Shown: positions 1 to 64,000 of the stretch, in pieces
Numbering within the stretch: the first letter of the stretch is position 1
How the letters are laid out: each line of letters begins with the position of its first letter
From: Vitreimonas sp.
GTDB lineage: Bacteria > Patescibacteriota > Microgenomatia > UBA1400 > PJMF01
Reading direction: 5' to 3'
NCBI GenBank assembly: GCA_035627515.1
Contig: DASPLQ010000012.1
Coordinates: 1,344,517-1,408,516 of the forward strand
Length of the DNA stretch: 64,000 bases
Notes under the pieces: generated by a model
What the model was told of the DNA's origin: nothing
What the model saw: only the letters and a program-made list of their open reading frames with translations
Databases searched by the model: none
Position numbers and translations under genes: made by a program

Positions 1-288
1 CACGGCTTCACCAGTGCCTGTGGGCTGGGTGACTACATTAATGCAATGATGCATGCCATAAATAAAATAGACATACCAGTGTCCCGGTGGTCCAAACATG
101 ACCTGAGTTCTCTTGGTCATACCGCGGTAGCTATGCGCAGCTGGATCGTTCATACCTAAATAAGCTTCCGTTTCCACAATTTTGCCTACCATCACTCCGG
201 CAGCAGTCTGATGGACTAAATACTTGCCCAATAGCTCTTTAGCTACTTCCAGCGTGTCGCGGTCATAAAACGATCGTGGTAAAATCAT
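1..288 (-). CDS. mpg: DNA-3-methyladenine glycosylase (Mpg/AAG family); C-terminus cut by window edge
   Basis: Absent from the ORF track because no stop lies inside the window. Reverse-strand ATG is at 286-288. Translation [96 protein letters not shown] carries the conserved ETEAY, DPA.H and MFGP.G.WYVY..YGMH.C.NVV blocks of the family. Confidence 0.75.
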
Positions 289-304
289 ATGCTTGATTAT
301 AAGC

Positions 305-422
305 GAAGTAATTGAGTAATTAAGTAAGTGAGTGAGTGAATGAGAATATCGTGAGTGAGAAATAAATAATGAGCTGAGATTTGCGTACTCGCAACCGAAG
401 CGAATTATTTTTCGACACAAAC
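305..422. repeat. Left copy of a ~115-bp inverted repeat (partner at 17456-17569). It lies directly upstream of tRNA-Leu(CAG) and contains GTGAGTGA-type short tandem motifs and the hairpin TTGCGTACTCGCAA.
   Basis: Reverse complement of 17456-17569 aligns with 305-422 across the whole length. The core aataatgagctgagatttgcgtactcgcaaccgaagcgaattattttt (365-412) is identical. Confidence 0.85.
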
Positions 423-508
423 GCCGAAGTGGCGAAATGGTAGACGCGCACGCTTCAGGAGCGTGTCCCCGCAAGGGGATGGAGGTTCGAGTCCTCTCTT
501 CGGCACCA
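423..508 (+). tRNA. tRNA-Leu(CAG), long variable arm, CCA encoded
   Basis: Acceptor gccgaag/cttcggc. Anticodon loop ttCAGga. T-arm ggttcgagtcc. Long variable arm. Confidence 0.85.
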
Positions 509-537
509 GCTAATGATATAATTTAAAGCCTAGTTAA

Positions 538-621
538 GCCCAGGTGGTGAAATGGTATACACGTACGCTTGAGGTGCGTATGCCGAAAGGCGTGGAGGTT
601 CAAGTCCTCTCCTGGGCACCA
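538..621 (+). tRNA. tRNA-Leu(GAG), CCA encoded
   Basis: Acceptor gcccagg/cctgggc. Anticodon loop ttGAGgt. T-arm ggttcaagtcc. Long variable arm. Confidence 0.85.
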
Positions 622-629
622 GATATAAG

Positions 630-657
630 GCGTCTCCTTGCCAAGGAGAAGGTCGCA
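630..657 (+). other. Orphan fragment identical to the anticodon arm and variable region of tRNA-Gly(GCC) at 2450-2522, lying just 5' of tRNA-Val
   Basis: gcgtctccttgccaaggagaaggtcgc is identical to the internal segment of the Gly tRNA at 2474-2500. Confidence 0.7.
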
Positions 658-663
658 GTCTAT

Positions 664-738
664 GGCCGCTTAGTCTCAGTTGGTTAGAGCGCTCGGTTTA
701 CATCCGAGAGGTCACAGGTTCGAGCCCTGTAGCGGCCA
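664..738 (+). tRNA. tRNA-Val(TAC)
   Basis: Acceptor ggccgct/agcggcc. Anticodon loop ttTACat. T-arm aggttcgagccct. Confidence 0.85.
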
Positions 739-775
739 CGTAAAGCATTTATTCTCACAATCGGTGGACACCACA

Positions 776-810
776 AAGAGGTCACCCCGCTCAAGCGGGG
801 TAGCGGCCAC
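776..810 (+). other. Pseudo copy of the tRNA-Val 3' end, with the T-arm replaced by a perfect 6-bp/4-nt hairpin (ccccgc tcaa gcgggg)
   Basis: ggtcac-ccccgctcaagcgggg-tagcggccac compared with the genuine ggtcac-aggttcgagccct-gtagcggccac 60 bp upstream. Confidence 0.6.
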
Positions 811-817
811 ACAACAT

Positions 818-1255
818 TTAATCAATCACAAAATCTGCGCTTACATCTACTTTGCCACTTTCATTTATCATTAAGCGACAATACCAGGCTTCGGGAGCTC
901 CAGGATGTCGAGTAATAAGTAAACTTTTTCTTCGCAGTCCATCATCAATGTGTCGTTCTTCGCATTTCACAGCATGAACGCATGATGACCAATTTGTCGG
1001 TCTGGCCGGATTGCAGGATTCAAAGCAATAACCACGAATTTGTGACAAAATCATTTTAGAATAGTCCTGATCTTGGAGTGAGCGGCAACGCGTTACAAAT
1101 GCTTGCGAACCAGGGGAAAAGCGTTCAAAAATTCCAAAATAGAGAGCAGGAAATATAAAGAGCGCAAAGCCCACAAAACCAACCAAAAGATAGGTTAGAA
1201 AAGCCTGGTAAGTGAAGTAGATCTTAGATGAGTGTGACATCATAACTCCGGCCAT
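818..1255 (-). CDS. Hypothetical protein with N-terminal transmembrane anchor
   Basis: ORF with a hydrophobic N-terminal segment. No recognisable motif. Confidence 0.4.
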   Translation of the reverse strand: MAGVMMSHSSKIYFTYQAFLTYLLVGFVGFALFIFPALYFGIFERFSPGSQAFVTRCRSLQDQDYSKMILSQIRGYCFESCNPARPTNWSSCVHAVKCEERHIDDGLRRKSLLITRHPGAPEAWYCRLMINESGKVDVSADFVID

Positions 1256-1722
1256 TCTTCAGGATGCTCAAAAATAGGTGGTGTTTCTTTATAAACTGGA
1301 AAGATTTCCTTGGGCGTACTACCAGGAGGTAATGCCCAATTAGTATGCGTTGTATTTTTAGAGTAATCAGAGTGATAGTAAAAGATTGGCCAGCTTAAGG
1401 ATTGGGCTGCCATCCTAAAGCCTGAATTATCGGGTAATGGCCGGTAATGCATCTTTGTACAAAAATTTAGGTACTTTCTAGAGCAAATGATTTCATTACT
1501 GATGAGCGTTAAATCAGCCGGATACGTACCTTTTTCAGCCTTATATATCTCCACTTGTTCAGCAGCCTCTTTAAACTGTCTATATAAATCAAAGTCTCTT
1601 TGTTCAGTATCGAAAATAAAGAGGCGTAAAAAGACATTGAGGACCAAATAACCCAGTAATAATGCCAACAATAAGCCAAAAGCCATTAGAACGCGAAATA
1701 GAAGCTTTATTGGTTTTTTCAT
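1240..1722 (-). CDS. Hypothetical protein with N-terminal transmembrane anchor
   Basis: ORF with N-terminal TM helix MKKPIKLLFRVLMAFGLLLALLLGYLVL. AT-rich. Confidence 0.45.
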   Translation of the reverse strand: MKKPIKLLFRVLMAFGLLLALLLGYLVLNVFLRLFIFDTEQRDFDLYRQFKEAAEQVEIYKAEKGTYPADLTLISNEIICSRKYLNFCTKMHYRPLPDNSGFRMAAQSLSWPIFYYHSDYSKNTTHTNWALPPGSTPKEIFPVYKETPPIFEHPEEWPEL

Positions 1723-1731
1723 AATAAAACA

Positions 1732-2217
1732 CTAGTCAAAAAATTCATGAACAACTTTGGTATAGACTATCTCACCCTGAAAACAAACTAAGTACATATA
1801 ATAGGAAAAATCTCCATGTGGCCCTGCCTTCCCGTCGGCAGAGTATTTCCAACAATTTCGATCATTACCTACGCCTATACCATCTGCCAAAGGTTTGCCC
1901 AGCAAGTCTTCAACTTGGCCTTTAGTCATGTTCTTTTCAACCTTTTCAAAGTTAGTAACAGTGAAGCCAGGAGCAAAAATCGTGTCAATTTCTGGATATG
2001 GATAAAAATGTTGCTCTGAAAACAGAAAAACATGAATAATAAAAGGAGCCACGATGAAAATAATTGCTATTTGTAAAGCGATCACACCAGCAATGAGAGA
2101 TACCAACTTAGAAAAAAGTGTTTTATCTTTTCGGAAAAAAAGTCCTGCTGTTAAACTAATAGCGGCACATACTCCAAACAGTAAGAGAAAAAACCGAGTA
2201 ATTAAGAACCACGACAT
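1732..2217 (-). CDS. Hypothetical membrane protein, possibly with a BamE/SmpA-OmlA-like C-terminal domain
   Basis: Two N-terminal TM helices. MTKGQVEDLLGKPL resembles the SmpA/OmlA motif. Weak. Confidence 0.4.
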   Translation of the reverse strand: MSWFLITRFFLLLFGVCAAISLTAGLFFRKDKTLFSKLVSLIAGVIALQIAIIFIVAPFIIHVFLFSEQHFYPYPEIDTIFAPGFTVTNFEKVEKNMTKGQVEDLLGKPLADGIGVGNDRNCWKYSADGKAGPHGDFSYYMYLVCFQGEIVYTKVVHEFFD

Positions 2218-2315
2218 GAAAAATTATAGCATTTTCATCTTAGGGGAGTTAAAATCTCCTCGCACAAATCAAGATATTTTGGTTATAATAGTGATTCGTT
2301 ATTGCAAAATAACAT

Positions 2316-2391
2316 GCCAAGCTAGCCAAGTTGGTCACGGCGCATGTCTGAAAAACATGAAATTCAGGTTCGATTCCTGAGCTTGGCACCA
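2316..2391 (+). tRNA. tRNA-Phe(GAA)
   Basis: Acceptor gccaagc/gcttggc. Anticodon loop ctGAAaa. T-arm caggttcgattcctg. CCA present. Confidence 0.85.
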
Positions 2392-2449
2392 GACATTGAG
2401 AAAAATGAGATGAACGGGTACAATTGACACTTGTTCAATTAACAGAATG

Positions 2450-2522
2450 CGAGAATAGCTCAGTTGGCTAGAGCGTCTCCTTGCCAAGGAGAAGGTCGCG
2501 GGTTCGAGTCCCGTTTCTCGCT
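2450..2522 (+). tRNA. tRNA-Gly(GCC)
   Basis: Acceptor gcgagaa/ttctcgc. Anticodon loop ttGCCaa. T-arm gcgggttcgagtcccgt. Confidence 0.85.
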
Positions 2523-2526
2523 CACT

Positions 2527-2835
2527 TTAATCATCCCCATACCAGCAACCAGCTTTTTTAAGCATTTCCTTAAGCTCTAAATCAAATTTTTCTGATTCAG
2601 TTAAAACATTGGTTTTCTCTAGTGAAAAAAGATCGTAAACACTGGCATCAAGATAGTGAGCAATTTTTAAAGCCGTTAAGACTGAAGGAACCACTAAACC
2701 TTTCTCAATGTCGTAAACATTTTGCCTACTAATACCAATATGAAATGCCAAAGTTAACTGAGAGACGCCGATAGATTTGCGAAATTTGGCCACATTATTG
2801 TAAAGTTTGACAGGGTGCAGTGAGGGGTTCTTCAT
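2527..2835 (-). CDS. XRE-family helix-turn-helix transcriptional regulator
   Basis: HTH signature SQLTLAFHIGISRQNVYDIEKG. 102 aa. Confidence 0.7.
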   Translation of the reverse strand: MKNPSLHPVKLYNNVAKFRKSIGVSQLTLAFHIGISRQNVYDIEKGLVVPSVLTALKIAHYLDASVYDLFSLEKTNVLTESEKFDLELKEMLKKAGCWYGDD

Positions 2836-2844
2836 GAGAGAAAC

Positions 2845-2894
2845 GTCATTTAAAAGTTACACTTTTTATTCAAACTGTAAACTTTAGATGACAG
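2845..2894. promoter_or_regulatory. Palindromic intergenic element, copy 1 (arms TGTCATYTAAARGTTTACA, ~13-bp AT spacer), 10 bp upstream of the XRE regulator start
   Basis: GTCATTTAAAAGTTACAC...CTGTAAACTTTAGATGACAG. Same architecture at 8803-8853 and 38757-38805. Confidence 0.6.
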
Positions 2895-2924
2895 ATTCTT
2901 CCAAGGATATACCTCCAACCTTTA

Positions 2925-3578
2925 CTAAACCGTAGTACTAACCAAATCACTCATTTTAGCTGCGATAGCTTCTTCAGCAATTTCCTCAGGTTTTATTTTG
3001 CACACTTCAAAAATCTGCTTTTCAATTTGGTATAAGTATTGAGAATATTGCCGCCGCTTCATCACATCTTCTTCCAGAGAATATTTATCACCATATCGCT
3101 CCTCTAAGTCATCTAACCGTTCTTGCAAAAGCACCACTCCAGTTGGCGCCACCCGCATATCAGCATAGGCACAGATTTTTTGAGCTAAATCAGAGCTTAA
3201 AAAGTTTTCCTCAGCTTTCAAGAAACCCACTGCATCAATTAACTCATAAACTCGCAGCTCCACCCCAATCTCATCAATAATTTTCATCGTTGCATCATGA
3301 TCATTGTGACCATACTTTGCCACAAACTCTTTCTGGATTTCTTGCCAATATTCCAACTCACCAGCCGGCACAAACTCGGGAAACTTCAATAAATCAAACT
3401 TCACGATGTTACCCATGTCATGTAGTAAACAAGCTAAAATCACATGGCGGCGATCATTATCAGAAAGGGGAGTAGTTAAGGTATCTACAATCACGGCGGC
3501 CACACCTGCTACCCGTAGCTGGTGCTGCTGCAAATTAGGCATCAACCGATACTGTTGGTAAAGCTGCGCAATCGTCAT
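2925..3578 (-). CDS. HD-domain phosphohydrolase
   Basis: Conserved H...HD motif (LLHDMGN). Confidence 0.7.
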   Translation of the reverse strand: MTIAQLYQQYRLMPNLQQHQLRVAGVAAVIVDTLTTPLSDNDRRHVILACLLHDMGNIVKFDLLKFPEFVPAGELEYWQEIQKEFVAKYGHNDHDATMKIIDEIGVELRVYELIDAVGFLKAEENFLSSDLAQKICAYADMRVAPTGVVLLQERLDDLEERYGDKYSLEEDVMKRRQYSQYLYQIEKQIFEVCKIKPEEIAEEAIAAKMSDLVSTTV

Positions 3579-3598
3579 GGGGCAAGTATAACAAACTC

Positions 3599-4318
3599 TT
3601 ACTTAAAAAAGGCGCCATACCGGATAGAGCGCGAAAACTTCCGGTAAAAAGCCTCTAAAATCACGTCTCGGGCTTCATTAACTTGGAAGTACTGGGTATT
3701 TATCGTCAAGTCATATGAGTTACATTTATCAATATCCTTGCGCAAATACTGCTTCACAAAGGACCGCCGTTCTTTCTCCACTTTGGCGATCACTTCTTTA
3801 GCTTGAGCTTCATTCAATCCCTCAAAATCCATGGCCCGCTTCACTCGCCGATCGTATGGAGCTGTGATATTAATGTGCAACCCTTTAGCAAACGGACAAA
3901 TAAAGTTTGCACCTCTACCTAGAATAACTACATGTCCTTGCAAAGCGTATGCCAGCATCACCTTCACTAACTCCGTCACATACGTTAAGTCATCAATGTA
4001 CTCAGGATTAAGAATCGAGTGGACAATGTCATCAATTTTGCTGCGGCTCTTTTCATCGATAGCTTTAATGGCTGCTTTACGTTGTTTAGTCGAGTTCGCA
4101 ATTTCTTCAATCAGTTGGTCATCAACAAAAGTAAAACCTAACTTGTCTGCCACTGCTTTGGCAATGGGTGCCCCACCACTACCGGGCTCACGAGCAATGG
4201 TAATAAAGGGTCGGACAAATGAAGATTCAGCATCAGCACTATATTGATTAAAGATGCGATCTTTGATGTTGAGGGTATTAATGATTTTATTAACCAGCGG
4301 GTAATAATGTAGGGACAT
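3599..4318 (-). CDS. Cytidylate kinase-like family P-loop protein
   Basis: ITIAREPGSGGAPIAKAVADKLGF is a Walker-A-like loop typical of the cytidylate-kinase-like family. TATAAT sits 9 nt upstream of the ATG. Confidence 0.6.
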   Translation of the reverse strand: MSLHYYPLVNKIINTLNIKDRIFNQYSADAESSFVRPFITIAREPGSGGAPIAKAVADKLGFTFVDDQLIEEIANSTKQRKAAIKAIDEKSRSKIDDIVHSILNPEYIDDLTYVTELVKVMLAYALQGHVVILGRGANFICPFAKGLHINITAPYDRRVKRAMDFEGLNEAQAKEVIAKVEKERRSFVKQYLRKDIDKCNSYDLTINTQYFQVNEARDVILEAFYRKFSRSIRYGAFFK

Positions 4319-4410
4319 ACTTAATTATATCTAAGACTCCAATGAGCAGAAATTATGTACCCCAGATGATGTTATAATGTCAGAGCCTGTTAAGAGGTAT
4401 GTAAGTTTTC

Positions 4411-4484
4411 GCGTCAGTAGCTCAGTTGGATAGAGCATCTGTCTTCGGAACAGAGGGTCGGGGGTTCGAATCCCTCCTGGCGCA
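4411..4484 (+). tRNA. tRNA-Arg(TCG)
   Basis: Acceptor gcgtcag/ctggcgc. Anticodon loop ctTCGga. T-arm ggttcgaatcc. Followed by a T-run and the hairpin cttcgccttggcgaag. Confidence 0.8.
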
Positions 4485-4581
4485 CTTTTTTTACTCCTGT
4501 ACTCCAAGCCTTTCTTCGCCTTGGCGAAGCTCGCTTTATTTTGTAAACTTTTACCTTGTTACTTTTACTTGAGGAAATTAT

Positions 4582-5202
4582 ATGTACGCTGATACTGTCT
4601 ATTTATTTGGTGATCAATTTGCTCCGGCTGCCGGGATGTTGGGTTATAAAGAAACCTTGCCCAATGGCACAAAAGTTGATCAGAAGCGCTTAGCGGAACT
4701 GGTCGTCATAGCGGCTTTAGTCGAAATGAGTGAACAAGGTTACATCAAGACCTATGTAAAAGATGGGGAATTTTTGTTTTTTAAAACCCAAACTGCAGTC
4801 GTGAGCTTAGAAAAAAAACCTGCCAAGTCTTTAGGTGTATTCGAACATGCTTTACTTAGTGTATTGGATAGTGCCCAAAAAGAACTGTCTATTAACGATT
4901 TACTTCATTACCTTTTGCAACGGGACAGTTATAACCCCTGGGGTGAAGTGACTAGATTCATTAATGAAAATCTCATCAACCGAGGCATTCTAGAAAAGAC
5001 TAAAGATAAACAAATATTATTTATTAAAACCTACAAAAATGTACTGAAAGGGGAAATTCCCCAAGAAGAACAACAGCGGTTAGAAAAAGTCAAAACGGCT
5101 TTAGAACACTTTAAAAATAACGATCCTGTGCTTTATAAAAAAGTTCTTGATGGCGTCAATAATGGGATTAGCTCCCGGGTAGTGCAATCAGATAATGACT
5201 AA
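4582..5202 (+). CDS. Hypothetical protein
   Basis: 206-aa ORF. No confident family call. Confidence 0.45.
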   Translation: MYADTVYLFGDQFAPAAGMLGYKETLPNGTKVDQKRLAELVVIAALVEMSEQGYIKTYVKDGEFLFFKTQTAVVSLEKKPAKSLGVFEHALLSVLDSAQKELSINDLLHYLLQRDSYNPWGEVTRFINENLINRGILEKTKDKQILFIKTYKNVLKGEIPQEEQQRLEKVKTALEHFKNNDPVLYKKVLDGVNNGISSRVVQSDND

Positions 5203-5216
5203 GAGTATACTGAGGT

Positions 5217-5807
5217 ATGTCAACCTCTCCCTCTCAACCTACTCAACCACAATCACCACGACGCTTATTTCGCGCCCTCGAAGCTAAATCTTTGCGCTCA
5301 CGGACCGTACCGACCCAAATTGCTGATTATTTAACGAGCAAAAGTAGCACCCCTACTTTTTTGTTTTTGAACACGCTGTTATTTGCGTTTTGGATAATTT
5401 GGAACTCAGGCCTTATTCCTCAACTCAAACCCATCGATCCGTATCCCTTTGGCTTTTTGACGATGGTGGTCTCACTAGAAGCAATTGCGTTATCCATTTT
5501 TGTGTTAATTTCTCAAAATCGGGCGGCTCAAATTGCCACCTTGCGTGATGAGCTCAACTTACGCGTCAATCTGATTGCTGAACAAGAAGTGACTAAAAGT
5601 TTACAAATTTTAGCTGAGATGCGGACTAAAATGGGCATTAAAACTCCTGATCCTGAGCTTGAGGAAATGTTGCAAGATATTAATGCCTCTGACCTTGAGC
5701 ACTCGATCGCGGCTCAGTTAGTGAGAGCGGACCAAACGGTCATTACCAAACTGACCAAAAAAGACGTTCCTAACCTAATTAACTCGCTCCTGAATGTGCG
5801 GCGGTAA
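5217..5807 (+). CDS. Hypothetical membrane protein (two TM helices; possibly DUF1003-like)
   Basis: Two hydrophobic helices (FLFLNTLLFAFWIIW; LTMVVSLEAIALSIFVLI) followed by a coiled C-terminal region. Confidence 0.45.
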   Translation: MSTSPSQPTQPQSPRRLFRALEAKSLRSRTVPTQIADYLTSKSSTPTFLFLNTLLFAFWIIWNSGLIPQLKPIDPYPFGFLTMVVSLEAIALSIFVLISQNRAAQIATLRDELNLRVNLIAEQEVTKSLQILAEMRTKMGIKTPDPELEEMLQDINASDLEHSIAAQLVRADQTVITKLTKKDVPNLINSLLNVRR

Positions 5808-5816
5808 ACTCCTAGC

Positions 5817-5847
5817 TTGACTTTGCCCTTACTGGAATGTTTATAGT
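5817..5847 (+). promoter_or_regulatory. Sigma70-like promoter with a 19-bp spacer (TTGACT-N19-TATAGT), the hallmark of MerR-regulated promoters; dyad TAGTACaattcGTACTA overlaps the -10 box and transcription start
   Basis: TTGACT at 5817-5822, TATAGT at 5842-5847, ATG at 5860, giving a near-leaderless mRNA. Confidence 0.55.
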
Positions 5848-5859
5848 ACAATTCGTACT

Positions 5860-6282
5860 ATGAAACACTTAACTGTCAGCCAACTAGGAAAAGCTATTGG
5901 TGTCACACCCAAAACCATTCGCTTTTATGAATCTGAAGGCTTAATCACGCCTACAAAGCGGGCCGAGAATGGTTATCGTTTGTATGATGAATCGCTGGTT
6001 GAGGAACTTCAGTTAATTAAACAAGCTCGAGATTTAGGTTTGCCCCTCAAAGAAATTAAAACCTTACTAGCAGGTTGCCAAGGTGAAAGTTGCGATCACA
6101 CTAAAAAATATGTGCAGGGTGAAATTGATGACTACTTGGTCAAACTGAGCGCCAAAATTGACCAACTTCTTAATTTGCAGGCAAAATTACAACAACTCCG
6201 GACCCAGCTGGACAGCAATCCTCAATTTTGTGAGGGGGGAAAGTATTGTTGTAATATTTTGCATCAATTATCAAAAGTCTAG
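5860..6282 (+). CDS. MerR-family transcriptional regulator with Cys-rich C-terminus (probable metal sensor)
   Basis: N-terminal MerR HTH (LTVSQLGKAIGVTPKTIRFYESEGLITP...GYRLYDE). C-terminal Cys cluster (GCQGESCDH...KYCCN). Confidence 0.8.
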   Translation: MKHLTVSQLGKAIGVTPKTIRFYESEGLITPTKRAENGYRLYDESLVEELQLIKQARDLGLPLKEIKTLLAGCQGESCDHTKKYVQGEIDDYLVKLSAKIDQLLNLQAKLQQLRTQLDSNPQFCEGGKYCCNILHQLSKV

Positions 6283-6298
6283 AAAGGAGGTGAGAAAT

Positions 6299-6343
6299 AT
6301 GAATTCCAACGAAACGTGTTGCGGCGGCGGTTGCCAATGCTAA
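6299..6343 (+). CDS. 14-aa Cys-rich micro-protein MNSNETCCGGGCQC (putative metal-binding peptide)
   Basis: ATG at 6299 preceded by a strong SD (aaaggaggtga, 7-nt spacing). Five Cys in 14 residues. Followed by hairpin terminator ccatcatgtgcgcgccatgatgg at 6371-6393. Co-directional and contiguous with the merR-like gene. Confidence 0.55.
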   Translation: MNSNETCCGGGCQC

Positions 6344-6370
6344 GTATTAAACATTAATACACCAACACAA

Positions 6371-6400
6371 CCATCATGTGCGCGCCATGATGGTTTATCT
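6371..6400 (+). terminator. Putative intrinsic terminator after the merR/micro-ORF unit
   Basis: 8-bp perfect stem ccatcatg/catgatgg followed by tttatct. Confidence 0.45.
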
Positions 6401-6452
6401 CCCTCTACTTGATCGCATAAGTATCTGATATATAATTTAGTTATAGGATTAT

Positions 6453-7454
6453 ATGTCGGAAATTGTTCAAAAAGGTTTTTCACTAGCTCCAGGTGTGGAC
6501 ACACAAACTTTCCCTGTACGGGGACCTTTGGTTGAAATAACAGACCAAGGTTTCAAAGTTGTTCAAGGCCTGGGCAGCATACCTTTAGAAACGTTAGCAA
6601 AATACTACGATTTATATCACAATCGTCTTGACACACCCAGGGTAGAAATGTCAGTAGATGAAGAAGCACTCCAAAAATGGGTTGATCTTTTAATTGATGA
6701 CGCTTTTTCTGCAGTTGGTATAAATCTTGTTAGAAAGTTGGGATTATACCCTGATCCTAATGGTAAAAACATTTTAACTCCTTCAATTATTCTTACTCAC
6801 CTTACTAATCAACCAAATAGATATGTCCAGCTTAATGCTATTACTCCTGAAGGAAAAATCAGGATTAGAGCTATAAAAGTTGTTGATCTCTTTCAAGGAG
6901 ACTTTGCAGCTTGCCAATACACCATATTTACAGGTTTAAGAATGGCAGCGTGGGAAAAATTAACTGAAGAAGGCAATGATCCTCGATTTCAGGATTCTAT
7001 CTTTCAATCTTTGATGAGTAAGTCATTAAATACCGAAAGGATTCTCCAGCACGTTCATAACTCACCGCAACTTTTTGAGTGGGCATATCCAAATGACGGA
7101 CCTCAGAATTTAATCCAATCGGTGGAAGCATTGATTTACAACGCTGCAATTCGAGAGACATACTTGCCACTTATTCAAATCGCCAATAAAATGCTAACGA
7201 ACTTAATTTTATTTAACCACCTGGCAGATGAGAACCTCATCTTAGCCGGTAAGCCAACCTATAATGATGACGCAACTTATAATTTTAGTGATCATGAATT
7301 CCAATCAATAATTAACAGTCTCAAAAATAAAGCCCTCTTCCTACTTTACTTCAGAATGGACCTCATGGACCCTGCATCACATCGTTATTTAGTTGAGTAT
7401 CTTTATTATCGTTTTGGTGAAGAAGCCCCAGGAAAGAAATGGGAAACAAACTAA
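6453..7454 (+). CDS. Hypothetical protein (333 aa)
   Basis: Long ORF. No recognisable motif. Confidence 0.45.
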   Translation: MSEIVQKGFSLAPGVDTQTFPVRGPLVEITDQGFKVVQGLGSIPLETLAKYYDLYHNRLDTPRVEMSVDEEALQKWVDLLIDDAFSAVGINLVRKLGLYPDPNGKNILTPSIILTHLTNQPNRYVQLNAITPEGKIRIRAIKVVDLFQGDFAACQYTIFTGLRMAAWEKLTEEGNDPRFQDSIFQSLMSKSLNTERILQHVHNSPQLFEWAYPNDGPQNLIQSVEALIYNAAIRETYLPLIQIANKMLTNLILFNHLADENLILAGKPTYNDDATYNFSDHEFQSIINSLKNKALFLLYFRMDLMDPASHRYLVEYLYYRFGEEAPGKKWETN

Positions 7455-7461
7455 ATTAAGT

Positions 7462-7896
7462 ATGGAAAGAAGTCATAACCTCCCAATAGATGAACTCCAA
7501 CGAAGAGCTGGCAGTGCTAACCGTGGATTTAATGACACAATTATCAAGCCACAAGCTTTTAGAATTGGTTTGAGTCAATCTAATCCAGAGTTCCTACCAC
7601 CGAAAAAAAAAGTCATTATTTTTCCAAGACAACAGAACTTTGCACAAATTAATACACAGACTGCGACTGAAACACTCCTGCTTCCAGCCACAACCTCACG
7701 CATCAAATCACGACGAGATCGTACTGCTTCACCTGTTTCCGAGCTTAATGACGTGGTAGAAGCGATTAATACACGCGTCCAAAAAGAAAACCAACCGCTA
7801 GCCGACGATGTAAGTGCTGAAACCTTAATGGTCCAAGCCCTACAAAAAATCTTATCGAGCAAATCACAAGCCAAAGCTCCAACTAAACTTGTTTAG
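7462..7896 (+). CDS. Hypothetical protein (start trimmed to the first non-overlapping ATG)
   Basis: ORF 7393-7896 overlaps the previous gene. ATG at 7462 (MERSHNLPIDEL...) removes the overlap. Ser/Thr/Pro-rich low complexity. Confidence 0.35.
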   Translation: MERSHNLPIDELQRRAGSANRGFNDTIIKPQAFRIGLSQSNPEFLPPKKKVIIFPRQQNFAQINTQTATETLLLPATTSRIKSRRDRTASPVSELNDVVEAINTRVQKENQPLADDVSAETLMVQALQKILSSKSQAKAPTKLV

Positions 7897-8758
7897 CTAA
7901 AAACTCCAACACTGCCTTTTGAAACCCCTCGGGATCATGCCAAAAGATGTCATGACCAGTCGGAAACTCCTGATACTCTTTGGTCGTTTCTAAAGCTCGG
8001 TAAATATCACTAGCATCTTCATGATCAACTGTTTGATCTTTTTCAGCTGAAAATAAAAGCACCGGCACTTTAATATTACCCACCACAGCCATAGGAGTGT
8101 TACCTGGGTAGCTTCGGCCAAACTCTAAGTAACCCGCTGTGGTCATAAATGGGGTAAATATGCTGGCTGGAAAACCTTCTTTATCGATTCTGAAGGCAAA
8201 GAGGGACTGCAAGTTTTTATACGGCACAGAGGCAATAATAAAATCACCCTTCTGGGTTTTACCGACAGTTACTAGTGAAGTGGTAGCGCCCATGGAGATA
8301 CCCAAGTAGCCAATCTTCTTATCTTTATTTTCAGAGAGGGAAGAGAGGTGATCATAAACAGCTTCTAAATCTTGCCATTCTTTGACACCCATATAAATTT
8401 TTTCTCCCTCACTCTCACCAAAACTCCGCATATCAACTAATACTGTCGAGTAACCAGCTTTTCTCAGGTAGGGGACATGCCCCAACATGCTGGTCTTACC
8501 ACCGGGGTTGCTGTACCCATGAACTAAAATGACTACTGCTTTGGGATTTTTGACTGGAAAAGACCAGTACGCAATCTGTTGGCCATTAGCATTGGTTACA
8601 AATTGGGTTTCGGCCGTCAAACCATCAGGAAACGTATATTCCGAAGCCTCGGCGTGGAAATTGAGTTGCGTATGGAGGCGATACCAGACATAGAGAAAGG
8701 CAATTACTATCCCTGTTAAGAATAGTAATATTAAAAAGAGAAGAATTTTCATAGCCAA
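7883..8758 (-). CDS. Secreted/membrane-anchored alpha/beta hydrolase (dienelactone-hydrolase/esterase-like)
   Basis: N-terminal hydrophobic signal/anchor. GxSxG nucleophile elbow (GISMGA). HGY motif. Confidence 0.7.
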   Translation of the reverse strand: MAMKILLFLILLFLTGIVIAFLYVWYRLHTQLNFHAEASEYTFPDGLTAETQFVTNANGQQIAYWSFPVKNPKAVVILVHGYSNPGGKTSMLGHVPYLRKAGYSTVLVDMRSFGESEGEKIYMGVKEWQDLEAVYDHLSSLSENKDKKIGYLGISMGATTSLVTVGKTQKGDFIIASVPYKNLQSLFAFRIDKEGFPASIFTPFMTTAGYLEFGRSYPGNTPMAVVGNIKVPVLLFSAEKDQTVDHEDASDIYRALETTKEYQEFPTGHDIFWHDPEGFQKAVLEFLAKQV

Positions 8759-8802
8759 AAACTTAATTTAGATTGAGACATCAGTATCATTATACAGAAA
8801 TC

Positions 8803-8853
8803 TGTCATTTAAAGTTTACATTTTTAATTTAATATGTAACATCTAGATGACAG
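8803..8853. promoter_or_regulatory. Palindromic intergenic element, copy 2, in the divergent promoter region between the alpha/beta hydrolase and GNAT genes
   Basis: TGTCATTTAAAGTTTACA-N14-TGTAACATCTAGATGACAG. Confidence 0.6.
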
Positions 8854-8881
8854 TTTTAGAAAAAGGCTATAATACTCCCAC

Positions 8882-9370
8882 ATGTTTGAAATTAAAGAAT
8901 TAACAGATTTAGACACTGCTTATCGCATCGGGCAGTTCTTAACAGGCCCCTATGCTTTCGAACATAACTGGGCACCGAATGAAAAAGCGGTGGTGGAGCA
9001 AGCACCTATTGATAGCTTAACCGGCACAAACCATCAGTATTAGTATATCGAACACGAGGGTGAGATTATTGCGGCGATTGGAGTCCGCGAAAATAAATAT
9101 GGTAGTGGCGGCTATGAAATGGACACTGATTACATGGCGGTTCATAAAGAGTATCGCCAGCAAGGCTTAGCTACCTTAATGCTGCAAAAGGTTGAAGACT
9201 ATGTCAAAGCGAAAGGTGGACGATATCTCCACATCCTCTCCTGCGACATCGATTATCACATTCCCGCTCGAGCCTTTTACGAAAAACATGGCTTCCAAAA
9301 AGTGGGGTATATGCCTAATTACTACGTGCCTGGAGAAGGTCGCATTGATTATTACAAGGAACTGTTATGA
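8882..9370 (+). pseudogene. GNAT-family N-acetyltransferase interrupted by an in-frame TAG at 9041-9043
   Basis: ATG at 8882 has TATAAT 7 nt upstream. The reading frame is continuous with ORF 9119-9370 except for a single TAG (..LTGTNHQY*YIEHEGEIIAAIGV..). The downstream part carries the GNAT motif-A region (QQGLATLMLQKVEDYVKAKG). Confidence 0.6.
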
Positions 9371-9438
9371 AAACACTGTTATTACTTTTTTTGGTTATCA
9401 TTCCGGCTATTAAAGTGTGGTGGAATAAGAAGTCTTAA

Positions 9439-9783
9439 TTACCTTACCATCGTACCCGGTTTCACCTCAGCTCCAACTTCAACTAAAGTGGGAACGTTCG
9501 CTTCATCTACTGCCATCAACATCATGCCTTGGCTGACACCTTGGCCCATTTTACGCTCAGCTAAATTAGCAATAAAAATGAATGACTTACCGATGAGATC
9601 CTCAGGTGTATAAAATTGTTTAATACCAGACATTATAGTTTTTTGACCAATTTCCTCACCAAAATCGACCTGATACTCAATCAGCTTCTCACTCCACTCT
9701 GGTACCTGTGCAGCGATGATTTTACCAACTCGTAAATCTAGTTTTTCAAAATCGGGGTAGTGGATGATATCTTTCATAGGCAA
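9439..9783 (-). CDS. tRNA-binding protein (CsaA/Trbp111-like OB-fold domain)
   Basis: DLRVGKIIAAQVPE...KLIEYQVDFGEE...GIKQFYTPEDLIGK is typical of the Myf/EMAP tRNA-binding domain. Confidence 0.7.
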   Translation of the reverse strand: MPMKDIIHYPDFEKLDLRVGKIIAAQVPEWSEKLIEYQVDFGEEIGQKTIMSGIKQFYTPEDLIGKSFIFIANLAERKMGQGVSQGMMLMAVDEANVPTLVEVGAEVKPGTMVR

Positions 9784-9827
9784 AAATTATACCAGATGTT
9801 TGAGCTTTGCGAGGTTATAATGGCTGC

Positions 9828-10412
9828 ATGACTCAACACGCTAAATGGAAAATAATTAATCAGCAGGACGTCTCGCCGAGCCCTTGGTTTCCAATTGTAA
9901 AAGATGAAGTGGAGTTGCCGAATGGGAAACGAGTTGAGTATTTTCGGTCACAGTTAGCGAATGTAGCGATGGTAATAGCTATTACCAAACAAAAAGAAGT
10001 GGTATTTGTTCGCCAATACAAACATGGGATAGGAGAGGTTTGTATTGAACTGCCAGCTGGACGGATTGAGGTTGGCCAAACTCCCCGCGCAGCTGCTCTT
10101 CACGAGTTACAGCAAGAAACAGGGGTTAGTATCGCTGAAACTCAATTAATTGAAGTAGTTGAATTGTGGACAGAACCCAGTAAAAGTCAGGTCAGAGTGT
10201 ATGGGTTTTTGGTGACAGAAGTTGAAATTACCGACGCACAAAATTTAGAAGAAACCGAAGACATTGAAGTCATAAAAGTGCCTTTGCACGAGCTTTCCAA
10301 CTTCCTACTCACTGAAGTACACGCCTCCGACACTATGGCATTATTACTTCTTGCCCAGCAAAAGTGGCCAGAGCTATTTGATGACCTAAAAGCCAAACAC
10401 TTAATCAAATAA
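9828..10412 (+). CDS. NUDIX hydrolase (ADP-ribose pyrophosphatase-like)
   Basis: Nudix box GX5EX7REUXEEXGU (PAGRIEVGQTPRAAALHELQQETGV). Track start 9807 is a TTG; ATG at 9828 has TATAAT 7 nt upstream. Confidence 0.75.
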   Translation: MTQHAKWKIINQQDVSPSPWFPIVKDEVELPNGKRVEYFRSQLANVAMVIAITKQKEVVFVRQYKHGIGEVCIELPAGRIEVGQTPRAAALHELQQETGVSIAETQLIEVVELWTEPSKSQVRVYGFLVTEVEITDAQNLEETEDIEVIKVPLHELSNFLLTEVHASDTMALLLLAQQKWPELFDDLKAKHLIK

Positions 10413-12137
10413 CTCTTTATACGTCCCTTTTTTGATTAAGCGACCTTTTTCAAAGTGGTAAATATAATCGGTGTTCTTGAGTGTTGAGGTGCGGTGAGCA
10501 ATGGCGATAATCGTCACCCCTTTGAGTTCTTTTTCGATGGCCGCATGAATTTTTTCTTCAGTGGCTGTATCAAGATGCGATGTGGCTTCATCTAAGATCA
10601 AGATTTGGCTTTGTTTACAGATAGCCCGAGCCAAAGCAATTCGCTGGCGCTCACCTCCAGAAACTCGATACCCACGCTCACCAATTAACGTCTCTAAACC
10701 CTCAGGAAGCTTGCTAATTAATTTAGCTAGTTGGGCAATTTTAATGGCTTTGAGCAAAATTTCCTCAGGGATGTTTTTCATCGAGGTGATATTTTCCCGG
10801 AGACTAAAATTAAACATCTCTGATTCTTGCGGCACTACGGTCACGTGGGTAGTGAGTTCATCGTGAGAAATGTCACTAAGATTGCGCTTACCAATCAAAA
10901 TGTGACCTCGGGTAGGAGTATATAAACCTAAAAGTAACTTAGCCAATGTCGATTTGCCGCTTCCAGAACTTCCTACAATACCCACCTGATCACCGCGCTT
11001 AATTATGAGATTAATATCGCTTAAGGTAGCTTCGTGTTGGTACTTAAAATCCAAGTTTTTAAGCTCGATGCTTTGCCACTCAGCTGGGAAAGCTAGGGTA
11101 CCTTGGCGAGCGTCAAGGTCAGTCCAAAACAGTGGCATCATTCTACTCACCATCAATCTCATTCTGACTAAGCGCTCAAAGTATCCTGTCATGTCATTTA
11201 TGGCTTTACGAATATCATTAAAGTAACTGTAAAAAATAAACACCGAACCTAAGGACACTCTGCCAGCTAAAACATCACTCCCAAGCATATACAAAAAAAT
11301 GGTCGATACTACGGCAGTATCAACTTGAAAAAACTTCCACTTATAAATATTGAGTGCGGAGATCTCTTGGTTGTAAGCTCTTAACAGAGCTTCAGCTGAG
11401 GCGACTTTCCCCTGCAGTGATTTGCCCATTCCTAAGCTTTTAATTGATAAAATGTTTGACAACCCTTCATAGTATTTCCCTGAAGCATTCTCGCGAGCCA
11501 TATTGAATTCTTCATATTTATTATTAATGCGGTTATAAAAGAATTTCTCAATCAGAAAAAAGACCATCGCATAGACTCCGATCAATACAAAATACTTAAG
11601 ATCAAAAATAAAAAAGACTACCGTCACTCCGATCAGCGTGGATAGCAAATCGTAGAGTTTCTCTTGTAATAAAGCTAAAAAATCGCTCACCCCATTCGCC
11701 CCAGCCTCAATCCGCTGCACTTTATTCCCGGTATTTTCTTTCTCGTGCCAAGTCAAAGAAAAATCCAGCAATTTTTGAAACCCAGAAACTTTAATGCGGT
11801 ACACAATATCCAGTGTCAAGATTTCCATCTGATTTTTGGCTGATAAGCGAATGATGCTGATCACCCCCCAACTGACGCCAAATAAGCCCACCCATAAGTA
11901 AAAAGGTTGTAGAGACATGCCCGGACGATAAACAGTCAAAAAATCAACCATTCGTCCCAAAATAAATGGCGGCAACAAGGGATAGAAAAAAACACAGAAC
12001 AATACTATGTTCCAAAAAATGAATCGGTTTCTGATTGGTTGGGCAAAAAACCAAATCGAGCGTAAAAGATGCCACCAGGAAAAAGTACTTTTTTCTCCAG
12101 CCGTTTCTGCTAACTTCTCAAATTTCTGTCGCTTCAT
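10401..12137 (-). CDS. ABC transporter, fused permease/ATP-binding protein (exporter type)
   Basis: Six N-terminal TM helices. Walker A GSSGSGKST, signature LSGGERQRIALARA, Walker B ILILDEAT. Start set at MKRQKF... (rc ATG 12135-12137) with TATAAT 8 nt upstream. Confidence 0.8.
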   Translation of the reverse strand: MKRQKFEKLAETAGEKSTFSWWHLLRSIWFFAQPIRNRFIFWNIVLFCVFFYPLLPPFILGRMVDFLTVYRPGMSLQPFYLWVGLFGVSWGVISIIRLSAKNQMEILTLDIVYRIKVSGFQKLLDFSLTWHEKENTGNKVQRIEAGANGVSDFLALLQEKLYDLLSTLIGVTVVFFIFDLKYFVLIGVYAMVFFLIEKFFYNRINNKYEEFNMARENASGKYYEGLSNILSIKSLGMGKSLQGKVASAEALLRAYNQEISALNIYKWKFFQVDTAVVSTIFLYMLGSDVLAGRVSLGSVFIFYSYFNDIRKAINDMTGYFERLVRMRLMVSRMMPLFWTDLDARQGTLAFPAEWQSIELKNLDFKYQHEATLSDINLIIKRGDQVGIVGSSGSGKSTLAKLLLGLYTPTRGHILIGKRNLSDISHDELTTHVTVVPQESEMFNFSLRENITSMKNIPEEILLKAIKIAQLAKLISKLPEGLETLIGERGYRVSGGERQRIALARAICKQSQILILDEATSHLDTATEEKIHAAIEKELKGVTIIAIAHRTSTLKNTDYIYHFEKGRLIKKGTYKELFD

Positions 12138-12195
12138 AGCAGTGATTATACAGGCCAATTAACATTCTTCAGTTCAAATGAAAAACCTTCGATAG

Positions 12196-12768
12196 CTACC
12201 TAAGTACTTCTTCTAGCAACTCAGGGAATTCATTAGTGTTCATTTGGAAAAATAAGAAGTGTTGTTTATTTTCCAATCTCACCACACGCGGTTTAAGGGC
12301 TTGATTGTATAAATCAAAAGCTTTCATCATGTGAGGTAAATCGTTAGAAATAAAAATCACTATCTCATTGGCTAAATGAGGAACCTCTCTGGGCAACTCA
12401 AAGTCATATAAATCTTTTCTGCTATCATCGTCAGTTTCCGGCACACGGGCTGGAGCTACTAAAATTAATTTATGGATTTTTCTACCGGTGTCTAATAACC
12501 ACCGCACAATAAAAGCCCCTCCACAGCTATGCCCAACCACCACCGTTTTTTCAGTCACAGGGTATTTCTCAAACTCTTTTTTCCACTCCACATATTTGGG
12601 GTTCCAGGAAACCGGCATATCTAACGCCGTAGCATCTAAACCCTTTTCTTGGAGCTTATCTGCTAACCAATTCATCCACCGTTTCTCTTTCGGCATTAAC
12701 ATCGCCTCACTAGGAGGACAACCGTGAAGAACATAGTATTTGTCGGGGATGGTTTTTGGGAAGTTCAT
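12196..12768 (-). CDS. Alpha/beta-fold serine hydrolase, YdeN/RBBP9-like
   Basis: VVVGHSCGG nucleophile motif. ~190 aa, matching the YdeN family size. Start trimmed to MNFPK with an AGGA 9 nt upstream. Confidence 0.6.
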   Translation of the reverse strand: MNFPKTIPDKYYVLHGCPPSEAMLMPKEKRWMNWLADKLQEKGLDATALDMPVSWNPKYVEWKKEFEKYPVTEKTVVVGHSCGGAFIVRWLLDTGRKIHKLILVAPARVPETDDDSRKDLYDFELPREVPHLANEIVIFISNDLPHMMKAFDLYNQALKPRVVRLENKQHFLFFQMNTNEFPELLEEVLR

Positions 12769-12778
12769 AATTGAAATC

Positions 12779-13258
12779 CTAGTCGTGATTAATAGTTCCA
12801 CCTATAGCTCTGTGAAAAAAAACCACTTTGCCTTGATAAAGTATTTCTTCATAGCCTGAAAAGTTAGTAATATCGCCTTCTTGTCGGTAGCGGTATTCCC
12901 AGTTACCGGCTTTGTAGTTTTGAGGACCTCTCAGAGATCGAAATGTATCATCGTCTTGAGACAAAGCAGTTTTGAGAAAACTAAATGTATCATGAGCCAG
13001 CTGCTCATTTCCTTCAGTCATGCCTCCACAGTATGAGTTGGTCCAAACAATTTTTCCTTGAAACCTAACCACTTCTTGCCCCGCTGATTTTGTATGGCCA
13101 GTATAACTATCAAGATAGTCCCAATCTCCCTGCTTAAAATCAAACTCAATAAAATCTCTGCGCTCACTCGTTTTTAATGGTGGTTTACCACTCGCATATG
13201 TTGATTTTCCAGCCAGGTCAACAAAATCAAATAACTGAGAGGTGAAGTTGGTGTTCAT
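12779..13258 (-). CDS. Hypothetical protein
   Basis: 159-aa ORF. No recognisable motif. Confidence 0.4.
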   Translation of the reverse strand: MNTNFTSQLFDFVDLAGKSTYASGKPPLKTSERRDFIEFDFKQGDWDYLDSYTGHTKSAGQEVVRFQGKIVWTNSYCGGMTEGNEQLAHDTFSFLKTALSQDDDTFRSLRGPQNYKAGNWEYRYRQEGDITNFSGYEEILYQGKVVFFHRAIGGTINHD

Positions 13259-13296
13259 AAAGTGAGTTTAACACAGATGAAGTGATTGGAGAGAAT

Positions 13297-13644
13297 TTAT
13301 TTGTTCTGAAACCGGATGAAGTAAAACTCGCTTACATCATCAGACTTGTTTTCTATTTCGTGCTCAGTATCTGCAGGAAAAATAAACCGATCTCCAGATT
13401 GATAAACTTCTTCTTTACCAAAGGCATCTCTTATTACTCCTTCACCTTTAATAACAACACAAATCTCAACAATGTTAGCGTGTTTGTGCATTGTCCATTT
13501 TTCTGAAGCAGGCAGATAGCCGTAGGTGAAGGCCTCAAAATAAATAGATAAGGTCTCATCTTTTGATACTAAAAGTTTTCGAGAACCGGTCGCGTGTGGA
13601 GTTTCTTCTATTGGAATGTCTTGAATGTTTTTTTTGGAGAACAT
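13297..13644 (-). CDS. Cupin-domain protein
   Basis: Cupin motifs (G.RFIFPADTEHEIEN; HKHANIVEICVVIKGEG). Confidence 0.6.
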   Translation of the reverse strand: MFSKKNIQDIPIEETPHATGSRKLLVSKDETLSIYFEAFTYGYLPASEKWTMHKHANIVEICVVIKGEGVIRDAFGKEEVYQSGDRFIFPADTEHEIENKSDDVSEFYFIRFQNK

Positions 13645-13707
13645 GAGCTCATTTTAACAGCACGTTACAGTTAAATGAAAGTCTGATTGCGATATATTTA
13701 TATCTTG

Positions 13708-13781
13708 TGAGTCGGGTGGGACTCGAACCCACGACATTCTGCTTAAGAGGCAGACGCTCTAACCGACTGAGCTACCGACCC
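13708..13781 (-). tRNA. tRNA-Lys(CTT)
   Basis: Reverse-complement reads gggtcggtagctcagtcggttagagcgtctgcctCTTaagcagaatgtcgtgggttcgagtcccacccgactca. Acceptor gggtcgg/ccgactc (one GU). Confidence 0.85.
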
Positions 13782-13805
13782 TCACATTCATAACTTTTTA
13801 TTAAC

Positions 13806-13870
13806 GAGCATTCTGCTTAAGAGTCCGTCAGCTGACGGATCTAACCGACTGACCCGCCAGCCGGCGGGCT
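13806..13870 (-). other. tRNA-Lys-derived pseudo-element: 5' half of the adjacent tRNA-Lys, with two arms replaced by perfect 6-bp/4-nt hairpins (tccgtc agct gacgga; cccgcc ggct ggcggg); lacks a T-arm
   Basis: Shares attctgcttaagag, tctaaccgactga and ctcacattc with the tRNA-Lys 24 bp away. Confidence 0.6.
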
Positions 13871-13948
13871 CACATTCCGTAAGACTGATTATTTTAGCAC
13901 AAACTTGAGTAGAAATTGGGAGAAATTAAGGTGTTACAATCATTAGAG

Positions 13949-14476
13949 ATGCAAGAGATTACTTTAGAGGTCAATCTAAAAACTATCCCCCCCGTGATTA
14001 AACGTCGTCGCCAAGTATTAATTGTCCTGAAAAATGCTGAAGGTAATTATATTTTGGGTCATAAAAATCATTACCCACCGGGGGTATCAAGATTTGTGGG
14101 TGGGGGAATGGAAGAAGGGGAAGAGCCATTGCATGCCGCAGTCCGCGAACTTCATGAAGAAACAGGCATTTTGGCCGATGAAAACCACTTACGGCCACTC
14201 AGAAAGGTGGTAGTAGTAGCTACCACTCCTGACCAGCTACAAACCCACTTTGAAGTGTATTTATTTGCCTACCAACTCAACGATGAAACGCTTAAAGCCA
14301 GCGATGATTTAGATAACGTCGTGGAGTTGACGCCGGATTTAACCACTAAATTAATCGATACCTTTGATAACTTAAACGCTGACATTCACCCAGCTCTTAA
14401 CTTTTCTTGGCAAGATTATGGCAAAGTATATGGCCACATTCATCAGCTGGGCTTTGAGTTGACGCAAAAAAATTAA
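13949..14476 (+). CDS. NUDIX hydrolase
   Basis: Nudix box GGGMEEGEEPLHAAVRELHEETGI. ATG at 13949 has TACAAT 8 nt upstream; the track start at 13916 is a TTG. Confidence 0.7.
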   Translation: MQEITLEVNLKTIPPVIKRRRQVLIVLKNAEGNYILGHKNHYPPGVSRFVGGGMEEGEEPLHAAVRELHEETGILADENHLRPLRKVVVVATTPDQLQTHFEVYLFAYQLNDETLKASDDLDNVVELTPDLTTKLIDTFDNLNADIHPALNFSWQDYGKVYGHIHQLGFELTQKN

Positions 14477-14549
14477 CTTTTTATTAATTTTCCAGATGTG
14501 CACTCAGCGCTCATTGCTGTAGAGCTTTGTTTCAGTCTACAATCAACTC

Positions 14550-15407
14550 ATGATCCAGCTGATCGACCAAAATCAGTTTAGTGCTGAGTTCGCTCTCCAC
14601 AAGAAATATGCTCAATCAGAGCTGTTATTGGATTTGGTGTGGACACACTCGCACATCATCATGAGTGTCTCGCTTAATTTGTATGACTCAGGCCGCTTTG
14701 ATGTCACTCAAATGCCCCGCGAATTAGTCTCTAAAGCGGCTTTACTACATGATATCGGTGTCTATGGATGCTCAGGTTTTGAGTGGTTACCAGGCCAACC
14801 TCTCTCAGATAAACCGTATGCGCAACATACCCTAATCGGCGCTGAGATTCTTCAGCGAGAAGGTTTCTCGCAAGAAATTATTGATGTGGCCAAAATTCAC
14901 ACCGGAGTCGGGCTCAGCTCCGAAGACATCACTACCTATGGCATGGAGTTGCCAGCCGGTGAGTACATGCCATCGACGCCGCTCCAGTGGTTGATTACCT
15001 ATGCATCTAAATTTCATAGCAAAGCACCGCGCTTCAAAACCGCTACCGATATTGAAGTCGCCCTCTCTAAATACGGCACTGATAAAGTGGAGCGCTTCAA
15101 GCAATTGCAAGCTACTTTTGGTTTACCTAATTTAGAGGATATTAAGCCTCGCTATGAAGAGTGGCACAAAAACTTTAATTTCCGCATCACACAGTTAGCT
15201 AATGGCTCTGCCGGAAATGCTGCAGCATTACCTAATGTGCCCGTCGAGCTGAGTTCCGCTGGCATTAGTCTTTCTAAGCCTAAAGCGGTCACCGTCCAAA
15301 TTACACCTCTAGAAATTGAAACTCCGACCGCTACCGCTACGACCGCCAACTCGGCGCCCATGACCTTAGCTACGAACCAGACCGGGCCCGTTGCACGGCT
15401 TTCTTAA
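14550..15407 (+). CDS. HD-domain hydrolase with low-complexity Ala/Thr/Pro-rich C-terminal tail
   Basis: LLHDIGV motif. TACAAT 7 nt upstream of the ATG. Confidence 0.6.
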   Translation: MIQLIDQNQFSAEFALHKKYAQSELLLDLVWTHSHIIMSVSLNLYDSGRFDVTQMPRELVSKAALLHDIGVYGCSGFEWLPGQPLSDKPYAQHTLIGAEILQREGFSQEIIDVAKIHTGVGLSSEDITTYGMELPAGEYMPSTPLQWLITYASKFHSKAPRFKTATDIEVALSKYGTDKVERFKQLQATFGLPNLEDIKPRYEEWHKNFNFRITQLANGSAGNAAALPNVPVELSSAGISLSKPKAVTVQITPLEIETPTATATTANSAPMTLATNQTGPVARLS

Positions 15408-16368
15408 ACGCTAAATACTGGACTGTCGGTTGATTATTGCGGTCTAAAAAGGTGAAGTTACTAAACGGACCAGGATCGCCACGCAATAAGAATGGTGTCA
15501 CCGCGATCACTTGCGGATGTGACCAGACATGTTGCAAAGCATACAAGTAATACTCTTCTAGCCAACGTGAGGTTTGGCGATTAGCTATCCACCCCGTTTC
15601 TGTAATCATAACTTGTAAATCACGCCCTGTCTTATCTTTGATAAATTTTAATTCGTGTTCAAAACCACGCAACGAGTTCTGAGCAGTTCGTTCCGGTGAC
15701 GAGCTAAAGCCAGGATTAGGGTAAGAATGTGAGTTCCACACATCTATCTTATGAAAAATATCTGGGTTATAGGCGTGCATGCGATTTAAGTAGGTAAAGG
15801 CTTCCATGGTTTCTGTCCCATTCGGAGCTGCTAAGTCCATAGCAGCAGGCAAGACCACAAAGTTTTTACCTTCTGCATGAGCCCAATCGGCAGCAAAACT
15901 TAAAATGTCGGCATACTCTTCAGGGTTGATGGTACCACCCCATTCCTTAGCGTGATTAACTTCATTGAACATTACGACGTGACGTTGATCAGTGGGCCAG
16001 TCTTGTTTCTTCAAAAACGTCATCAACAACACAATTTCTTTGCGATTGGGCACTTTCCAAGCTCCATTTTCAAATCGGGAGGTCAGCCGGACGATGGGAA
16101 TAATCTTTTTTTCTTTGGCTGCATTTAAAAAGCCTTGCCATTCATCTTTTTTATCCAAATCATTCAAACTTAAAGGAATTGTCACATACTGCCACTCATC
16201 TGGCTTGGCCTCATCAGTGATTAATTTTTTGGCATCATCAATTTCATAAGGGTGGAGAATATGGACACCTAACACATCGCCCGAAGCAGCGGATACTAGA
16301 GTAGGGAAACTCAAAAAGCTCGTTATAACGAGCAAACCTAAAATGAGTGATTTAAAGCCCCATTTCAT
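15370..16368 (-). CDS. Secreted glycoside hydrolase, GH5-like (cellulase/mannanase superfamily)
   Basis: Signal peptide (LLVITSFLSFPTLVSAAS). NE-type acid/base motif (MFNEVNH). Nucleophile motif ITETGW, as in GH5 clan A. Confidence 0.6.
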   Translation of the reverse strand: MKWGFKSLILGLLVITSFLSFPTLVSAASGDVLGVHILHPYEIDDAKKLITDEAKPDEWQYVTIPLSLNDLDKKDEWQGFLNAAKEKKIIPIVRLTSRFENGAWKVPNRKEIVLLMTFLKKQDWPTDQRHVVMFNEVNHAKEWGGTINPEEYADILSFAADWAHAEGKNFVVLPAAMDLAAPNGTETMEAFTYLNRMHAYNPDIFHKIDVWNSHSYPNPGFSSSPERTAQNSLRGFEHELKFIKDKTGRDLQVMITETGWIANRQTSRWLEEYYLYALQHVWSHPQVIAVTPFLLRGDPGPFSNFTFLDRNNQPTVQYLAFKKAVQRARSGS

Positions 16369-16417
16369 AATTATAGGATATCATTTTTTAAGGCATTTGT
16401 CGAGGTTTGGATACAGA

Positions 16418-17158
16418 ATGAAGAGTTTGGTATACTTAACAGAAATGAAACGTTTATTTCTGGCTTACGCCTGGATGTTACTGACTGCAGGCGCGATGTT
16501 AACCTTAATTGCGGCTGTCCAGGTGTACGGTTTTCATACCCAAGTTACTACCCAAGCCAAGATACTTCATCCTGTCTTAACCGCTAGTGCTCAAGAACTG
16601 GACTCTACAGACGAAATAGGGGAGGTGAAAGGGATGGCAATTGTGGCTGAAGTGGATGATGCTCGACCTCAAATTGTGGCTAATTTCCTCAAGCGCTATA
16701 AATCACCACTTGAACCCCACGATTACTTTGGTCAATTTTTAGTTGATACAGCAGATAAAAATGGTCTTGATTTTCGCCTGCTTCCGGCGATTGCCATGCA
16801 AGAAAGTAACTTGTGTAAAAAAATCCCTGAAGGTAGCTATAACTGTCTTGGCTTCGGCATTCACTCTAGAGGTACCTTAGCATTCGAGAGTTATGAAGCA
16901 AACTTTGAGCGCGCCGCTCGCGAGCTGAAAAAGAACTATATTGATATTGGTTTAACCACTCCAGATCTGATCATGAAAAAATACACTCCCGGCAGTAATG
17001 GCAGCTGGTCTAACTCCGTGAAACAATGGATGGCAGAAATGCGCTATGATGACCGCAAATTAGGCAAAGCCCTGAAAACAGACACCAGTGTCCTCGAGTT
17101 CGCCGAAAGTTCTGAAAGTACTTCCTCTGCTTCACCAGCTCCCTCTTCCACACCTTAG
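16418..17158 (+). CDS. Membrane-anchored lytic transglycosylase-like (SLT-domain) protein
   Basis: N-terminal TM. LLPAIAMQESNL resembles the SLT catalytic E-S motif. Start trimmed to avoid overlap with the divergent gene. Confidence 0.5.
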   Translation: MKSLVYLTEMKRLFLAYAWMLLTAGAMLTLIAAVQVYGFHTQVTTQAKILHPVLTASAQELDSTDEIGEVKGMAIVAEVDDARPQIVANFLKRYKSPLEPHDYFGQFLVDTADKNGLDFRLLPAIAMQESNLCKKIPEGSYNCLGFGIHSRGTLAFESYEANFERAARELKKNYIDIGLTTPDLIMKKYTPGSNGSWSNSVKQWMAEMRYDDRKLGKALKTDTSVLEFAESSESTSSASPAPSSTP

Positions 17159-17221
17159 CCTGGTAATTCAGCTAGCTAAAGCTTAACTTCAAGCAATTGA
17201 ACTGATGTATTTTGATAACTA

Positions 17222-17250
17222 TTGACAGACTTATAATATTTTGATATAGT
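17222..17250 (+). promoter_or_regulatory. Near-consensus sigma70 promoter (TTGACA-N17-TATAGT) driving the candidate sRNA
   Basis: TTGACA at 17222-17227; TATAGT at 17245-17250. Confidence 0.6.
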
Positions 17251-17257
17251 TTGATTA

Positions 17258-17366
17258 CCTCAGAAGGTCTCCCTCACCGGGTTGAAAGCCTTACTTCGGT
17301 AAGGTGTGAACGGCAGTACGTTCTGAGTAAAATAGCCCTCCGAGCTCAGCTCGGGGGGCTTTTTGT
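17258..17366 (+). ncRNA. Candidate small structured RNA (~110 nt), unknown family
   Basis: Predicted transcription start ~7 nt after the -10 box. Closing stem ctcagaa/ttctgag encloses a UUCG-capped hairpin ccttacttcggtaagg. Ends in an intrinsic terminator gccctccgagctcagctcggggggc + ttttt (17334-17366). No ORF with RBS. Confidence 0.5.
17334..17366. terminator. Bidirectional intrinsic terminator shared by the sRNA (+) and tRNA-Leu(TAG) (-)
   Basis: GC-rich palindrome with a T-run on the plus strand and a weaker A/T run on the minus strand. Confidence 0.6.
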
Positions 17367-17455
17367 TGGTGCCGAGAACAGGAATCGAACCTGCACGCCT
17401 TTTGAAGGGCACTGGATTCTAAGTCCAGCCTGTCTACCAATTTCAGCATCTCGGC
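17367..17455 (-). tRNA. tRNA-Leu(TAG), CCA encoded
   Basis: Reverse-complement reads gccgagatgctgaaattggtagacaggctggactTAGaatccag...ggttcgattcctgttctcggcacca. Long variable arm. Confidence 0.85.
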
Positions 17456-17569
17456 GTTTGTGCTGAAAAATAATTCGCTTCGGTTGCGAGTACGCAAATC
17501 TCAGCTCATTATTTTTCTTCACTCACATTATTTCTCACTCACTTAGTTACTCGCTCAATCAATTACTTC
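17456..17569. repeat. Right copy of the ~115-bp inverted repeat (partner 305-422), directly upstream, in gene orientation, of tRNA-Leu(TAG)
   Basis: See the left copy; the 48-bp core is identical. Confidence 0.85.
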
Positions 17570-17616
17570 CAGTATTTTACCTTATTTAACCCATAAATGT
17601 GATAGTATGAAGGACG

Positions 17617-18294
17617 ATGTTTGAGTATATTCATAAAACTAACCCTCGTTCCCGTTCTTTTCGGATTACAGTAGCTCCTAATGGTGATGTAATTGTCAGT
17701 ACTCCTAGGTGGTATATGCCAGGATCGTTGCAACAGTTTTTAGAACATAGTGCTGGCTGGGTAGAGAGAACTAAAGCTAAAATGATGAGCCGAAAAACGC
17801 ACGCTTCAAATAATCAAAGCGTGAATATTTTTGGCAAAGCCTATGAAAAAAAGGTTGAATATTCAGCCCGCCACCGGGTTGGAATTCGCATTGAGGGTAA
17901 ATCACTCATTCTCAATCCAACCTCACCACAATTAACTACTTGGAATGCGGCTGCTGAAAAACAACTCAATACTTTCTTAAAAGCCACTGCTGAAAAATAC
18001 ATTATTCCCCGCACCCATCAATTGGGTGAGAAAATGGCTACCACTTTCCGGCACATTACACTGCGAGAACAAAAAAGTCGCTGGGGCAGTTGTAGCAGTA
18101 CTGGGAATCTCAATTTTAATTGGCGACTTGTCCATTATGAGCCACCCATTATTGATTACGTAATCATTCACGAATTGGCTCACCGCACACATATGAACCA
18201 CTCAGCTGCTTTTTGGAATTTAGTCGCAAAATATGACCCCGCTCATTTACAACACCGGGGGTGGTTGAAACGCAATGGGATGAGTCTGGGGTAA
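17617..18294 (+). CDS. YgjP/DUF45-family metal-dependent hydrolase (WLM/SprT-like zincin)
   Basis: C-terminal HELAHRTHMNHSAAFW motif characteristic of DUF45. Confidence 0.65.
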   Translation: MFEYIHKTNPRSRSFRITVAPNGDVIVSTPRWYMPGSLQQFLEHSAGWVERTKAKMMSRKTHASNNQSVNIFGKAYEKKVEYSARHRVGIRIEGKSLILNPTSPQLTTWNAAAEKQLNTFLKATAEKYIIPRTHQLGEKMATTFRHITLREQKSRWGSCSSTGNLNFNWRLVHYEPPIIDYVIIHELAHRTHMNHSAAFWNLVAKYDPAHLQHRGWLKRNGMSLG

Positions 18295-18361
18295 AAACTC
18301 AAAATTGACATCAGCTTCTTTCAGTACTAGATTGCAGATACTACTTAAAAGAAAGGAAACT

Positions 18362-18841
18362 ATGTCCAAAGAACCTTTAAAGCAATATCGAACTTGGGAA
18401 GAAACACCAAAAGCTCAATGGGTAAAAAAGCAAGCACATAGATTAAATCTCTTAAGTCAAAGTTCTGAGCCACTAGGGTGGGACGATCAAGCTGATTTTG
18501 ATTTTATTAATTGGTATAAGTCAGAAGGCTTTAATTTAAGTGAAGATAAAATTCAAGCTAAGCGAGATGAGTTTCGTAGACGAGACTGTCCCTACAAAAA
18601 CTGGGAAGAAACTTCCCAAGCTATGATGGTCAAAGCAATTGAAAACAATGTTAATGTAACACTAATTAATAATCCAGGAAAAGAGCTGCATTGGCAGCTT
18701 GCGGCTCGTCAGGTTTGGATTGAGTGGTACAAATCAGTGGGTTATATTTACTCAAAACCCTTCGGCAATAATGATGACGTTTATGAAGAGGTAGAAATTA
18801 TTGAACGTAGGTTTAAACCTGAGGAAGAGGAAAGCGAATAG
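18362..18841 (+). CDS. Hypothetical protein
   Basis: ATG at 18362 with SD aaaggaa. Trp-rich repeats (WEETPKAQWVKK / WEETSQAMMVK). Confidence 0.45.
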   Translation: MSKEPLKQYRTWEETPKAQWVKKQAHRLNLLSQSSEPLGWDDQADFDFINWYKSEGFNLSEDKIQAKRDEFRRRDCPYKNWEETSQAMMVKAIENNVNVTLINNPGKELHWQLAARQVWIEWYKSVGYIYSKPFGNNDDVYEEVEIIERRFKPEEEESE

Positions 18842-18860
18842 AAGCTTCCAGCTATAGTAA

Positions 18861-18896
18861 AAAGGAGGCTTATAGCCTCCTTTTTATTTATTTTTT
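18861..18896. terminator. Bidirectional intrinsic terminator between convergent genes
   Basis: aaggaggct tat agcctcctt followed by tttttatttattttttt. Confidence 0.65.
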
Positions 18897-18909
18897 TAAT
18901 GAGAATGAA

Positions 18910-19491
18910 TTATTTAACTTTACTAATCACCCCCGTCACCAATCCACCTTGGACAATGTTGAGAATAAACGCTAAACCAACGGCGACCATCCACGAACTA
19001 ATACCCATCCCCAAGACCTCAGCAAACCGAGCGACAACCCACACCGCCCCAATGTTTAAGAAGAAATAAAGTAACATCCAGTGCATGTCTTGTAATTTGT
19101 AACGCATTTGTTCAGCAATCAACTCAATTACTGGCACAGCGCCAACAATCATAAAGGTCAGCACTACTTGGCTATACAACAAAGCTTCAAATAACGAAAA
19201 GCGGTGCGTGCCTAAAACTACATTGCCAGGAAATACTAAGTGAGATAAGTAGATCACCATCATATTTGCTACCAGTAACACGGCGAACATTGCCCCCAGT
19301 TGAACGATACTCATACGTTGGCTACTACTCACAGAGCGAACGGAAGATTGGGTGGCAGATTGCTGCAAAGCACTGGCTAAAGAACTAGTATTGCCTCGAG
19401 CAGCCATCACTGTCCGTTGCAGTTTTTGAGTCCGAGCCGCACTTTTGTGTGAGCGATCTTTTTTATGTTTCCGGGGTTTTTGTTTTGGCAT
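18910..19491 (-). CDS. Hypothetical membrane protein with basic N-terminus (4 predicted TM helices)
   Basis: MPKQKPRKHKKDRSHK... followed by hydrophobic helices. Confidence 0.45.
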   Translation of the reverse strand: MPKQKPRKHKKDRSHKSAARTQKLQRTVMAARGNTSSLASALQQSATQSSVRSVSSSQRMSIVQLGAMFAVLLVANMMVIYLSHLVFPGNVVLGTHRFSLFEALLYSQVVLTFMIVGAVPVIELIAEQMRYKLQDMHWMLLYFFLNIGAVWVVARFAEVLGMGISSWMVAVGLAFILNIVQGGLVTGVISKVK

Positions 19492-19592
19492 ATCAGCCTT
19501 TATAAATCAGGTTAACTTATAATTACGTCTAAGACTACCATGCTAGTTCCAGGCTTTCAAGAGAGTAGACTCTGGTATGATAATCACTACTT

Positions 19593-20288
19593 ATGACGAT
19601 CGTCATTCACGGTGAACACACCGCCCATTCCCGCCAAAAGTTAAGTACTGTCATTAACCAACACCAGACTCAACACATAAAGATGGTCCGGCTGGAAGCT
19701 AAAAGAATAACCGAAGCTGATTTGGAAATGGCCCTAGGTTCAGAGTCATTATTTAATGAACCTAAAGTGGTGGTGATAGAGGAGTTGCATTCATTACCAA
19801 AGTCCAAGCGTAAAGACACTTTAATTGATCAATTGAGTCAACACGCACTCGATACCGATCTGACGCTGATTATTTGGGAAAAGCGGACTTTAACCGCCAC
19901 CATGCTCAAGAAATTTCCCAAAGCTGAAGTCTTTGAGTTTAAGTTAAGTAGTACTTTATTTAAATGGTTAGAGTCACTGTCATCTGATCAAAAAACTAAA
20001 GCTCAGCAACTGAAGTACTTTCATCAAACATTGGAAACTGAAGATGAATTTATGTGTTTGAGTATGTTGGCCCGACAAATCAGAATGTTAATTCAAACTA
20101 AAGAAGGCGCCACCCTGAGTGGAGCTCCCTTCATGATTGCCAAACTCAAAAAACAAGCTGGAAGTATTTCCCTCGAGCAACTTCTTGCTACTCATGCCCG
20201 CCTCCTGGAGATTGAACTCAAGCACAAAACCTCGTCCACACCCTTGACCCTGCGTCAAGACCTTGATCTTTTGCTGCTGCAACTGTAG
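19593..20288 (+). CDS. Possible DNA polymerase III delta subunit (HolA-like), short form
   Basis: Weak similarity to the HolA N-domain pattern (SLFNEPKVVVIEEL...) and a Leu-rich C-terminus. TATGATAAT 9 nt upstream. Confidence 0.35.
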   Translation: MTIVIHGEHTAHSRQKLSTVINQHQTQHIKMVRLEAKRITEADLEMALGSESLFNEPKVVVIEELHSLPKSKRKDTLIDQLSQHALDTDLTLIIWEKRTLTATMLKKFPKAEVFEFKLSSTLFKWLESLSSDQKTKAQQLKYFHQTLETEDEFMCLSMLARQIRMLIQTKEGATLSGAPFMIAKLKKQAGSISLEQLLATHARLLEIELKHKTSSTPLTLRQDLDLLLLQL

Positions 20289-20333
20289 GATGCCTTCATC
20301 AACACCAACCTATTGCTCACAAAAAGGAGTTTT

Positions 20334-21689
20334 ATGCAGGTTGATCCCTCAATTTTTAAAGCCTACGACATTCGTGGCATCTTCGGACAACAACTTTTTG
20401 AAGACACCGCTGAAGCCGTTGGCAAAGCCTTTGCCAAAATTTTGCAACCCACCACGGTGATTGTGGGCCGCGATGGTCGCATCTCTAGCCCAGTGCTCCG
20501 CGATCGCTTAGTCAAAGGTTTGACTGAGGTCGGCGTCAATGTGATTGACGTAGGGATGGTCTCAACTGATATGTACTATTATGCATGTGCCACCAAAAAA
20601 TTGCCTGGCATCATGGTCACCGCTAGTCACAACCCCAAAGAATACAATGGTTTCAAAATGGTCCGCCAAATTCCTTACTTACTTTCTGGAGACGAAGGTA
20701 TCATGGATATGAAGAAAGTCATCGAAGCTGATGATTTTCCGCCCATGGCTACTCAACCTGGCTCTGTAGAAGAGTGGTCCATCATGGATGGCTTTATTGA
20801 AAAAATGCTTAGTTTAGTGGATGTGACCCAGCTGAAGCCAATGAAAGTTTTTGCTGATACTGCCAATGGCATGGTTGGTCCCTCACTAACGGCACTTTTT
20901 AAACATATTCCCCAAATTGAGTTAGTACCAATGTATTTTGAGCCTGATGGAAACTTCCCTAATCATGGTGGTGACCCACTCGATCCGGCTAACCGCGCCG
21001 AACTTGAACAACGTGTCCCAGCAGAGGGGGCCGAGCTCGGTTTTGCGTTTGATCCTGATGGTGATCGCTTTTTCTGTATCGATAAAAAAGGCCGCTTTGT
21101 TTCTGGTGACTTCATGACTGCGTTGTTATCAAAGTACTTTTTACAACGTCAGCCTGGAGCTAATATCGTGTATGACATTCGTGCCTCTCACGCGGTTCCA
21201 GATCTCATTACCGCAGCTGGTGGTAACCCGCTCTATAACCGAGTCGGTCACGCCTACATCAAAAAGCGGATGATGGATGAGAATGCCGTTTTTGGCGGGG
21301 AAGTCACAGGGCATTATTACTTTAGTGATTTTTATTTCTGCGACTCCGGCATTGCCCCCATGCTCTACTTGCTAGACATGTTATCCAAAGGTGCTGAAAC
21401 ACTTGACCAAATGACCGACAAACTTGGCAGTGTGTACTTCATTTCCGGCGAGATCAACACCAAGGGCGTAGAAAGCAAAGCCGTGTTAGAAAAAATTGAA
21501 GCTCAGTATGGTCCTAGTGCCAAAGAAATCATTAAAGTGGATGGTATTACGCTCGTCTATGAAGACTGGCACTTTAACGTCCGTGCTTCTAACACTGAAC
21601 CATTAGTTCGCTTGAATCTTGAGGCTAACTCTCAAGCTTTGATGGAACAAAAGCGAGATGAAGTGTTAGCGGTGATTCGTGGCCAATAA
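20334..21689 (+). CDS. Phosphomannomutase/phosphoglucomutase (alpha-D-phosphohexomutase family)
   Basis: Active-site TASHNPKEYNGFK. Mg loop DPDGDR. ATG at 20334 has SD aaaggag. Confidence 0.85.
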   Translation: MQVDPSIFKAYDIRGIFGQQLFEDTAEAVGKAFAKILQPTTVIVGRDGRISSPVLRDRLVKGLTEVGVNVIDVGMVSTDMYYYACATKKLPGIMVTASHNPKEYNGFKMVRQIPYLLSGDEGIMDMKKVIEADDFPPMATQPGSVEEWSIMDGFIEKMLSLVDVTQLKPMKVFADTANGMVGPSLTALFKHIPQIELVPMYFEPDGNFPNHGGDPLDPANRAELEQRVPAEGAELGFAFDPDGDRFFCIDKKGRFVSGDFMTALLSKYFLQRQPGANIVYDIRASHAVPDLITAAGGNPLYNRVGHAYIKKRMMDENAVFGGEVTGHYYFSDFYFCDSGIAPMLYLLDMLSKGAETLDQMTDKLGSVYFISGEINTKGVESKAVLEKIEAQYGPSAKEIIKVDGITLVYEDWHFNVRASNTEPLVRLNLEANSQALMEQKRDEVLAVIRGQ

Positions 21690-21697
21690 ATAACATC

Positions 21698-22216
21698 ATG
21701 TCGAGTTATATTTCTCAGTGGTACCGTCACTGTCCTCACTGTGGTACTGAGCTTCAGCATCATAGTGAGGGCGCTCGTTGTCAAACCTGTGAATTTGTGG
21801 TTTATGACAATCCGGCGGGAACTGTGACCGTAGTGGTGAAAAACCCACGGGGAGAGATTCTCTTAGCTAAACGCGGTATTGAACCTTTCAAAGGCTGGTG
21901 GGACTTGCCAGGTGGATTCATTAAAGGGGGAGAGACTTTTGAAGAAGCCGCTCACCGTGAGTTGAAAGAAGAAACTAACTTAGAAATTGTGGTCACGAAA
22001 TATCTGGGACAAATGGCCGATGTTTACCAAGGTCGAGATATTATTGCCCTCCTCTATGCTGCCCAAACGCAAGATTTACATTTTACAGCTCAAGATGACG
22101 TGACTGAGCTGGCTTGGTTTAAACTGAGTGAGTTACCTCCTCAAATTGCTTTTAAAAACTGTCAACTGGCCATTGATCTTTATCGTCAGGCTCAGGAGGA
22201 TTCAAATGTCAAATGA
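21698..22216 (+). CDS. NUDIX hydrolase with N-terminal zinc ribbon
   Basis: CPHCG...CQTCEF zinc ribbon plus Nudix box (GGFIKGGETFEEAAHRELKEETNL). Confidence 0.7.
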   Translation: MSSYISQWYRHCPHCGTELQHHSEGARCQTCEFVVYDNPAGTVTVVVKNPRGEILLAKRGIEPFKGWWDLPGGFIKGGETFEEAAHRELKEETNLEIVVTKYLGQMADVYQGRDIIALLYAAQTQDLHFTAQDDVTELAWFKLSELPPQIAFKNCQLAIDLYRQAQEDSNVK

Positions 22217-23114
22217 CGCTGTTCAGATCACCTTTGACTGGGATAACTCAGTTTGGTTTTTTGATGTTGATGACACCCTCATTAACACCGCAGATTTAAT
22301 TAAACCAGCAGCAGAGGGCATGCTGCCGTTACTGACACACAGTTTAGGACCGGAAAAAGCTACTGCACTCAAACAACGCTTTATTGAAATTTTTGATTTA
22401 CTCTTGATTGGTCACCGGATGAAAACTGGGGAAACGTGGTCAAGCTCCCAATTAGAAACCGCGCATCAGCAACTGGTGGAAAATATTAAGTCGCATCAGG
22501 AAGTTTTACTTTCTGAAGGCATATTTAAAAAATGGAGCAGGCAAGTTTGGCTCAAGCAAGCAGCTGTAGATTTGGGCATTGAGCTTGATCCGGAGTTGAA
22601 CCTGTTAGCTGTCCAAGCTTATTGGGATGAGTTAGCACGCCAAACGCAATTATTAACAGGTGTTCCTGAGCTCTTCACTGAATTAAAGCACCGTGGTTAC
22701 CCGGTGTTTCTAGTCACTGGGAGTGATGCCCACTTACATTTTAATGACAACCTTCAGTTTATATATGATCCAGTCCGGTCAGAACACATTAAGCAACAAC
22801 GCGTGTTGCCATTGCGAGAACTTGGCCTCGACTTTCATGATTTAGTCATTGGTGATCCTATTGATAAGCCCCACCGGGGGTTTTTCGAGAAAGCCGTGGA
22901 AGTTGCTAAAGATCATTTGCATCCTAACTTAGATCCTCAGCACTTTGTGATTGTCGGTGATTCTTATGGCAGTGACCTTCACGTTCCTCGGACTGAACTT
23001 GACTTTGGTTTAGTAGTGGAGATAGTGCCTGGTCAACAAAACCTGACAATGATAGACTCACAACACCTAGCCACAGGAAACTTGGCTACCTTGATCAATT
23101 TACTACCAAGATAA
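22206..23114 (+). CDS. HAD-superfamily hydrolase
   Basis: FFDVDDTL motif I, VTGSD motif, GDSYGSD motif IV-like. Start taken at the ATG (22206) that removes the overlap. Confidence 0.55.
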   Translation: MSNDAVQITFDWDNSVWFFDVDDTLINTADLIKPAAEGMLPLLTHSLGPEKATALKQRFIEIFDLLLIGHRMKTGETWSSSQLETAHQQLVENIKSHQEVLLSEGIFKKWSRQVWLKQAAVDLGIELDPELNLLAVQAYWDELARQTQLLTGVPELFTELKHRGYPVFLVTGSDAHLHFNDNLQFIYDPVRSEHIKQQRVLPLRELGLDFHDLVIGDPIDKPHRGFFEKAVEVAKDHLHPNLDPQHFVIVGDSYGSDLHVPRTELDFGLVVEIVPGQQNLTMIDSQHLATGNLATLINLLPR

Positions 23115-23124
23115 GGCACTTATC

Positions 23125-24069
23125 ATGTCACAAGATCTAGATATTTTGTACCTCGGCACTACCTACTTAGATATTAATACTCACCATTTTCCAGTAGAGG
23201 AAAGCTTGGTTTTAGAAACCGAGACGGTGGGCGGGGAGTATGTGGCAGAGCTTGGCGGCTCTTCACTCAATAGTGCTCGCTTAGCAGCTGCTCTAGAGCT
23301 AAAACCACTCTTCATCGGCAAAGTAGGCAATGACGTTTTTGGCCAGCAAGTGCAATTGTTGATGAAGCAGGCTGGAGTTGAGTCGGGCCTGATAGTATCA
23401 CCATACCACCAAACTAATTTGGGAATTAATTATAGTAACTCGGAGGGGAAAACGGTGATGACCGTGGTGGGCACGGCTAACCAGTCCTTACAAGCCGAAG
23501 AAATTATGGCTCAAATCAGCCAGCATTTACCTCGAGTTAAGTACTTGTACCTGAGCGGTTACTTTAAGTTGGCAGCCCTCAGAGATGCTTATCCAGAGTT
23601 AATTAAACAAGCACACCAAGCTGGAGTGAAAGTGGTAGTTGATCATGGCCGGCCAAATAATCGCACTAGTTCGAGTGAGTTGGAAAACTTACGCACCATT
23701 TTAGCTACCGTAGACCTTTATCTTCCTAGCCATGATGAGTTTTTAACTGTTTGGGAAACTGAGTCCTTAGAACTCGGGCTCGAAAAAGTGAAAGCTGTAA
23801 TCAACGGCAAAGTAGCCGTGAAACTGGGCAGCAAAGGGGCCATTGGTTTTGACGAAACCAAAGACAATGTGCAGGCTGATGCTTTTGCTGTAGAAATCTT
23901 TCACACAGTGGGAGCAGGCGATAGCTTTAACACTGGTTTTATTAAAGGCCTAACGCTCAAGTATTCTTTTGCTCAAGCCCTGCGCTTGGGATGCGCCACC
24001 GCAGCTTTAAAAATTTCCCAACCTCACCTACCAAATTTAGCTCAAGTAGATGAACTTTATCAAAGTTGA
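23125..24069 (+). CDS. PfkB-family carbohydrate kinase (ribokinase-like)
   Basis: C-terminal GAGDSFNTGF anion-hole motif. Confidence 0.75.
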   Translation: MSQDLDILYLGTTYLDINTHHFPVEESLVLETETVGGEYVAELGGSSLNSARLAAALELKPLFIGKVGNDVFGQQVQLLMKQAGVESGLIVSPYHQTNLGINYSNSEGKTVMTVVGTANQSLQAEEIMAQISQHLPRVKYLYLSGYFKLAALRDAYPELIKQAHQAGVKVVVDHGRPNNRTSSSELENLRTILATVDLYLPSHDEFLTVWETESLELGLEKVKAVINGKVAVKLGSKGAIGFDETKDNVQADAFAVEIFHTVGAGDSFNTGFIKGLTLKYSFAQALRLGCATAALKISQPHLPNLAQVDELYQS

Positions 24070-24923
24070 TTAAGGTGACTGAGAATCTCTTTTTGATAAG
24101 CCTCATTCACAAATAGTCCTTCAGCCAACCTACCCTTACTAGGCCACACGAGCGGCTGACCCTGCCAATCACTGATTACCCCACCTTGTGCATTGCCAAT
24201 AATCGCAGCCAAAAAAATGTCCCGAATTTGCGGAGTGTGAGTAATATAGCCAGCGGCTTCACCATTCATGACTTTAAAAATGGCATCAAAAAAACAGCCA
24301 TTATCTTTCATTTCTTCTACTACTTCGTAACCATTTTCAGATAGGCCACTGGTAACTTCTGGCGTTACGCGCCGATTTTTATAGACCACTTTTTTAGCTT
24401 TTTCAGGAAGAGTGATCAACTGGCGAGTAGCAAAACCGTGGGCATCAAACCCCTTACACAAATATGAGTGACCATCAGGAGCCCAAACAAAGGCTTGATC
24501 CCTGCTCGCTAAATAAACAATCGCAGCAGCAATTTGACCTGCTTTCATCACGCCAAGTGTGACTGAGTATGCGTCTTTGCCTTCTACATACTCAAGGGTA
24601 CCATCGATGGGATCTACCACTAGTGAGTATGCTTGGTCGGCACTGCTAAATAACTGGGCGCGCGGTGTTTTTTCTTCGGCATCTAATAAAGTGATCGCCG
24701 GATCTAAAACTTCACTCATCGTCAGCAACATCACCTCTTGCACCACTTCATCGACGACCGTTTTAGCCTCCACCATCGCTCTCACTCGGTCTGAAGCTTG
24801 GGCGTCTATTTCCATGACCTTGCCTTCGTTCTGGACTTTACCTTGTACGTTTTTGGCTATGACTCCACCTTGGCGAACTGCTCTACACATGTGGTCGAAG
24901 ATGAGGGAAATATCTGGAGTCAT
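24060..24923 (-). CDS. Inositol monophosphatase / FBPase-family phosphatase
   Basis: VVDPIDGT metal-binding motif. Confidence 0.7.
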   Translation of the reverse strand: MTPDISLIFDHMCRAVRQGGVIAKNVQGKVQNEGKVMEIDAQASDRVRAMVEAKTVVDEVVQEVMLLTMSEVLDPAITLLDAEEKTPRAQLFSSADQAYSLVVDPIDGTLEYVEGKDAYSVTLGVMKAGQIAAAIVYLASRDQAFVWAPDGHSYLCKGFDAHGFATRQLITLPEKAKKVVYKNRRVTPEVTSGLSENGYEVVEEMKDNGCFFDAIFKVMNGEAAGYITHTPQIRDIFLAAIIGNAQGGVISDWQGQPLVWPSKGRLAEGLFVNEAYQKEILSHLNQL

Positions 24924-24932
24924 AGCCTGATT

Positions 24933-25463
24933 CTAACGCAGAACTTGATATTTAGTTAGTAGGGTTCCTTGAGCGTTGAGTTGCCTGGCTGATAGTAATT
25001 TAAGGTGGGTTGACCGGGGCAAAACACCTTCGAATAAAGGCCTGCCACTTCCAAAGGCTCGTGGTTCAACGGTCAGAAAAATTTCGTCAATCAATCCGGC
25101 AGCTAAAAATGAGCCCGCCAGCTGAGCTCCACCCACAAGTAACATCTGAGCGTAGCCTGCTTGAGCATACTTTTTTGTGAGCTCTGCCGGTTGAGCATTA
25201 GTAAAGGACAATTGGCCTTCCACCTCCTCGTGGACATATTTTTCAGGAGTGCTTGTCACCACTACTCGCTGCTTGCCAGGCTGAAGTCGGATCATAGACC
25301 GTGAACTTTGATACGTCTCGCGACCCATCACAATTAAGGTGTGTTCATTTATCTGCTCGAAAAAAAATTTCTGATCTTCAGCTGAAGCCCAGTGATAGGC
25401 GGGTTCAAGACCACGAGTGGTACAACCATCAACACTGCTAACTAAGATGAGGGTAACTTTCAT
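24933..25463 (-). CDS. Dihydrofolate reductase-like (RibD C-terminal domain family) reductase
   Basis: MKVTLILVSSVDG...IVMGRETYQS pattern of the RibD_C/DHFR-like fold. Confidence 0.6.
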   Translation of the reverse strand: MKVTLILVSSVDGCTTRGLEPAYHWASAEDQKFFFEQINEHTLIVMGRETYQSSRSMIRLQPGKQRVVVTSTPEKYVHEEVEGQLSFTNAQPAELTKKYAQAGYAQMLLVGGAQLAGSFLAAGLIDEIFLTVEPRAFGSGRPLFEGVLPRSTHLKLLSARQLNAQGTLLTKYQVLR

Positions 25464-26086
25464 TTACTGTTTTTCAGCCATGCCACTCCCAAATACGTGA
25501 AAGGGGTTTCAATAATAGAGAAGGCACACTTCAATAACCAATAGGGGATAATCAGTGAGATTACAAACCAAAAATTTCCCGGCCGGTAAAAAGCTAACAT
25601 CATAAATACAAAGGTGTCAGCAAATTGACCAATAAAGTTGGAAAGATTATTCCGTAACCATAAATGTTTTTTGCCCAGCTTTTCTCTAATTTTGCTGTAT
25701 ACATAGACGTCAAACATTTCACTCAAAAAAAATGCTATCAAACTCGCGATCATAATCCGCATCGATTTGCCAAAGACTTGCAGGTACGCGGGATGACTAG
25801 CCTGAAAACGTGCGGCTGGTGGTAAAACTAACGCTATCATTGTCAAGATCAGCAACACCACCAACATCATCAGCCCCGTTCGTACAAAGTGACGGGCTCG
25901 GGCTTTGCCAGCCACTTCAGCGACGACGTCATTGATCGTAAAAGTGATCGGGAGGGCTAAAATACCCACCGAAGCGCTGACACCCATGATGGTGGTCACT
26001 TTGGACCCCAACAGTTCAGCCGCCATAATCGCGGTAATATATAACGCTAATAAAATATCGAGTTTTTGTTCTAAAGTGTAGTTCAT
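25460..26086 (-). CDS. YhhQ/Vut-family queuosine-precursor transporter (DUF165)
   Basis: Multi-TM protein. N-terminal KLDILLALYITAIMAAELLG is typical of YhhQ. Confidence 0.6.
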   Translation of the reverse strand: MNYTLEQKLDILLALYITAIMAAELLGSKVTTIMGVSASVGILALPITFTINDVVAEVAGKARARHFVRTGLMMLVVLLILTMIALVLPPAARFQASHPAYLQVFGKSMRIMIASLIAFFLSEMFDVYVYSKIREKLGKKHLWLRNNLSNFIGQFADTFVFMMLAFYRPGNFWFVISLIIPYWLLKCAFSIIETPFTYLGVAWLKNSK

Positions 26087-26247
26087 CAGATCCTTACATT
26101 AAGTATTAATACCACTTAATTGAGGATCTAGGAACAGTAGAGGAAAAGACTGGGGTTTGAGCGGCGTTTCAACATAGCCTGAGTTTAAGACCCAAAAAAG
26201 CCCTTGTCAACCGCCCCCAGACCGTTTAAAAATGATACAATTCTGCT

Positions 26248-27495
26248 ATGAAACCAACCGTCTTGATTATTACCGGTGGCGCCAGCTCCCGCTTATTTCC
26301 CATTAACACTCATAATAAAGGTTATTTCTCTTTACTCGGGAAAGCTTTGATCTCTCGTACTATTGAGAATTTTTTAGCCCATGGGTTTGAAGATATTGTG
26401 GTAGTAGTGCCAGCTAGTGATCCAGAAGGCCACCAGCTATCTCAGCTGCTCCAAGATGACGGCATTACTCATCCTATCCAGTTTGTTGTCCAAACTGAAG
26501 CTAAAGGCCAAGCTGATGCTATTCTCTCGGCGCGTGGCCATCTGAAAAGTGGGTTTATTGTCTCTGCCCCGTATCACTTCCAGGGCGGCGAACTCGCAGC
26601 CCAACTCTGGCAACAAAAACAAAGTAGTGGGGCGGCCTGTGTTTATTTAGGTGCGCCCACTGAAACACCTGAACTCTACGGCATCATTTCATACCAGGGT
26701 GATCGCTTTATCAGCGTGGTAGAAAAACCCGCTCGTGAACAAGCACCATCTCACCTGAAAATTGTAGCCCTGTACCTATTTGATCAGACATTCTTAGACA
26801 CCCTAACTGCCACTCCAGAAAATGAGTATGCCCTCGAGGATGCAATCACTACACATGCTCGTGATCATCATGATAGTTGGGTAGAGACTAACACCAAGAC
26901 GTTATCACTCAAGTATCCTTGGCACTTATTTTCTTTTCAATCTCACCTCTTTACTCAATTAAAGTCCTCCCAAGAAGGTACTGCTGCCATTGCTAAAACC
27001 GCTCTCATTGATGATAGCCATGGTCCAGTTGTCACTAGTGCTGGAGCTCGGGTAGGTGACTTTGTGAAGTTAGTTGGCCCTTGCTTTATTGGACCCAACG
27101 CAGTGGTAGGAGATTATAGTTTCGTTCGGGAAAGTAGCATTGAAGCTAACAGTACCATCGGAGCTAATACCGAAGTGGTGAGGAGTATTATTTTGAAAAA
27201 CTCATCGCTTCATTTTGGGTATTTAGCTGACTCAATTATTGGCAACCACGTCAAAATTGGGGCCGGTTTAATCACTGCTAACAAACGACTTGATCGCCGC
27301 GAGTTGCAGGTCACGATCAAAGATAAAAAAGTAAATGTCGGGCGCAACAATCTGGGTATTATTGTCGGCGATAAGGCCAATATTGGCATCAGTGTTAACA
27401 CCATGCCCGGAGTGATGATCGGAGCTGAAGCGATTATTTTCCCCGGCACCACGCTCTATCATAGTGTCGCTAAACAAGCAGTATTCAAAGGTTAG
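26248..27495 (+). CDS. Sugar-phosphate nucleotidyltransferase with C-terminal left-handed beta-helix (GlmU/GCD1-like)
   Basis: N-terminal ITGGASSRLFPI loop. C-terminal hexapeptide repeats. Confidence 0.7.
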   Translation: MKPTVLIITGGASSRLFPINTHNKGYFSLLGKALISRTIENFLAHGFEDIVVVVPASDPEGHQLSQLLQDDGITHPIQFVVQTEAKGQADAILSARGHLKSGFIVSAPYHFQGGELAAQLWQQKQSSGAACVYLGAPTETPELYGIISYQGDRFISVVEKPAREQAPSHLKIVALYLFDQTFLDTLTATPENEYALEDAITTHARDHHDSWVETNTKTLSLKYPWHLFSFQSHLFTQLKSSQEGTAAIAKTALIDDSHGPVVTSAGARVGDFVKLVGPCFIGPNAVVGDYSFVRESSIEANSTIGANTEVVRSIILKNSSLHFGYLADSIIGNHVKIGAGLITANKRLDRRELQVTIKDKKVNVGRNNLGIIVGDKANIGISVNTMPGVMIGAEAIIFPGTTLYHSVAKQAVFKG

Positions 27496-27498
27496 TCC

Positions 27499-28308
27499 AT
27501 GCCACACCTTCAGGATTTTAAAGCCTTACTCTTTGATGTCGATGGCACACTAACCAACACTCAAAATACGCTCACCACTCAAACTATTAGTGCCCTGGAG
27601 CGCCTGCAAGCCGAAGGCTACATCGTGGGAGTATGCACCGGTAAATCTTGGGTGGCACTCCAAGCTAAAATCTTACCTCATTTCCAAGATGACTCGCTCC
27701 ACGTTACTTCTGGTGGTTCCCAAATCTGTACCAAAGCTGGGGAGATTAAGTGGCAGAAAGTCATTGATCATGAAGTGGCGCAACAGATGGGTCAGGCGAT
27801 GTTAGCTAATCACGTAGAGTTTCTGGTCATCAAACACAACGCCGTTTACATTCCACCTTCACGGTTAGATCACTTTGTCCGTCATCCATTCAAAGTCCCG
27901 TTTAAACTGCTCGATGAAATTGAAGACTGGTCCACCAGCCAATTTGTCATTTATAACTACACCACAGAGGTCGAAGCGGTGATCAAACCGTTTTTGCCCG
28001 ACCTCAATTTAAAGCTGATGCCCAATCATCCTTCGGGAGGCACGTTAGTAGACGTCACACCCGTCGGTGTCAATAAAGCTCTGGGCGTCCAAAAATGGTG
28101 TAAGCTCATGGATATGCACCCAGATGAGATTATTGGGTTTGGGGATAGTGAAAATGATCTTGAATTCTTCACCCAGGTCGGTTACGCTGTGGCCATGGGG
28201 AACGCCAAACCCAGTATTAAAGAGATTGCCAATCGCGTTATTGGCCACACCGATGAAAATGGTCTTGCTCGTTATTTAACAACCGTGCTTGAAGGAGCAC
28301 CTTTATGA
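27499..28308 (+). CDS. HAD-IIB (Cof-type) sugar-phosphate phosphatase
   Basis: LLFDVDGTL motif I. GDSENDLEF motif III. Confidence 0.7.
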   Translation: MPHLQDFKALLFDVDGTLTNTQNTLTTQTISALERLQAEGYIVGVCTGKSWVALQAKILPHFQDDSLHVTSGGSQICTKAGEIKWQKVIDHEVAQQMGQAMLANHVEFLVIKHNAVYIPPSRLDHFVRHPFKVPFKLLDEIEDWSTSQFVIYNYTTEVEAVIKPFLPDLNLKLMPNHPSGGTLVDVTPVGVNKALGVQKWCKLMDMHPDEIIGFGDSENDLEFFTQVGYAVAMGNAKPSIKEIANRVIGHTDENGLARYLTTVLEGAPL

Positions 28309-29387
28309 CAACTTCACTCCCTTTACTAGATAATCGCGAAGAAATCGCCAAATTAGACGTTAGTAATGCTTTGGGCTCAATCGAACAGCTGGGGAGCCAA
28401 GTACAACAGATTTGGGAAGAAGCCGCTAAGCTACAGGTAGATCCTTCATACGCTGAGATTACTAGTGTGGTGGTAGCAGGTATGGGTGGCTCCGCTTTAG
28501 GGACACATGTCATCCAAACTGTTTTCAAAGAAGAATTAAAAGTGCCCGTTTTAATTGCTCCTGATTACAGTGTGCCAAATTTTGTAAATGAAAAAACCTT
28601 AGTCATCGCCTCCAGCTATTCCGGTACTACTGAAGAAACGTTAGCAGCAGTAGTCGACGCCCAACAAAAAGGCGCCAAAATTGCCGGCATTACCTCTGGC
28701 GGAAAATTAGCTGAGTTTTTGAAAGCCAATAACTACCCAGCCTTAGTTTTTGATCCTGTTTACAATCCCTGTAAATCTCCTCGGATGGCTTTAGGCTACT
28801 CAGTCTTTGGCCAAATTGCTCTGTTTGCGAAAGTGGGCTTATTAAATGTCACTGAAGCAGAGTATCAAGGTGTCATGAACGCCATTTCGCAAGCTCATTT
28901 AGAGTTTAGCGCCAACGTGGACCAAAATAGCAATCAAGCTAAGTTGCTTGCTTTTGAACTTCATGATCGAGTGCCAGTGGTTACCATCAGTGAACATCTG
29001 GAAGGTGTAGCTCACGTTTTTGCTAACCAGCTCAATGAAAATTCTAAAACCTTTGCTGAGTACCGTGTGGTGCCTGAACTCAATCATCACCTCATGGAAG
29101 GTTTGCAGTTTCCTAAAAACAATGAACATAATTTATTATTCGTGACTGCTCACTCAGATCTATATGGGACCAGCAATCAACGACGAATGGAGCTCACCGA
29201 ACAAGTTTTAGAACAGAACCACATCGAATATCGAACGTATCAAGCTAAAGCTGCCACCAAACTAGAACAAGCCTTTGAGTTTCTGGTCTTTGGCTCGTAT
29301 ACCAGTTTCTATCTAGCGCTCTTAAACAATCAGAATCCTACTCCCAATCCTTGGGTTGATTGGTTCAAGGCTGAATTAAAAAAGTAA
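28305..29387 (+). CDS. Bifunctional phosphoglucose/phosphomannose isomerase (archaeal-type SIS PGI/PMI)
   Basis: SSYSGTTEETL SIS motif. ~360-aa size typical of the bifunctional PGI/PMI family. Confidence 0.7.
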   Translation: MTTSLPLLDNREEIAKLDVSNALGSIEQLGSQVQQIWEEAAKLQVDPSYAEITSVVVAGMGGSALGTHVIQTVFKEELKVPVLIAPDYSVPNFVNEKTLVIASSYSGTTEETLAAVVDAQQKGAKIAGITSGGKLAEFLKANNYPALVFDPVYNPCKSPRMALGYSVFGQIALFAKVGLLNVTEAEYQGVMNAISQAHLEFSANVDQNSNQAKLLAFELHDRVPVVTISEHLEGVAHVFANQLNENSKTFAEYRVVPELNHHLMEGLQFPKNNEHNLLFVTAHSDLYGTSNQRRMELTEQVLEQNHIEYRTYQAKAATKLEQAFEFLVFGSYTSFYLALLNNQNPTPNPWVDWFKAELKK

Positions 29388-29412
29388 TAACTTAATCACG
29401 GCAAAGGTCTTC

Positions 29413-30588
29413 ATGCACGGTGCGTATTACGTCGTTCCATTGTTAATTAATCAACCAACCTGGGGTGGTACTTACATTGCTGATTTTAAAACCGTCACCG
29501 AACCCAGTGTTGCCGATAAAAAAATTGGCCAATCCTTCGAGCTGTTTGATGGCTCGTGGCTGGCCCCGGGGATGACGGACCAGCTGCCATTTGCCTTCGC
29601 CGAAGCGACTGATTTAGATCATCCAGCTTTCTTTAATACTCCCGATGCGACTCAATTACTGAAGATCCAAACCTTAATTGATACTGATCCCACTGCAGTC
29701 CTGGGATCACGATCTGTCAGTAAGTTTGGGGCCGGGATGAAAACGTTAATTAAATTTACCCAGGCTCAAAATAACTCGTATCAAGTCCACGTGGAACCTG
29801 GCAAAACCGTGGGACACTGGCAAGCCAAACCTGAATCGTGGTATTACTTTGAGGATGGTTACGTAACTTTAGGCCTCAAGCCAGGGGTAAACGTCACGGA
29901 GTATCAGCAGCGCAGTCATGAAATTGATGCCTATGCCCGCCAGTTAAGCGAACAAATCAAAGCTGATGCCTTGAGCGTCGCCGACGCACGGCAACAATTA
30001 AAAGCGTTCATCGACCAAGATCATCCCCGCCGGTTTGTTAATTTTGTGTCAATCAAAAAAGATCAAATTGTCGATTTGAGTGCCTGTGGGATACATCACT
30101 CGTGGGAAATTCATCCTGACTTACCGCTCGGGAACATCGTTTATGAAGTTCAAGTGGACGTCAAAGATGAAAACTGCACGCTACGTTCCTTTGATCAAGG
30201 CAATATTAAAGATAATGGCGCTGTCAGGCCGCTCAGTATCGATGAGTACTTCCAGGCTTTGAACACCAGCCCCGAACACAACCAACCCGAAAAATACTTT
30301 ACCACCGCCCAAGCTCGCACTGAGGGCACAGCGCGCATCACACGCCTGTTTGACAGCGAGTATTACAAAACTGATTTAGTGGAGTTCTCTGGAGCTTACA
30401 CCGGGACAGCCACCACCTTGCAAGACACTTTTCATCATGTCTTTGTGAAGAGTGGTGCCATCACGATCACTGCTCAAGGTGAAAACTACCCCGTAGCGAA
30501 AGGTTGGTCAGTGTTTATTCCCGCGGCAACAGGCCAGTACCAACTGACAGCCACTGAACCAAGTCTGGTGCTAACCACGAGCGTCTAA
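29413..30588 (+). CDS. Mannose-6-phosphate isomerase type I-like (cupin)
   Basis: N-terminal PTWGG motif, QVHVEPG, and C-terminal cupin strand GWSVFIPAATGQY resemble ManA class I. Confidence 0.5.
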   Translation: MHGAYYVVPLLINQPTWGGTYIADFKTVTEPSVADKKIGQSFELFDGSWLAPGMTDQLPFAFAEATDLDHPAFFNTPDATQLLKIQTLIDTDPTAVLGSRSVSKFGAGMKTLIKFTQAQNNSYQVHVEPGKTVGHWQAKPESWYYFEDGYVTLGLKPGVNVTEYQQRSHEIDAYARQLSEQIKADALSVADARQQLKAFIDQDHPRRFVNFVSIKKDQIVDLSACGIHHSWEIHPDLPLGNIVYEVQVDVKDENCTLRSFDQGNIKDNGAVRPLSIDEYFQALNTSPEHNQPEKYFTTAQARTEGTARITRLFDSEYYKTDLVEFSGAYTGTATTLQDTFHHVFVKSGAITITAQGENYPVAKGWSVFIPAATGQYQLTATEPSLVLTTSV

Positions 30589-30651
30589 GTAGCTGCCATA
30601 AATATCTTTCACACCTTTTCACCCTCTTGGCATTTAGAGTAGGATAAAAGA

Positions 30652-31791
30652 GTGTCAATTCCTGCCCTGATTTATCTAGCCGATTACTCAACCTATCCGA
30701 GTGGTACGATTGGTAGAGCGGCCAAGCAGCTAGGGGAAATTGTAGGGAGTGATTTCCAGCTCCCACCCAGTTTTTTAATTCCGAGTAGTACTTTATTTCA
30801 AATTCAGAAGGGCCAGTTTCCCAAGCCAATTGCCCTAGAAATTCTCAAGGCCTACCATGAGTACCTCCACCACGGTTTCGTACAGATTCGCCCTAGTTAT
30901 ATCGTCAAAGCTGAAACCGCGGCTTTCGAACAAAACATTCACGGCGATACTAATTTATTAGAATCAATTGTGGAGTGTGCTAAGTTTAGTGGCTTGACTC
31001 CGCTCATCATTGAGTACCAACCTCAGGCTCAGGTCGCAGGCAAAATCTATACCTGTCATCCGCACACCCATAGTAAAGCCACCCTGATCGTCGAAGCTGC
31101 CTGGGGCGTGTACAGTGATGAACAACCAGCTGATGTCTTTGAGATCGATGTCAGAACGTGGCATATCACGGGCCGGATGATCGCTACTAAATCTACGCAC
31201 TTAACCCGTCAGCTCAATGACATAACTCCTAAAACGGTTGCTCAATGTGATCAATCTTTACCTTGCTTAGCAGACAAAGACATCATCACCATTGCCAAAG
31301 GTGCTTATCACCTCAAACAACGCTATCCACACCACTTAGTAGTAGAGTTTAGTCAAGAAAAAACTCAGTTCTTTATTACCGACTTCCAAGAGCTGCAGTT
31401 ACAAGAAAAAATCCCCACCCATCCTTTACCACTCCCACCAGCCACCACTAAACAACCTACGGTATATCGACCAAAAATTGTGGGCAAGACCTTACAAATG
31501 GGCAAAGTTACTGGCCTTTGTCGGGTGGTGACTAGTAAGGCTGATCGCCAAGCACTCCAAACTGGTGAAATTGTAGTCGTGGAACGAGGCACCTATCACT
31601 TACTCCCCACACTGGCAAAAGCCTCAGCCATTATTAGTGAAAAACGCATCACTTCACCCACGTTGCTCAAAGCTATCAAAGCGTATGGCGTACCCACATT
31701 ATCACCAGCCCCCAAAGCCACACAGGTTTTACACACCCACCAACGCGTCTTACTTCACACCATTACACCAGATCATGGTATAGTGGTATAG
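30652..31791 (+). CDS. PEP-utilising-enzyme-like protein (PEP synthase/PPDK N-terminal nucleotide-binding domain plus mobile domain lacking the catalytic His)
   Basis: GRAAKQLGEIVGSDFQLPPSFLI resembles GGKGANLGEM...VPPGF. The C-terminal mobile-domain-like segment has ITSPTLL where the TSHAAI phospho-His motif is expected. Confidence 0.45.
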   Translation: MSIPALIYLADYSTYPSGTIGRAAKQLGEIVGSDFQLPPSFLIPSSTLFQIQKGQFPKPIALEILKAYHEYLHHGFVQIRPSYIVKAETAAFEQNIHGDTNLLESIVECAKFSGLTPLIIEYQPQAQVAGKIYTCHPHTHSKATLIVEAAWGVYSDEQPADVFEIDVRTWHITGRMIATKSTHLTRQLNDITPKTVAQCDQSLPCLADKDIITIAKGAYHLKQRYPHHLVVEFSQEKTQFFITDFQELQLQEKIPTHPLPLPPATTKQPTVYRPKIVGKTLQMGKVTGLCRVVTSKADRQALQTGEIVVVERGTYHLLPTLAKASAIISEKRITSPTLLKAIKAYGVPTLSPAPKATQVLHTHQRVLLHTITPDHGIVV

Positions 31792-31793
31792 CT

Positions 31794-33071
31794 ATGGCAA
31801 GTATCCAAGGTTTATATGGCCGTGAAATTCTTGATTCCCGAGGTTTGCCCACGGTTGAGTGTACACTTTGGCTCGATACTGGCGCCGTCGTTGTCACCAG
31901 CGTACCCTCCGGAACTTCCAAAGGTAAAAATGAAGCTCTTGAATTACGGGATAATGACTCCAACTGGATGTGGGGCCATGGCGTCACTCAAGCTGTCAAT
32001 AATTTAAATACTGTCATTGCTCCTGCCTTGATCGGCAAAGATCCCACTCAACAAGAAGAAATTGATCAACTCTTAATCAGCTTGGATGGGACTCCCAACA
32101 AAAGCAAGCTCGGTGCCAACAGTTTATTAGCCGCTTCCCAAGCCGTACTCAAAGCTGCTGCGGCCAGCGTCAATCAACCGTTATATTACTATATTCAACA
32201 AAAGTATCAGTTAGCGGCTACCCTTGATATGCCGAGCTGTATTTACTGTTTAATTAATGGCGGTGAACACGGCGCTGACAACCTTGACATTCAAGAGTTC
32301 CACATCATTCCTGCTAGTCACACTGATTATCCTACGTCACTCAACATGGCGGTGTTGTTATTTCATAACTTAGAAGAGGTTTTGATCGCCAAAGGGGCCA
32401 TTCACTCAGTGGGTCTACAAGGCGGATTTGCCCCTAATTTATACAATAACACTGACGCTTTTGAAATTTTAATTGAAACCATCAAAACTTCTCCCTATAC
32501 CTTTGCCCAAGATTTATTTTTTGGCGTCGATATCGCCGCATCTGGATTGTTTCAAGCAGGAAAATACCACCTCAAAGACAAAACTCAAGCCTACAACACT
32601 CAAGAATTAATTGAGTACTACAAATCGATGCGCAATTTATATCGCGTGTTTTATATCGAGGATCCCTTTGAGGATAATGACGAAGCTGGGTGGGAAGCCT
32701 TGACTAGTGAAATGGGCGAAACCACTTTGATTGTTGGTGATGACTTACTCGTTACGAATAAGGCCAAAACCCAGCATGCAATCGATAAAAAGCTATGTAA
32801 TGCTATTTTAATCAAACCCAACCAGGTAGGAACGATCACCGAAACTATTGATGTCACCAAGCTCGCTCGTGAAGCTGGTTGGCAAATCGTGATCTCTCAC
32901 CGGAGTGGTGAGACAGGCGACGACTTCATTGCTGATTTTGCGGTGGGAGTGGGTGCGGAATACGTCAAGTTTGGTCCGGCTAATCGTGGTGAACGCGTAG
33001 CTAAGTACAATCGATTATTACAAATCAACGCTGAGCTCGCCCAAATGAACCAGCCATCTGCCAATGTCTGA
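31794..33071 (+). CDS. eno: Enolase
   Basis: N-terminus ILDSRG. SHRSGETED-like motif (SHRSGETGDDFIADFAV). Confidence 0.9.
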   Translation: MASIQGLYGREILDSRGLPTVECTLWLDTGAVVVTSVPSGTSKGKNEALELRDNDSNWMWGHGVTQAVNNLNTVIAPALIGKDPTQQEEIDQLLISLDGTPNKSKLGANSLLAASQAVLKAAAASVNQPLYYYIQQKYQLAATLDMPSCIYCLINGGEHGADNLDIQEFHIIPASHTDYPTSLNMAVLLFHNLEEVLIAKGAIHSVGLQGGFAPNLYNNTDAFEILIETIKTSPYTFAQDLFFGVDIAASGLFQAGKYHLKDKTQAYNTQELIEYYKSMRNLYRVFYIEDPFEDNDEAGWEALTSEMGETTLIVGDDLLVTNKAKTQHAIDKKLCNAILIKPNQVGTITETIDVTKLAREAGWQIVISHRSGETGDDFIADFAVGVGAEYVKFGPANRGERVAKYNRLLQINAELAQMNQPSANV

Positions 33072-34761
33072 TCAGACCTTTACCCCTCAGCCACAACTTT
33101 CTGGTGCACCCTTCACCGACACTCATCCTCGTCAGCAGTACCGCGGTCAAAAACCAATGGTGTTGTTAGTGCTCGATGGGTGGGGGATTGGTCCTAATAA
33201 TGCCGGTAATGCCATCGCTCGAGCCCACACTCCTAACATGGATAAGTTTTGGTTGACGTTTCCCCATACACAGTTAGCAGCTAGTGGTGAAGCCGTGGGA
33301 TTACCGCGCAGCGAAGATGGCAATACCGAGACCGGCCATTTAAATATCGGCGCTGGGAGTATTGTGTATCAGGATTTGCCGCGAATTAATATGTCGATTG
33401 CTGACGGCACGTTCAACATCAACCCCGCCTTTCAAAATACGTTCAACCACGTCAAAGCCCATAACTCCACGTTACACTTGATGGGTTTAATTGGTGCGGG
33501 GGGCGTCCACTCTAACATCGAACATTTATATGCTTTATTAAACTTATGCAAAGCCCAAAGTATTCCTCGTGTTTTTATTCATGGTTTTACAGATGGGCGC
33601 GACTCGCCACCAACGTCCGGCATTACATATGTGCAACAAATTATGGATTTATGCCATAAGTTGGGAGTAGGGGAGCTGGCGAGTCTCACAGGTCGTTACT
33701 ATGCGATGGATCGTGACAAGCGGTGGGAACGCGTGGAAAAAGCGTATAACATGTTGACCATGGGAACCGGCTCATGCACTCAAGATCCCATTGCGGCAAT
33801 GCAAGCTCAGTACGCTCAAAATATTACTGACGAATTTATCGAACCGATTACTATTTGCAACGCCGATGGCACCCCTCGGGTCGTCAATGATAATGATGCC
33901 ATCATCTTTTTTAATTACCGGATTGACCGGCCACGCGAGCTGACCAAAGCCTTTGTACTGCCCAACTTTGAGTCAGGTATTACCGATGAGGGCTTCGATC
34001 CGTACTCTATTAAGTATGAAAAAACGCACTTAAAACAAGCCGTGGGTGGTTCTACGTTTCAACGCCAAAAATTAGTTCACAATTTGTACTTCACCACGAT
34101 GACTCGCTACGAAGAAGGCCTACCCGTAGACGTAGCCTTTCCGCCTCAATTTATTAAAAATCCTATTTGTAAAGTGTTTGCTGATCATGGTTTGAAACAA
34201 CTGCGGATGGCTGAAACCGAAAAAGAGCGCTTTGTGACGTACTACATGAATGGGCAACAAGAAACTATTTATCCCGGCGAAGACCGAGTTATCATTCCTT
34301 CTAAGGGCGCTAAATCATATGATCAGGTGCCTGATATGAGCGCTCGCGAGCTGGGTGCTGAAATGATTAAACGCATTCAAGGTGGAGACTATGACGTGAT
34401 TGTTGCCAACTTCGCCAATGCCGACATGGTGGCACACACCGGCAACTTAGAGGCCACTATTCAAGCCTGCCAAACATTAGATGAAGTCGTGGGTCAAATC
34501 GTCAAAGAAGTCTTTGCGCGTGACGGCGTGGTTTTAATTACTGCTGACCATGGCAATGCCGAAGAACTGATCAATAACACCACCGGCGAAGTCGATACCG
34601 AGCACTCCATTTATCCCGTACCTTTTATTATCATCGGGAAACAATTCATGGGCAAATCCACGATGCTCCCCACCGGCATCCTTGCCGACGTCGCCCCCAC
34701 CATGCTTAATATCATGGGCATTCCTAAACCTGAGACGATGACGGGCAGAGCGTTGGTGTAA
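33064..34761 (+). CDS. gpmI: 2,3-bisphosphoglycerate-independent phosphoglycerate mutase
   Basis: LVLDGWG N-terminal motif. Metal-binding blocks (ITADHGN; DMVAHTG). ~565 aa. Confidence 0.9.
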   Translation: MSDQTFTPQPQLSGAPFTDTHPRQQYRGQKPMVLLVLDGWGIGPNNAGNAIARAHTPNMDKFWLTFPHTQLAASGEAVGLPRSEDGNTETGHLNIGAGSIVYQDLPRINMSIADGTFNINPAFQNTFNHVKAHNSTLHLMGLIGAGGVHSNIEHLYALLNLCKAQSIPRVFIHGFTDGRDSPPTSGITYVQQIMDLCHKLGVGELASLTGRYYAMDRDKRWERVEKAYNMLTMGTGSCTQDPIAAMQAQYAQNITDEFIEPITICNADGTPRVVNDNDAIIFFNYRIDRPRELTKAFVLPNFESGITDEGFDPYSIKYEKTHLKQAVGGSTFQRQKLVHNLYFTTMTRYEEGLPVDVAFPPQFIKNPICKVFADHGLKQLRMAETEKERFVTYYMNGQQETIYPGEDRVIIPSKGAKSYDQVPDMSARELGAEMIKRIQGGDYDVIVANFANADMVAHTGNLEATIQACQTLDEVVGQIVKEVFARDGVVLITADHGNAEELINNTTGEVDTEHSIYPVPFIIIGKQFMGKSTMLPTGILADVAPTMLNIMGIPKPETMTGRALV

Positions 34762-34796
34762 GTAAATAGTACAATATAGAAATAAAGAAACCTTCT

Positions 34797-35882
34797 ATGG
34801 AAAGAACTGCTCCTTTACCTTTTCCCGAACTGGAAGCTAAACAATTGTCGTTGCACGAAAAAGTCTTACTCAAAGCCATTGCTGAAGGTTATCAGACTGG
34901 AGCTTTCGCCGGTGCTTTTGATAATAAATCTATTAGTTATAAGCTCAACTCAGCAGGAAGCAGGGTGCACGATTCTGACATCAGTGGGGTTAATATTGAA
35001 CAACTGGTTAAAGCCTTCAAAAAAGATCCTAAAGTGGCAGCGGCTATTTGTCGCAACAATCTTTTGGCAATCATGAGAGATCCTCAAGAAAAGAATCTTG
35101 AAGAAAAACGAGGCCGATTGAGTCGTTATTACGATGCGTATGTTTCATTAACCGTCAAGCTCGATAAAGCTGCTTTTCCTCCCCAATCACCATTATCGGA
35201 GGCACAAAGTGGTGTACCCACTTATATTCCGGATGGCTTGAGTGACATGGGCTCTGATAAACAAGTTAATCCTGCACTGCGTACTAGAGAAAAAATTAGA
35301 GTTAATAAAAAAGAAGTTTTAACTGAATCCAAAGCTTTCTTCTTGGAATTGCTGGAAGAACTAGGTCTCAATCCTGAACTTCAGGCCGATGGTGATCCGG
35401 CTAAGCTTGAAAAACTTAAGATTCAAATAGTTAAAAAAATTGCCAACTATCTTTACAAACGGGTTAAATACAATCATGCCCAAACAATACCGGCTGCAGC
35501 TCAAGTCCGATCGGTAGGGATTGTGGAGTTCTTCGATAGTGGCGTTTGTCGCCATATCGCCATGCTTGCTCAAATCTTATACCAGTTTATGGGAATTACT
35601 TCTCGGGTCTTTAAAAATGACATGAATGATGAACCACATGTCTCCAACTTTTTGCGGCTTAATGGTGAGTGGAATATTATTGATGTCACTAATCCTATTT
35701 ATAAAAATCCTGATGATGATACCTTTATTTTTGGTGGCATGAAAATTCAAAATCCGGATTCTGTACCTAATGGTCACGAATGGGAATTTACTTTTATTAA
35801 TAAAGAACAACAAGAATTTAAACGTCGCTACCGCTTACGTCAAAATATGTATTATCGAATTTTAGATAACAGCGTTACCTAA
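34797..35882 (+). CDS. Transglutaminase-like cysteine-protease-fold protein (AT-rich gene)
   Basis: Cys-His-Asp core: GVCRHIAML ... HVSNFLRLNGEWNIIDVTN. Confidence 0.45.
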   Translation: MERTAPLPFPELEAKQLSLHEKVLLKAIAEGYQTGAFAGAFDNKSISYKLNSAGSRVHDSDISGVNIEQLVKAFKKDPKVAAAICRNNLLAIMRDPQEKNLEEKRGRLSRYYDAYVSLTVKLDKAAFPPQSPLSEAQSGVPTYIPDGLSDMGSDKQVNPALRTREKIRVNKKEVLTESKAFFLELLEELGLNPELQADGDPAKLEKLKIQIVKKIANYLYKRVKYNHAQTIPAAAQVRSVGIVEFFDSGVCRHIAMLAQILYQFMGITSRVFKNDMNDEPHVSNFLRLNGEWNIIDVTNPIYKNPDDDTFIFGGMKIQNPDSVPNGHEWEFTFINKEQQEFKRRYRLRQNMYYRILDNSVT

Positions 35883-35915
35883 ATCCTCTCTTTATTCTAC
35901 CTTCAAGGATGACCT

Positions 35916-37120
35916 TTATTCTTTTTTCGGGGTCTTAAACACCAAACTCATCACTGGTAACAATCCCAACACAAATAATGCCCCGGGCAATGTGTTATCT
36001 ACCAGTACGCCAATCAAGGGGTTAAAAAAGACTAGCGCCAATCGGCGCAACATCGAGATTGAAGACAATACTGTAGCTCGTTGGTGTGACTCGATGTAAG
36101 CGTTCATTTCTGTGCCGATGTACGTGGCGCGTGTTAAACCAAAGCCGCCAGCCAAAATAATCATCAAAGCCACCGTCAGCAATGAGGGGTAAAGGGCCAC
36201 ACTTAAAAACCCCACCATTACCAACAACGCTGATACCTTTTCATATGACCACACTTTGAACAGCTTTGTCAGTCGCTCAAACTGAGAGGCTACAGCAATT
36301 TGTGCCAGCACCAAAGCTCCATGAATTAAACCAAAATAACCAATCGGGACGTCTAAACTAATTAGTAATGGTTGATACAACCAAATTACAAAATAAGCTG
36401 CGGTAGCAACGATAGTACTATTAATCGCCAAGGACCATAAGTGAGGATGAGTGTATAAATACCGTAATCCTTGCTTAACAATGTGTAGATACCGTTGTGA
36501 CTCTTTAGGGCCAGAATGGGGCTGCGGTTCTTTAAGCGTCAACCCAACCAAGCAGGCACCAAAAAGGGGAATCGCTGAAAAAGCATTGGCGCGTTAAGAG
36601 GGAAATATTCGGCAATTACACCACCTAAACCAGCAGACACAAATAAAGCCGCTAAATGAATTGATTCTGCACGACCAAAAAATTTTTTACTTTCTGCTTC
36701 ATGCCCATGTTCTTTAAGTGTGTCATACAGCCAGGCTTCATCAGCTCCAGAAATTAATGAGGCTGCCACTGCGAATAAAAATTCACCGATTAAGAATACT
36801 GTCAGACTGGGAATACTCCCATACATTAAGACCGCAGCTGTGGACATTAATGCTCCCAAGCCTAATGAATATTTGCGCCCCAGATAATCCGCTACCGCCC
36901 CAGTGGGAACTTCCAAAATGAAAAACCATAACATAAACCATGATTGTAAAAACTGAACTTGTGATTGTGATAACCCTCCCCAATTGAGAAAGAAGGGAAC
37001 TAAAACCGCAGAAAAGAAGTGAAAATCTTTAAGAAACATGAATACGTAATAACGATAGAGTTGAGTTCGCATCAGACTGTGTATTTTAACAGAAGAACGT
37101 GCTTGATTTTTAGTTCTCAT
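35916..37120 (-). pseudogene. MFS transporter split by a +1 frameshift near 36545-36595
   Basis: ORF 36539-37120 encodes TM1-6 and ORF 35916-36551 encodes TM7-12. They overlap in different frames. The downstream ORF has no ATG (track start is a TTG) and its frame stays open upstream to ~36594. The shift lies near a T5/C4 homopolymer (cccctttttgg). Confidence 0.6.
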
Positions 37121-37243
37121 CTTACAAAAACAAATTGATCTATTTAGACCATCTAAGATGTAATTGTCACTTCGGCCTTACTTCGGTTACCATGGTTTTA
37201 TTCGGGATTCATACGCCCCAATAAAAAGCGTAAAAGGAGTTTC

Positions 37244-37864
37244 ATGCCGATCACTTTGTACAAACGTCAACGACAGATTGTGGATTTCATTGCTCAATAT
37301 ATTCAGAAAAATGGCTATTCACCCACGCTTCAAGAAATTGCTCAAGCGATTGGGGTGTCATCTTTAGCGACGGTCCATGAACACTTGCAAGCTTTACAAC
37401 GCAAAAAAGTAATTCGTAAATTTGAAGGGGCAGTCCGCGGAATTGAGTTAATCGACCGCACGTTTTTAAAAATGACAGACAGCGTCGATTTGCCTTTATT
37501 AGGCTTCATCGCCGCTGGTTCACCCATCCAGCCCCATACCGATCCCAATGCTACCTTTAAAGTTTCACCTGAACTCGTCAGTAGTAAACACCGCACATAT
37601 GTCCTGCAAGTCAAAGGTAAATCAATGATCGAAGATCACATCGATGATGGTGACTTTGTCGTCATTGCGGAAACCCAAGCTGTTAATAACGGTGACATCG
37701 TCGTAGCATTACTCGACAATGGCCTCGCCACACTGAAACGCTTCTACAAAGAAGTCACTCGTGTCCGCCTCGAGCCCGCCAACTCTACCATGAGTCCTAT
37801 CTACGCTACTAATGTTCAAATCCAAGGTCGTGTCGTTGGCTTGATCCGTAAGTTTAGTTATTAA
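37244..37864 (+). CDS. lexA: LexA repressor
   Basis: N-terminal winged HTH (LTLYKRQRQIVDFI...GYSPTLQEIAQAIGV). S24 peptidase Ser (GKSM) and Lys. 206 aa. Confidence 0.85.
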   Translation: MPITLYKRQRQIVDFIAQYIQKNGYSPTLQEIAQAIGVSSLATVHEHLQALQRKKVIRKFEGAVRGIELIDRTFLKMTDSVDLPLLGFIAAGSPIQPHTDPNATFKVSPELVSSKHRTYVLQVKGKSMIEDHIDDGDFVVIAETQAVNNGDIVVALLDNGLATLKRFYKEVTRVRLEPANSTMSPIYATNVQIQGRVVGLIRKFSY

Positions 37865-37866
37865 AC

Positions 37867-38712
37867 TTACAGGGTGTTGACGCTCATCCAATCTTTTTTA
37901 GCATGTCCTTTTTGGAGTACTTTTTTATACTCTGCTAAGACTTCATCTAAAAATTTTATATCAAGGTCTTTTGCTAATTGCTTAACATACGTCAAGTCTT
38001 TGGTAATCCATTCAATTGAGAAAGTAATAGGGTCTGGTTCTTGGAAATACGTTTTTTGAGTTATTTGCGTAATAATGCCACCAGGCCGATCAGCTAAAGC
38101 TTCACTCACTTTAAGTAGATCCATGTCATACGCTTTAGCCAATTTCATAGCTTGTCCAAAACCCACGATATGGAGTGCTTGTAAAAAGTTTAGAATCAAT
38201 TTATATCTCATCCCATGTCCCTCAGGCCCAAAATGAATAACTTTTTTCGCAATAGCCCCGAGAGTGGATTCAATTTCTTTCAATACAACTTCTTGACCTC
38301 CACAAAGTAATGTCAAAGTGCCGGCTTCAGCTGCTACTCGGCCACCAGTTAATGCAATATCTAAAAACGACAAACCTTGCTTTTGGCATTTGTTAATTAA
38401 CTCATCAATCCATTCTACTGATAATGTAGCGCTAGCAATCAGGATAGTCCTCGGTTGCGCACCACTAAGAATTCCTTGACTACCCAGCCAAACTGCCTTA
38501 GATGATTCATCATTAGCCGTAACTTCGAAAACAATATCGGCTTTTTCTGCCACTTGAGCCGGACTTGAACAAATGACAGCCCCTTTCTTTTGAAATTCTT
38601 GGACTGTTGCTTCAGTTCTGTTCCACACCAAAACTTGATAACCATGCTTAAGAAAGTTATCTGCCATCCCTCTACCCATGATTCCCATACCAACAATGCC
38701 TATTTTTTTCAT
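37867..38712 (-). CDS. NAD(P)-dependent 3-hydroxyisobutyrate dehydrogenase-family oxidoreductase
   Basis: MKKIGIVGMGIMG Rossmann start. 6-PGDH-like NAD-binding fold. Confidence 0.75.
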   Translation of the reverse strand: MKKIGIVGMGIMGRGMADNFLKHGYQVLVWNRTEATVQEFQKKGAVICSSPAQVAEKADIVFEVTANDESSKAVWLGSQGILSGAQPRTILIASATLSVEWIDELINKCQKQGLSFLDIALTGGRVAAEAGTLTLLCGGQEVVLKEIESTLGAIAKKVIHFGPEGHGMRYKLILNFLQALHIVGFGQAMKLAKAYDMDLLKVSEALADRPGGIITQITQKTYFQEPDPITFSIEWITKDLTYVKQLAKDLDIKFLDEVLAEYKKVLQKGHAKKDWMSVNTL

Positions 38713-38756
38713 AATTAAGTGAGAGTTTAACGTAAGCACTCAATTTTTTCTACTCC

Positions 38757-38805
38757 GTCATTTAAAGTTTACAACCTTGCCTAAAAATGTAACTTTTAGA
38801 TGACA
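38757..38805. promoter_or_regulatory. Palindromic intergenic element, copy 3, in the divergent promoter region
   Basis: GTCATTTAAAGTTTACA-N14-TGTAACTTTTAGATGACA. Confidence 0.6.
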
Positions 38806-38875
38806 TTTCTTTCAATTCAAGATCCCTTTGAAGACCTAGTTGGTTTTTAGACTTCTTAGGTTTAGGATAGGGAAG

Positions 38876-39220
38876 ATGTCAAATTCTCCTGAATTAAGTG
38901 TTGAAAGACTTATTGAAGCCAAGGAAGTCGTCGATCGAGCCTTAAAAAACTACAAACAAAATAAACACCTGCTCATTGATAGTTCTGCGCCTCGCACTGC
39001 AGAATATTATGCCAATGAAAAAGCGTATGAAGATAACCGTCGCACTTTACTGAGAAAACAAACTACTTTAGACCTTGTCTTACAAAGCTGGTATAGGTAC
39101 ATTCAAGAAACAAATTTATTTAGCCAAGTTGCCAGCTTGAATACTTTCTTAGCAGCCTTCGAGCACCTTCAAGCAGCTGATTTGCAAACTTTAGTTAATC
39201 AGATTTTGGAACCTACCTAA
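38876..39220 (+). CDS. Hypothetical protein
   Basis: ATG at 38876 (MSNSPELSVERL...); the track start at 38840 is a TTG. Confidence 0.4.
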   Translation: MSNSPELSVERLIEAKEVVDRALKNYKQNKHLLIDSSAPRTAEYYANEKAYEDNRRTLLRKQTTLDLVLQSWYRYIQETNLFSQVASLNTFLAAFEHLQAADLQTLVNQILEPT

Positions 39221-39755
39221 CCTCAAACTTTGACTCCACCACCGCCTCCTGTTGATTCACAAAGCAGCGGAGAACGTATAAATAGTCAGATAATCTATTC
39301 ACGTACTGGAACACCAAAGCCGAGACGGTAACGTCTTTGCTATACCGGACAATCAGCCGTTCTAACTTCCGAGCCACCGTCCGTGTCACGTCTAAGCGCG
39401 CAGCGGCTTCACTGCCTCCAGGAAATAAAAACTTGGTCGTCCAACCTTCAGCCATGTGTTGCTGCAATGACTCACTTATTGTTTCCAAAGCCAATAGTTG
39501 TTCTTTTTTTAACTTCGCCTTGGGCGAAAGTGCTAGCTCCGCGCCTATATAAAACAACGTCTCTTGAAGTTGTTTGAGGAACTGCTTGTGCTCTGCAAAC
39601 TCAGCTGATAGAGCCACCAAACTCAAGCCAATCCATGAACTTAATTCATCGACAGTCCCTAAGACCTCGAAAATCAACTCATCTTTGCCGACGCGTTGAC
39701 CATTGGCTAAGCCACTGACACCTTTATCCCCTGTTTTTGTGCTGACTGATAACAT
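39213..39755 (-). CDS. PduO-type ATP:cob(I)alamin adenosyltransferase
   Basis: N-terminal TKTGDKG motif and size (~180 aa). Confidence 0.75.
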   Translation of the reverse strand: MLSVSTKTGDKGVSGLANGQRVGKDELIFEVLGTVDELSSWIGLSLVALSAEFAEHKQFLKQLQETLFYIGAELALSPKAKLKKEQLLALETISESLQQHMAEGWTTKFLFPGGSEAAARLDVTRTVARKLERLIVRYSKDVTVSALVFQYVNRLSDYLYVLRCFVNQQEAVVESKFEVR

Positions 39756-39783
39756 AGCTTTATTATAACGGTATAATCAGTCT

Positions 39784-40773
39784 ATGCAGGTACATGTTCA
39801 CACTGACCCCACTATTTTTACCACCCAGGCAGAGGAGTACACCGCTTTACTCACCAGTGCAGATAATCCAGCTTTTTTCATGCTGCCTGAGTATCAAGCC
39901 GTGTGGTGGCATCACCTGGGCGAGGGTGAACTAGAAGTACTTGAATTTCGTAGTGATAAAGGCACTTTAGTGGGCTTGGCGCCGCTGTATAATCACAATG
40001 GCACATATCGCTTAGTGGGCGCAGTGGATGTGAGTGATTACTTAGATATTATTGTCACTTCCGCACATAAAGCTGAAGTTTATCAGGCTCTAATTAATTA
40101 CTTCCACGCTAAAGATGCTTGGGAACAACTCAAACTCGAAAGCCTAGCACATTCATCTCCAACCTTAACCGAACTCCCAGCTCTCGCGGCGGCTCAAGGG
40201 TGGCAAACCGAACAAAAACAGCAGGATGTGTGTCCAGTTCTCGCTTTACCGGCAAACTGGGAGGAGTACTTCAGTTCGCTCGACCTCACCGTCCAAAAGA
40301 ACTTCAAACGTTTACTGCGCAGTATTGGTGAAGAAGATGAGATCACGTATTCTGTGATCACTTCAGACAATGAAATTGAAGCCGCTATGAATGATTTCAT
40401 TCTTCTTCATAAACAATCAGGTGAAGAAAAAAAATTATTCTGGGATGAAAAAAAAGAAGCCTTTTTTAAAGAATTAGGTAAAACTCTGCTCACAGCTGGA
40501 TACTTAAAGTTATTCTTTTTATCAGTAAATGATGATCGTGCTGCGGCCTTAATGATCTTTGATTGGCACAATCTGTACTTACTTTACAATTCTGGATTCA
40601 ACGCCTATCGCTACGGACACATGGGAGTAGGGAATGCACTCATTTTACATACCATTCAGCAAGCCATCAAAGAAAAAAAAGGTATTTATGACTTTATGCG
40701 TGGCAATGAGAGCTATAAATTTCAATTTAGAGCACAACCACAAAATATCTTTGATCTGTTTATAACAAAATAA
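39784..40773 (+). CDS. Two-domain GNAT-fold protein (FemAB/CelD/MshD-like acyl- or aminoacyl-transferase)
   Basis: ~330 aa, matching the duplicated GNAT architecture. C-terminal motif NSGFNAYRYGHMGVGNALIL. TATAAT 8 nt upstream of the ATG. Confidence 0.5.
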   Translation: MQVHVHTDPTIFTTQAEEYTALLTSADNPAFFMLPEYQAVWWHHLGEGELEVLEFRSDKGTLVGLAPLYNHNGTYRLVGAVDVSDYLDIIVTSAHKAEVYQALINYFHAKDAWEQLKLESLAHSSPTLTELPALAAAQGWQTEQKQQDVCPVLALPANWEEYFSSLDLTVQKNFKRLLRSIGEEDEITYSVITSDNEIEAAMNDFILLHKQSGEEKKLFWDEKKEAFFKELGKTLLTAGYLKLFFLSVNDDRAAALMIFDWHNLYLLYNSGFNAYRYGHMGVGNALILHTIQQAIKEKKGIYDFMRGNESYKFQFRAQPQNIFDLFITK

Positions 40774-40824
40774 ATTTTTGCCTTGTGAAAAGTCGTGAAA
40801 TATTGTGAAACGTGCGTGAAAATA

Positions 40825-41526
40825 TTAAATCTTCTGAAAAATCTCTTGTTTAGCTAGCCATTGTTGACCAGCTTCAGTTGCTGACACTAACTGGTAGAGC
40901 TCGTGCATATTTTCTCGGGCGCTCATGTGCTCTCGTGGTGTTTTCAAAGCCTGAGATTTATGTAAATCCATGGCTTTAATTTTTATGTCACGCAACTCAG
41001 TTACATTTACTACATGAGTCGTAGGTAAGTTTTTATTAAAAACGTAGCGCCATTTTCCCGCATCTACCTGAAAAAAGGTGTGAAAGAAAACTGCAGGAGT
41101 GTATGCAGACTTTTGGACTGCCAAAGTACTCGCAATGGAGACAGCCACGTGATCCAAGTGATAATACCAACCAGTGTGATCAAAGGTGACGAGCACGTCC
41201 GGTTGGTACTCATCAATCAGCGATACGCAGTCATTGAGCAGTCGACCCCATACATCCAGGTTATTAATTTGACCATCAGCATAATCTAGAATTTGACCCT
41301 CAGCGCCCAGCAACGCACATACGGCTGCAAACTCCTGTCTCCGCACCCCGGCCAAACCACCTGCTGCCTCTAACTCTTCCTGAGTCACCTCAATCACCGT
41401 GCTGGCTTCACCGGCAGTCATCGACACAATTTTCACCTGATGCCCCTGATCCGTTAAGAGTTTAATGGTCCCACCACACCCAATCGTTTCATCATCGGGA
41501 TGGGCAAATAAAAAGAGGAATTTCAT
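40825..41526 (-). CDS. PIG-L/LmbE-family N-acetylglucosaminyl deacetylase
   Basis: N-terminal HPDDE motif (FAHPDDETIGCGGTI). HxxH region. Confidence 0.75.
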   Translation of the reverse strand: MKFLFLFAHPDDETIGCGGTIKLLTDQGHQVKIVSMTAGEASTVIEVTQEELEAAGGLAGVRRQEFAAVCALLGAEGQILDYADGQINNLDVWGRLLNDCVSLIDEYQPDVLVTFDHTGWYYHLDHVAVSIASTLAVQKSAYTPAVFFHTFFQVDAGKWRYVFNKNLPTTHVVNVTELRDIKIKAMDLHKSQALKTPREHMSARENMHELYQLVSATEAGQQWLAKQEIFQKI

Positions 41527-41563
41527 AAATTGAAAGGTGGTTGTATGATAGCGCTACCAGTTT

Positions 41564-41785
41564 ATGGAAACCAGCGCAGAAATACCTTACCATTTAAGTG
41601 AAGCAGCTCGTACCCAACGACATCACGATGCTAAAACTATCATGGCTATTTTTGCCACTATTGTCAGCGGTTTTGCCTATCCACCGTTAACCGTAATTTA
41701 TGGTGGCATGGCTACTTGGCAACTGCGGTTAGCGCTCAGAGCTCGGTCGGCAAGTGATAGCTCAGCTGAGAAACTCGTCAGCTAA
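41564..41785 (+). CDS. Small hypothetical protein (possible single TM)
   Basis: 73-aa ORF. Weak support. Confidence 0.25.
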   Translation: METSAEIPYHLSEAARTQRHHDAKTIMAIFATIVSGFAYPPLTVIYGGMATWQLRLALRARSASDSSAEKLVS

Positions 41786-41786
41786 A

Positions 41787-41826
41787 GATGACACTTTTTG
41801 TCTAAAGTGTAACTTTTAAATGACAG
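41787..41826. repeat. Degenerate copy of the palindromic intergenic element (right arm intact)
   Basis: AGATGACAC...TGTAACTTTTAAATGACAG. Confidence 0.4.
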
Positions 41827-41830
41827 TTTG

Positions 41831-42607
41831 TTACTTTGAACCACCCCGTTGCCACTTCACACCTTCCAAGAGGGGGGCATAGGCGTCATCTTCCAGCTCA
41901 ATTTTTAATGCGGCTAATTCTTCTGCTGTTGGCACATGATCCTGAAACTCAATCTCTTTAATGTCTTCTACTACTGCTAGGGGGGTAGATTCGTTGCCTT
42001 CGCCCATTTCTAAAACTGCAGCTGTAGTGACGCTTTGCATGACATTCACTTGTTCCATTTTCATTAACCGGCCAAATAAATCTGGCTTGTCAATGTAACT
42101 TCGCAAGGGATTAAAACCACAATGTGCAATGGCATGACCTACTACACCCCAGTTGAGAGGAATACTACTGCTATCCGACATTGTGACGCCTACCTCTTTG
42201 AGACCATAGTGCGAGCGTAAAAACGCCCAGACATTATTGACTGACTTTTGTAAATCTGCTGGCCATAAAATATATTGATTATCAGCATTTGATTCATCGA
42301 TACCAGCTGACATGAACATCCAGTTGCCTTTGATTGTCAACATCAAGCCATACTTAGATGAGTGGGGATCGGTATATAACTCGGCTTCTTTTTTGACTAA
42401 CTCGAATTTTTCTTTACGTTCACCAGTCACTTTTGGCACAAAGCGGCCTTCACAAGTGCTGACGATTTTCGAGGCAATCACCACCACACTTCGCTCAGGG
42501 AGAGAGGGTATAGCATCAGCAATAACTTTAAAGAGATCGTCATTTTTTTTGACTAGGGGAGTTTTGTAGGCAGTGACCTTCATAGGCTTATTGTACAATA
42601 GAGGCAT
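41831..42607 (-). CDS. CofE-like (F420-0:gamma-glutamyl ligase family) amide ligase
   Basis: VVVIASKIVSTCEGRFV matches the CofE N-terminal signature. ~250-aa size fits. Confidence 0.55.
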   Translation of the reverse strand: MPLLYNKPMKVTAYKTPLVKKNDDLFKVIADAIPSLPERSVVVIASKIVSTCEGRFVPKVTGERKEKFELVKKEAELYTDPHSSKYGLMLTIKGNWMFMSAGIDESNADNQYILWPADLQKSVNNVWAFLRSHYGLKEVGVTMSDSSSIPLNWGVVGHAIAHCGFNPLRSYIDKPDLFGRLMKMEQVNVMQSVTTAAVLEMGEGNESTPLAVVEDIKEIEFQDHVPTAEELAALKIELEDDAYAPLLEGVKWQRGGSK

Positions 42608-42611
42608 CTTT

Positions 42612-44897
42612 ATGGCATTTGAACTCGCCTCCCAATTTCAACCCACCGGTGACCAACCTCTAGCAATTGAGCAGCTAAGTGGAGGGATTGCAGGTGGCCA
42701 AAAACACCAAACATTGTTGGGTGTGACTGGCTCAGGTAAAACCTTTACTATGGCCAATGTCATCCAACAAACACAATTACCTACCTTAATCATTGCTCAC
42801 AACAAGACCTTAGCCGCTCAACTCTATCAGGAATTTCGCGATTTTTTCCCTCATAATGCCGTCAGCTACTTTGTATCTTATTACGACTACTACCAACCTG
42901 AAGCTTATATCGCTTCGACTGATACCTACATTGAAAAAGAAGCCACTATTAATGACGAAATTGACCGTTTGCGCTTAGCAACTACGACTAATTTATTGAC
43001 TCGCCCTGATGTAATTGTTGTTGCCTCGGTGTCGTGTATTTATAACTTAGGTTCCCCGGTTGAGTATGGACGGTATCTTTTAGAAATTGTCGAGGGCGAA
43101 GTTATATCTCGCCAAACTTTGTTATTACAGTTAGCTAATTTACAGTATGACCGCTCAGATGCTGAGCTGCGTCGCGGCACCTTCCGAATGAGAGGCGATA
43201 GTATTCAACTCTGGCCTGCGTATGAAGATACCGCTCTACGGATCGACACATTGGAAAACCGCATTACTTCAATTGATAGAATCGATCCAGTAACGGGCTC
43301 GGTAATTGAGGAACCCAAAACTAAAGCTCCTATTTTCAGCGATCAACCTAGTTTAAAACGTTATGTGATTTACCCGGCTAAGCACTACGTCGTTAACCCT
43401 AAAACTCAGGAACAAGCCCTGGCGGATATCAAGCGTGACTTAGATGCACAGTTAGCTGAGTTTAAAGCTCATGGCAAAACTATTGAAGCGTATCGTTTGG
43501 AACAAAAAGTTACCTATGATATGGAGATGATTAAAGAGTTTGGTTTCGTAAATGGCATCGAAAACTACTCTCGCTATTTCGATGGTCGTAAACCTGGAGA
43601 TGCTCCCTTCACACTCCTTGATTATTTCTTAGAAAATGCCCGGCTTTTTAATCAAGGACGGTACTTAACATTCATCGACGAAAGTCACATCAGTGTGCCG
43701 CAAATCCGCGGCATGCACCACGGAGATCGCTCGCGTAAAGAAACCTTAATTCAGTATGGCTTTCGGCTCCCCAGTGCTCTTGATAACCGGCCACTGCAAT
43801 TTCATGAGTTTCAACTGCGCACACCACAAACTATTTATGTTTCGGCCACGCCCAATGAGTGGGAAATCTCTCAATCGAATGGACAAGTCACTGAACAATT
43901 GATTCGCCCCACTGGCTTAATTGACCCTGAGATTGAACTCCGCCGGAGCGAAGGCCAAATTGAAGATCTAATTATTGAAATTATCACCCGCAAAGCTATT
44001 GGTCAAAGAACCTTGGTCACTACCCTGACCAAACGTATGGCAGAAGCTCTAACAGAATACTTGAATGATGAAGGTAAAGTCCGCAAATTGGTCCGCAACT
44101 TCCGTGACCGAAAAGAGCAGCAACAAAATCAAGTGAATCCTGAAGCCGTCATTTCTCACCACGATGAACTGCCGATCGACAACATGGAGATTGGCAAAAT
44201 TCCTGACCAGTACCTTAGTCAAGCTAAACTACCTGAAGCATCTAAACTCACGGCTGATGCTTTATTACTTCCCAAAGTTGCCTACTTGCATTCAGACATT
44301 GAAACACTAGAACGCTCAGACATTTTAGATGATTTACGTCGTGGCGTTTATGACGTGGTGGTAGGAATTAACTTACTGCGGGAAGGCTTGGACCTCCCAG
44401 AAGTAACGTTGGTGGCGATTTTAGATGCCGATAAAGAAGGTTTCTTGCGTTCTCGCACGTCCTTAATCCAGACTCTCGGTAGGGCCGCGCGTCATTCTGA
44501 GGGTAGAGCGATTCTGTATGCCGATAAATTGACGCTGTCCATGAAGGCAGCCATACAGGAAACCTTACGCCGACGTCATATTCAAATCAAGTTTAACGAG
44601 CAGCACGGCATTACTCCCCAAACAATTGTTAAACCCATTCGCGATCGAATGATTGAGAAAAAAGAAGAGGAAGACGAATCTGATTCTAAAAACACTGCTA
44701 AGAAAAAAGCCGGTGTGATTGTTCATCTTAGCAAAAAAGAAAGTGTGAATCTGAGTGAACTGGAGCCAGACAACTTAACACCTGGTGAAAAGAAACGCAT
44801 GGCAGACAAACTTCGTCGTCGCATGAAACAAGCTGCCAATGATATGGATTTTGAGTTAGCGGCGATGATTCGCGATGTAGTCAATAGTTTTGAATAA
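42612..44897 (+). CDS. uvrB: Excinuclease ABC subunit B
   Basis: Helicase motifs (GVTGSGKT; DESH). Beta-hairpin. C-terminal UVR domain (DFELAAMIRD). Confidence 0.9.
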   Translation: MAFELASQFQPTGDQPLAIEQLSGGIAGGQKHQTLLGVTGSGKTFTMANVIQQTQLPTLIIAHNKTLAAQLYQEFRDFFPHNAVSYFVSYYDYYQPEAYIASTDTYIEKEATINDEIDRLRLATTTNLLTRPDVIVVASVSCIYNLGSPVEYGRYLLEIVEGEVISRQTLLLQLANLQYDRSDAELRRGTFRMRGDSIQLWPAYEDTALRIDTLENRITSIDRIDPVTGSVIEEPKTKAPIFSDQPSLKRYVIYPAKHYVVNPKTQEQALADIKRDLDAQLAEFKAHGKTIEAYRLEQKVTYDMEMIKEFGFVNGIENYSRYFDGRKPGDAPFTLLDYFLENARLFNQGRYLTFIDESHISVPQIRGMHHGDRSRKETLIQYGFRLPSALDNRPLQFHEFQLRTPQTIYVSATPNEWEISQSNGQVTEQLIRPTGLIDPEIELRRSEGQIEDLIIEIITRKAIGQRTLVTTLTKRMAEALTEYLNDEGKVRKLVRNFRDRKEQQQNQVNPEAVISHHDELPIDNMEIGKIPDQYLSQAKLPEASKLTADALLLPKVAYLHSDIETLERSDILDDLRRGVYDVVVGINLLREGLDLPEVTLVAILDADKEGFLRSRTSLIQTLGRAARHSEGRAILYADKLTLSMKAAIQETLRRRHIQIKFNEQHGITPQTIVKPIRDRMIEKKEEEDESDSKNTAKKKAGVIVHLSKKESVNLSELEPDNLTPGEKKRMADKLRRRMKQAANDMDFELAAMIRDVVNSFE

Positions 44898-44902
44898 GCT
44901 GT

Positions 44903-45538
44903 TTAAGTACTTGATGCTAAAAGAAATTTTTTAGTCAGTTTTAATCTCACCTCTCTCAATCTTCTCAGGCGATTCCTTAACTTTTTTAAACGTTCGAAAG
45001 CATCGTGATCAACAACTTGTTGAAAAACTTCTGCATCCATATCATATCCCGCACTATCTTCTAATTCTTCTACAATCAGGTCTATTTTTCCTATTTCTGT
45101 TAAAATTAAGGCGTCAACTTCTTCAACAGGGGTAAGCATTTTTTTTATCTCACCCTTTTTAATAAGTTCATTTATTTTATTGGCGCTTAACCAATACTCC
45201 AAAATTTTAATTCGCGTGATATAACTTAGGGTTTTTTCACGATTATTAAGATGTGAAACAATTTGGAGTGTATTCCAATTTTCTTTTAAAAGAGTAATGA
45301 GTTGAGATGTATTACATTCATTATCTTGCTTCATATCACAATCATCCATTAGCTGCTTCAACTCTTCCTGATAGTTATCAGCGTTGTGAATCCTACTAAA
45401 TAGCTCCCCAAGTTCTTCATCAATACATGAATAAGAATATAAAAAATTTTCATAGGAGAGTTTTGCAATCCGTGTTTTTTGTTCAGCTTTAAAAGCACTC
45501 CCATAGTCTATTTCATTCATCATAATTAAGAGCATCAT
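44903..45538 (-). CDS. Hypothetical acidic protein, AT-rich, antisense between uvrB and uvrA
   Basis: 211-aa ORF, visibly AT-richer than the flanking uvr genes. No motif. Confidence 0.45.
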   Translation of the reverse strand: MMLLIMMNEIDYGSAFKAEQKTRIAKLSYENFLYSYSCIDEELGELFSRIHNADNYQEELKQLMDDCDMKQDNECNTSQLITLLKENWNTLQIVSHLNNREKTLSYITRIKILEYWLSANKINELIKKGEIKKMLTPVEEVDALILTEIGKIDLIVEELEDSAGYDMDAEVFQQVVDHDAFERLKKLRNRLRRLREVRLKLTKKFLLASST

Positions 45539-45622
45539 ACACTACCCCATACTCGACATAAAGTCTCTTTCCTGCTACACTGATAATTCGCATTTTATTG
45601 GTGCTTTTCATGGTTTTAACTT

Positions 45623-48600
45623 ATGGCAACAAAAAAATCAGACAATAATAATCAAAATATTCAAAACTACATCACCGTCACCGGTGCTCGTGAGCACAAT
45701 CTCAAAAATGTGACGTTGAACATTCCCAAAAACCAGTTAGTAGTCTTTACTGGTTTATCGGGAAGTGGCAAAAGTTCATTGGCCTTTGATACTTTGTATG
45801 CTGAGGGGCAACGACGATATGTGGAAAGCTTGAGCTCGTACGCTCGTCAATTTTTGGGCGTGATGAGCAAGCCAGAAGTTGATCAAATTGATGGCTTATC
45901 TCCGGCTATTTCGATTGATCAAAAAACTACTTCTCATAATCCACGGTCGACAGTGGGAACAATTACGGAAATTTACGATTACCTGCGACTGTTATTTGCA
46001 CGGGTCGGCCATCCGCATTGTCCTAATTGTGGCCGGGAAATTGCCACACAAAGTATCGATCAAATCGTGGGCCACATCATGACCCAAACAGACCAAAGCC
46101 TGGACCAAATTGTACGGATCATGATTTTGTCGCCAGTGGTGCGGGATCGTAAGGGTGAGTTTAGTGCCCTGTTTACCAGTTTGCAGAAACAAGGTTATTC
46201 ACGCGTCCGCATCGATGGCAGTCACTACAATTTAGCTGATGATTTAACGTTGATTAAAACCAACCGTCACACTATTGAAGTGGTTTTAGATCGGTTAAGT
46301 ATTTCTCAGAAACAACTCAAAGACGAGAGCGAGCGTAAAGCTTTCCGGACCAGAATTTCGCAATCAATCGAACAAGCTCTCAAACTCTCAGATGGTTTTG
46401 CGGTGGCATCATTTATTCATGATCAAAGTTTCGAGTTTCCCAATGACCCGCAGGATGTTGATGACCGGTTATTTAGTGAAAAATTAGCTTGTAGTGTCTG
46501 CGGTATCTCAATTTCTGAACTTGAACCTCGCTTGTTTTCTTTTAACTCACCCCAAGGAGCTTGCCCTACATGTAATGGTTTGGGCTCCTTACTCAAAATT
46601 TCAGTGGATAAAATTTTGGCCCCCAGTTTGACTTTGAGTGAAGGAGCAATTATTCCCTTTGCTAAAAACTTGAGCTCTGACACTTGGTGGTCGCGCTTAG
46701 TAGAAACCGTGGTAGAAAAAGCTGGTTATGATTTCCGCCGCACACCATTTCAAGATTTTGACGAAGAAACACAACATACTTTGCTCAACGGTTCGCCAAA
46801 AGTATATCGGGTCAGCGGTGAAAACCGTTTTGGTCGCTCTACTGCGATTGAAGAAAAATTTGAGGGTTTTATTCCGTCGCTGGAACGCAAATATAATGAA
46901 ACCGAATCGGAATATATTCGCAAAGACATCGAACAATACATGCAGCGCCAAGTCTGTCCCACTTGTGATGGCGCACGTTTGAAAGAAGAAGCGCTATCAG
47001 TCACGATTGAAGGTAAGAATATTTCGCAAATTACTAGCCTCGCTATTAATCGTGCCTTGGAATGGGCTCGAACCTTGAAGAATGGTCAAATTCTGTCAGT
47101 GAAAGAACGAGCAATTGGCGATTCTATTTTGAAGGAAATTGTAGCTCGCTTAGAGTTTTTAAGTTCAGTTGGTTTAAATTACTTAAGTCTGCATCGTGAA
47201 GCCTCAACGCTAGCAGGTGGTGAAGCACAACGTATCCGATTAGCCTCGCAAATAGGCACCGGTTTAACGGGGGTGCTGTATATTTTGGATGAACCAACAA
47301 TTGGCTTGCATCAGCGTGATAACCATCAGCTTATCCAAACACTCAAAAATTTGCGTGACAAAGGCAATAGTGTGGTGGTAGTAGAGCACGATCGAGACGT
47401 GATGTTGGCTTCAGATTATATATTTGATTTTGGACCAAAGGCCGGACAGGGTGGAGGACAAGTGGTGGCAGAAGGCGAGCCAACAGCCATCATGAAAAAC
47501 TCAGCTTCTTTGACTGGTAAATATCTTGGTCGCAAAAAAGACGTCCACCGGGACCGCACACAAGCTATTAATGGTGTGGGCTCTGAGCGCAGTGTGATTG
47601 ATCCTGACTCCGAAGCTCAAGCGATCTCAACTGCTCAAGCATTACGGATTAGCGGCGCTACCCATCATAATCTCAAAGGTATTGAAGTAGATTTTCCACT
47701 TAATACTTTGACCTGTATCACTGGTATTTCAGGATCCGGAAAATCTACCTTACTTCATGATACTCTCTATGCCAATTTAGCTGAGAAACTTGGTAAAAAA
47801 AGTGAGATCATGCCGGGACATGTGGATCGCATTAGTATTCCTGACATTGTTCGTCGCGTCACTTTAATTGATCAAAGTCCAATTGGAAAAACTCCTCGCT
47901 CTAACCCCGCCACTTACACCAAAATTTTTGACTACATTCGTAATTTATTTACCAATACCCAAGAGGCCCGCATGCGTGGTTTCAATGTTGGCCGGTTTAG
48001 TTTCAACGTTAAAGGCGGCCGGTGTGAAGCTTGTGAAGGAGAAGGTCAAATCAAAATCGAGATGCAGTTCCTTCCTGATGTGTACGTGGATTGTGACGTC
48101 TGTTTAGGAAAACGTTACAATGAAGAAACTTTACAAGTCACGTACAAAGATAAAAATATTGCTGATGTCCTGAAATTAAGCGTTGATGAAGCATATGAAT
48201 TTTTCAACACTAACTCTACCCTGCGACAGAAATTAAAAACCTTACAAGATGTTGGCTTGGGCTATATTGAGCTAGGTCAACCCGCTCCCACGCTCAGTGG
48301 CGGTGAAGCCCAACGCGTCAAACTGGCTAAAGAACTCTCAGGTAGAACCAGCGAACACGTCGTGTATCTTTTAGACGAACCGACCACAGGTTTACACTTT
48401 GCTGATGTCCAGAACCTGCTAAATGTCCTTCATCAGCTGGTGGGCCAAAACAATACCGTGATTGTGATTGAACATAATTTAGACGTCATCAAAAATGCCG
48501 ACTGGATTATCGATTTGGGACCTGAGGGTGGTGAACAAGGTGGTGAGATCGTGGCCGTAGGACCGCCCGAAGTAGTAGCCACCACTCCGCAATCGTTTAC

Positions 48601-48646
48601 GGGTAAGTATTTGCAAGAAGAATTGGCCGTATTTAAACGCTCCTAG
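45623..48646 (+). CDS. uvrA: Excinuclease ABC subunit A
   Basis: Two ABC modules (GLSGSGKSS; GISGSGKST). Zinc fingers (CPNCG; CPTCDG; CEACEGEG). 1007 aa. Confidence 0.9.
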   Translation: MATKKSDNNNQNIQNYITVTGAREHNLKNVTLNIPKNQLVVFTGLSGSGKSSLAFDTLYAEGQRRYVESLSSYARQFLGVMSKPEVDQIDGLSPAISIDQKTTSHNPRSTVGTITEIYDYLRLLFARVGHPHCPNCGREIATQSIDQIVGHIMTQTDQSLDQIVRIMILSPVVRDRKGEFSALFTSLQKQGYSRVRIDGSHYNLADDLTLIKTNRHTIEVVLDRLSISQKQLKDESERKAFRTRISQSIEQALKLSDGFAVASFIHDQSFEFPNDPQDVDDRLFSEKLACSVCGISISELEPRLFSFNSPQGACPTCNGLGSLLKISVDKILAPSLTLSEGAIIPFAKNLSSDTWWSRLVETVVEKAGYDFRRTPFQDFDEETQHTLLNGSPKVYRVSGENRFGRSTAIEEKFEGFIPSLERKYNETESEYIRKDIEQYMQRQVCPTCDGARLKEEALSVTIEGKNISQITSLAINRALEWARTLKNGQILSVKERAIGDSILKEIVARLEFLSSVGLNYLSLHREASTLAGGEAQRIRLASQIGTGLTGVLYILDEPTIGLHQRDNHQLIQTLKNLRDKGNSVVVVEHDRDVMLASDYIFDFGPKAGQGGGQVVAEGEPTAIMKNSASLTGKYLGRKKDVHRDRTQAINGVGSERSVIDPDSEAQAISTAQALRISGATHHNLKGIEVDFPLNTLTCITGISGSGKSTLLHDTLYANLAEKLGKKSEIMPGHVDRISIPDIVRRVTLIDQSPIGKTPRSNPATYTKIFDYIRNLFTNTQEARMRGFNVGRFSFNVKGGRCEACEGEGQIKIEMQFLPDVYVDCDVCLGKRYNEETLQVTYKDKNIADVLKLSVDEAYEFFNTNSTLRQKLKTLQDVGLGYIELGQPAPTLSGGEAQRVKLAKELSGRTSEHVVYLLDEPTTGLHFADVQNLLNVLHQLVGQNNTVIVIEHNLDVIKNADWIIDLGPEGGEQGGEIVAVGPPEVVATTPQSFTGKYLQEELAVFKRS

Positions 48647-48666
48647 CTTAGTTTACAATCAAAGTA

Positions 48667-50520
48667 ATGAAAATTTGGCTGCGGCTATTAGTGGCATTGG
48701 TGGTAGGGTGGGTCGGTCTGTTTTTCCAGCCAGCCTACGTTCTCGCTGATGAAAATTTTTACACCGCTCTGCATACTACCTATGAAGTTAATGCCTCCGG
48801 TCAAACCCAAGTCACGCATCGTTTCCGCATTACTAACAAAACTCCCAGCTTTTTTATCAAACAGTACGCGCTGACCATTGGCTCTAGTAGCCAGGTAGCT
48901 GAAATCATTGCTACCAGCGATGGCAAAAACATTCCCCTCACCATCGAGCGTGATAAAAATAGCACCAGCATCACATTAAACTTTCCGGACCAAGTGGTGG
49001 GGGAGGGCAAGATTCGTGAATTTTTTGTGACGTATGAAAATAATGACGCCAGCTTAGTCAGTGGCAAAGTTTTGGAAGTCCATGTCCCGCAACTTAGTCA
49101 AGAAAAACTCTACGATGAGTATCGAGTGGTGCTCATCACGCCTTTTGCCTTTGGGGAGCCGGTGCGTGTCAACCCAGCTGAGTATGAAATCACCACCCAG
49201 CCTGGGCAGATTGTTACAACTTTTCCTAATCTGACCCACCAAGCCATTTCAGCTTTGTATGGCCAGGAGCAAATTTTTCACGCCACGCTGCGCTACAACT
49301 TAGAAAATACGGGCAGCTTTCCGGGCCTAATGCAAGTAGCCTTACCACCCGACACACCTTTTCAACGGGTGTATTACCGGCATTTAGATCCCTTACCTCA
49401 GAGTTTTGAGCGCGACGTAGATGGAAACTGGATTGCCACCTATCGCTTGCCCCCTAACTCACAAACAACTGTCCATGCCCAGGTGGAAACATTACTAAGC
49501 TTGACGCCTTTTGCTGATGTTCCCGTTACCGCACCCACCGATACATTTATCAAAACTGATGAGTACTGGCCACTCTCCAGCCCCCGTATTACTGATCTTA
49601 GTCAAACGCTGGGAGATGTCTCGTCTATTTATCAATATGTGGTAAAAAATTTAACGTACATAAACTTAGAGCCCGGCCAAGTTCCTGAACGATTAGGCGC
49701 CACTGGGGCCTTAGACAATCCCACCCTCGCCACCTGTCAAGAATTCACTGATTTATTTGTGACACTAGCCCGTGCCAAGAATATTCCTGCGCGGCGATTA
49801 ACAGGCTATGCGTACACTCAAAATAATGAGTTGCGACCGCTGAGTTTAGTCGAAGATATTTTACATGCCTGGCCAGAATACTATGATTACCAGCGCCAAG
49901 CTTGGGTAGCCGTCGATCCTACCTGGGAAAATACTACTGGAGGCATTGATTACTTTAATCAATTTGATTTAAATCACATCGTCTTTGCTATCAATGGCCA
50001 CTCTAGTTCTTTGCCATATCCTGCTGGAGCTTACAAATTTACTGATCAAAATACAAAAGATGTGGAGGTAGCTTTTGGAGAAAGTTTTACCGATGTTCCC
50101 CTGCAATTCACCATTGAGCTCCAACCTCAAACTCTAGCCACTATTCCTGTGCCAGGCAGGTATAATCTAATTGTTCGTAATGACACTGGCCGAGCCTGGT
50201 ATGACCTTAATCTCCATACGCAAGCTGAGTTACAGCCAGTAGAGTTACAACCTAATGGCTTGACTTTACCAGCCGTTTTACCATATGAGCAAAAGGTGAT
50301 ACCCTTACAAGTGTTTAACTTGAGGTGGCGGTCTGAACCCACTATTATCACTAACACCCTAGCGCTCGCCGGCACCTCAGAAAATGTTTTAACGTTTACA
50401 CATCATGTCAACAGTGGCCCCTTCTACTTCCAACTCCCGTATCTCATTGGCTTGGGAGGCAGTGGTATCTTCTTTACCCTCCTCGCCGGGAGTGTATTGG
50501 TTTATCGACGGGCAAGATAA
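48667..50520 (+). CDS. Secreted/membrane-anchored transglutaminase-like protein
   Basis: Signal peptide. Intact Cys-His-Asp core (TCQEFTDLFVTLARAKNIPARRLTGY ... HAWPEYY ... VAVDPTWE). C-terminal TM. Confidence 0.7.
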   Translation: MKIWLRLLVALVVGWVGLFFQPAYVLADENFYTALHTTYEVNASGQTQVTHRFRITNKTPSFFIKQYALTIGSSSQVAEIIATSDGKNIPLTIERDKNSTSITLNFPDQVVGEGKIREFFVTYENNDASLVSGKVLEVHVPQLSQEKLYDEYRVVLITPFAFGEPVRVNPAEYEITTQPGQIVTTFPNLTHQAISALYGQEQIFHATLRYNLENTGSFPGLMQVALPPDTPFQRVYYRHLDPLPQSFERDVDGNWIATYRLPPNSQTTVHAQVETLLSLTPFADVPVTAPTDTFIKTDEYWPLSSPRITDLSQTLGDVSSIYQYVVKNLTYINLEPGQVPERLGATGALDNPTLATCQEFTDLFVTLARAKNIPARRLTGYAYTQNNELRPLSLVEDILHAWPEYYDYQRQAWVAVDPTWENTTGGIDYFNQFDLNHIVFAINGHSSSLPYPAGAYKFTDQNTKDVEVAFGESFTDVPLQFTIELQPQTLATIPVPGRYNLIVRNDTGRAWYDLNLHTQAELQPVELQPNGLTLPAVLPYEQKVIPLQVFNLRWRSEPTIITNTLALAGTSENVLTFTHHVNSGPFYFQLPYLIGLGGSGIFFTLLAGSVLVYRRAR

Positions 50521-51871
50521 TGTCCTCTATGTGGGTAAAGCCAAAAATTTAAAAAATCGGGTCACTTCTTATCGTCGCTTCACTCAACTCACTGATCGAA
50601 TTAAACGGATGGTATTTAGCGCCGTTCAACTTAAGTTTTCGGTACTAGAGAGTGAACTTGAAGCACTGCTGGTCGAAGCAGAGTTGATCCGCACTCACCA
50701 ACCTGAGTTCAATATTTTGCTCAAAGATGACAAAACGCCACTTTATATTGTGATCACTGACGAAATCTATCCCCGAGTCCTGACCGCTCGCAAAAAAGAG
50801 CTTGATAAAAAACTGATTACTGGCACTACTTTAGGACCTTTTCCTAGTGCTTATAAAGTTCGTGAAGTGTTACGGATCGCCCGTAAAATTTTTCCGTGGT
50901 GTAATCAAGCTGGCAACCTTGGTAAACCCAGTTCAGTTAAATCTCATCAACTGGAGAACATCACGCTGCGTAAAATTGAAAATCTGACCAAACCCTGCTT
51001 TTATTATCACCTCAATTTGTGCCCCGGAGCCTGTTTAGAAAAACTCACGCCTGCAGAATATCAAGAAACAATTAATCACTTAATAGAGTTTCTAAAAGGT
51101 AAGAAAAAAGAAGTCCTCAAACTGCTCGAGCGTGAGATGAGCTTTTACGCTGAAAATGAAGAGTATGAAAAAGCCGGAAATACTCGGGATAAAATTCAAT
51201 TAATTAAATCGGTAACACAAAAAACCTACAGCCTCAAACCAGAAACGGTTTTACCTCGCCTTAAAGTTGAGTTAGCTGAGGAATCAGTTATTTATTTACG
51301 ACGACTGTTATTGACGTACTTATCATTACCTAAAAAATATCCTCTGACTCGCATTGAGGGTTATGACGTCAGTAACACCCAGGGCACCAACGCCTCAGTA
51401 GCCATGGTGACGTTTGAAAATGGCCAACCAGCTCGTGATCAATATCGTTTATTCAACATCAAGAGTCTAGATACCCCAAACGATTATGCGATGCATCAAG
51501 AAGCCTTACTACGCCGGCAAAATCATCCCGAGTGGGGAAGGCCTGATTTAATTGTCATTGACGGGGGGAAAGGTCAGCTACGAGCAGCCCTTAAAGTCTG
51601 GCACTGGTCAAATCCAGTTATCAGCATTGCCAAGGACCCAGATCGCATTATTATTCCCTTGATTACACCACCCAAACCTAAAAAAATCACAGCAGAAAGA
51701 AGAGTGGTCAGTGATGATGAAATCCCACAGATAGGGAAGATAGAGTATCAAGTTATTAAACTACCTGAGACTCATCCAGCGTTAAAGTTAATTCAGCAAA
51801 TTCGAGATGAATCACATCGCTTTTCTAAAAAACAACACAGCAAACGCAGACTAAAAGACTTATTTACTTAA
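50405..51871 (+). CDS. uvrC: Excinuclease ABC subunit C (short form lacking the C-terminal HhH region); start uncertain
   Basis: GIY-YIG (GVYWFIDGQDNVLYVGKAKNLKNR). UvrBC-interaction region. IDGGKGQL endonuclease-domain motif. The ATG at 50405 overlaps the upstream gene by ~115 nt; internal GTG/TTG starts are possible. Confidence 0.7.
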   Translation: MSTVAPSTSNSRISLAWEAVVSSLPSSPGVYWFIDGQDNVLYVGKAKNLKNRVTSYRRFTQLTDRIKRMVFSAVQLKFSVLESELEALLVEAELIRTHQPEFNILLKDDKTPLYIVITDEIYPRVLTARKKELDKKLITGTTLGPFPSAYKVREVLRIARKIFPWCNQAGNLGKPSSVKSHQLENITLRKIENLTKPCFYYHLNLCPGACLEKLTPAEYQETINHLIEFLKGKKKEVLKLLEREMSFYAENEEYEKAGNTRDKIQLIKSVTQKTYSLKPETVLPRLKVELAEESVIYLRRLLLTYLSLPKKYPLTRIEGYDVSNTQGTNASVAMVTFENGQPARDQYRLFNIKSLDTPNDYAMHQEALLRRQNHPEWGRPDLIVIDGGKGQLRAALKVWHWSNPVISIAKDPDRIIIPLITPPKPKKITAERRVVSDDEIPQIGKIEYQVIKLPETHPALKLIQQIRDESHRFSKKQHSKRRLKDLFT

Positions 51872-51882
51872 TTACCTAACTC

Positions 51883-52245
51883 ATGAACCTACTCAAACCC
51901 TTTTTAACGATGGCCGTCTCGATCATGATTTTGGCCTGGCTATTACCCACGATTAGTTATTTCGACTGGATTACGCTAATTTTAGCCAGCATTGTTTTGA
52001 CGCTACTCCAAAATGTGGTCAGACCTATATTAAGCTTGCTGTTTTTGCCCATTAATATTGTCACTCTCGGTTTCTTTTCCTTAGTCCTCAATGTAAGCAT
52101 GATTTGGCTGGCTACTTACTTAGTGCCTGGCTTTCGTGTGGAACCAATGATCGTCTTTGGTGTTGAGTTAAATTACTTTTTTTCGTTATTGTTGACTTCG
52201 TTCTTGCTGGGCCTAACTCAATCCTTGGTAGGTTTTATTATCTAA
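51883..52245 (+). CDS. DUF360/YvlD-family small membrane protein (phage-holin-4 superfamily)
   Basis: Four TM helices. NVVRPILSLLFLPINIVTLGFFSLVLN motif. Confidence 0.55.
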   Translation: MNLLKPFLTMAVSIMILAWLLPTISYFDWITLILASIVLTLLQNVVRPILSLLFLPINIVTLGFFSLVLNVSMIWLATYLVPGFRVEPMIVFGVELNYFFSLLLTSFLLGLTQSLVGFII

Positions 52246-52264
52246 AAGGAGTATAATTTCCCCC

Positions 52265-53251
52265 ATGCATAGGCTTACTTATCTTTTTATTCTGTTTGGT
52301 GTGATGATCGGGCTGTGCCTCTTAGTTGGGACACCAGCACAAGCCCAAGTCGGTGAGCGCCAAATTCTCAAAGCTTCACCCTCATCGCAAACTGTCGAAG
52401 TTATCACTTCACCCAGCAGTGAACCTGAGGGAATTGTGCCGATTGCTTCCCAAGAAGCCATGATTGCCACCCCTGCCGCTGAGTTGATTAATCGCCTGCA
52501 AGAAGAGCGTCGCAATCAAGATATTACCGAATCAACTGGTGAGCGTAAAAGTAGCCTCGCTGCCTACTTAGAATCACATCCAATTAGCCCGCTCAGCTGG
52601 CACAATTTTTTGCAACATAGTATCCGTCGCTCTATCAATAACGGTTTGCCAGCCAACGTCTTAGTTTTAATTTTATTGTTTCCGGTCATTACCTCGTTAA
52701 TTGCGGTTTCACGCCACGTGATTGGCCTAAAAGGTTTTGGTATTTACACACCGGCAGTCTTAGCGGTGGCTTTTGTCTCGACGGGAATCTTAACTGGTAT
52801 CGTTCTCTTTGGTGTAATCCTAATAGCAGTGGTCATTTTCCGCCCCTTAGTAAAGCGCCTGGAGCTTCAGTACTTACCGCGGACTGCCTTGTTACTGTGG
52901 GGAGTGTCACTCTTCACCTTACTCTTTTTAGTGGCATCCTCCTTACTGCAAACTCAATTATTTTTAGGCATTAGTATTTTCCCATTGTTGATCATGATGT
53001 TGCTGACCGAAAATTTTATGGAAACGCAGTTGACATCTTCTCAATCTCAAGCTTTCCAGCTGACAGCAGAAACGTTGCTGATTGCCACTATCTGTTCATT
53101 ACTGGTCGGCTCAGAAATGGTCCAGCAATGGGTGATCTTAAATCCCGAAATTACCATCATTGCCGTGGCAGTCTTTAATATTATCGTCGGCCACTATACC
53201 GGCCTGCGTTTAATGGAGTACATCCGGTTTAGACCGTTATTAAATGAGTAA
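52265..53251 (+). CDS. Signal peptide + ~110-aa extracytoplasmic region + ~7 TM helices (7TM module of the RimK-associated system)
   Basis: Hydropathy pattern. Position immediately upstream of the RimK-like ligase. Confidence 0.5.
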   Translation: MHRLTYLFILFGVMIGLCLLVGTPAQAQVGERQILKASPSSQTVEVITSPSSEPEGIVPIASQEAMIATPAAELINRLQEERRNQDITESTGERKSSLAAYLESHPISPLSWHNFLQHSIRRSINNGLPANVLVLILLFPVITSLIAVSRHVIGLKGFGIYTPAVLAVAFVSTGILTGIVLFGVILIAVVIFRPLVKRLELQYLPRTALLLWGVSLFTLLFLVASSLLQTQLFLGISIFPLLIMMLLTENFMETQLTSSQSQAFQLTAETLLIATICSLLVGSEMVQQWVILNPEITIIAVAVFNIIVGHYTGLRLMEYIRFRPLLNE

Positions 53252-53256
53252 CGCCT

Positions 53257-54540
53257 ATGGTGAAACCACGCGACATCCTCGGCATGAACGCGCGCGAGCG
53301 CATTTACGGGAAACTTAACCCCGCCAGTTCGCGAGCCTTTTGTAGTTCTAAGTACGCCACCAAGGTTCTGCTCGAAAACAAGGGCATTCCCACCGCTACT
53401 ATTTATGGTGTCTTAACCAACAGTGAAGACGTCAATGAGTTTGATTGGGTATCGTTAGAAAAAAACTTTGTTATCAAACCCACCAATGGCAATGCTGGCA
53501 AAGGGGTGGCCATTTTTCGCAAGCAACACGTCGATAAATATCACTGGACTGATGCGATTGGTAAGACCTGGGATCTAGATGACATTAAACTCCATTGTTT
53601 TGATATTTTGGATGGCTTGTATAGTACGTATGGCGCTCAACATCACATCATCGTGGAAGAGCGCGTGCCGATTCATCCTACGTTACTGAAATACGTCTAT
53701 AAAGGTACCCCAGACATCCGCGTAATTGTTTTTAATCACGTCCCGGTAATGTGTATGTTACGGTTACCGACTGTGGAATCAGAGGGCCGGGCTAACTTGC
53801 ATCAAGGTGCCATCGCAGCTGGCATTGACATTGCCACAGGCGTCACCACCTACGCGATTACGGGCAGCGGCCAATCTATTTCGATCTTGCCCGATACCAA
53901 ACGCAAATTAAATGGCATTAAAATTCCCAACTGGAAGAAATTACTAGAAGTGGCGGTCCAAGCCTCAGATGCCGCTGGTTTAGTGTATGGTGGAGTGGAC
54001 TTGTTTGTTCATGAAGAGAAGGGCCCCTTAGTAGTTGAACTAAATGCCAACCCAGGTCTCTCCATTCAAAATGCCAATAAAGCTGGTTTGCGCCGTCGCC
54101 TCGAGCGAGTTCAGGATATTGAAGTGCTCAATCCTGAACATGGCGTGCGTATCGCTCAAGCACTATTTGCCAGCGTCCTAGCAGACAAAATTAAAGCCGA
54201 AGATGGCCTGATTATCGTGCCTTACCGCGATAACGTCACGGTTTATGGTGATAATAAACAAAAAATTGAAGTCGAAGCCTTGATGAATACTGGCCGTTTC
54301 CGCAGTGCTATTGCTAGTAACCTCGCCAGTCAGTTAGGCCTCATTGATTTAGAAGATTTATTATGGTTCCAGCAAGAAACAGATGAAGGCAGAGCCCCTG
54401 TGGTGGAGGTAAACTTAAAAATTAAGAATCGCAAACTTAAAACCGCGATGGTGGTCAGCAAACGTTTAAATAAATCAGCCCATAAACTTGAAATTGGTCG
54501 TCATGACTTGGATGGCTTCTTAGTTGGTGAAAACGAATGA
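53257..54540 (+). CDS. Alpha-L-glutamate-ligase-like (RimK-related) ATP-grasp enzyme fused to a C-terminal retropepsin-like (RimB/PF05618-type) peptidase domain
   Basis: N-terminal ILGMNARERIY...KYATKVLLENKGIPT signature of RimK-related ligases. ATP-grasp core. C-terminal ~130 aa (DGLIIVPY...ALMNTGRFRSAIASNLASQLGL...) resembles the putative ATP-dependent zinc protease / retropepsin fold associated with RimK. Confidence 0.65.
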   Translation: MVKPRDILGMNARERIYGKLNPASSRAFCSSKYATKVLLENKGIPTATIYGVLTNSEDVNEFDWVSLEKNFVIKPTNGNAGKGVAIFRKQHVDKYHWTDAIGKTWDLDDIKLHCFDILDGLYSTYGAQHHIIVEERVPIHPTLLKYVYKGTPDIRVIVFNHVPVMCMLRLPTVESEGRANLHQGAIAAGIDIATGVTTYAITGSGQSISILPDTKRKLNGIKIPNWKKLLEVAVQASDAAGLVYGGVDLFVHEEKGPLVVELNANPGLSIQNANKAGLRRRLERVQDIEVLNPEHGVRIAQALFASVLADKIKAEDGLIIVPYRDNVTVYGDNKQKIEVEALMNTGRFRSAIASNLASQLGLIDLEDLLWFQQETDEGRAPVVEVNLKIKNRKLKTAMVVSKRLNKSAHKLEIGRHDLDGFLVGENE

Positions 54541-55484
54541 GCAATATTATTAGCGACGTCAATCCAGTTAACTTACTGAGCGAAAAACAAAAGTTTTTTG
54601 CTGATACTAGTTATAACCCTCAGTTTGAGTATAAACGAGCCATCAATCCTGATCAGCTCATCCAATGGGGCTTACCTCTGCCCGCGTACGTGAAGCACGC
54701 CCAGCAGATGCTGTTAAAACATCCCAATAAAATTCCTGCTCACAGTGATACTGTCACCGAAGCCGAAATTCTCACCGCCGTGAGTGACTTTAATGCTGCC
54801 CATCGCCTGGAACATCCCTTAGAAGTAGTCTTCTCGGCTAGCTCAGCGTCGCGCTGCCAAGTCACTACCAAAAAAATTACTTTTCAGTTACCTATTACGT
54901 ATAGCCGAACCCATTTTAAAGATCTTTGCCGACATGAACTAGAAACACATATCTTACGCCGCCTTAATCATGCTCAACAGCCGTGGGGGCCACAAGATTT
55001 TCCCGATCCTGAATTTCGGAAAACTGAAGAAGGTTTAGCAGGTCTGCATACCTTTTTGTTTCGCACCGATAAAATTATTACCCGCAGTTACCTGACTTAC
55101 ACTGCCGTCGCACTAGCCCAGAAACTTTCCTTTAGTGAAGTGTTTCATCAGTTATTACCGTACGGCATTTCACGGCAGCAGGCTTGGCGGCTAGCGGTCA
55201 GAACCAAGCGGGGATTGAGTGATACAGCCCAGGCCGGTGGCCTCAGCAAAGATATTTGTTATTTCGAAGGTATGGTAGAGGTGTGGCAGTGGTTGAAAAA
55301 CCAGGAACATGATCCTAAGGATTTGTATTTGGGTCGCCTAGGCCTTGATCAGATTGAGGCCATGAAACCCCAAGCAGTTACTACCGGTTTACGCTATCCA
55401 TCCTTCTTCGCCGATTTAGAGCAGTACCGGCACTTGATTAATGAAATTGGGGCTGTTAATAACTTTGAAAATCTTATTCAATAA
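54537..55484 (+). CDS. DUF1704 / QEGLA-motif protein (MATCAP-like putative metallocarboxypeptidase)
   Basis: TEEGLAGLHTF (QEGLA-like motif). HELETH His/Glu cluster. Confidence 0.55.
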   Translation: MSNIISDVNPVNLLSEKQKFFADTSYNPQFEYKRAINPDQLIQWGLPLPAYVKHAQQMLLKHPNKIPAHSDTVTEAEILTAVSDFNAAHRLEHPLEVVFSASSASRCQVTTKKITFQLPITYSRTHFKDLCRHELETHILRRLNHAQQPWGPQDFPDPEFRKTEEGLAGLHTFLFRTDKIITRSYLTYTAVALAQKLSFSEVFHQLLPYGISRQQAWRLAVRTKRGLSDTAQAGGLSKDICYFEGMVEVWQWLKNQEHDPKDLYLGRLGLDQIEAMKPQAVTTGLRYPSFFADLEQYRHLINEIGAVNNFENLIQ

Positions 55485-55489
55485 GCATT

Positions 55490-56455
55490 ATGCCACGCCT
55501 CAACGCCAGCTCCCGCATCATGTATGAAACTGCTCAAGAATTAGGAATTGAGTGTGTAGTATTTGATGACAAAGAAACCATTCTGATGAGTAAAGGTTCC
55601 GCTCAATGGTATACCCGCGGTTCGCGAACTTCCTTACAATCATCAGTGGGTAAGAGTATCGCCGATAATAAATCACTGACTAAAAAAGTGTTAGCTCATT
55701 TTCAAATTCCCACTGCCCGGTTCTGCGTACTTAAAACAACCACTGATTTAGACCAGCTCGACAGTTTGCAGTTTCCTATCGTGATGAAACCCACCAATGA
55801 ACGCCACGGCAAAGGGGTACTAGTGGGTATTCAAAGTAAAGCCCAGGCAGCCGAAATTTGGGCTAATCAAACCTACGATGCTATTCTTTGTGAAGAAATG
55901 TTAAAAGGCACTGAGTATCGAATTGTGTGTGTGGATTATAAATTTGTAGCGGCAGCGTTTCGTAAACCTGCCCATGTTACTGGTGATGGGGTACACACAG
56001 TTACTGACCTAATTGCCGAAAAGAATCGGCATCCTTGGCGAGGTGATGGTCATGAAAATAACTTAAGCTTAATTAAGGTTGATGACGCCGTAGAAAAATA
56101 CCTGTCAGAACAGGGCTTTAATCTCGAAAGTATTCCGGCTCCGGAGCAAGTAGTGAATCTGCGCAAAACAGCTAATTTATCAACTGGGGGAGAAGCCTGG
56201 GATGTCACTGATACCGTTTCTGTAGAGAACCAGCAACTATTTGAAAAAATCGCCCGGGCTTGTGATTTAAATACCGTGGGCATTGATATTATGTGTGATT
56301 CATTGACGACTCCAATTATTACTCAGGACCATGCGGGCGTAATCGAAGTCAATGCTTCACCCGGGTTGCGAATGCATCATTATCCTATTCAAGGCGAACC
56401 TCGGTTAGTGGCTCATAAGATACTGACCATGGTTATGGATCACTTTTTAACCTAA
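55490..56455 (+). CDS. Second ATP-grasp ligase (cyanophycin-synthetase N-domain / RimK-GshB-like)
   Basis: ATP-grasp blocks. VIEVNASPGLRMHHYP resembles the CphA N-terminal ligase domain. Confidence 0.55.
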   Translation: MPRLNASSRIMYETAQELGIECVVFDDKETILMSKGSAQWYTRGSRTSLQSSVGKSIADNKSLTKKVLAHFQIPTARFCVLKTTTDLDQLDSLQFPIVMKPTNERHGKGVLVGIQSKAQAAEIWANQTYDAILCEEMLKGTEYRIVCVDYKFVAAAFRKPAHVTGDGVHTVTDLIAEKNRHPWRGDGHENNLSLIKVDDAVEKYLSEQGFNLESIPAPEQVVNLRKTANLSTGGEAWDVTDTVSVENQQLFEKIARACDLNTVGIDIMCDSLTTPIITQDHAGVIEVNASPGLRMHHYPIQGEPRLVAHKILTMVMDHFLT

Positions 56456-56460
56456 ATACT

Positions 56461-57219
56461 ATGACTTTTGATCTAAAACCTCACCACATCCAACGCCCTG
56501 AAAAAATAACTTGGCGTTTTCCGTATAAAGGTGGGGACATCTTAAGTTATTTAAAAAGTAAAACTTCACGGTCTTTCTTAAGAAATGCTGATCAAGATTT
56601 GCTTGAGTTTGGAATTACTTACCAGGTTAAAGAAGTCGATGAAAATTTATTTAGCCAATGGTTAGAGTATTACTCATCCAAAATGAGTGAACAGGGTTAT
56701 GAGGTAATTGCTAATTGGGAGTGGTATCACAAGCGAAAAGACGAAGGATATACTATTTATCTTGGCCTTTTTACTCAAGGTGAGACTTGGGTGGGCAGCG
56801 AAATTTTTTCGCAAAAAGATCAACGGTTTATTGCTGCCTTCAAAGCTAGTGAACGTTTAGAAAAATTTTCCAAAAAACGCAACTCAATTGGCGCAGTGAT
56901 TGATTATTTCTTCATTAAATATGCCGTTGAGCACCAAGCGGAACTTATTTCTTTTGGACAATCACGCAATGCTTTTGGTGTTATTAACACTTCAGGAAAT
57001 TTAGATTACAAATTGCGTTTTGGCTTTCAACCCCAACCTTCGAAAGACACAGTTTTATTAACTGAAGTGCCAATTGGAGAGGATGGAACGGTAATGTTTT
57101 TCGGCCTCCAAGATGGATGCCTAAAATTATTTGGTGTTAAACCTATCGGCTCAGAGCATCTTTTTGAACAGGCCCGCTTTGCAAGTGATGAGCTCCCTTT
57201 TGTCGAATTGACATACTAA
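56461..57219 (+). CDS. GNAT-fold (FemAB/Acetyltransf_6-like) protein, putative acyl/aminoacyl transferase
   Basis: 252 aa. NSIGAVIDYFFIKYAVEHQAELISFG resembles the GNAT motif-A region. Weak. Confidence 0.4.
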   Translation: MTFDLKPHHIQRPEKITWRFPYKGGDILSYLKSKTSRSFLRNADQDLLEFGITYQVKEVDENLFSQWLEYYSSKMSEQGYEVIANWEWYHKRKDEGYTIYLGLFTQGETWVGSEIFSQKDQRFIAAFKASERLEKFSKKRNSIGAVIDYFFIKYAVEHQAELISFGQSRNAFGVINTSGNLDYKLRFGFQPQPSKDTVLLTEVPIGEDGTVMFFGLQDGCLKLFGVKPIGSEHLFEQARFASDELPFVELTY

Positions 57220-57258
57220 CTTTTTCTCTTAACTTCCCAGACAAGTTATAATATCACC

Positions 57259-58371
57259 ATGGTTCATAATGATTTGCCCACTACCGCTAAACCAAAGGTC
57301 GCCCTCGGCATGTCAGGCGGTGTCGATTCATCCGTCTGCGCTCATTTACTAATTGAAGCTGGTTATGAAGTCACTGGCATTTTTTTGGAGTGCTGGCGCG
57401 CTCCCGGCTGCCGAAGTGAAGAGGATCGTAAAGATGCCCTCAAAATTGCCCTCGATCTCAATATCCCTTTTCAAGTTCTAGATTTTAAACAAGCATATAA
57501 AGATAAAGTAGTGGAGTACTTCTTTGATGAGTATCACCAAGGTAGAACTCCCAACCCAGATGTGATGTGTAATAAAGAAATTAAGTTCGGCTTATTCTAT
57601 GACTGGGCTATGGCCCAAGGGTATGACTATGTCGCAACTGGTCATTATGCTGATTTAGGCCGAACAGAACAGGGTGAAATTTTTCTGCAAACTCCCACCG
57701 ATGAACACAAAGACCAAACCTATTTTTTGTATCGCCTCACGGCTGATCACCTTCGACACGTGTTGTTTCCCCTGGGAAATCTCACTAAACCACAAGTACG
57801 AGCTGAAGCTGAGCGACGTGGCCTACACGTCGCTACTAAGAAAGACTCTGTAGGGATTTGTTTTATCGGAGACATTAATGTCCATAATTTCTTAGAAGAA
57901 AGATTGGGTAAAAATCCAGGCCAAGTGGTGGATGTACATGGAACTGTCATTGGAGACCATCAAGGTTTGTGGTTTTACACCGTGGGACAACGCCACGGTT
58001 TTACCGTCAACACTACCACTTTAGTTAAACAAAGTGATGGCAGTACTATCAATAAACATAACATTCCACCTTTTTACGTCATCAAAAAAGTACCCGGGAA
58101 AAATCAGTTAGTGGTGGGATTTGGACCAGAGACGTATTTCCAAGAGTTTACTATTCAGGACCCACACTGGATCTCCCAGCCGCCACACGAATCAAAGTTA
58201 TTGGTAAGAATTCGTCATACTGGAAAGTTGTTGCCGGCTACGTTGAAAGACAACCACGTCCACTTAGACGCACCCGTCCAAGGTTTAGCTGAAGGCCAAT
58301 CAGCAGTTTTTTACACTTCATTACCTACTGGCGGCTACCGCTGTTGGGGTGGGGGAATTATCAGTTGTTAA
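57259..58371 (+). CDS. mnmA: tRNA-specific 2-thiouridylase
   Basis: PP-loop ALGMSGGVDSSV. Catalytic Cys residues. 370 aa. Confidence 0.85.
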   Translation: MVHNDLPTTAKPKVALGMSGGVDSSVCAHLLIEAGYEVTGIFLECWRAPGCRSEEDRKDALKIALDLNIPFQVLDFKQAYKDKVVEYFFDEYHQGRTPNPDVMCNKEIKFGLFYDWAMAQGYDYVATGHYADLGRTEQGEIFLQTPTDEHKDQTYFLYRLTADHLRHVLFPLGNLTKPQVRAEAERRGLHVATKKDSVGICFIGDINVHNFLEERLGKNPGQVVDVHGTVIGDHQGLWFYTVGQRHGFTVNTTTLVKQSDGSTINKHNIPPFYVIKKVPGKNQLVVGFGPETYFQEFTIQDPHWISQPPHESKLLVRIRHTGKLLPATLKDNHVHLDAPVQGLAEGQSAVFYTSLPTGGYRCWGGGIISC

Positions 58372-58423
58372 GCTGAGCTTTACTACTATATAATACTGGC
58401 ACATACTAGTTGTAAATTTCCTT

Positions 58424-59608
58424 ATGAAGCACCTTCTTCTTATCCTCGGTATTATCACTCTCAGCCCACTGTCTCTTATTACTCCTACTGCTGCCCATGC
58501 CCAAACTAATACCTGTGCTGAACATCAACCAGTGGATACACAGTTCCGTTCCGGCACCGAGCACTGGGTGAACGGCTCACAAATTACTGCTCAAGGTTTA
58601 CGCCCCAACTCTAGTATTGATATCAATTGTTTTGCCAAGAATGGGTATGCCCACTTACCAAATGCCGTCATCGACGTCACTTTTCCTAACGGCTCCACTC
58701 AGCGCGTATCAAGTGCCCCACAATTACATGGCTACCAATTGACTCAAGTTGGCACCTATACCTTTCGTTGTTCCTCTACTACCATCAACGACTGTGGCAA
58801 CACCGATACCTTGACCGTGCAACCATTTTCAAGTTCGGCGCCAGCATCTTCACCCCAAGCTTCTCCCTCGCCTTCACCCAGTCCCTCAGCTTCGCCTACC
58901 ACCACTCACCGCAGTACGTGTGATGATTTAACCGTAGCTGGAGGCAACAATAGTTTGGTGCCCGCCAAAGTCACCCTGCGAGCCCGAGCCAGCGATAACA
59001 AGGGTAGTATCCAACGCTACAAGTTTTACTTTGGCGATGGCAAACAAGAAGAAAGTGATAATGCAGAAATTCAACACACCTACGAATCCTCAGGCAGCTT
59101 TGTGGCCCGTGTAGATGTTAAAGATAGCCAGGGCAACTGGCGTACCAGTTCCAGTTGTGAAGAAAATGTGACTGTCAAAGCTTCCAGTGTGGAGTCGCAC
59201 AAATCGGGTTGTTCTGATCTGTATATCACTGCTAACAATAATGCCCAAGCTCCCGCTACGTTAAGCTTCCGCGTCACCGGTCACGACAATAAAGGTGGCT
59301 TGCAGCGCTACAAACTTGATTTTGGCAACGGGGTAGTCAAAGAAAGCGATGGTCAAACGTTCGAGCAACACTTTGATAAAGCTGGCACCTATACAGCTCG
59401 AGCCTATGTCAAAGACAGTCACGGTAATTGGCATGGTGGAGAAGACAACTGTAAAAAAACGGTCTATTTATCCACGAAATCATTAACCCGCCAGCCCTCC
59501 ACCGGCACTCCGACACAGTTTTCATTGTTCGGCGGCATGAGTGGCGTGTTAGCTGTTGGCTTGGCTTACTGGAAAAAAGATACCTTGGCTGCGCTAGTGA
59601 AAGCCTAA
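58424..59608 (+). CDS. Secreted cell-surface protein with PKD-like repeats and a C-terminal sorting-signal-like segment
   Basis: Signal peptide. Repeated (Q)RYK(F/L)xFG(D/N)G modules. C-terminal QPSTG + hydrophobic helix + KKD. Confidence 0.55.
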   Translation: MKHLLLILGIITLSPLSLITPTAAHAQTNTCAEHQPVDTQFRSGTEHWVNGSQITAQGLRPNSSIDINCFAKNGYAHLPNAVIDVTFPNGSTQRVSSAPQLHGYQLTQVGTYTFRCSSTTINDCGNTDTLTVQPFSSSAPASSPQASPSPSPSPSASPTTTHRSTCDDLTVAGGNNSLVPAKVTLRARASDNKGSIQRYKFYFGDGKQEESDNAEIQHTYESSGSFVARVDVKDSQGNWRTSSSCEENVTVKASSVESHKSGCSDLYITANNNAQAPATLSFRVTGHDNKGGLQRYKLDFGNGVVKESDGQTFEQHFDKAGTYTARAYVKDSHGNWHGGEDNCKKTVYLSTKSLTRQPSTGTPTQFSLFGGMSGVLAVGLAYWKKDTLAALVKA

Positions 59609-59620
59609 ACTATATCTCAC

Positions 59621-60298
59621 ATGACCCACCCACATTTCGCCACTGTCCAGCGAAGTAAAGGCCCTGCCTGGTTGTGGCCCCTCATTATTGCCTGCTTAGT
59701 AATTGTGTTTCTCATCTGGCTATTTTTAACATATGTGCCGGTATTAATCGTAGAAACAAAATACCAGTCACGGCAATTACTCTCACAAGTTTTCAATGTC
59801 ACTGATATCCGCGAAATCTTTATTCCAAATTTTGAAGCCTTGGGCTTCCGCGGAGCATCAAAATATAAAGACTACGGCATTGTCATTCCAGCGATTTATT
59901 TAGATGAACCAGTGGTTTTTAATGTCGATCCCAATGACCAAACTGCCTACACCGCCGCGCTTAAACAAGGGATTGCCCACGCTTCTGGGACGGCTTTTCC
60001 CGACAATCCAGGCATCGGTTACTACTTCGCACACTCTTCTAATCCAGAATTTCGCCATCAATATAATGCAGTTTTTTATCTACTAGGCAAACTGAAACCT
60101 CAGGATGAAATTTTTATTTGGCATGAAAATGAGTATGTTCGTTATGTAGTCAGCACTACCAAAATCACCGAGCCTGAAGACGTCAGTTTTCTGAACCAAC
60201 CTGCGGATGCGGAAACGATTGTGCTCCAAACGTGCTGGCCGCCTGGAACCACGCAGAAACGATTACTCGTATTTGCTCAAAGAGAAAGAGGGGAGTAA
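59621..60298 (+). CDS. Sortase-family transpeptidase
   Basis: N-terminal TM anchor. VLQTCWPPG (TLXTC-type active-site Cys). Upstream His (FAHSS). C-terminal Arg. Confidence 0.65.
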   Translation: MTHPHFATVQRSKGPAWLWPLIIACLVIVFLIWLFLTYVPVLIVETKYQSRQLLSQVFNVTDIREIFIPNFEALGFRGASKYKDYGIVIPAIYLDEPVVFNVDPNDQTAYTAALKQGIAHASGTAFPDNPGIGYYFAHSSNPEFRHQYNAVFYLLGKLKPQDEIFIWHENEYVRYVVSTTKITEPEDVSFLNQPADAETIVLQTCWPPGTTQKRLLVFAQRERGE

Positions 60299-60509
60299 GA
60301 TGGGGTGGTGGAAAGTGAAAACAACATTATTTATCTAGCAGATTATGTAGCTTCAGCTCGGGATGCTGAGCACCGTTTACTAGCTTCACCATCTGAAGGT
60401 GTTTCTTCAGAGCAAATGCTTCATCAGGTCATTGCTGCTTTGCGAATGGCAGCGGCTTTGAGCGAAGAGATTTTAGCACGAGCCTAAGCTATGCTTTTCA
60501 TCCACTGAG

Positions 60510-61232
60510 CTAAGAAGCGCGACTCATTTCAGTCAAAATACTGACAATTTTTTGCTGTAACTGCGGGGTATTATCTTGTGTTTGTAAACGTTCTACCAAA
60601 ATCTCTGTTTGCTGTTCTAATCTTTTTGATAACACCGCTATATTATTTACCAGCCCATCATAGCTAACAGCAAATTGACCGGGTTTAAGTATCGTTACTG
60701 CTCCAGTATCACCTATAAGTTGCCGCTCCTTACTTTGACCAGGGCGGTAGTAATCATGAATCATTGGACGTTGAGGAACTCCAGCTTCCAAATCATGAAG
60801 CTCTGTTAAGTTTTGAGGCAACTGATCTTTAATTTCTTTAAGATTCTCGATCACCCCTCTAATAGTCGTTAATTGCTTAATGCGGCGCACTAACCGATTT
60901 AATTCGGTACTCAACTCATCCTCAGTACACGTCAACCAATACTCGCGATCAGGACTTGAGCCTTGCCCCATCTCCATCTTAATATCATCGAGTAAAGCTG
61001 CTTGAGGTTCGGAAATATGATTATCTTGCACCAACCATAACTTATTTAACTCTTCATCAGTCAAGAAAAAGGGTTGGTTGAGTGTTCCCTCAAAAGCAGC
61101 GTTTAAACGATTCTGTAAAGTAATCAAATGGGGAAATTGAGCTAACATATCTTTAGTCAGCAGCTGGTCCACCAACTGTTTCGCTTTACCATCATGACCT
61201 GGATTAAACTCAAAACCTGAAATCTCTTTCAT
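60510..61232 (-). CDS. Hypothetical protein (ORFan block)
   Basis: 240-aa ORF. No recognisable motif. AT-rich. Confidence 0.45.
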   Translation of the reverse strand: MKEISGFEFNPGHDGKAKQLVDQLLTKDMLAQFPHLITLQNRLNAAFEGTLNQPFFLTDEELNKLWLVQDNHISEPQAALLDDIKMEMGQGSSPDREYWLTCTEDELSTELNRLVRRIKQLTTIRGVIENLKEIKDQLPQNLTELHDLEAGVPQRPMIHDYYRPGQSKERQLIGDTGAVTILKPGQFAVSYDGLVNNIAVLSKRLEQQTEILVERLQTQDNTPQLQQKIVSILTEMSRAS

Positions 61233-61259
61233 ATATTTCTCCTCTACTCACTATACAAA

Positions 61260-61952
61260 CTACGTAGTTGTTTGACTAGTTAAAGCGTTCCACGTGTTTA
61301 AGATCTGTTCAGTAACTTTAGTATCTTGATTAAGAATTTCCTCCCATTCGGTCACGGCCATAATAACTTCCTGAGGTAATCTGCCAGCTGAGAAAATGCT
61401 TACCGCAACAGCATTAATTCTGATCGCCTTTTCACACATTGTTACCAAGTTCTCACAAATTTCCATAAAACCTGGGTGAGCGCCATATTCACCTTGCTTC
61501 ACATGGTTATACATATCAGCTAACTGAGGCAGCATTTCTAAAATGCCAGTTTTTTGTAAAATATTTGCGGGAAAGCTTGCAATAAATTCTCGACCATACA
61601 ATGAGAGGTGGAACTCTAACAGCTCTTTATCTTCATACGCTAACTGACTAACGTCAGAAACCAACAAACCAAATAGTTCCATTTGATCAACAGTTACTAC
61701 GTTATCAGTGACCTTGAAGTACTCCCTCAGCTGCTGAATATCTGTACAGGATTTTTCGGGCGAAATTCTTAACGGGAAGGTAGGGTTAGACTTTCTAAAA
61801 TTACTCAATCTCTCCGAGATACTTTCACCATAGTAACTATTTATTTCCTCAGCTAAATCACTTTCTATCAAACCCAATATCGCGTGCCCCCAGAACTCAT
61901 TGCCGGGATCAAATTCGTAACAGTTGGGTTTGGTTTCAGTAGTTAGATGCAT
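61260..61952 (-). CDS. Hypothetical protein (ORFan block)
   Basis: 230-aa ORF. No recognisable motif. Confidence 0.45.
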   Translation of the reverse strand: MHLTTETKPNCYEFDPGNEFWGHAILGLIESDLAEEINSYYGESISERLSNFRKSNPTFPLRISPEKSCTDIQQLREYFKVTDNVVTVDQMELFGLLVSDVSQLAYEDKELLEFHLSLYGREFIASFPANILQKTGILEMLPQLADMYNHVKQGEYGAHPGFMEICENLVTMCEKAIRINAVAVSIFSAGRLPQEVIMAVTEWEEILNQDTKVTEQILNTWNALTSQTTT

Positions 61953-61998
61953 ATTAAATATTCATGTTTTTTTAATAATTATTTCTTACAATACTTCT

Positions 61999-62190
61999 AT
62001 GAATAAAGAAGGCCGTCTACCAGACCCTAATTCAGAGAAAATACATCTAGAGCCACCTCCAGTAGAGCCTACAAATACAGATCTCGTGAAAGTTCTCTCC
62101 GCCCTAGATCATTTGAATAAAACAGCAAATCAATTAGACTTCCTACCCGATTATTCTCGGCAACGCCCAGATCCTAAAACTCAACATTAG
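61999..62190 (+). CDS. Small Pro-rich hypothetical protein
   Basis: ATG at 61999 (MNKEGRLPDPNSEKIHLEPPPVEP...). Ends overlapping the next gene's stop. Weak. Confidence 0.25.
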   Translation: MNKEGRLPDPNSEKIHLEPPPVEPTNTDLVKVLSALDHLNKTANQLDFLPDYSRQRPDPKTQH

Positions 62191-62999
62191 TTGCCAGTAT
62201 TTTGAGCGTCCTCGATCACCTTTCTAATTTCTTGATACAAACCTTCTCGTCTGGTTTTAAATTGATTCATATACTCACCTGCTTCACCCATAGCCTGGAT
62301 TAATTCATAGCTGGTTAGTAAATAAAAAGTGGATAACAACATGGTTTCTCCCTCAGGTGAAGCCTTAGTCGCTTGACTATGCAGATCAAAAAGCCGTTCA
62401 TAATCAGCAGGGAAAAGGGTCGTCATACGTACAAACCCATTGGCTTCAGTATGTAAGCTCGGATTGGCATTATATGAGGTTGCATACAGCGCCAGAATCT
62501 GCGTCTGAGCTGCATTTATCAAGGTTAAATAAGTAGTAATTTGATCAGTGAGCGGGAGAGTATCATTCAAGACTGCCAATAAGTTAGCTGCCTCCGCTGG
62601 TTTTTGTTCTGGAGTCACTCGGCCCCATCTTTCGATAAAATAATTGGGACTAAACTTCAGGGCTGACATAATCTGTCGCAAATCCTGAGCAATATACCGT
62701 AAACAAGCTATCTGTCCGTAGGTAGCTACTTTAGTGTCAAAATTTAACTGTAAATTTTCGGCGGTCAAGCCCAGGCGAAGATCTCCTGCGGTTTTCATAT
62801 TCTCTCGTTCTTCCAATAAAATGAAAAAACCCTGGGCAACTAATGACTCAATCTTTTCCCACTGTTCCACAGTAATTTCAGGAGGGTTATTTTTATCAAG
62901 ATAAAAGGTCTCTAAATTAAGTTGATACGCCAAATTCCCAAACTCATCTGAGTGAGTATTAAGCGGGATATGAGGCGGCAGGTTTTCTACTTTTGACAT
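62187..62999 (-). CDS. Hypothetical protein (ORFan block)
   Basis: 270-aa ORF. No recognisable motif. Confidence 0.45.
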   Translation of the reverse strand: MSKVENLPPHIPLNTHSDEFGNLAYQLNLETFYLDKNNPPEITVEQWEKIESLVAQGFFILLEERENMKTAGDLRLGLTAENLQLNFDTKVATYGQIACLRYIAQDLRQIMSALKFSPNYFIERWGRVTPEQKPAEAANLLAVLNDTLPLTDQITTYLTLINAAQTQILALYATSYNANPSLHTEANGFVRMTTLFPADYERLFDLHSQATKASPEGETMLLSTFYLLTSYELIQAMGEAGEYMNQFKTRREGLYQEIRKVIEDAQNTGN

Positions 63000-63067
63000 A
63001 TTGAATATGTATTATAACATGCAAAATAGAACTAGCGTATGACAATCACATCCTATATAATTAAAGG

Positions 63068-63361
63068 ATGGAATATAGTCCACAACTGCCAGACCTAACT
63101 CCTAATTTGCAGGCATTGCTTCAGATAAAACCTGAGCTTGCGGCTATCGTAATTGAAAGAATAGGTCAGGTTGACCAGACAGCAGCTAATATTCTTGCTA
63201 AACTTAATTCCACCTCTCAAACAGAAAATAAAATAATTGCTTTTAACCTTGAAACTTCAGCTGATGGGAATGTGAGCGCAGAACTCGAGCGCATTCAATC
63301 AATCTTGGCGGAAATTGATAACCTCGTAAAGACAGCCTTACAGGGAACTGATCTTCAATAA
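63068..63361 (+). CDS. Hypothetical protein (97 aa)
   Basis: ORF between minus-strand genes. Helical/acidic. Confidence 0.35.
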   Translation: MEYSPQLPDLTPNLQALLQIKPELAAIVIERIGQVDQTAANILAKLNSTSQTENKIIAFNLETSADGNVSAELERIQSILAEIDNLVKTALQGTDLQ

Positions 63362-63364
63362 AAT

Positions 63365-63985
63365 TTAGGCGGCTTTATCTGCCATCTCTTCGGGATCTCT
63401 AATTAAAGTACTAATTATCTTCGCAACCTCATTACTCTGGTTAACTAAAGCGTTATACTCACCTAGTTGTTCTTGCCAATTAGTGACAGTACTACCAAAT
63501 ACATCCATCGCTTGACTCAATTTTTCTAATGCAGTCCGCAGTCGATAATAAAGTGTGACTGATTCAAAAGCAGCAATGGCTTCATCAGCATTATTTAACT
63601 GATCTAATTTATCATAAAAACTCGCACTATCTTTAGTTACTGGTCCTTGGGGGTTAACTTCATCAATTGCTTCATGCTTAACAATAGCACTATCAAATCC
63701 ACTCTCATTCAAAACTCTTAAACCTCTAGTAGCTTCGTTGGCAGTGGTTTTTAATAAAGTAATATACCCACTCAACTGCATGGGGAGTGATTCAATGCCA
63801 ACTCTGATTTCTCGCAAAGTATTTCCCAAATGATCTTTAACTCCCTCAGCACTTATATCTTGGCCTTTCCCATGCTTTTCTTGGGCCATACGCAACCAGC
63901 CGTCAACTTCCAGAAAAAAACTCGTTAAGTTTCCCACCTCTTGGGCAAAAAGAGAGGAGAGGTCTTTTTTTCGAGGATGTTTCAT
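63365..63985 (-). CDS. Hypothetical protein (ORFan block)
   Basis: 206-aa ORF. No recognisable motif. Confidence 0.45.
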   Translation of the reverse strand: MKHPRKKDLSSLFAQEVGNLTSFFLEVDGWLRMAQEKHGKGQDISAEGVKDHLGNTLREIRVGIESLPMQLSGYITLLKTTANEATRGLRVLNESGFDSAIVKHEAIDEVNPQGPVTKDSASFYDKLDQLNNADEAIAAFESVTLYYRLRTALEKLSQAMDVFGSTVTNWQEQLGEYNALVNQSNEVAKIISTLIRDPEEMADKAA

Positions 63986-64000
63986 TAATAATTCAGAAAA

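Follow-up and report, generated by a model that had tools for sequence, protein, structure and literature searches.

A ~115-nt sequence that occurs in inverted orientation at the two ends of a 17-kb, tRNA-rich segment of Vitreimonas sp. DNA is probably a transcribed 5' leader module common to two tRNA-Leu units, and neither a promoter nor the end of a mobile or invertible element. Both copies lie in the 64,000-nt stretch that we analysed, which we refer to as the window and which belongs to a 1.41-Mb contig of a Patescibacteria metagenome-assembled genome. The relevant features, from left to right, are as follows.

277-285, + strand: TGGTAAAAT, a putative extended -10 promoter for the Leu(CAG)-Leu(GAG)-Val unit, with 137 nt between it and the tRNA
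296-301, - strand: TATAAT -10 box of the divergent Mpg gene, read from the sequence, 7 nt before the ATG (288-286) and outside the repeat
305-364, + strand: outer half of the left copy, purine-rich and nearly C-free, with tandem motifs AGTAATTG and AGTG; 80% identical to the right copy
365-413, + strand: perfect 49-nt core of the left copy, an exact match to 17465-17513
414-422, + strand: last 9 nt of the putative left leader, GACACAAAC, the gap between the hairpin and the tRNA 5' end
423-508, + strand: tRNA-Leu(CAG) (ARAGORN, Rfam), abutting the left copy
538-621, + strand: tRNA-Leu(GAG) (ARAGORN, Rfam)
664-739, + strand: tRNA-Val(TAC) (ARAGORN, Rfam)
423-739, + strand: the Leu(CAG)-Leu(GAG)-Val transcription unit that the left copy would serve
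17367-17455, - strand: tRNA-Leu(TAG) (ARAGORN, Rfam), abutting the right copy, which would serve it
17456-17569, - strand: right copy of the putative leader module, with core (17465-17513), hairpin and outer tandem-motif half (17514-17569)
17574-17582, - strand: putative promoter AGGTAAAAT of tRNA-Leu(TAG), 4 nt beyond the repeat and separated from the tRNA by 118 nt
17603-17608, + strand: TAGTAT -10 box of the divergent YgjP/SprT-like gene, read from the sequence, 8 nt before the ATG and outside the repeat

The repeat and the genes it precedes

An earlier, sequence-only reading had described a ~115-bp inverted repeat, each copy abutting an inward-facing tRNA-Leu gene. This repeat is real, and its core, palindrome and tandem motifs were all recovered. 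The core is perfectly identical, as had been claimed, but it measures 49 nt instead of 48: positions 365-413 are the reverse complement of 17465-17513, and the window holds two matches against 0.00 expected from 100 shuffles. The arms can be extended to 75 nt at 92% identity (364-438 and 17440-17514). The outer arms (305-339 and 17535-17569) are weaker, 80% identical with indels, and belong to a looser part rich in tandem motifs that extends to 305 on the left and to 17569 on the right. Tandem units in this outer half have a period of 4 or 8 on the left (TRF) and of 16 on the right, which explains how 80% identity can stand beside a 49/49 core; under a uniform divergence of 20%, 49/49 identity would have a probability of ~2e-5 by our own arithmetic. 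The palindrome TTGCGTACTCGCAA is found at 381-394 and 17484-17497, and GACACAAAC differs from its counterpart in the right copy solely by GA versus AG.

Logan contigs of run SRR7003767, an independent assembly, break within the core at window positions 17485 and 17494. By calculation, these are the points at which a true 49-nt repeat breaks a 31-mer graph, assuming that the Logan pipeline uses k=31, as we take it to do. Such breaks are expected at any 49-nt repeat and are thus uninformative on the orientation of the segment.

No further copies of the repeat were found in the 64-kb window, or by blastn and nhmmer among 89 loci (L001-L089). A 22-mer from the core, TTGCGTACTCGCAACCGAAGCG, gave 0 matches in collections of genome contigs and metagenome contigs, from both of which the source genome and carriers of the element are absent. 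It is possible that a third, source copy lies elsewhere in the genome, beyond the 64 kb of 1.41 Mb covered here. When the repeat was compared with Rfam, only tRNAs passed; permissive thresholds added one overlapping match to a snoRNA model (E 2.3), far under its gathering score.

The tRNA bodies behind the two copies are divergent, as noted earlier: tRNA-Leu(CAG) and tRNA-Leu(TAG) are 73% identical. The left unit is divergent from the Mpg gene (PF02245, E 2e-41), and tRNA-Leu(TAG) is divergent from the YgjP/SprT-like gene (PF01863, E 4e-52; ATG at 17617). This second arrangement is widespread, with tRNA-Leu(TAG) lying within 3 kb upstream of YgjP, and divergent from it, at ~40 Patescibacteria loci. 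The order Leu(CAG)-Leu(GAG)-Val also occurs in L007 and L009; L090 has the same tRNAs in order, but its tRNA-Val lies ~4.6 kb past tRNA-Leu(GAG). Some neighbouring sequences gave little. Homologues of Mpg were ~70% identical across unrelated phyla and most matches were fragments, so this search was uninformative for synteny. The closest relative of YgjP (P0002, 67%) is on a 1.8-kb contig that ends before the tRNA, the contig of L092 stops short of any tRNA-Leu, and a metagenome scan with the cytidylate-kinase-like protein gave no confirmed loci. Three window ORFs (271, 145 and 160 aa) had no exact protein match, probably because their start codons had been called differently.

Promoter motifs and the predicted hairpin

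We compared 42 tRNA-Leu upstream regions, 40 from relatives and two from the window. A -10 box with the core [G/T]TAnAAT was present in 37 of them, against a background of 0.10 per 150 nt. The motif lies 8 to 137 nt from the tRNA among the upstreams examined; the interval from the end of the box to the tRNA is 118-137 nt in the window versus 8-64 nt in most relatives. On the left, TGGTAAAAT overlaps the first Mpg codons on the opposite strand and aligns with CATGGTAAAAT (L007), CGTGGTAGAAT (L009) and CATGATAGAAT (L090), each upstream of the orthologous tRNA-Leu(CAG). On the right, L003 and L006 both have the window's 10-mer GGTAAAATAC unchanged and equally placed with respect to the start of the divergent gene, and a consensus promoter scan also selects TAAAAT ending at 17574. 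The TATAAT of Mpg, 7 nt from the ATG, has a leaderless-type layout. As the -10 boxes lie just outside both copies, the repeat is most likely a transcribed 5' leader of both tRNA-Leu units. From these results we also derive (T)G(T/G)TA(A/C/T)AAT as an empirical consensus for tRNA promoters in a Patescibacteria clade that has received little study; our literature search found nothing specific on Patescibacteria promoters or shared tRNA leaders.

The earlier reading had offered a shared promoter as one explanation of the repeat, and had reasoned that finding the same element at all tRNA-Leu loci of related genomes would make it simply a conserved promoter. A clade-wide -10 box outside the repeat at both copies argues against the first idea. 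The second does not apply, since the relatives' tRNA-Leu loci are without the element, and the repeat is therefore not a conserved promoter.

It is still conceivable, but in our view unlikely, that the perfect core itself is the promoter of both units, with its identity under selection and the palindrome serving as an operator. The best candidates would be TTGCGT (381-386) as a -35 and TATTTT (406-411) as a -10, or AATAAT (365-370) as a -10. Perfect identity does begin exactly at AATAAT, which matches TATAAT at 5/6 positions, TTGCGT and TATTTT each have 4/6 matches, and L028 and L035 carry TATAATAATGAGCT, within which a true -10 box precedes the same AATGAGCT. However, the spacer between the two hexamers would be 19 nt and not 16-18 nt, and none of the candidates fits [G/T]TAnAAT. 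The consensus scan reports no promoter inside either copy (305-422, 17456-17569), yet it reports the one ending at 17574. The relatives' tRNA-Leu upstreams lack such sequences but conserve the outer -10 box, and identity over 49 consecutive bases is more than a promoter requires. In addition, hairpins of different sequence occur at the position of the palindrome in relatives, which favours a structure over a protein-binding site. For the same reason, and because a search of the 64 kb gave just one additional, weak match to the palindrome, we rejected the palindrome as a repressor operator common to the two divergent repair-type genes.

The 3' half of the proposed leader is predicted to form a hairpin, closed by an A-tract and a U-tract, that ends ~9 nt before the tRNA. 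The left core supplies its body, closed by AAUAAU/AUUAUU, with a top stem UUGCG/CGCAA (381-394), and is followed by U5. The predicted folding energy is -13.5 kcal/mol (z -3.0) for 360-422 on the left and -19.2 kcal/mol (z -4.8) for 17456-17518 on the right. When the full right precursor is folded, the hairpin is a separate domain beside an intact cloverleaf, with 9 unpaired nt before +1. The minimum-energy fold of the left precursor instead pairs GUGAGUG repeats with ACUCGC at the top of the hairpin. In L003 and L006, the leader of tRNA-Leu(TAG) measures ~85 nt and has a hairpin in the corresponding place, with the lower stem AAAAGAUGG/CCAUCUUUU or AAAGUUGG/CCAACUUU where the window has AAAAAUAAU/AUUAUUUUU. 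The sequences differ, the pairing is kept, and a U run and 7-9 nt precede the tRNA in each case; this covariation was read by eye across three lineages. MAFFT and RNAalifold gave no consensus hairpin for four leader sequences, which were too few and too divergent. A leader peptide was rejected, as stop codons interrupt every frame and neither L003 nor L006 has a conserved ORF.

The hairpin may act in processing, stability, pausing or attenuation. One specific proposal is that the A-tract, hairpin and U-tract form a leaky, possibly bidirectional intrinsic terminator. This could attenuate tRNA-Leu transcription, with alternative pairing by GUGAGU, or insulate Mpg and YgjP from antisense read-through. 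U5 follows the hairpin on the sense strand and AUUAUUU(A/U)UU on the antisense strand, the same form is seen in L003 and L006, true terminators of these genomes share it, and the left-precursor fold described above provides an alternative structure. Nevertheless, a terminator scan flags the hairpin in none of the window, L003 and L006, the all-A-U stem beside the U run would make a poor terminator in the window, hairpins in other long-leader relatives are without U runs, and only the left copy takes up the alternative fold. We consider a terminator doubtful, although, as a proposal about function, it is compatible with a copied leader. A narrower version, which we think quite improbable, is a cis-regulatory attenuator dedicated to tRNA-Leu, in which GUGAGU motifs and the 5' arm of the hairpin would compete for the ACUCGC/CGCAA segment and so switch between a terminator-like hairpin and a read-through fold. 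If this were true, copying of the module would have brought three Leu isoacceptors and tRNA-Val under common control, and a regulatory hairpin leader would be one of the rare instances of tRNA genes with attenuation-type control.

Probable copying of the putative leader between tRNA units

The element is absent at tRNA-Leu(CAG) in three relatives. The end of the -10 box lies ~21 nt (L007), ~27 nt (L009) and ~90 nt (L090) from the tRNA there, and the leaders are unrelated to the repeat. In the window, CGTGGTAAAATCATATGCTTGATTATAAGCGAAGTA (274-309) aligns with the promoter and short leader of tRNA-Leu(CAG) in L009, CGTGGTAGAATCATACATCGATTATATCGAGTACAT, which abuts the tRNA; thus, the repeat looks inserted downstream of an ancestral promoter. 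Long hairpin-bearing leaders are found at tRNA-Leu(TAG) in L003 and L006, the two closest relatives. Taken together, the short or unrelated CAG leaders and the long TAG leaders make it probable that the module was copied from TAG to CAG in the Vitreimonas sp. lineage. The similarity between the window leader and those of L003 and L006 is not significant (local alignment versus shuffles), so the TAG leaders are taken to be homologous from their position and architecture. Moreover, the tRNA-Leu(TAG) of L003 and L006 is of a different sequence type, 65-66% identical to that of the window, which weakens simple orthology of this locus.

The best fit among the three options in the sequence-only reading is a recently copied module or gene conversion. 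The tRNA bodies have retained their own identity, each being 90-96% identical to orthologues elsewhere (90-93% for CAG against relatives; 91-96% for TAG against L018, L021, L034 and L047).

We propose the following model. Transcription would start at the -10 boxes just outside the copies, TGGTAAAAT at 277-285 and AGGTAAAAT at 17582-17574, as the motifs suggest. The leader would consist of a C-poor, purine-rich part made of short tandem motifs and of an imperfect hairpin, formed by an A-rich 5' arm and a U-rich 3' arm, that ends ~9 nt short of the 5' end of the mature tRNA, the expected site of RNase P cleavage. The tRNA-Leu(TAG) locus may have been the original home of the module or of its ancestor. 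A non-reciprocal copy, by ectopic gene conversion or templated insertion, would then have been placed between the retained ancestral promoter and tRNA-Leu(CAG). The slippage-prone outer half may have diverged fast after that, and the core may still be identical owing to constraint on the hairpin or to a recent copy or conversion patch.

Orientation of the segment and comparison with known systems

The earlier reading had seen in the repeat a substrate for inversion of the intervening 17 kb. Inverted repeats do flank the segment, as they do in invertons. However, two relatives are collinear with the window over positions 1-21.7 kb, and this extends to all eight tRNA genes; both gene order and strand are kept from Mpg through the eight tRNAs to YgjP, holA and PMM, at 45-77% protein identity for shared genes. 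The GC skew is -0.050 inside the segment versus -0.054 outside, and Pfam scans covering 27 ORFs, each 95 aa or longer, in 1-21.7 kb detected no recombinase, invertase, integrase or transposase. These results argue against the claim. The description of the segment as accessory-looking was correct for its lineage-variable genes, but a conserved syntenic backbone is interspersed with them. The sRNA reported in it was not recovered, as Rfam gives eight tRNAs only, and the reported GH5 glycosidase reduces to a weak PF11790 (Glyco_hydro_cc) match in orthologues.

We find it very unlikely that the repeats drive homologous inversion of the segment and that recombination keeps the core identical. The arms are inverted, and their 49 perfect base pairs, or 75 bp at 92%, exceed the ~25-bp minimum for RecA-dependent exchange in E. 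coli. A crossover in the core would leave all genes intact, and orientation is beyond the resolution of short-read assemblies. On the other hand, efficient homologous recombination would call for a much longer repeat, and orientation and the order of the eight tRNAs are the same in two relatives. It is possible that a 49-75-bp inverted repeat acts as a low-efficiency RecA substrate with rare flipping. Regular, if occasional, flip-flop of the 17-kb, eight-tRNA segment is a less likely reading than the dedicated attenuator. A mobile element, either a composite transposon with the two copies as its terminal inverted repeats or a MITE-like pair of insertions, is effectively refuted: a ~115-bp inverted repeat does surround a gene-variable segment, but the flanks (...TATAAGC on the left, CAGTATT... 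on the right) show no target-site duplication, the scanned ORFs include no transposase or integrase, the segment is syntenic with relatives that lack the repeat, and the window and L001-L089 together hold two copies.

The proposed copied tRNA leader can be set beside several known systems. Like tRNA 5' leaders removed by RNase P, the element is non-coding, lies between a -10-like box and the tRNA 5' end, and has a short single-stranded stretch before +1. Unlike the usual bacterial leaders, it is unusually long, structured and duplicated between two non-identical isoacceptor genes. Near-identical non-coding upstreams at dispersed stable-RNA genes, with a sharp identity boundary, recall the concerted evolution of rrn leaders and promoters, but the genes themselves are unconverted here, only two copies were seen, and relatives do not share them. 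In E. coli, the 3'ETS(leuZ) spacer reportedly acts as an sRNA sponge, with demonstrated sRNA partners and Hfq. The window element is likewise a spacer, putatively transcribed, in a precursor that includes tRNA-Leu, and it could be functional in its own right, but it is 5' whereas 3'ETS(leuZ) is 3' and has trans partners. Finally, as in inversions mediated by rrn operons, IS elements or tRNA genes and in site-specific invertons, inverted repeats bracket a chromosomal segment. Unlike in those cases, the arms are 49-75 bp, no recombinase was found, orientation is conserved in relatives and GC skew is undisturbed.

The repeat is real but, as a probable copied tRNA-Leu leader, fairly ordinary. The analysis is of value chiefly because it corrects a first impression: the conspicuous inverted repeat that brackets 17 kb of tRNA-rich DNA probably does not mark an invertible or mobile island, and would represent a small non-reciprocal copy of a tRNA leader inside an otherwise syntenic chromosome region. 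Together with a tRNA-Gly fragment and a tRNA-Lys half, the Leu leader suggests that the tRNA leaders and spacers of this genome grew by small templated copies.

The repeat pair and the adjoining putative promoters

The sequence-only reading had described a long inverted repeat, and we confirmed it. Nucleotides 365-413 are the perfect reverse complement of 17465-17513, giving a core of 49 nt (the reading had counted 48), with two matches in the window and none in 100 shuffles. The match extends to arms of 75 nt with 92% identity (364-438 and 17440-17514), and the looser outer arms (305-339 and 17535-17569) are 80% identical, with indels. The outer half of the repeat, farther from the tRNA, is made of short tandem units, and the core holds a palindrome, TTGCGTACTCGCAA. 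The bodies of the two adjoining tRNA genes are 73% identical.

Features around the two copies of the repeat (left copy 305-422, plus strand; right copy 17456-17569, minus strand)
288 to 1, minus strand: Mpg gene (PF02245), left flank
277-285, plus strand: putative -10 box of tRNA-Leu(CAG), TGGTAAAAT, 19 nt outside the left copy
301-296, minus strand: -10 box of Mpg, TATAAT, N7 to the ATG at 288, outside the repeat
423-508, plus strand: tRNA-Leu(CAG), inward-facing, 5' end adjoining the left copy
17367-17455, minus strand: tRNA-Leu(TAG), inward-facing, 5' end adjoining the right copy
17582-17574, minus strand: putative -10 box of tRNA-Leu(TAG), AGGTAAAAT, four nt outside the right copy
17603-17608, plus strand: -10 box of the YgjP-like gene, TAGTAT, N8 to the ATG at 17617, outside the repeat
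17617-18294: YgjP-like gene (PF01863), right flank

Contigs of an independent short-read assembly (Logan, SRR7003767) stop at window positions 17485 and 17494. Calculated for k = 31, which we take to be the value of the Logan graph, these positions are forced 31-mer breaks at a genuine 49-nt repeat. Thus, the reads contain the repeat in two or more copies whose flanks differ; the breaks are uninformative on orientation.

Promoters were sought upstream of 42 tRNA-Leu genes, in 150 nt each (the TAG genes of 40 relatives and the TAG and CAG genes of the window). A [G/T]TAnAAT box, most commonly TGTAAAAT(A) or TGTACAAT(A), is present in 37 of the 42, against a background of 0.10 per 150 nt, and lies 8 to 137 nt from the tRNA. 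The sequence GGTAAAATAC is identical in the window and in L003 and L006, the tRNA-Leu(TAG) loci of two relatives. The alignment of the left box with tRNA-Leu(CAG) of a third locus, L009, continues for about 25 nt past the box and covers the promoter and short leader there; the box alone aligns also with loci L007 and L090. Because the -10 boxes lie outside both copies, the repeat fills the space between promoter and tRNA. Most simply, these motifs suggest that the repeat is transcribed as the 5' leader of each tRNA, about 111 nt long for TAG and about 130 nt for CAG. A promoter within the repeat (AATAAT, or TTGCGT-N19-TATTTT) could be proposed instead, but it would misfit both the clade consensus and the relatives, and we consider it improbable. 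The earlier suggestion of a shared promoter is not supported, as the conserved -10 boxes are outside the repeat.

The left tRNA box overlaps codons 2-4 of Mpg, so that two divergent promoters overlap. A TAAGAT-N6-ATG arrangement is conserved in L003 and L006, and the TAAGAT motif recurs in many other relatives. The presence of -10-like hexamers just 6-8 nt 5' of start codons in the window, L003, L006, the related locus L011 and others suggests that leaderless mRNAs are widespread in the clade.

Structure and origin of the proposed leader

The 5' half of the leader is purine-rich, almost free of C and contains many stop codons. The 3' half, the perfect core, is predicted to form an imperfect hairpin, in which an A-rich 5' arm pairs with a U-rich 3' arm beneath a UUGCG/CGCAA top, and which ends about 9 nt before the first tRNA nucleotide. 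The predicted fold is -19.2 kcal/mol for the right copy (z -4.8) and -13.5 kcal/mol for the left (z -3.0). In the precursor of the right copy, the hairpin stands apart from the cloverleaf as a domain of its own; for the left copy, the fold slightly prefers an alternative in which the GUGAGUG repeats pair with ACUCGC. The TAG leaders of L003 and L006 are about 85 nt long and have a hairpin in the same position. Where the window has a lower stem of AAAAAUAAU/AUUAUUUUU, theirs are AAAAGAUGG/CCAUCUUUU and AAAGUUGG/CCAACUUU; at five inner pairs both sides are changed and pairing is kept. This pattern, read by eye in three lineages, speaks for a structure in the nucleic acid and against a palindrome bound by a protein. 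The leaders, aligned with MAFFT, gave no consensus hairpin in RNAalifold, the sequence similarity of the window leader to those of L003 and L006 is below significance, and no Rfam family matches the leader.

The leader model could be refined as to function: the hairpin might act as a leaky or bidirectional terminator, or as an attenuator. Its form is suggestive, but the stem beside the U run is all A-U, and this role seems doubtful to us. A scan for canonical terminators did not flag the hairpin in the window or in the L003 and L006 genomes.

How did two tRNA genes come to have one leader? A search of 89 related loci (L001-L089) found no copy of the element. In three relatives, the tRNA-Leu(CAG) leaders are short or unrelated to the repeat. 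The leaders of the closest relatives that correspond in position to the right copy are long, and each contains a hairpin. At the left copy, a promoter and first bases of the leader that look ancestral are retained, and the module follows them; in the right copy the module begins directly after its promoter. Both window copies end in AAAC|GCC, much as the TAG leaders of L003 (GAAAC|GCC) and L006 (CGAAC|GCC) do, and the CAG leaders of relatives end differently. From these observations we infer that the TAG leader was copied non-reciprocally into the CAG leader in this lineage. We hold this direction to be probable; a third, unseen donor of the module is possible. The tRNA bodies were not converted, each being 90-96% identical to orthologues elsewhere.

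By our arithmetic, uniform divergence would give a core of 49/49 beside an outer half at 80% with a probability of about 2e-5. This contrast would be explained if slippage changed the tandem-motif half and the hairpin was held by constraint or by a recent conversion patch. The proposal of a copied module or gene conversion, made in the earlier reading, is supported. The event is a new instance of an ordinary process, in which non-coding sequence is copied ectopically from one stable-RNA gene to another, and is mildly unusual in that a long, structured tRNA leader is common to different isoacceptor genes.

The segment between the copies

The 64-kb window has eight tRNA genes, and every one of them is located between the two repeats. 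Synteny was compared in two relatives, JGI contig Ga0613823_000014 (L003, L007) and GCA_034680565.1 contig JAXOUH010051265.1 (L006, L009), whose proteins are 45-77% identical to those of the window over shared genes, except for one NUDIX (40-44%). The following backbone has the same relative order and strand in all three.

Shared backbone
First stretch: tRNA-Leu(CAG), Leu(GAG), Val, Phe, Gly; HD protein; cytidylate-kinase-like; tRNA-Arg; DUF1003
Second stretch: tRNA-Lys; NUDIX; HD; GH-like; hypothetical protein; tRNA-Leu(TAG); YgjP; holA; PMM

As this backbone is collinear in both relatives, the 17-kb segment is, judged from gene order, a piece of ancestral chromosome in its ancestral orientation. 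Lineage-variable genes lie among the backbone (MerR, ABC, hydrolases and cupin in the window; M56, DsbA and HAD in the relatives), and Mpg and DUF5680 were matched on the JGI contig alone of the two. A tRNA-Leu(TAG) gene lies at most 3 kb upstream of a divergent YgjP gene in about 40 species-level genomes. GC skew within the segment (-0.050) is equal to that outside (-0.054).

The repeats had also been read as a substrate for inversion of the segment. An identity of 49-75 bp makes homologous flip-flop physically possible, but synteny, skew and gene content give it no support; we regard it as very improbable, and a biological role of the repeats as an inversion substrate as unproven and unlikely. 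A scan of window ORFs found no integrase, invertase or transposase. A transposon or MITE is effectively refuted by the absence of a target-site duplication and of a transposase among those ORFs and by the syntenic interior.

In three relatives, a gene for an RRM_1-domain RNA-binding protein lies about 0.1-1.1 kb upstream of tRNA-Leu(CAG) (L007 17118-17552; L009 13436-13882; L090 10453-10854), and is adjacent to it in L009 and L090. None is visible in the window on this side, where Mpg adjoins the leader. The relatives all belong to the Patescibacteria and are of Paceibacterota, Pacebacteria or Woesebacteria type. The source MAG is named 'Vitreimonas sp.' and many of these clear Patescibacteria are named 'uncultured Pseudomonadales bacterium' (L011-L014, L049 and others); these labels are likely to be taxonomy errors.

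Other observations at the tRNA loci

The spacer between tRNA-Leu(GAG) and tRNA-Val contains an exact 27-nt copy of tRNA-Gly(GCC) (anticodon arm and variable region; 630-656, compare 2473-2499), which has the appearance of either a relic tRNA gene or a small templated insertion. The tRNA-Lys(CTT) gene likewise has, at 13782-13899 on the minus strand, a long leader of about 109 nt after an extended -10 box, TGCTAAAAT (13899-13891), and this leader holds a degenerate tRNA-Lys 5' half (about 13853-13803); L003 has just about 45 nt between tRNA-Lys and the next gene. Across the clade, the tRNA-Leu(TAG) slot is occupied by three or more sequence types (window, L003, L006, L018, L021, L034 and L047). 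The window gene shares 91-96% identity with the genes of distant relatives and only 65-66% with those of its closest protein-level relatives. Read by eye, the TAG genes of these closest relatives look like Leu(GAG)/Leu(CAG)-type bodies, a hint of tRNA gene replacement or of anticodon remoulding. Taken as further small templated copies beside tRNA genes, the tRNA-Gly and tRNA-Lys sequences, with the TAG types, suggest that small-scale recombination among tRNA loci is recurrent in this group.

Between a convergent hypothetical gene (16343-17158, plus strand) and tRNA-Leu(TAG) (minus strand) there is, at 17334-17360, a strong hairpin that is rich in G+C and has both an A-tract and a T-tract. It is likely to be a bidirectional terminator, and it shares the 8-mer GAGCTGAG with the leader core.

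An internally palindromic element of about 47 nt, with the pattern GTCATTTAAA.GTT.ACA ... TGTAA.C.T.TAGATGAC, occurs at 2846-2892 and 8805-8851, one copy being directly upstream of an Xre-type HTH gene (2527-2835). The half-site TGTAAACTTT, a 10-mer that alone shows no enrichment, occurs at two further intergenic spots (4542-4551 and 5596-5605). The elements and half-sites are possibly the operator set of the Xre-type regulator.

Follow-up and report, generated by a model that had tools for sequence, protein, structure and literature searches.

Three pieces of tRNA sequence lie beside intact tRNA genes in the window, by which we mean the whole 64 kb of DNA examined from a 1.41-Mb genome. Judging from the sequence, our preferred reading, to which we give a probability of roughly 0.4, is that all three are young, lineage-private scars that arose at the level of DNA: the tRNA-Lys piece would be a relic, itself lacking an open reading frame (ORF), of a small nuclease-gene cassette of the kind that targets tRNA genes in relatives, and the tRNA-Val and tRNA-Gly pieces would be related scars of duplication and repair.

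Three Partial tRNA Copies in a Plastic tRNA Cluster

The host genome is that of a Microgenomates-type Patescibacterium (CPR) and is tiny. About 15 Patescibacteria contigs share a conserved cluster, Lys / Arg / cytidylate-kinase-like gene / LeuCAG / (Gly) / LeuGAG / Val / Phe / (Gly). Among relatives the tRNA-Gly gene occupies two alternative places in it, and unrelated cargo ORFs lie between its tRNA genes; the cluster is heavily rearranged from one relative to another and is hyper-plastic. All three partial loci named in the initial annotation exist, with slightly corrected coordinates, and a Logan assembly of SRR7003767, a run that may also underlie the original assembly, matches them base for base. 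The features of the window are as follows.

630..656, plus strand: exact 27-nt copy of tRNA-Gly(GCC), nucleotides ~24-50 (27/27 identity with 2473-2499)
664..739, plus strand: tRNA-Val(TAC), parent of the downstream copy (ARAGORN; Rfam, 59.6 bits)
776..810, plus strand: partial 3′ tRNA-Val copy (local alignment z = 5.8)
784..801, no strand assigned: 18-nt GC near-palindrome ACCCCGCT-CA-AGCGGGGT (RNA hairpin predicted at 785-800)
815..831, plus strand: copy of the tRNA-Val 3′ trailer, ~17 nt (parent 746-760; p ~ 0.01 against shuffles)
2449..2523, plus strand: tRNA-Gly(GCC), source of the 27-nt piece (ARAGORN, Rfam)
13707..13781, minus strand: tRNA-Lys(CTT), parent of the upstream copy (ARAGORN; Rfam, 74.8 bits)
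13790..13803, minus strand: AT-rich linker from the partial copy to the second leader, with no ORF; the position of the nuclease ORF in relatives' cassettes
13804..13877, minus strand: partial 5′ tRNA-Lys copy (alignment z = 15)
13824..13839, no strand assigned: H2, TCCGTCAGCTGACGGA, a perfect 16-nt palindrome replacing tRNA nucleotides 24-31
13853..13868, no strand assigned: H1, CCCGCC-GGCT-GGCGGG in the tRNA sense, a 16-nt palindrome replacing tRNA nucleotides 2-11
13891..13899, minus strand: candidate extended -10 element TGCTAAAAT upstream of the partial copy (read by eye)

The tRNA-Gly piece (blastn E 3e-10 against the gene) sits in the 42-nt spacer between tRNA-Leu(GAG), at 538-621, and tRNA-Val(TAC). 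It holds the anticodon stem-loop, the variable loop and the first T-stem bases, and its core, TCTCCTTGCCAAGGAGA, is in itself a 17-nt DNA palindrome. The exact 27-nt identity first reported stands, with the end at 656 rather than 657. The cassette model described below does not by itself explain this patch.

The tRNA-Val copy begins 36 nt past its parent and consists of two matching blocks, AGAGGTCAC and GTAGCGGCCAC, that flank CCCCGC-TCAA-GCGGGG at 785-800. It keeps a variable-loop block (777-785) and an acceptor 3′ block (800-810), and most of the T-arm is replaced, the T-loop letters TC.AGC being still present. The location and the swapped T-arm are as originally described, with arms that are 8 bp long and not 6 bp. 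Since the trailer is copied too, at 815-831, the copy evidently arose by local tandem duplication with a period of ~71 nt. Cargo genes lie beyond the copy and not between the repeats. On the minus strand the palindrome stands 16 nt beyond the stop of ORF 818-1255 and fits the consensus of a terminator scan, with 8 pairs and the tail ACCTCTTTGT after the gene end. On the plus strand it does not qualify as an intrinsic terminator, and neither do the Lys palindromes, which have no T-run. A contig with the same Val / convergent-ORFs / Phe / Gly layout, L028, has a canonical bidirectional terminator at the position of the Val palindrome. Thus, as far as sequence can tell, the Val palindrome now probably serves as terminator of the convergent three-gene operon.

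The tRNA-Lys copy, which the initial annotation placed at 13806-13870 with two swapped arms, does contain two palindromes and extends over 13804-13877. Read in the tRNA sense it runs from an exact 9-nt block (8 nt of leader plus G1, 13869-13877) through H1, an exact 13-nt D-loop block (13840-13852), H2 and an exact 15-nt block (13809-13823; anticodon loop, 3′ stem strand and start of the variable loop) to CTCGT. H2 differs from H1 by five transitions only, four of which form two symmetric pairs. Only 14-19 nt separate the copy from the second leader. Because leader or trailer sequence is included, the Lys and Val pieces are local tandem partial duplications. Upstream of the Lys copy, TGCTAAAAT is a probable extended -10 promoter element; it was not among the sites listed by a simple promoter scan, and a TAAAAT box resembling it lies upstream of tRNA-Lys in L004 and L027. 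With a promoter there, the tRNA-Lys transcript would have the partial copy within its 5′ leader.

All three pieces are missing from the nearest relatives examined, and are in this sense lineage-private. The initial annotation had held that such an absence, coupled with a lack of transcript, would leave them as inert recombination scars, and absence is what we found among the available relatives, themselves only 75-77% identical in one conserved protein.

Palindromes in Place of tRNA Stem Strands

GC-rich palindromes of 16-18 nt, whose arms are 62-94% GC as against 43% for the genome, have taken the place of 8-15-nt stretches bearing tRNA stem strands in the Val and Lys pieces. Such structures are concentrated in the copies. 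Perfect hairpins with a 6-bp stem, a 4-nt loop and at least five GC pairs occur only twice in the 64 kb (0.34 expected), both times in tRNA copies; when at least four GC pairs are required, three of the six fall inside the 107 nt of tRNA copies (P ~ 1e-7). The palindrome centres are self-complementary more often than chance would have it (8 of 14 pairs, P = 0.01), which suggests that the palindromes are DNA-level in nature. Motif scans of the 64 kb found the palindromes only within tRNA copies, and they do not qualify as REP/RAYT, IS200/IS605-derived or other dispersed repeats. Nor, in alignments of parent and copy, was either arm of H1, H2 or the Val palindrome parental, the nearest approach to a parental arm being TCCGTCAGC against GCGTCTGC.

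The palindromes would also affect folding. The predicted probability of the cloverleaf for the true tRNA-Lys is 0.52; it drops to 3e-4 when an unpatched Lys copy is present and stands at 0.04 with the actual sequence. Random 16-nt patches restore predicted tRNA folding equally well, so folding does not explain why the patches are palindromic.

GIY-YIG Cassettes in Related Genomes

The closest counterparts of the Lys locus were found in relatives. In seven contigs a gene for a GIY-YIG nuclease of 81-104 aa is preceded by a 5′ tRNA copy that a palindrome interrupts and followed by an intact tRNA-Leu or tRNA-Val gene, the order being promoter and leader, tRNA 5′ part with at least one GC palindrome, GIY-YIG ORF and intact tRNA. 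The ORFs are assigned to GIY-YIG by Pfam (E 3e-13 and 4e-14), and the cassette protein has no DNA-binding domain. We found no paper describing this cassette family.

L008, L017, L024: cassette at tRNA-Leu(GAG)
L023, L025: cassette at tRNA-Leu(TAG)
L031, L030: cassette at tRNA-Val(GAC)
L032: tandem Leu cassettes (short contig, no complete tRNA on it)

Tandem cassettes are found in L025 as well as L032, and L017 and L022 represent an occupied and an empty site, respectively. Four contigs, each with a protein that shows 60-64% identity to that of L017, used as query, carry the 16-nt palindrome CTGCCTGCGCAGGCAG in identical form; its persistence across diverged cassettes indicates that there, at least, the palindrome is inherited and does not arise anew by error. 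Palindrome-patched partial copies recur in other forms among relatives: L022 has three tandem tRNA-Arg 3′ copies in which (T/C)CCCGC-TTA-GCGGG(A/G) replaces the anticodon arm, and a palindrome-patched copy in its tRNA-Gly trailer, and L020 has patched Leu and Phe copies.

The Lys locus (13707-13877) has the layout of these cassettes: a promoter-proximal 5′ copy, palindromes in the region of the D-arm, and then the intact gene for the same tRNA. As in the window, the leader is duplicated in the L031 and L030 cassettes, in which several GC hairpins are interleaved with tRNA 5′ blocks. The H1 arms, CCCGCC/GGCGGG, are also the outer arms of the tRNA-Val cassette palindrome in these two contigs, a match of just 6 bp of pure GC that could be coincidence. 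The window palindromes gave no match to the Leu-cassette palindrome at three or fewer mismatches, no GIY-YIG ORF or remnant was detected in the 64 kb (phmmer; best tblastn E ~ 0.1), and among relatives' contigs neither tRNA-Lys nor any downstream copy of the Val or Arg type was seen with an ORF-bearing cassette.

We therefore envisage, as a model, a cassette that would insert into a tRNA gene carrying a replacement for the 5′ part, so that an intact tRNA is regenerated downstream. The displaced 5′ part would be left downstream of the promoter, where it would form the nuclease gene's 5′ UTR. Palindromes would break up this displaced copy, which in the precursor could then no longer pair with the true tRNA, and could neither recombine with the downstream copy nor be recut. 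We infer both mobility and cleavage of the target by the 81-aa nuclease. The Lys locus of the window would be a decayed or non-autonomous cassette with the same layout and no ORF, and the Val copy and the 27-nt Gly patch would be by-products of the same traffic of insertion, rearrangement and repair. A bolder version, which we think rather unlikely, posits an undescribed class of tRNA-targeting mobile CPR cassettes in which the 15-18-nt GC palindromes act as sites in cis, with a minimal GIY-YIG nuclease, a regenerated target tRNA and a displaced, palindrome-broken piece as 5′ UTR; the mosaic at tRNA-Lys, and perhaps that at tRNA-Val, would then be MITE-like non-autonomous derivatives still mobilised or recognised in trans.

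Alternative Explanations

The pieces were at first proposed to be tRNA-like decoys or processing signals, or small RNAs in their own right. That they are functional tRNA-derived RNAs, whether decoys, signals for RNase P or Z, or sRNAs, seems very unlikely to us, even though they sit within tRNA transcription units, the Gly piece is a complete anticodon stem-loop, and the Lys leader can be folded into a 19-bp imperfect hairpin with D-loop sequence at its tip (z = -2.1). Fold z-scores are only modest, and the pseudo-tRNA search that the initial annotation recommended does not see the fragments as tRNA-like: in searches of 261 and 231 nt, the Rfam tRNA model RF00005 (Infernal) left 622-663, 740-830 and 13782-13895 without a match even at E<=10, and the tRNA-Arg copies of L022 reach only 24.3-24.6 bits on this model, for which the gathering threshold is 29 bits. 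The replaced stretches take out acceptor, D and anticodon stem strands; no acceptor/T-arm minihelix remains for RNase P or Z, the Lys copy has lost its anticodon stem, and the pieces are unconserved in relatives. From their sequence, then, the pieces look like neither tRNA-like nor working RNAs. Remnants of tRNA-targeting integrative elements, a further initial suggestion, come closest to our reading; the elements that match are GIY-YIG cassettes and not elements of the integrase/att type. Partial tRNA copies beside tRNA genes are a classic att signature, and cargo genes adjoin the Val copy, but no integrase family appeared among the 28 window ORFs scanned with Pfam, which included all large ORFs in 818-18841. 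The Val copy follows its gene after 36 nt, with the cargo outside the repeats, the Lys copy is a 5′ half that lies upstream of its gene and includes local leader, identity is broken internally and is not continuous to the tRNA 3′ end, and the junction sequences were not found in IMG/VR. With no integrase, no element between the repeats and interrupted identity, att duplication by integrase-type elements or prophages is largely refuted, and we regard it as highly improbable.

Errors of replication or repair with no mobile element involved are a somewhat unlikely explanation. If forks stalled or DNA broke in this highly transcribed tRNA cluster, repair by microhomology-mediated template switching and fold-back synthesis would yield tandem partial duplications, a 27-nt patch templated by tRNA-Gly at a distance of 1.8 kb, and palindromes in the form of short inverted duplications. 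The inclusion of leader and trailer fits this well, as do the resemblance of the Gly 27-mer to a templated insertion, the self-complementary centres, which are like those of inverted duplications, and the 100% identity of the blocks to their parents, which means that the duplications are young. Template switching is reported to make and maintain perfect hairpins (PMC8794818), and it would account without selection for the symmetric differences between H1 and H2 and for a U-A to C-G change in L022. Yet no arm of any window palindrome matches the replaced parental or nearby sequence, and the simple signature of a template switch is thus absent; the GC-rich arms in a 43% GC genome and the palindrome inherited unchanged across diverged GIY-YIG cassettes also argue against it. 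Quite unlikely, in our estimation, is that the pieces are decaying tandem duplicates in which selection for RNA elements shaped the hairpins in situ, whether as terminators separating convergent units or as stabilising or insulating structures within the leaders and trailers of tRNAs. The terminator fit of the Val hairpin and the terminator at the homologous place in L028 favour it, along with ordinary terminators built of CCCCGC...GCGGGG stems and T-runs (L025 1283-1295, L020 5945-5958), a compensatory stem change in L022 copy 3, and a conserved GC hairpin shared by the tRNA-Gly leaders of L005 and L020. However, the flanking blocks have no substitutions whereas each patch would have needed at least eight changes, which makes stepwise evolution unlikely; the Lys hairpins lie in a discarded leader with no T-run after either; the loop centres are palindromic, which selection on RNA does not need; and the nearest relatives do not have the pieces.

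Comparison with Known Systems

The scars proposed here share features with several known systems. Like the tRNA att duplications of islands and prophages, the window copies are partial, lie beside a still-functional intact tRNA gene and have cargo DNA near; unlike them, they have no integrase and are 5′ halves or internally patched, with local leader or trailer and with palindromes in place of stem strands. Downstream of E. coli tyrT lie the RtT repeats, arranged in tandem and containing tRNA-Tyr 3′-end sequence. They resemble the Val copy and the tRNA-Arg triplet of L022 in being tandem partial 3′ copies downstream of the parent, but they show no palindromic replacement of arms, and Rfam RtT gave no match in searches of the window. 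The AT-rich mitochondrial genomes of fungi harbour mobile GC-rich palindromic clusters and double-hairpin elements. By description these are similar, as short GC-rich palindromes in an AT-rich reduced genome near tRNA and endonuclease genes; they are high-copy and dispersed, whereas the window has only three palindromes in 64 kb, all inside tRNA copies. Template-switch (quasipalindrome) mutations are reported to create perfect hairpins (PMC8794818, PMC5453318), and they too replace several bases in one step, giving perfect inverted repeats and symmetric "compensatory" changes without selection; for the window palindromes, in contrast, the expected ancestral arm or nearby template was not found. 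Finally, phage T4 SegB is a free-standing GIY-YIG homing endonuclease in a tRNA gene cluster (PMC2330249). The SegB gene is small and lies amid tRNA genes, with inheritance linked to tRNA gene sequence (PMC2330249), and the relatives' cassettes occupy a comparable setting. No duplicated tRNA part interrupted by a palindrome flanks SegB, nor is its target regenerated; the CPR cassette proteins are only 81-104 aa and consist of the catalytic domain only, and the window itself has no nuclease gene.

Partial tRNA copies interrupted by palindromes

Eight tRNA genes were identified in the window.

tRNA genes of the window, each identified with ARAGORN and Rfam
423-508, tRNA-Leu-CAG
538-621, tRNA-Leu-GAG
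664-739, tRNA-Val-TAC
2316-2391, tRNA-Phe
2449-2523, tRNA-Gly-GCC
4411-4485, tRNA-Arg-TCG
13707-13781, minus strand, tRNA-Lys-CTT
17367-17455, minus strand, tRNA-Leu-TAG

The initial annotation described three partial copies of these genes, with native arms replaced by perfect GC hairpins; we confirmed this description, locating both copies and hairpins and placing the Gly piece at 630-656. That piece matches window positions 2473-2499, in tRNA-Gly, at 27 of 27 nucleotides (E 3e-10). In the Val piece (776-810), the tRNA-Val blocks AGAGGTCAC and GTAGCGGCCAC flank CCCCGC-TCAA-GCGGGG, which replaces most of the T-arm; about 17 nt of the Val trailer are duplicated after it as well (p~0.01), and no significant extension into the anticodon arm was found (p~0.1). 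The Lys piece (13804-13877, minus strand) consists, in the tRNA sense, of an 8-nt leader plus G1, 13 nt of the D-loop, and 15 nt that span the anticodon loop, the 3' strand of its stem and the first part of the variable loop, these blocks being set apart by two 16-nt palindromes (alignment z = 15). Replaced are tRNA nucleotides 2-11 and 24-31, which removes the 5' strand of both the acceptor and the anticodon stem, along with a portion of each strand of the D-stem. Only two perfect hairpins of this geometry (6-bp stem, 4-nt loop) with at least five GC pairs occur in the 64 kb, both of them in tRNA copies (0.34 expected), and at a looser threshold three of six hairpins lie inside the tRNA copies, which total 107 nt (P~1e-7). 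The Logan assembly of run SRR7003767 is identical at all three loci, so the mosaics are not the artefact of one assembler, and the complete identity of the tRNA blocks to their parent genes indicates that the pieces are young.

A rearranged tRNA cluster

A lineage-specific tRNA-Phe sequence retrieved 15 contigs of uncultured Patescibacteria (Roizmanbacteria, Woesebacteria or Pacebacteria). These and a metagenome relative (L006) have in common the cluster Lys(-), Arg(-), cytidylate-kinase-like gene(+), Leu-CAG, Leu-GAG, Val, Phe, with Gly-GCC occupying one of two places, between the Leu genes or following Phe; several of its spacers hold unrelated inserted cargo ORFs. We compared window positions 1-20000 with nine loci from relatives (L006, L009, L011, L015, L019, L021, L022, L027 and L028), in which the spacer cargo differs by genome (GNAT, CutA1-like, NUDIX, orphans). 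Because unrelated genes occupy the spacers of different genomes, the conserved tRNA cluster of these Microgenomates-type CPR bacteria behaves as an insertion hotspot. The window has this cluster in a further rearranged form: relative to the kinase-like gene the tRNA array runs in the opposite direction, Val and Phe are separated by three orphan ORFs, and Arg and Lys by 9 kb of cargo. A search with ORF 818-1255 returned only itself, on a 1.41-Mb contig, among 5.8 billion proteins, and a contig search with the protein of ORF 6453-7454 gave no match.

The nearest relatives found are distant, the kinase-like protein being just 75-77% identical. Locus L027 keeps the Lys-NUDIX neighborhood and lacks the Lys copy. 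The order Val, convergent ORFs, Phe, Gly is common to the window and locus L028, where a canonical bidirectional terminator takes the site of the Val copy; the three ORFs of L028 are unrelated to the three cargo ORFs in the same place in the window. In locus L021, whose tRNA-Val is the most similar, the spacers are plain and short. The pieces, being absent from these relatives, are private to the lineage of the window.

Other features of the region are as follows. A 75-nt inverted repeat (364-438 and 17440-17514, 92% complementary), consisting of the upstream/promoter region and first 16 nt of tRNA-Leu(CAG) and tRNA-Leu(TAG), brackets a 17-kb segment with all the loci studied here. The independent Logan contig of 16,903 nt has one end at about 592, in tRNA-Leu(GAG), and the other, judged by its length, at about 17,494, in the second arm of the repeat. 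Possible explanations are that the segment can invert or that gene conversion has acted on the shared upstream region. An 83-aa ORF at 9119-9370 aligns with GNAT acetyltransferases over their C-terminal half only and is probably a truncated gene in the Arg-Lys cargo stretch. Finally, a 53-nt palindromic sequence (GTCATTTAAA...TTTAGATGAC) has two copies that are about 80% identical. One, at 2845-2897, is directly upstream of an Xre-type HTH gene (2527-2835, minus strand); the other, at 8799-8856, stands in the same position relative to an alpha/beta-hydrolase gene (7883-8758, minus strand). The sequence has the look of a common operator or promoter region.

The pieces are not tRNA-like

The three pieces are not tRNA-like: none matched the Rfam tRNA model even at E<=10 (261- and 231-nt searches). 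With stem strands replaced as well, the suggestion that they are tRNA-like decoys or processing signals is unsupported; the idea of small RNAs in their own right has no support either. The palindromes are predicted to fold as local hairpins or, alternatively, the two of the Lys piece (H1, 13853-13868, and H2, 13824-13839) to pair with each other in a 19-bp imperfect hairpin with D-loop sequence at its cap; fold z-scores of the fragments are modest.

In silico equilibrium folding gave the tRNA-Lys cloverleaf a probability of 0.52 in a precursor without the copy. An unpatched copy, modeled hypothetically, lowered this to 3e-4 through competition from the spare acceptor strand, and the real patched sequence gave 0.04. 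Loss of the complementary strands is plausibly advantageous. Random 16-nt patches restored the predicted folding equally well, and so folding does not account for the palindromic form. The patches could also disrupt homology and so prevent repeat recombination, or remove a nuclease target from the spare copy.

The palindromes measure 15-18 nt, with 6-9-bp arms, and self-complementarity is a tendency of their "loops", complete in AGCT and GCGC and half in others; it holds for 8 of 14 symmetric pairs, as against 3.5 expected (P=0.01). Such centers are more in keeping with DNA palindromes, either inverted duplications or symmetric protein sites, than with RNA tetraloops. H1 (CCCGCC-GGCT-GGCGGG) and H2 are identical at 11 of 16 positions, and all five differences are transitions: positions 1/16 and 5/12 account for two symmetric pairs, and the change at position 7 perfects the palindrome; judged by sequence, they look like two copies of one element. 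CCCCGC...GCGGGG stems with T-runs are ordinary terminators in related genomes, and the minus strand of the Val palindrome gave a terminator-scan match 16 nt past the stop of ORF 818-1255. Another hairpin, CTTCGCC-TT-GGCGAAG followed by a T-run (4508-4534, 23 nt past tRNA-Arg), is likely a terminator; its kinship with the Gly 27-mer was rejected, the 70% identity being within chance by a rough binomial estimate.

GIY-YIG cassettes in relatives

Self-BLAST of every fetched locus revealed further partial tRNA copies in relatives. Downstream of tRNA-Arg(TCG) in L022 are three tandem 79-nt units (2023-2259, minus strand), each a tRNA 3' part in which the 15-nt palindrome TCCCGC-TTA-GCGGGA stands in for the anticodon arm; the third unit has CCCCGC...GCGGGG, the stem being changed on both sides. 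These units score 24.3-24.6 bits with the tRNA model. In the same locus, the trailer of tRNA-Gly (6097-6160) duplicates the 3' end of the gene and contains inserted GC hairpins, and L020 contains partial copies of Leu-CAG and Phe. Two unrelated contigs, L005 (456-470, anticodon TCC) and L020 (1671-1684, anticodon GCC), share a conserved GC hairpin, GCGGGC..GCCCGC followed by CGAAGCTTT, in the leader directly upstream of tRNA-Gly; in L020 it forms the last of three tandem repeat units.

In L017 and L008, a 5' copy of tRNA-Leu(GAG) with a GC palindrome after the D-arm is followed by a small ORF, GIY-YIG by Pfam, and then by the intact tRNA. Homologues of the L017 protein showed the same architecture in every contig examined.

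GIY-YIG cassettes at tRNA genes of relatives
L008 590-1040, tRNA-Leu(GAG)
L017 790-1300, tRNA-Leu(GAG)
L023 1395-1845, tRNA-Leu(TAG)
L024 60-495, tRNA-Leu(GAG)
L025 1360-1890, tRNA-Leu(TAG)
L032 590-1003, tandem cassettes, Leu
L031 1-480, tRNA-Val(GAC)
L030 130-668, tRNA-Val(GAC)

The nucleases, all from Patescibacteria, are 81-104 aa long, and NCBIfam gave these small proteins no family name. In the Leu cassettes a perfect 16-nt palindrome, CTGCCTGCGCAGGCAG, lies between tRNA nucleotides 26 and 27; four contigs have it unchanged, and each of their proteins shows 60-64% identity to the L017 query. The corresponding site is empty in L022, which is closely related to L017 (90.5% identity downstream), and tandem or 1.5 cassettes occur in L025 and L032. 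The shared palindrome, the occupied/empty pair and the tandem copies are sequence evidence that the cassette is mobile and its palindrome inherited. The promoter that L017 shares with L022 is upstream of the L017 partial copy, which makes the patched copy the 5' UTR of the nuclease gene. In the Val cassette the leader is duplicated before both copies, and several GC hairpins alternate with tRNA 5' blocks; it includes a 36-nt nested palindrome whose outer arms, CCCGCC/GGCGGG, are those of H1. Of the cassettes, this one most closely resembles the Lys mosaic of the window.

Origin of the pieces

Partial tRNA copies next to tRNA genes are commonly interpreted as att scars left by integrases. Those in the window point to something else. 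The proposal that they are remnants of an integrative element holds in spirit, but the type of element was wrong: the matching elements in relatives are GIY-YIG cassettes, not integrase att elements. We favor, tentatively and at a probability of about 0.42, a reading in which the Lys mosaic would be a GIY-YIG-type tRNA cassette that has lost its ORF, or a non-autonomous derivative of one; the Val copy and Gly patch would be related scars, from duplication or repair, at the same hotspot; and the Val palindrome would now serve as terminator for the convergent operon. Against this reading, the window contains no nuclease gene or remnant (tblastn with the cassette nucleases gave only noise), the palindrome match between window and cassette amounts to six GC pairs only, and no cassette was seen at tRNA-Lys or for downstream-type copies. 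The Leu-cassette palindrome has no match in the window at up to 3 mismatches, and IMG/VR scans with it and with the Val and Lys palindrome junctions gave 0 matches.

The main rival, which we consider less likely, is error-prone template-switch or fold-back repair without any element. In our alignments no window palindrome has an arm that resembles the parental sequence replaced by it, which leaves a simple template switch from local sequence unsupported. The fragments of the window are most probably scars, inert or put to secondary use, and not new RNA genes.

CPR bacteria have tiny genomes that are thought to be streamlined, and these retain a conserved tRNA cluster that acts as a hotspot of insertion and rearrangement. 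In some relatives, small GIY-YIG cassettes at this site duplicate part of a tRNA gene and place a conserved GC palindrome inside the extra copy, and an intact tRNA remains. If the origin that we favor is correct, this would be a new, intron-free route for selfish nuclease genes into essential RNA genes, and would explain odd "mosaic" tRNA fragments overlooked by annotation pipelines. Our literature searches found no description of GIY-YIG tRNA cassettes or of palindrome-patched tRNA copies; the closest precedent is segB of phage T4 (PMC2330249), a free-standing GIY-YIG gene within a tRNA cluster.

Follow-up and report, generated by a model that had tools for sequence, protein, structure and literature searches.

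Each member of a family of palindromic elements in the 64-kb stretch of Patescibacteria (CPR) DNA analyzed here (the window) is probably a pair of 18-bp operators for a CylR2-like XRE regulator encoded in the same stretch, a reading to which we assign a probability of about 0.78. In Enterococcus faecalis, CylR2 is the XRE-type repressor that controls the cytolysin operon, and its inverted-repeat operator lies in PL/PReg, two overlapping promoters of divergent orientation. The element and the XRE gene most likely form an ordinary autoregulated gene switch and not a selfish repeat. CylR2-like switches are already known, and the pair in the window adds a member. Patescibacteria have few regulator genes and cannot grow in isolation, and to our knowledge their transcriptional regulation is almost wholly unexplored. 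The window supplies a concrete candidate regulator-operator pair, consisting of an XRE subfamily with a conserved C-terminal helix and an 18-bp dyad, together with a likely rule tying the recognition helix to the half-site. A small set of accessory enzymes makes up a candidate regulon in what is otherwise a standard autoregulated XRE switch.

Results

A repeat search of the window returned a single family of four in-register copies (Table 1). Each copy is a 48-50-bp element built of two 18-bp dyads, (T/C)GTCAT-N6-TTTACA, which are inverted relative to each other and flank a spacer that is T-rich and then A-rich. The original prediction of a palindromic repeat family was correct, since the eight arms scored 20-25 bits in a position-weight scan of the 64 kb and the next-best site scored 13 bits. 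Some of its details needed revision: every copy has a spacer of exactly 14 nt instead of 13-16 bp, and the proposed 19-mer consensus (TGTCATYTAAARGTTTACA) is one base too long, with no match even at three mismatches, the arm being 17-18 nt. With the 17-mer GTCATYTAAARKTTACA and up to three mismatches, 11 matches were found vs. 1.9 expected; eight of these are the eight arms, and none of 100 shuffles reached the count of 11. Similarly, TGTMA-N8-TKACA occurs five times in the window vs. 0.22 expected. Identity between copies is 83-86% in the arms, 52% in the spacer and 31-41% in the flanks. Complementarity of the arms inside one copy (13.25/17) is lower than arm identity across copies (14.5/17), indicating selection on the sequence and not on a hairpin. 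Non-coding DNA makes up 11% of the window, and each of the four copies falls within it. The location in promoter regions claimed earlier holds for copies 1-3, which face gene starts at the distances originally given, but not for copy 4, which lies at gene 3' ends.

Table 1. Positions of the elements, promoter boxes and genes in the window
Feature	Position	Strand	Remarks
Copy 1	2844-2893		Dyads 2844-2861 and 2876-2893, spacer 2862-2875; proposed autoregulatory operator pair
Copy 2	8803-8852		Dyads 8803-8820 and 8835-8852; between divergent hydrolase (left) and GNAT-fragment (right) starts
Copy 3	38756-38805		Dyads 38756-38773 and 38788-38805; between divergent dehydrogenase and 114-aa hypothetical starts
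Copy 4	41776-41825		Dyads 41776-41793 (weakened, CGTCAGCTAAAGATGACA) and 41808-41825; at gene 3' ends
XRE-family regulator, 102 aa	2527..2835	-	Proposed binder of the element
Alpha/beta hydrolase, 289 aa from ATG	7883..8752	-	Pfam Hydrolase_4, Abhydrolase_1, Peptidase_S15; putative target
TATAAT (-10), hydrolase gene	8789..8794	-	8 nt outside left dyad of copy 2
TATAAT (-10), GNAT fragment	8868..8873	+	15 nt outside right dyad of copy 2
GNAT acetyltransferase, two ORFs (8882-9043, 9119-9370)	8882..9370	+	Putative target
HIBADH-type NAD(P) oxidoreductase, 281 aa	37867..38712	-	Pfam NAD_binding_2, E 9.5e-41; putative target
114-aa hypothetical	38876..39220	+	No Pfam family match; possible second target of copy 3

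The XRE gene has its ATG 8-9 nt from copy 1, which is 31 nt past the stop of an HD-domain gene; on the minus strand the copy reads TTTACA, 16 nt, TAACTT, which we propose as an embedded promoter. For copy 2, the distance to the ATG is 50 nt on the hydrolase side and 29 nt on the side of the GNAT fragment. Both of its dyads extend over a -35 region, each belonging to a perfect TATAAT box in the adjoining flank. The box on the GNAT side is 8 nt ahead of the ATG, which would give a near-leaderless mRNA; tRNA promoters in the same genome likewise have a strong TATAAT and a weak -35. The hydrolase has an N-terminal membrane segment, and its gene call matches that in an independent Logan contig (L001), where the GNAT gene, possibly a pseudogene, is also split.

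Of the two genes starting beside copy 3, the dehydrogenase has its ATG 43 nt away and the 114-aa hypothetical 70 nt away. No -10-like box was found beside the dyad on the side of the hypothetical, whose link to copy 3 is weak. The dehydrogenase is an accessory gene: together with copy 3 it sits between lexA and the 114-aa gene, whereas in a relative (L113) lexA directly adjoins the counterpart of the latter, a 111-aa gene. A LexA (SOS) box would be expected to precede lexA and repair genes such as uvrA and uvrB; it was considered and rejected, as the element is absent both ahead of lexA (37121-37243) and from the uvrB/cofE-like start region. Copy 4 had been described as a degenerate copy retaining one arm (41787-41826). 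Its left arm (GTCAGCTAAAGATGACA) is indeed degenerate, with 12-14 of 17 positions kept, but the copy is full length. It begins 5 nt past the stop of the cofE-like gene, contains the stop of a 73-aa ORF and has no flanking -10 box; its best alignment is to copy 1 inverted (21/21 nt). Copy 4 is probably inactive, non-functional or decaying.

To place the architecture in a wider context, public sequences were searched with a pattern built from the window element alone (GTCANNTANNNNTNACA, N12-16, TGTNANNNNTANNTGAC). The search returned 117 stretches (31 genome, 79 metagenome and 7 viral). Of the 110 loci from genomes and metagenomes, 57 had a CylR2-like XRE ORF, and in 43 of the 110 the XRE start was within 70 bp of the element or overlapped it; XRE-like ORFs made up 61 of the 4131 ORFs in these loci. 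All seven viral matches had a CylR2-like XRE gene no more than 56 nt away. The XREs at the pattern loci form at least 13 protein clusters (≤70% mutual identity) from Firmicutes, Acidobacteriota, Proteobacteria and Actinobacteriota. Hence, the DNA architecture associates with the CylR2-like XRE family across phyla. At the public loci, the arms are 16-bp dyads (GTCAA-N6-TTGAC); TTGACA (-35) closes the upstream arm, TGTAAAAT (-10) opens the downstream one, and the XRE gene comes just after. Copy 1 follows the same plan. Conversely, when window ORFs of at least 40 aa were searched with an XRE profile from the public loci from which the window protein had been excluded, the sole match was ORF 2527-2835 (E 1.2e-16). 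The original prediction of an operator for the XRE protein thus gains support from the retrieval of CylR2-like XRE promoters of unrelated phyla and phages.

The XRE protein matches Pfam HTH_3 (Cro/C1-type, PF01381; E 5.8e-10) over residues 16-67, and among proteins of solved structure CylR2 is nearest in sequence (E 3.4e-7). An AF2 model built with orthologues (pLDDT 84) comprises E9-13, five helices and E70-74, and its top Foldseek matches were 2xiu and 1utx (rmsd 0.7-0.8 Å over 64 columns). Compared with CylR2, the model gave a target TM of 0.93-0.96 at 38% identity, so the protein is predicted to adopt the CylR2 fold, a five-helix bundle with a two-stranded antiparallel sheet. In addition, it has a conserved C-terminal helix (residues 80-94) that is common to the full-length orthologues.

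Conservation of the element upstream of XRE orthologues, raised along with the original prediction, was seen as TGT-N12-ACA dyads directly upstream of the start codon in four of five orthologues (L118, L119, L120, and L122; 40-57% identity); no clear dyad was found upstream of the fifth (L121). L118 has TGTTGC-N6-GCAACA twice, inverted, L119 a single dyad of this sequence, and L120 four TGTnnC-N6-GnnACA dyads; L119 also has Cytidylate_kin2-XRE synteny in common with the window. In L122, the region upstream of the XRE (P0274) reads TGTCAAGCAAACTTTACA, 14 nt, TGCCAACTTTACTTGACG, 16 nt, ATG, which is the layout of copy 1 (18-mer, 14 nt, 18-mer, then ATG). The recognition helix of this XRE has Ser-Arg-Gln (SRQ), as in the window XRE, and its dyad is TGTCA...TTTACA. 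Judged from these upstream regions, the putative operator is conserved and co-varies upstream of XRE orthologues, with predicted half-sites that track the recognition helix: a Ser-Arg-Gln helix start likely corresponds to GTCA, and an NRS, SRE or SRS start to GTTGC or GTAGC. Within the orthologue contexts (0.6-17 kb each), dyads occurred at the XRE gene only, with no sign of a regulon.

Discussion

We propose that one XRE dimer would bind each dyad, contacting half-sites GTCAT and GTAAA around a 6-bp AT-rich centre. Because the dyad centres are 32 bp apart, or approximately three helical turns, two dimers would sit on the same DNA face, where neighbouring dimers may touch, perhaps via the family-specific C-terminal helix, and could bind cooperatively. 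The inner dyad ends would serve as promoter hexamers (TTTACA/GTTACA, 16 nt, TAAACT/TAACTT), readable in both directions because the unit is palindromic, and the dyads of copy 2 would additionally cover the -35 regions of the two flanking TATAAT promoters. With hexamers and -35 regions covered, bound XRE would block RNA polymerase, which suggests repression rather than activation. Negative autoregulation of the XRE gene through copy 1 is the firm part of this proposed switch. Through copies 2 and 3, the alpha/beta hydrolase, the split GNAT and the HIBADH-type dehydrogenase may also come under XRE control as a putative regulon.

Several observations count against operators. The window covers 64 kb of a 1.41-Mb contig, and at four copies per 64 kb the genome would contain dozens, a high number for a small local regulator. 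The lack of a clear dyad at L121 and of any sign of a regulon in the orthologue contexts weighs in the same direction. A MAG of an unrelated phylum (L006, Bacteroidota) has an almost identical palindrome on a 6.6-kb contig that carries no XRE, copy 4 is placed at gene 3' ends, where the use of an operator is not evident, and the uniform length and format and sharp borders of the four copies are expected of copied modules. The last three points would fit a selfish dispersed palindromic repeat of the REP, MITE or Correia kind that spreads intergenically and adjoins the XRE gene by coincidence. Such a repeat would also explain the small-ORF stop codon inside copy 4, the arrival of copy 3 with an accessory gene, as judged against L113, and the absence of the element from syntenic places in relatives (UvrB 74-81% identical). 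REP/BIME units and MITEs, such as the Neisseria Correia elements, are likewise short, palindromic, repeated and solely intergenic, and Correia elements can carry promoters. REP/BIMEs are imperfect palindromes, G+C-rich and 20-40 nt long, that carry a conserved foot of the GTAG type and are found mainly at gene 3' ends; where they are RAYT-associated, the genome encodes a RAYT (Y1 transposase) and has hundreds of copies. In contrast, the window element is AT-rich, lacks the foot motif, is present in few copies and faces gene starts in three of four cases. Although its arms could pass as the terminal repeats of a MITE, no copy is flanked by target-site duplications, and divergence is not uniform: the arms have been kept while the spacer diverged, the opposite of what a recent burst would leave. 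Stems within copies are not maintained, the sequence constraint is confined to half-sites resembling those bound by proteins, and the 64-kb scan found no isolated arms or fragments elsewhere. Together with the strong association of the architecture with XRE genes in public data and the matching dyads at XRE orthologues, this makes a selfish repeat, the alternative initially offered, unlikely.

A related possibility is that a true XRE operator pair with a bidirectional promoter was multiplied by duplication or recombination, such that the copies are homologous. The format is invariant in all four copies, while orthologues elsewhere use one, two or four dyads with varied spacing, and by symmetry an inner arm end can be read as a -35 or, from the opposite strand, as a -10, with copies 2 and 3 placed between divergent genes. 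Accessory genes were possibly carried along with the unit: the dehydrogenase and copy 3 are inserted between a gene pair that is adjacent in L113, and the surroundings of copies 1-2 are accessory, with an ABC transporter lacking orthologues above 47% identity. On the other hand, functional constraint from promoter spacing and cooperative binding could alone explain the invariance, no mobility machinery, target duplications or donor copy were found, and just four copies are seen in the 64 kb. We therefore regard descent by copying as improbable. Similarly, it is doubtful that copies of a self-contained 48-bp bidirectional promoter-plus-operator cassette have spread through a reduced Patescibacteria genome, once or more beside a newly acquired gene, and have wired accessory genes into the XRE regulon; if true, the regulon would have grown by copying and not by point-mutational birth of sites. 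Finally, a hairpin acting as a bidirectional transcription terminator or mRNA-stabilising stem-loop is very unlikely: every copy forms a more stable fold than shuffled sequences do (-10 to -15 kcal/mol, z -1.9 to -4.8), copies 1 and 4 are just past stop codons and the flanks show a slight excess of A on the left and of T on the right, but copies 2 and 3 lie between divergent starts with nothing to terminate, the AT-rich stems have two to five central mismatches without compensation within copies and no U-tract, and a terminator scan flagged none of the four.

The operator pair has counterparts in known systems. The controller (C) proteins of restriction-modification systems (C.AhdI, C.BclI, and C.Esp1396I) are small XRE proteins that are among the structural matches of the window XRE, and two of their dimers bind two adjacent dyads cooperatively before their own gene, resulting in autoregulation. 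Unlike the window element, C-boxes have half-sites of the GACT/AGTC type and a different spacing, and no restriction or methylase genes adjoin the window XRE. In temperate-phage immunity switches of the cI/Cro type (gut Firmicutes prophages, IMG/VR contigs), divergent XRE genes share operators. As in the window, two dyad operators about 33 bp apart lie over -35 and -10 boxes, XRE starts are within 60 nt, and the phage loci have GTCAA half-sites. The window differs in having a single XRE gene with no divergent partner, no phage genes nearby and a unit that recurs at three further loci.

CylR2 is the best match of the window XRE in both sequence and structure, and the recognition helix starts with Ser-Arg-Gln in both. 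The cytolysin promoter region ahead of cylR1/cylR2 contains TTTTGTCAAGTG-T-CACTTGACAAAA, placing GTCAA/TTGAC half-sites just upstream of CylR2's own regulator operon. These half-sites are 7 bp apart in one 25-bp palindrome, which we take to be the published 22-bp CylR2 site (Rumpel et al., 2004), whereas the window element has 6 bp between half-sites and two dyads 32 bp apart. The promoters at which CylR2 acts as a repressor are divergent and overlap (PMC3709268). Further differences are the four operator pairs in the window vs. one in cyl, the extra C-terminal helix and the genes alongside: the window XRE is flanked by tRNA-Gly and the HD-domain gene, with no gene for a small multi-pass membrane protein (a CylR1-like partner) beside it, while such a gene accompanies the XRE at several Firmicutes pattern loci.

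Results and Discussion

In the current analysis, we characterized a family of two-part palindromes, and a repeat search of the 64-kb window grouped it into one family with four in-register copies. Each copy is composed of the 18-mer (T/C)GTCAT-YTAAAR-KTTACA, a spacer and the inverted 18-mer. The arm, in turn, forms an imperfect dyad, TGTCA-N8-TTACA (5 matches vs. 0.22 expected), and the two dyads of a copy lie 32 bp apart from center to center, or approximately three helical turns. The 19-mer consensus of the original prediction carried one base too many and had 0 matches; it was replaced by a 17-mer with 11 matches in the window vs. 1.9 expected. Likewise, all spacers measure 14 nt rather than 13-16 bp, and copy 4, previously described as a single arm, has the complete length but a weakened left arm. 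The four copies are confined to non-coding DNA, which makes up 11% of the window. On a weight matrix made from the eight arms, each arm scored 20-25 bits, and stray arms were absent elsewhere in the 64 kb (best non-arm site, 13 bits).

Copies of the element in the window and their gene setting
Copy	Position	Setting
1	2844-2893	Copy end 8 nt from ATG of 102-aa HTH_3 protein (window XRE)
2	8803-8852	Flanked by alpha/beta hydrolase gene and split GNAT gene
3	38756-38805	Flanked by HIBADH-type dehydrogenase gene and 114-aa hypothetical gene
4	41776-41825	Starts 5 nt after stop of cofE-like gene; contains stop of 73-aa ORF

The element is most likely an operator pair for the CylR2-like XRE regulator encoded beside copy 1 (ORF 2527-2835, - strand), and copy 1 would most likely serve in negative autoregulation of the XRE gene. 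This operator reading, already preferred in the original prediction, is favored by XRE-linked loci in public collections, by a lone profile match in the window and by dyads upstream of XRE orthologues. A relaxed search pattern derived solely from the window element matched 117 public stretches (genome, 31; metagenome, 79; viral contig, 7), and close relatives of the source organism were absent among them. Among the 110 loci from genomes and metagenomes, 57 encoded a small XRE with the recognition helix (V/I)SRQ, and at 43 of these the XRE start was no more than 70 bp away from the element or overlapped it; such ORFs account for 61 of the 4131 across the 110 loci. All seven viral matches were flanked by such XRE genes. 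The XRE proteins at matched loci form at least 13 distinct clusters from four phyla. Each arm at these loci is a clean dyad, GTCAA-N6-TTGAC, with the upstream arm ending in TTGACA, the downstream arm starting with TGTAAAAT and the XRE gene following right after, and copy 1 is laid out on the same plan. A profile of those XREs, from which the window protein was left out, matched ORF 2527-2835 (E 1.2e-16) and no other ORF of the window.

In gut Firmicutes prophages (L011, L045, L061, and others) and IMG/VR viral contigs (L123-L129), the two-dyad unit is located between divergent XRE genes, one long (160-196 aa) and one short (63-65 aa), an arrangement resembling a cI/cro-type switch whose operators have the form GTCAA-N6-TTGAC. 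A further match, on a Bacteroidota MAG contig (JAYWAZ010000066.1; L006 4727-4776), is a perfect 50-bp palindrome, TGTCATTTACAGTTTACA-cctttttaaaaaag-TGTAAACTGTAAATGACA, each arm of which shares 16 of 17 positions with the consensus of the window; it has an equal 14-nt spacer and lies 7 nt ahead of an exbD-like ATG. The 6.6-kb contig carries no XRE gene, and the palindrome could be due either to chance or to an operator type common to phyla.

The closest solved relative of the window XRE is CylR2. An AlphaFold model made with an orthologue alignment (pLDDT 84, vs. 45 for a single-sequence model) superposes on CylR2 at 0.7-0.8 A and adds a C-terminal helix. On an E. faecalis plasmid, the promoter region before cylR1/cylR2 contains the palindrome TTTTGTCAAGTG-T-CACTTGACAAAA, which has a GTCAA half-site in common with the XRE-linked public loci. 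Repression by CylR2 is reported to act from overlapping divergent promoters (PMC3709268). NCBIfam offered no curated subfamily for these XREs, with every match below cut-offs.

A word-index homologue search with the window XRE returned only the query itself, but an exhaustive representative search, with 25 matches below 1e-10, uncovered full-length orthologues with 40-57% identity and the C-terminal helix in common. Upstream regions were read for five of them (L118-L122). L122, the sole orthologue of the five retaining the SRQ helix, is preceded by TGTCAAGCAAACTTTACA, 14 nt, TGCCAACTTTACTTGACG, 16 nt and the ATG, which reproduces the half-sites, spacing and position of the window element. L118 has TGTTGCTTAAAAGCAACA and its inverse with 22 nt between them; L119, where Cytidylate_kin2 followed by XRE is syntenic with the window, has TGTTGCAGATCTGCAACA 17 nt ahead of the ATG; L120 has TGTnnC-N6-GnnACA dyads (n = 4); and L121 has no clear dyad. 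Dyads at L118-L120 and L122 thus indicate that the predicted operator is conserved upstream of XRE orthologues, as the original prediction would have it, with a half-site that appears to vary along with the recognition helix. Directly upstream of the L121 orthologue (P0256) is a frameshifted second XRE copy (L121 540-835), a decaying tandem paralogue. The representative search also listed very long proteins, P0254 and P0258, in which XRE-like stretches recur in tandem many times (21 in 4900 aa; 7 in 883 aa).

Copies 2 and 3 have equally good dyads, are placed at promoters and are probably under control of the window XRE. Copy 2 is bordered by perfect TATAAT boxes, one 8 nt and the other 15 nt beyond its dyads, so that each dyad covers a -35 region; this genome's tRNA promoters likewise combine a strong TATAAT with a weak -35. 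The inner arm ends read TTTACA or GTTACA, 16 nt, TAAACT or TAACTT, and since these hexamers are readable on either strand, the unit may hold a promoter working both ways. Copy 4 has no flanking -10 box and is probably inactive. The GNAT gene beside copy 2 consists of two ORFs (8882-9043 and 9119-9370), and the split probably reflects a true frameshift or a pseudogene because the identical split occurs in an independent Logan assembly (L001).

The main alternative, a selfish MITE/REP-like repeat, is unlikely. Identity between copies is 83-86% in the arms, 52% in the spacer and 31-41% in the flanks, and the arms match at 13.25 of 17 positions within one copy vs. 14.5 of 17 across copies; therefore, the sequence rather than a stem is what has been conserved. 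Moreover, target-site duplications are absent from the flanks of the four copies. The four units could, with lower probability, have originated as a copied cassette. Near copies 2-4, tblastn found no XRE pseudogene remnants. A terminator or hairpin was excluded as a general function because the hairpins are AT-rich with central mismatches and no U-tract, and because the genes on either side of copies 2 and 3 are transcribed away from them. LexA and MerR were rejected as binders, as no element occurs upstream of lexA or merR.

The record label, Vitreimonas sp. (an alphaproteobacterium), or else the bin, looks wrong, since UvrB and the ABC transporter have their closest relatives in Patescibacteria and the G+C content of the window is 42%. 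The window proteins are singletons encoded on a contig of 1.41 Mb. The interest of the predicted operator pair comes mainly from its Patescibacteria host; otherwise, it is a known type of regulatory switch and of modest interest. Five relatives chosen by UvrB (L112-L116; 74-81% identical) contain no syntenic copies of the element, and the dehydrogenase gene is also missing from their syntenic region. In L113 (UvrB 75% identical), lexA adjoins a small hypothetical gene (compared region, L113 3203-4174), whereas at 37244-39220 of the window the dehydrogenase gene and copy 3 sit between the two, which suggests that one gene plus its putative control element was gained or lost at the lexA locus. 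Copies 1 and 2 are set in an accessory region; no close orthologue was recovered for the ABC transporter beside copy 2, which therefore gave no synteny information. The possibility that copy 4 is what remains of the promoter of a hydrolase gene that has moved was discarded, because the hydrolase at that position in L113 shares 29% identity across 97 aa with the copy-2 enzyme and is not its orthologue.

Several other features of the window were observed. A TATAAT at 8868-8873 precedes the ATG at 8882, and TGTTATAAT precedes the ATG at 62999 (window 62999-63020); the -10 boxes at these two sites end merely 8-11 nt ahead of the ATG, which suggests that many mRNAs of the source genome could be near-leaderless and without a Shine-Dalgarno sequence. 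Between uvrB and the cofE-like gene, which are transcribed divergently, there is essentially no intergenic room for a promoter, as the two start regions abut or overlap (42573-42612). Finally, a pair of tRNA-Leu genes (423-508, + strand; 17367-17455, - strand) has a common 75-nt upstream leader (364-438 and 17440-17514; 92% identity), which could serve both genes as a promoter or as a processing signal, and short GAGTGAGTGA-type repeats precede the leaders (305-339 and 17535-17569).
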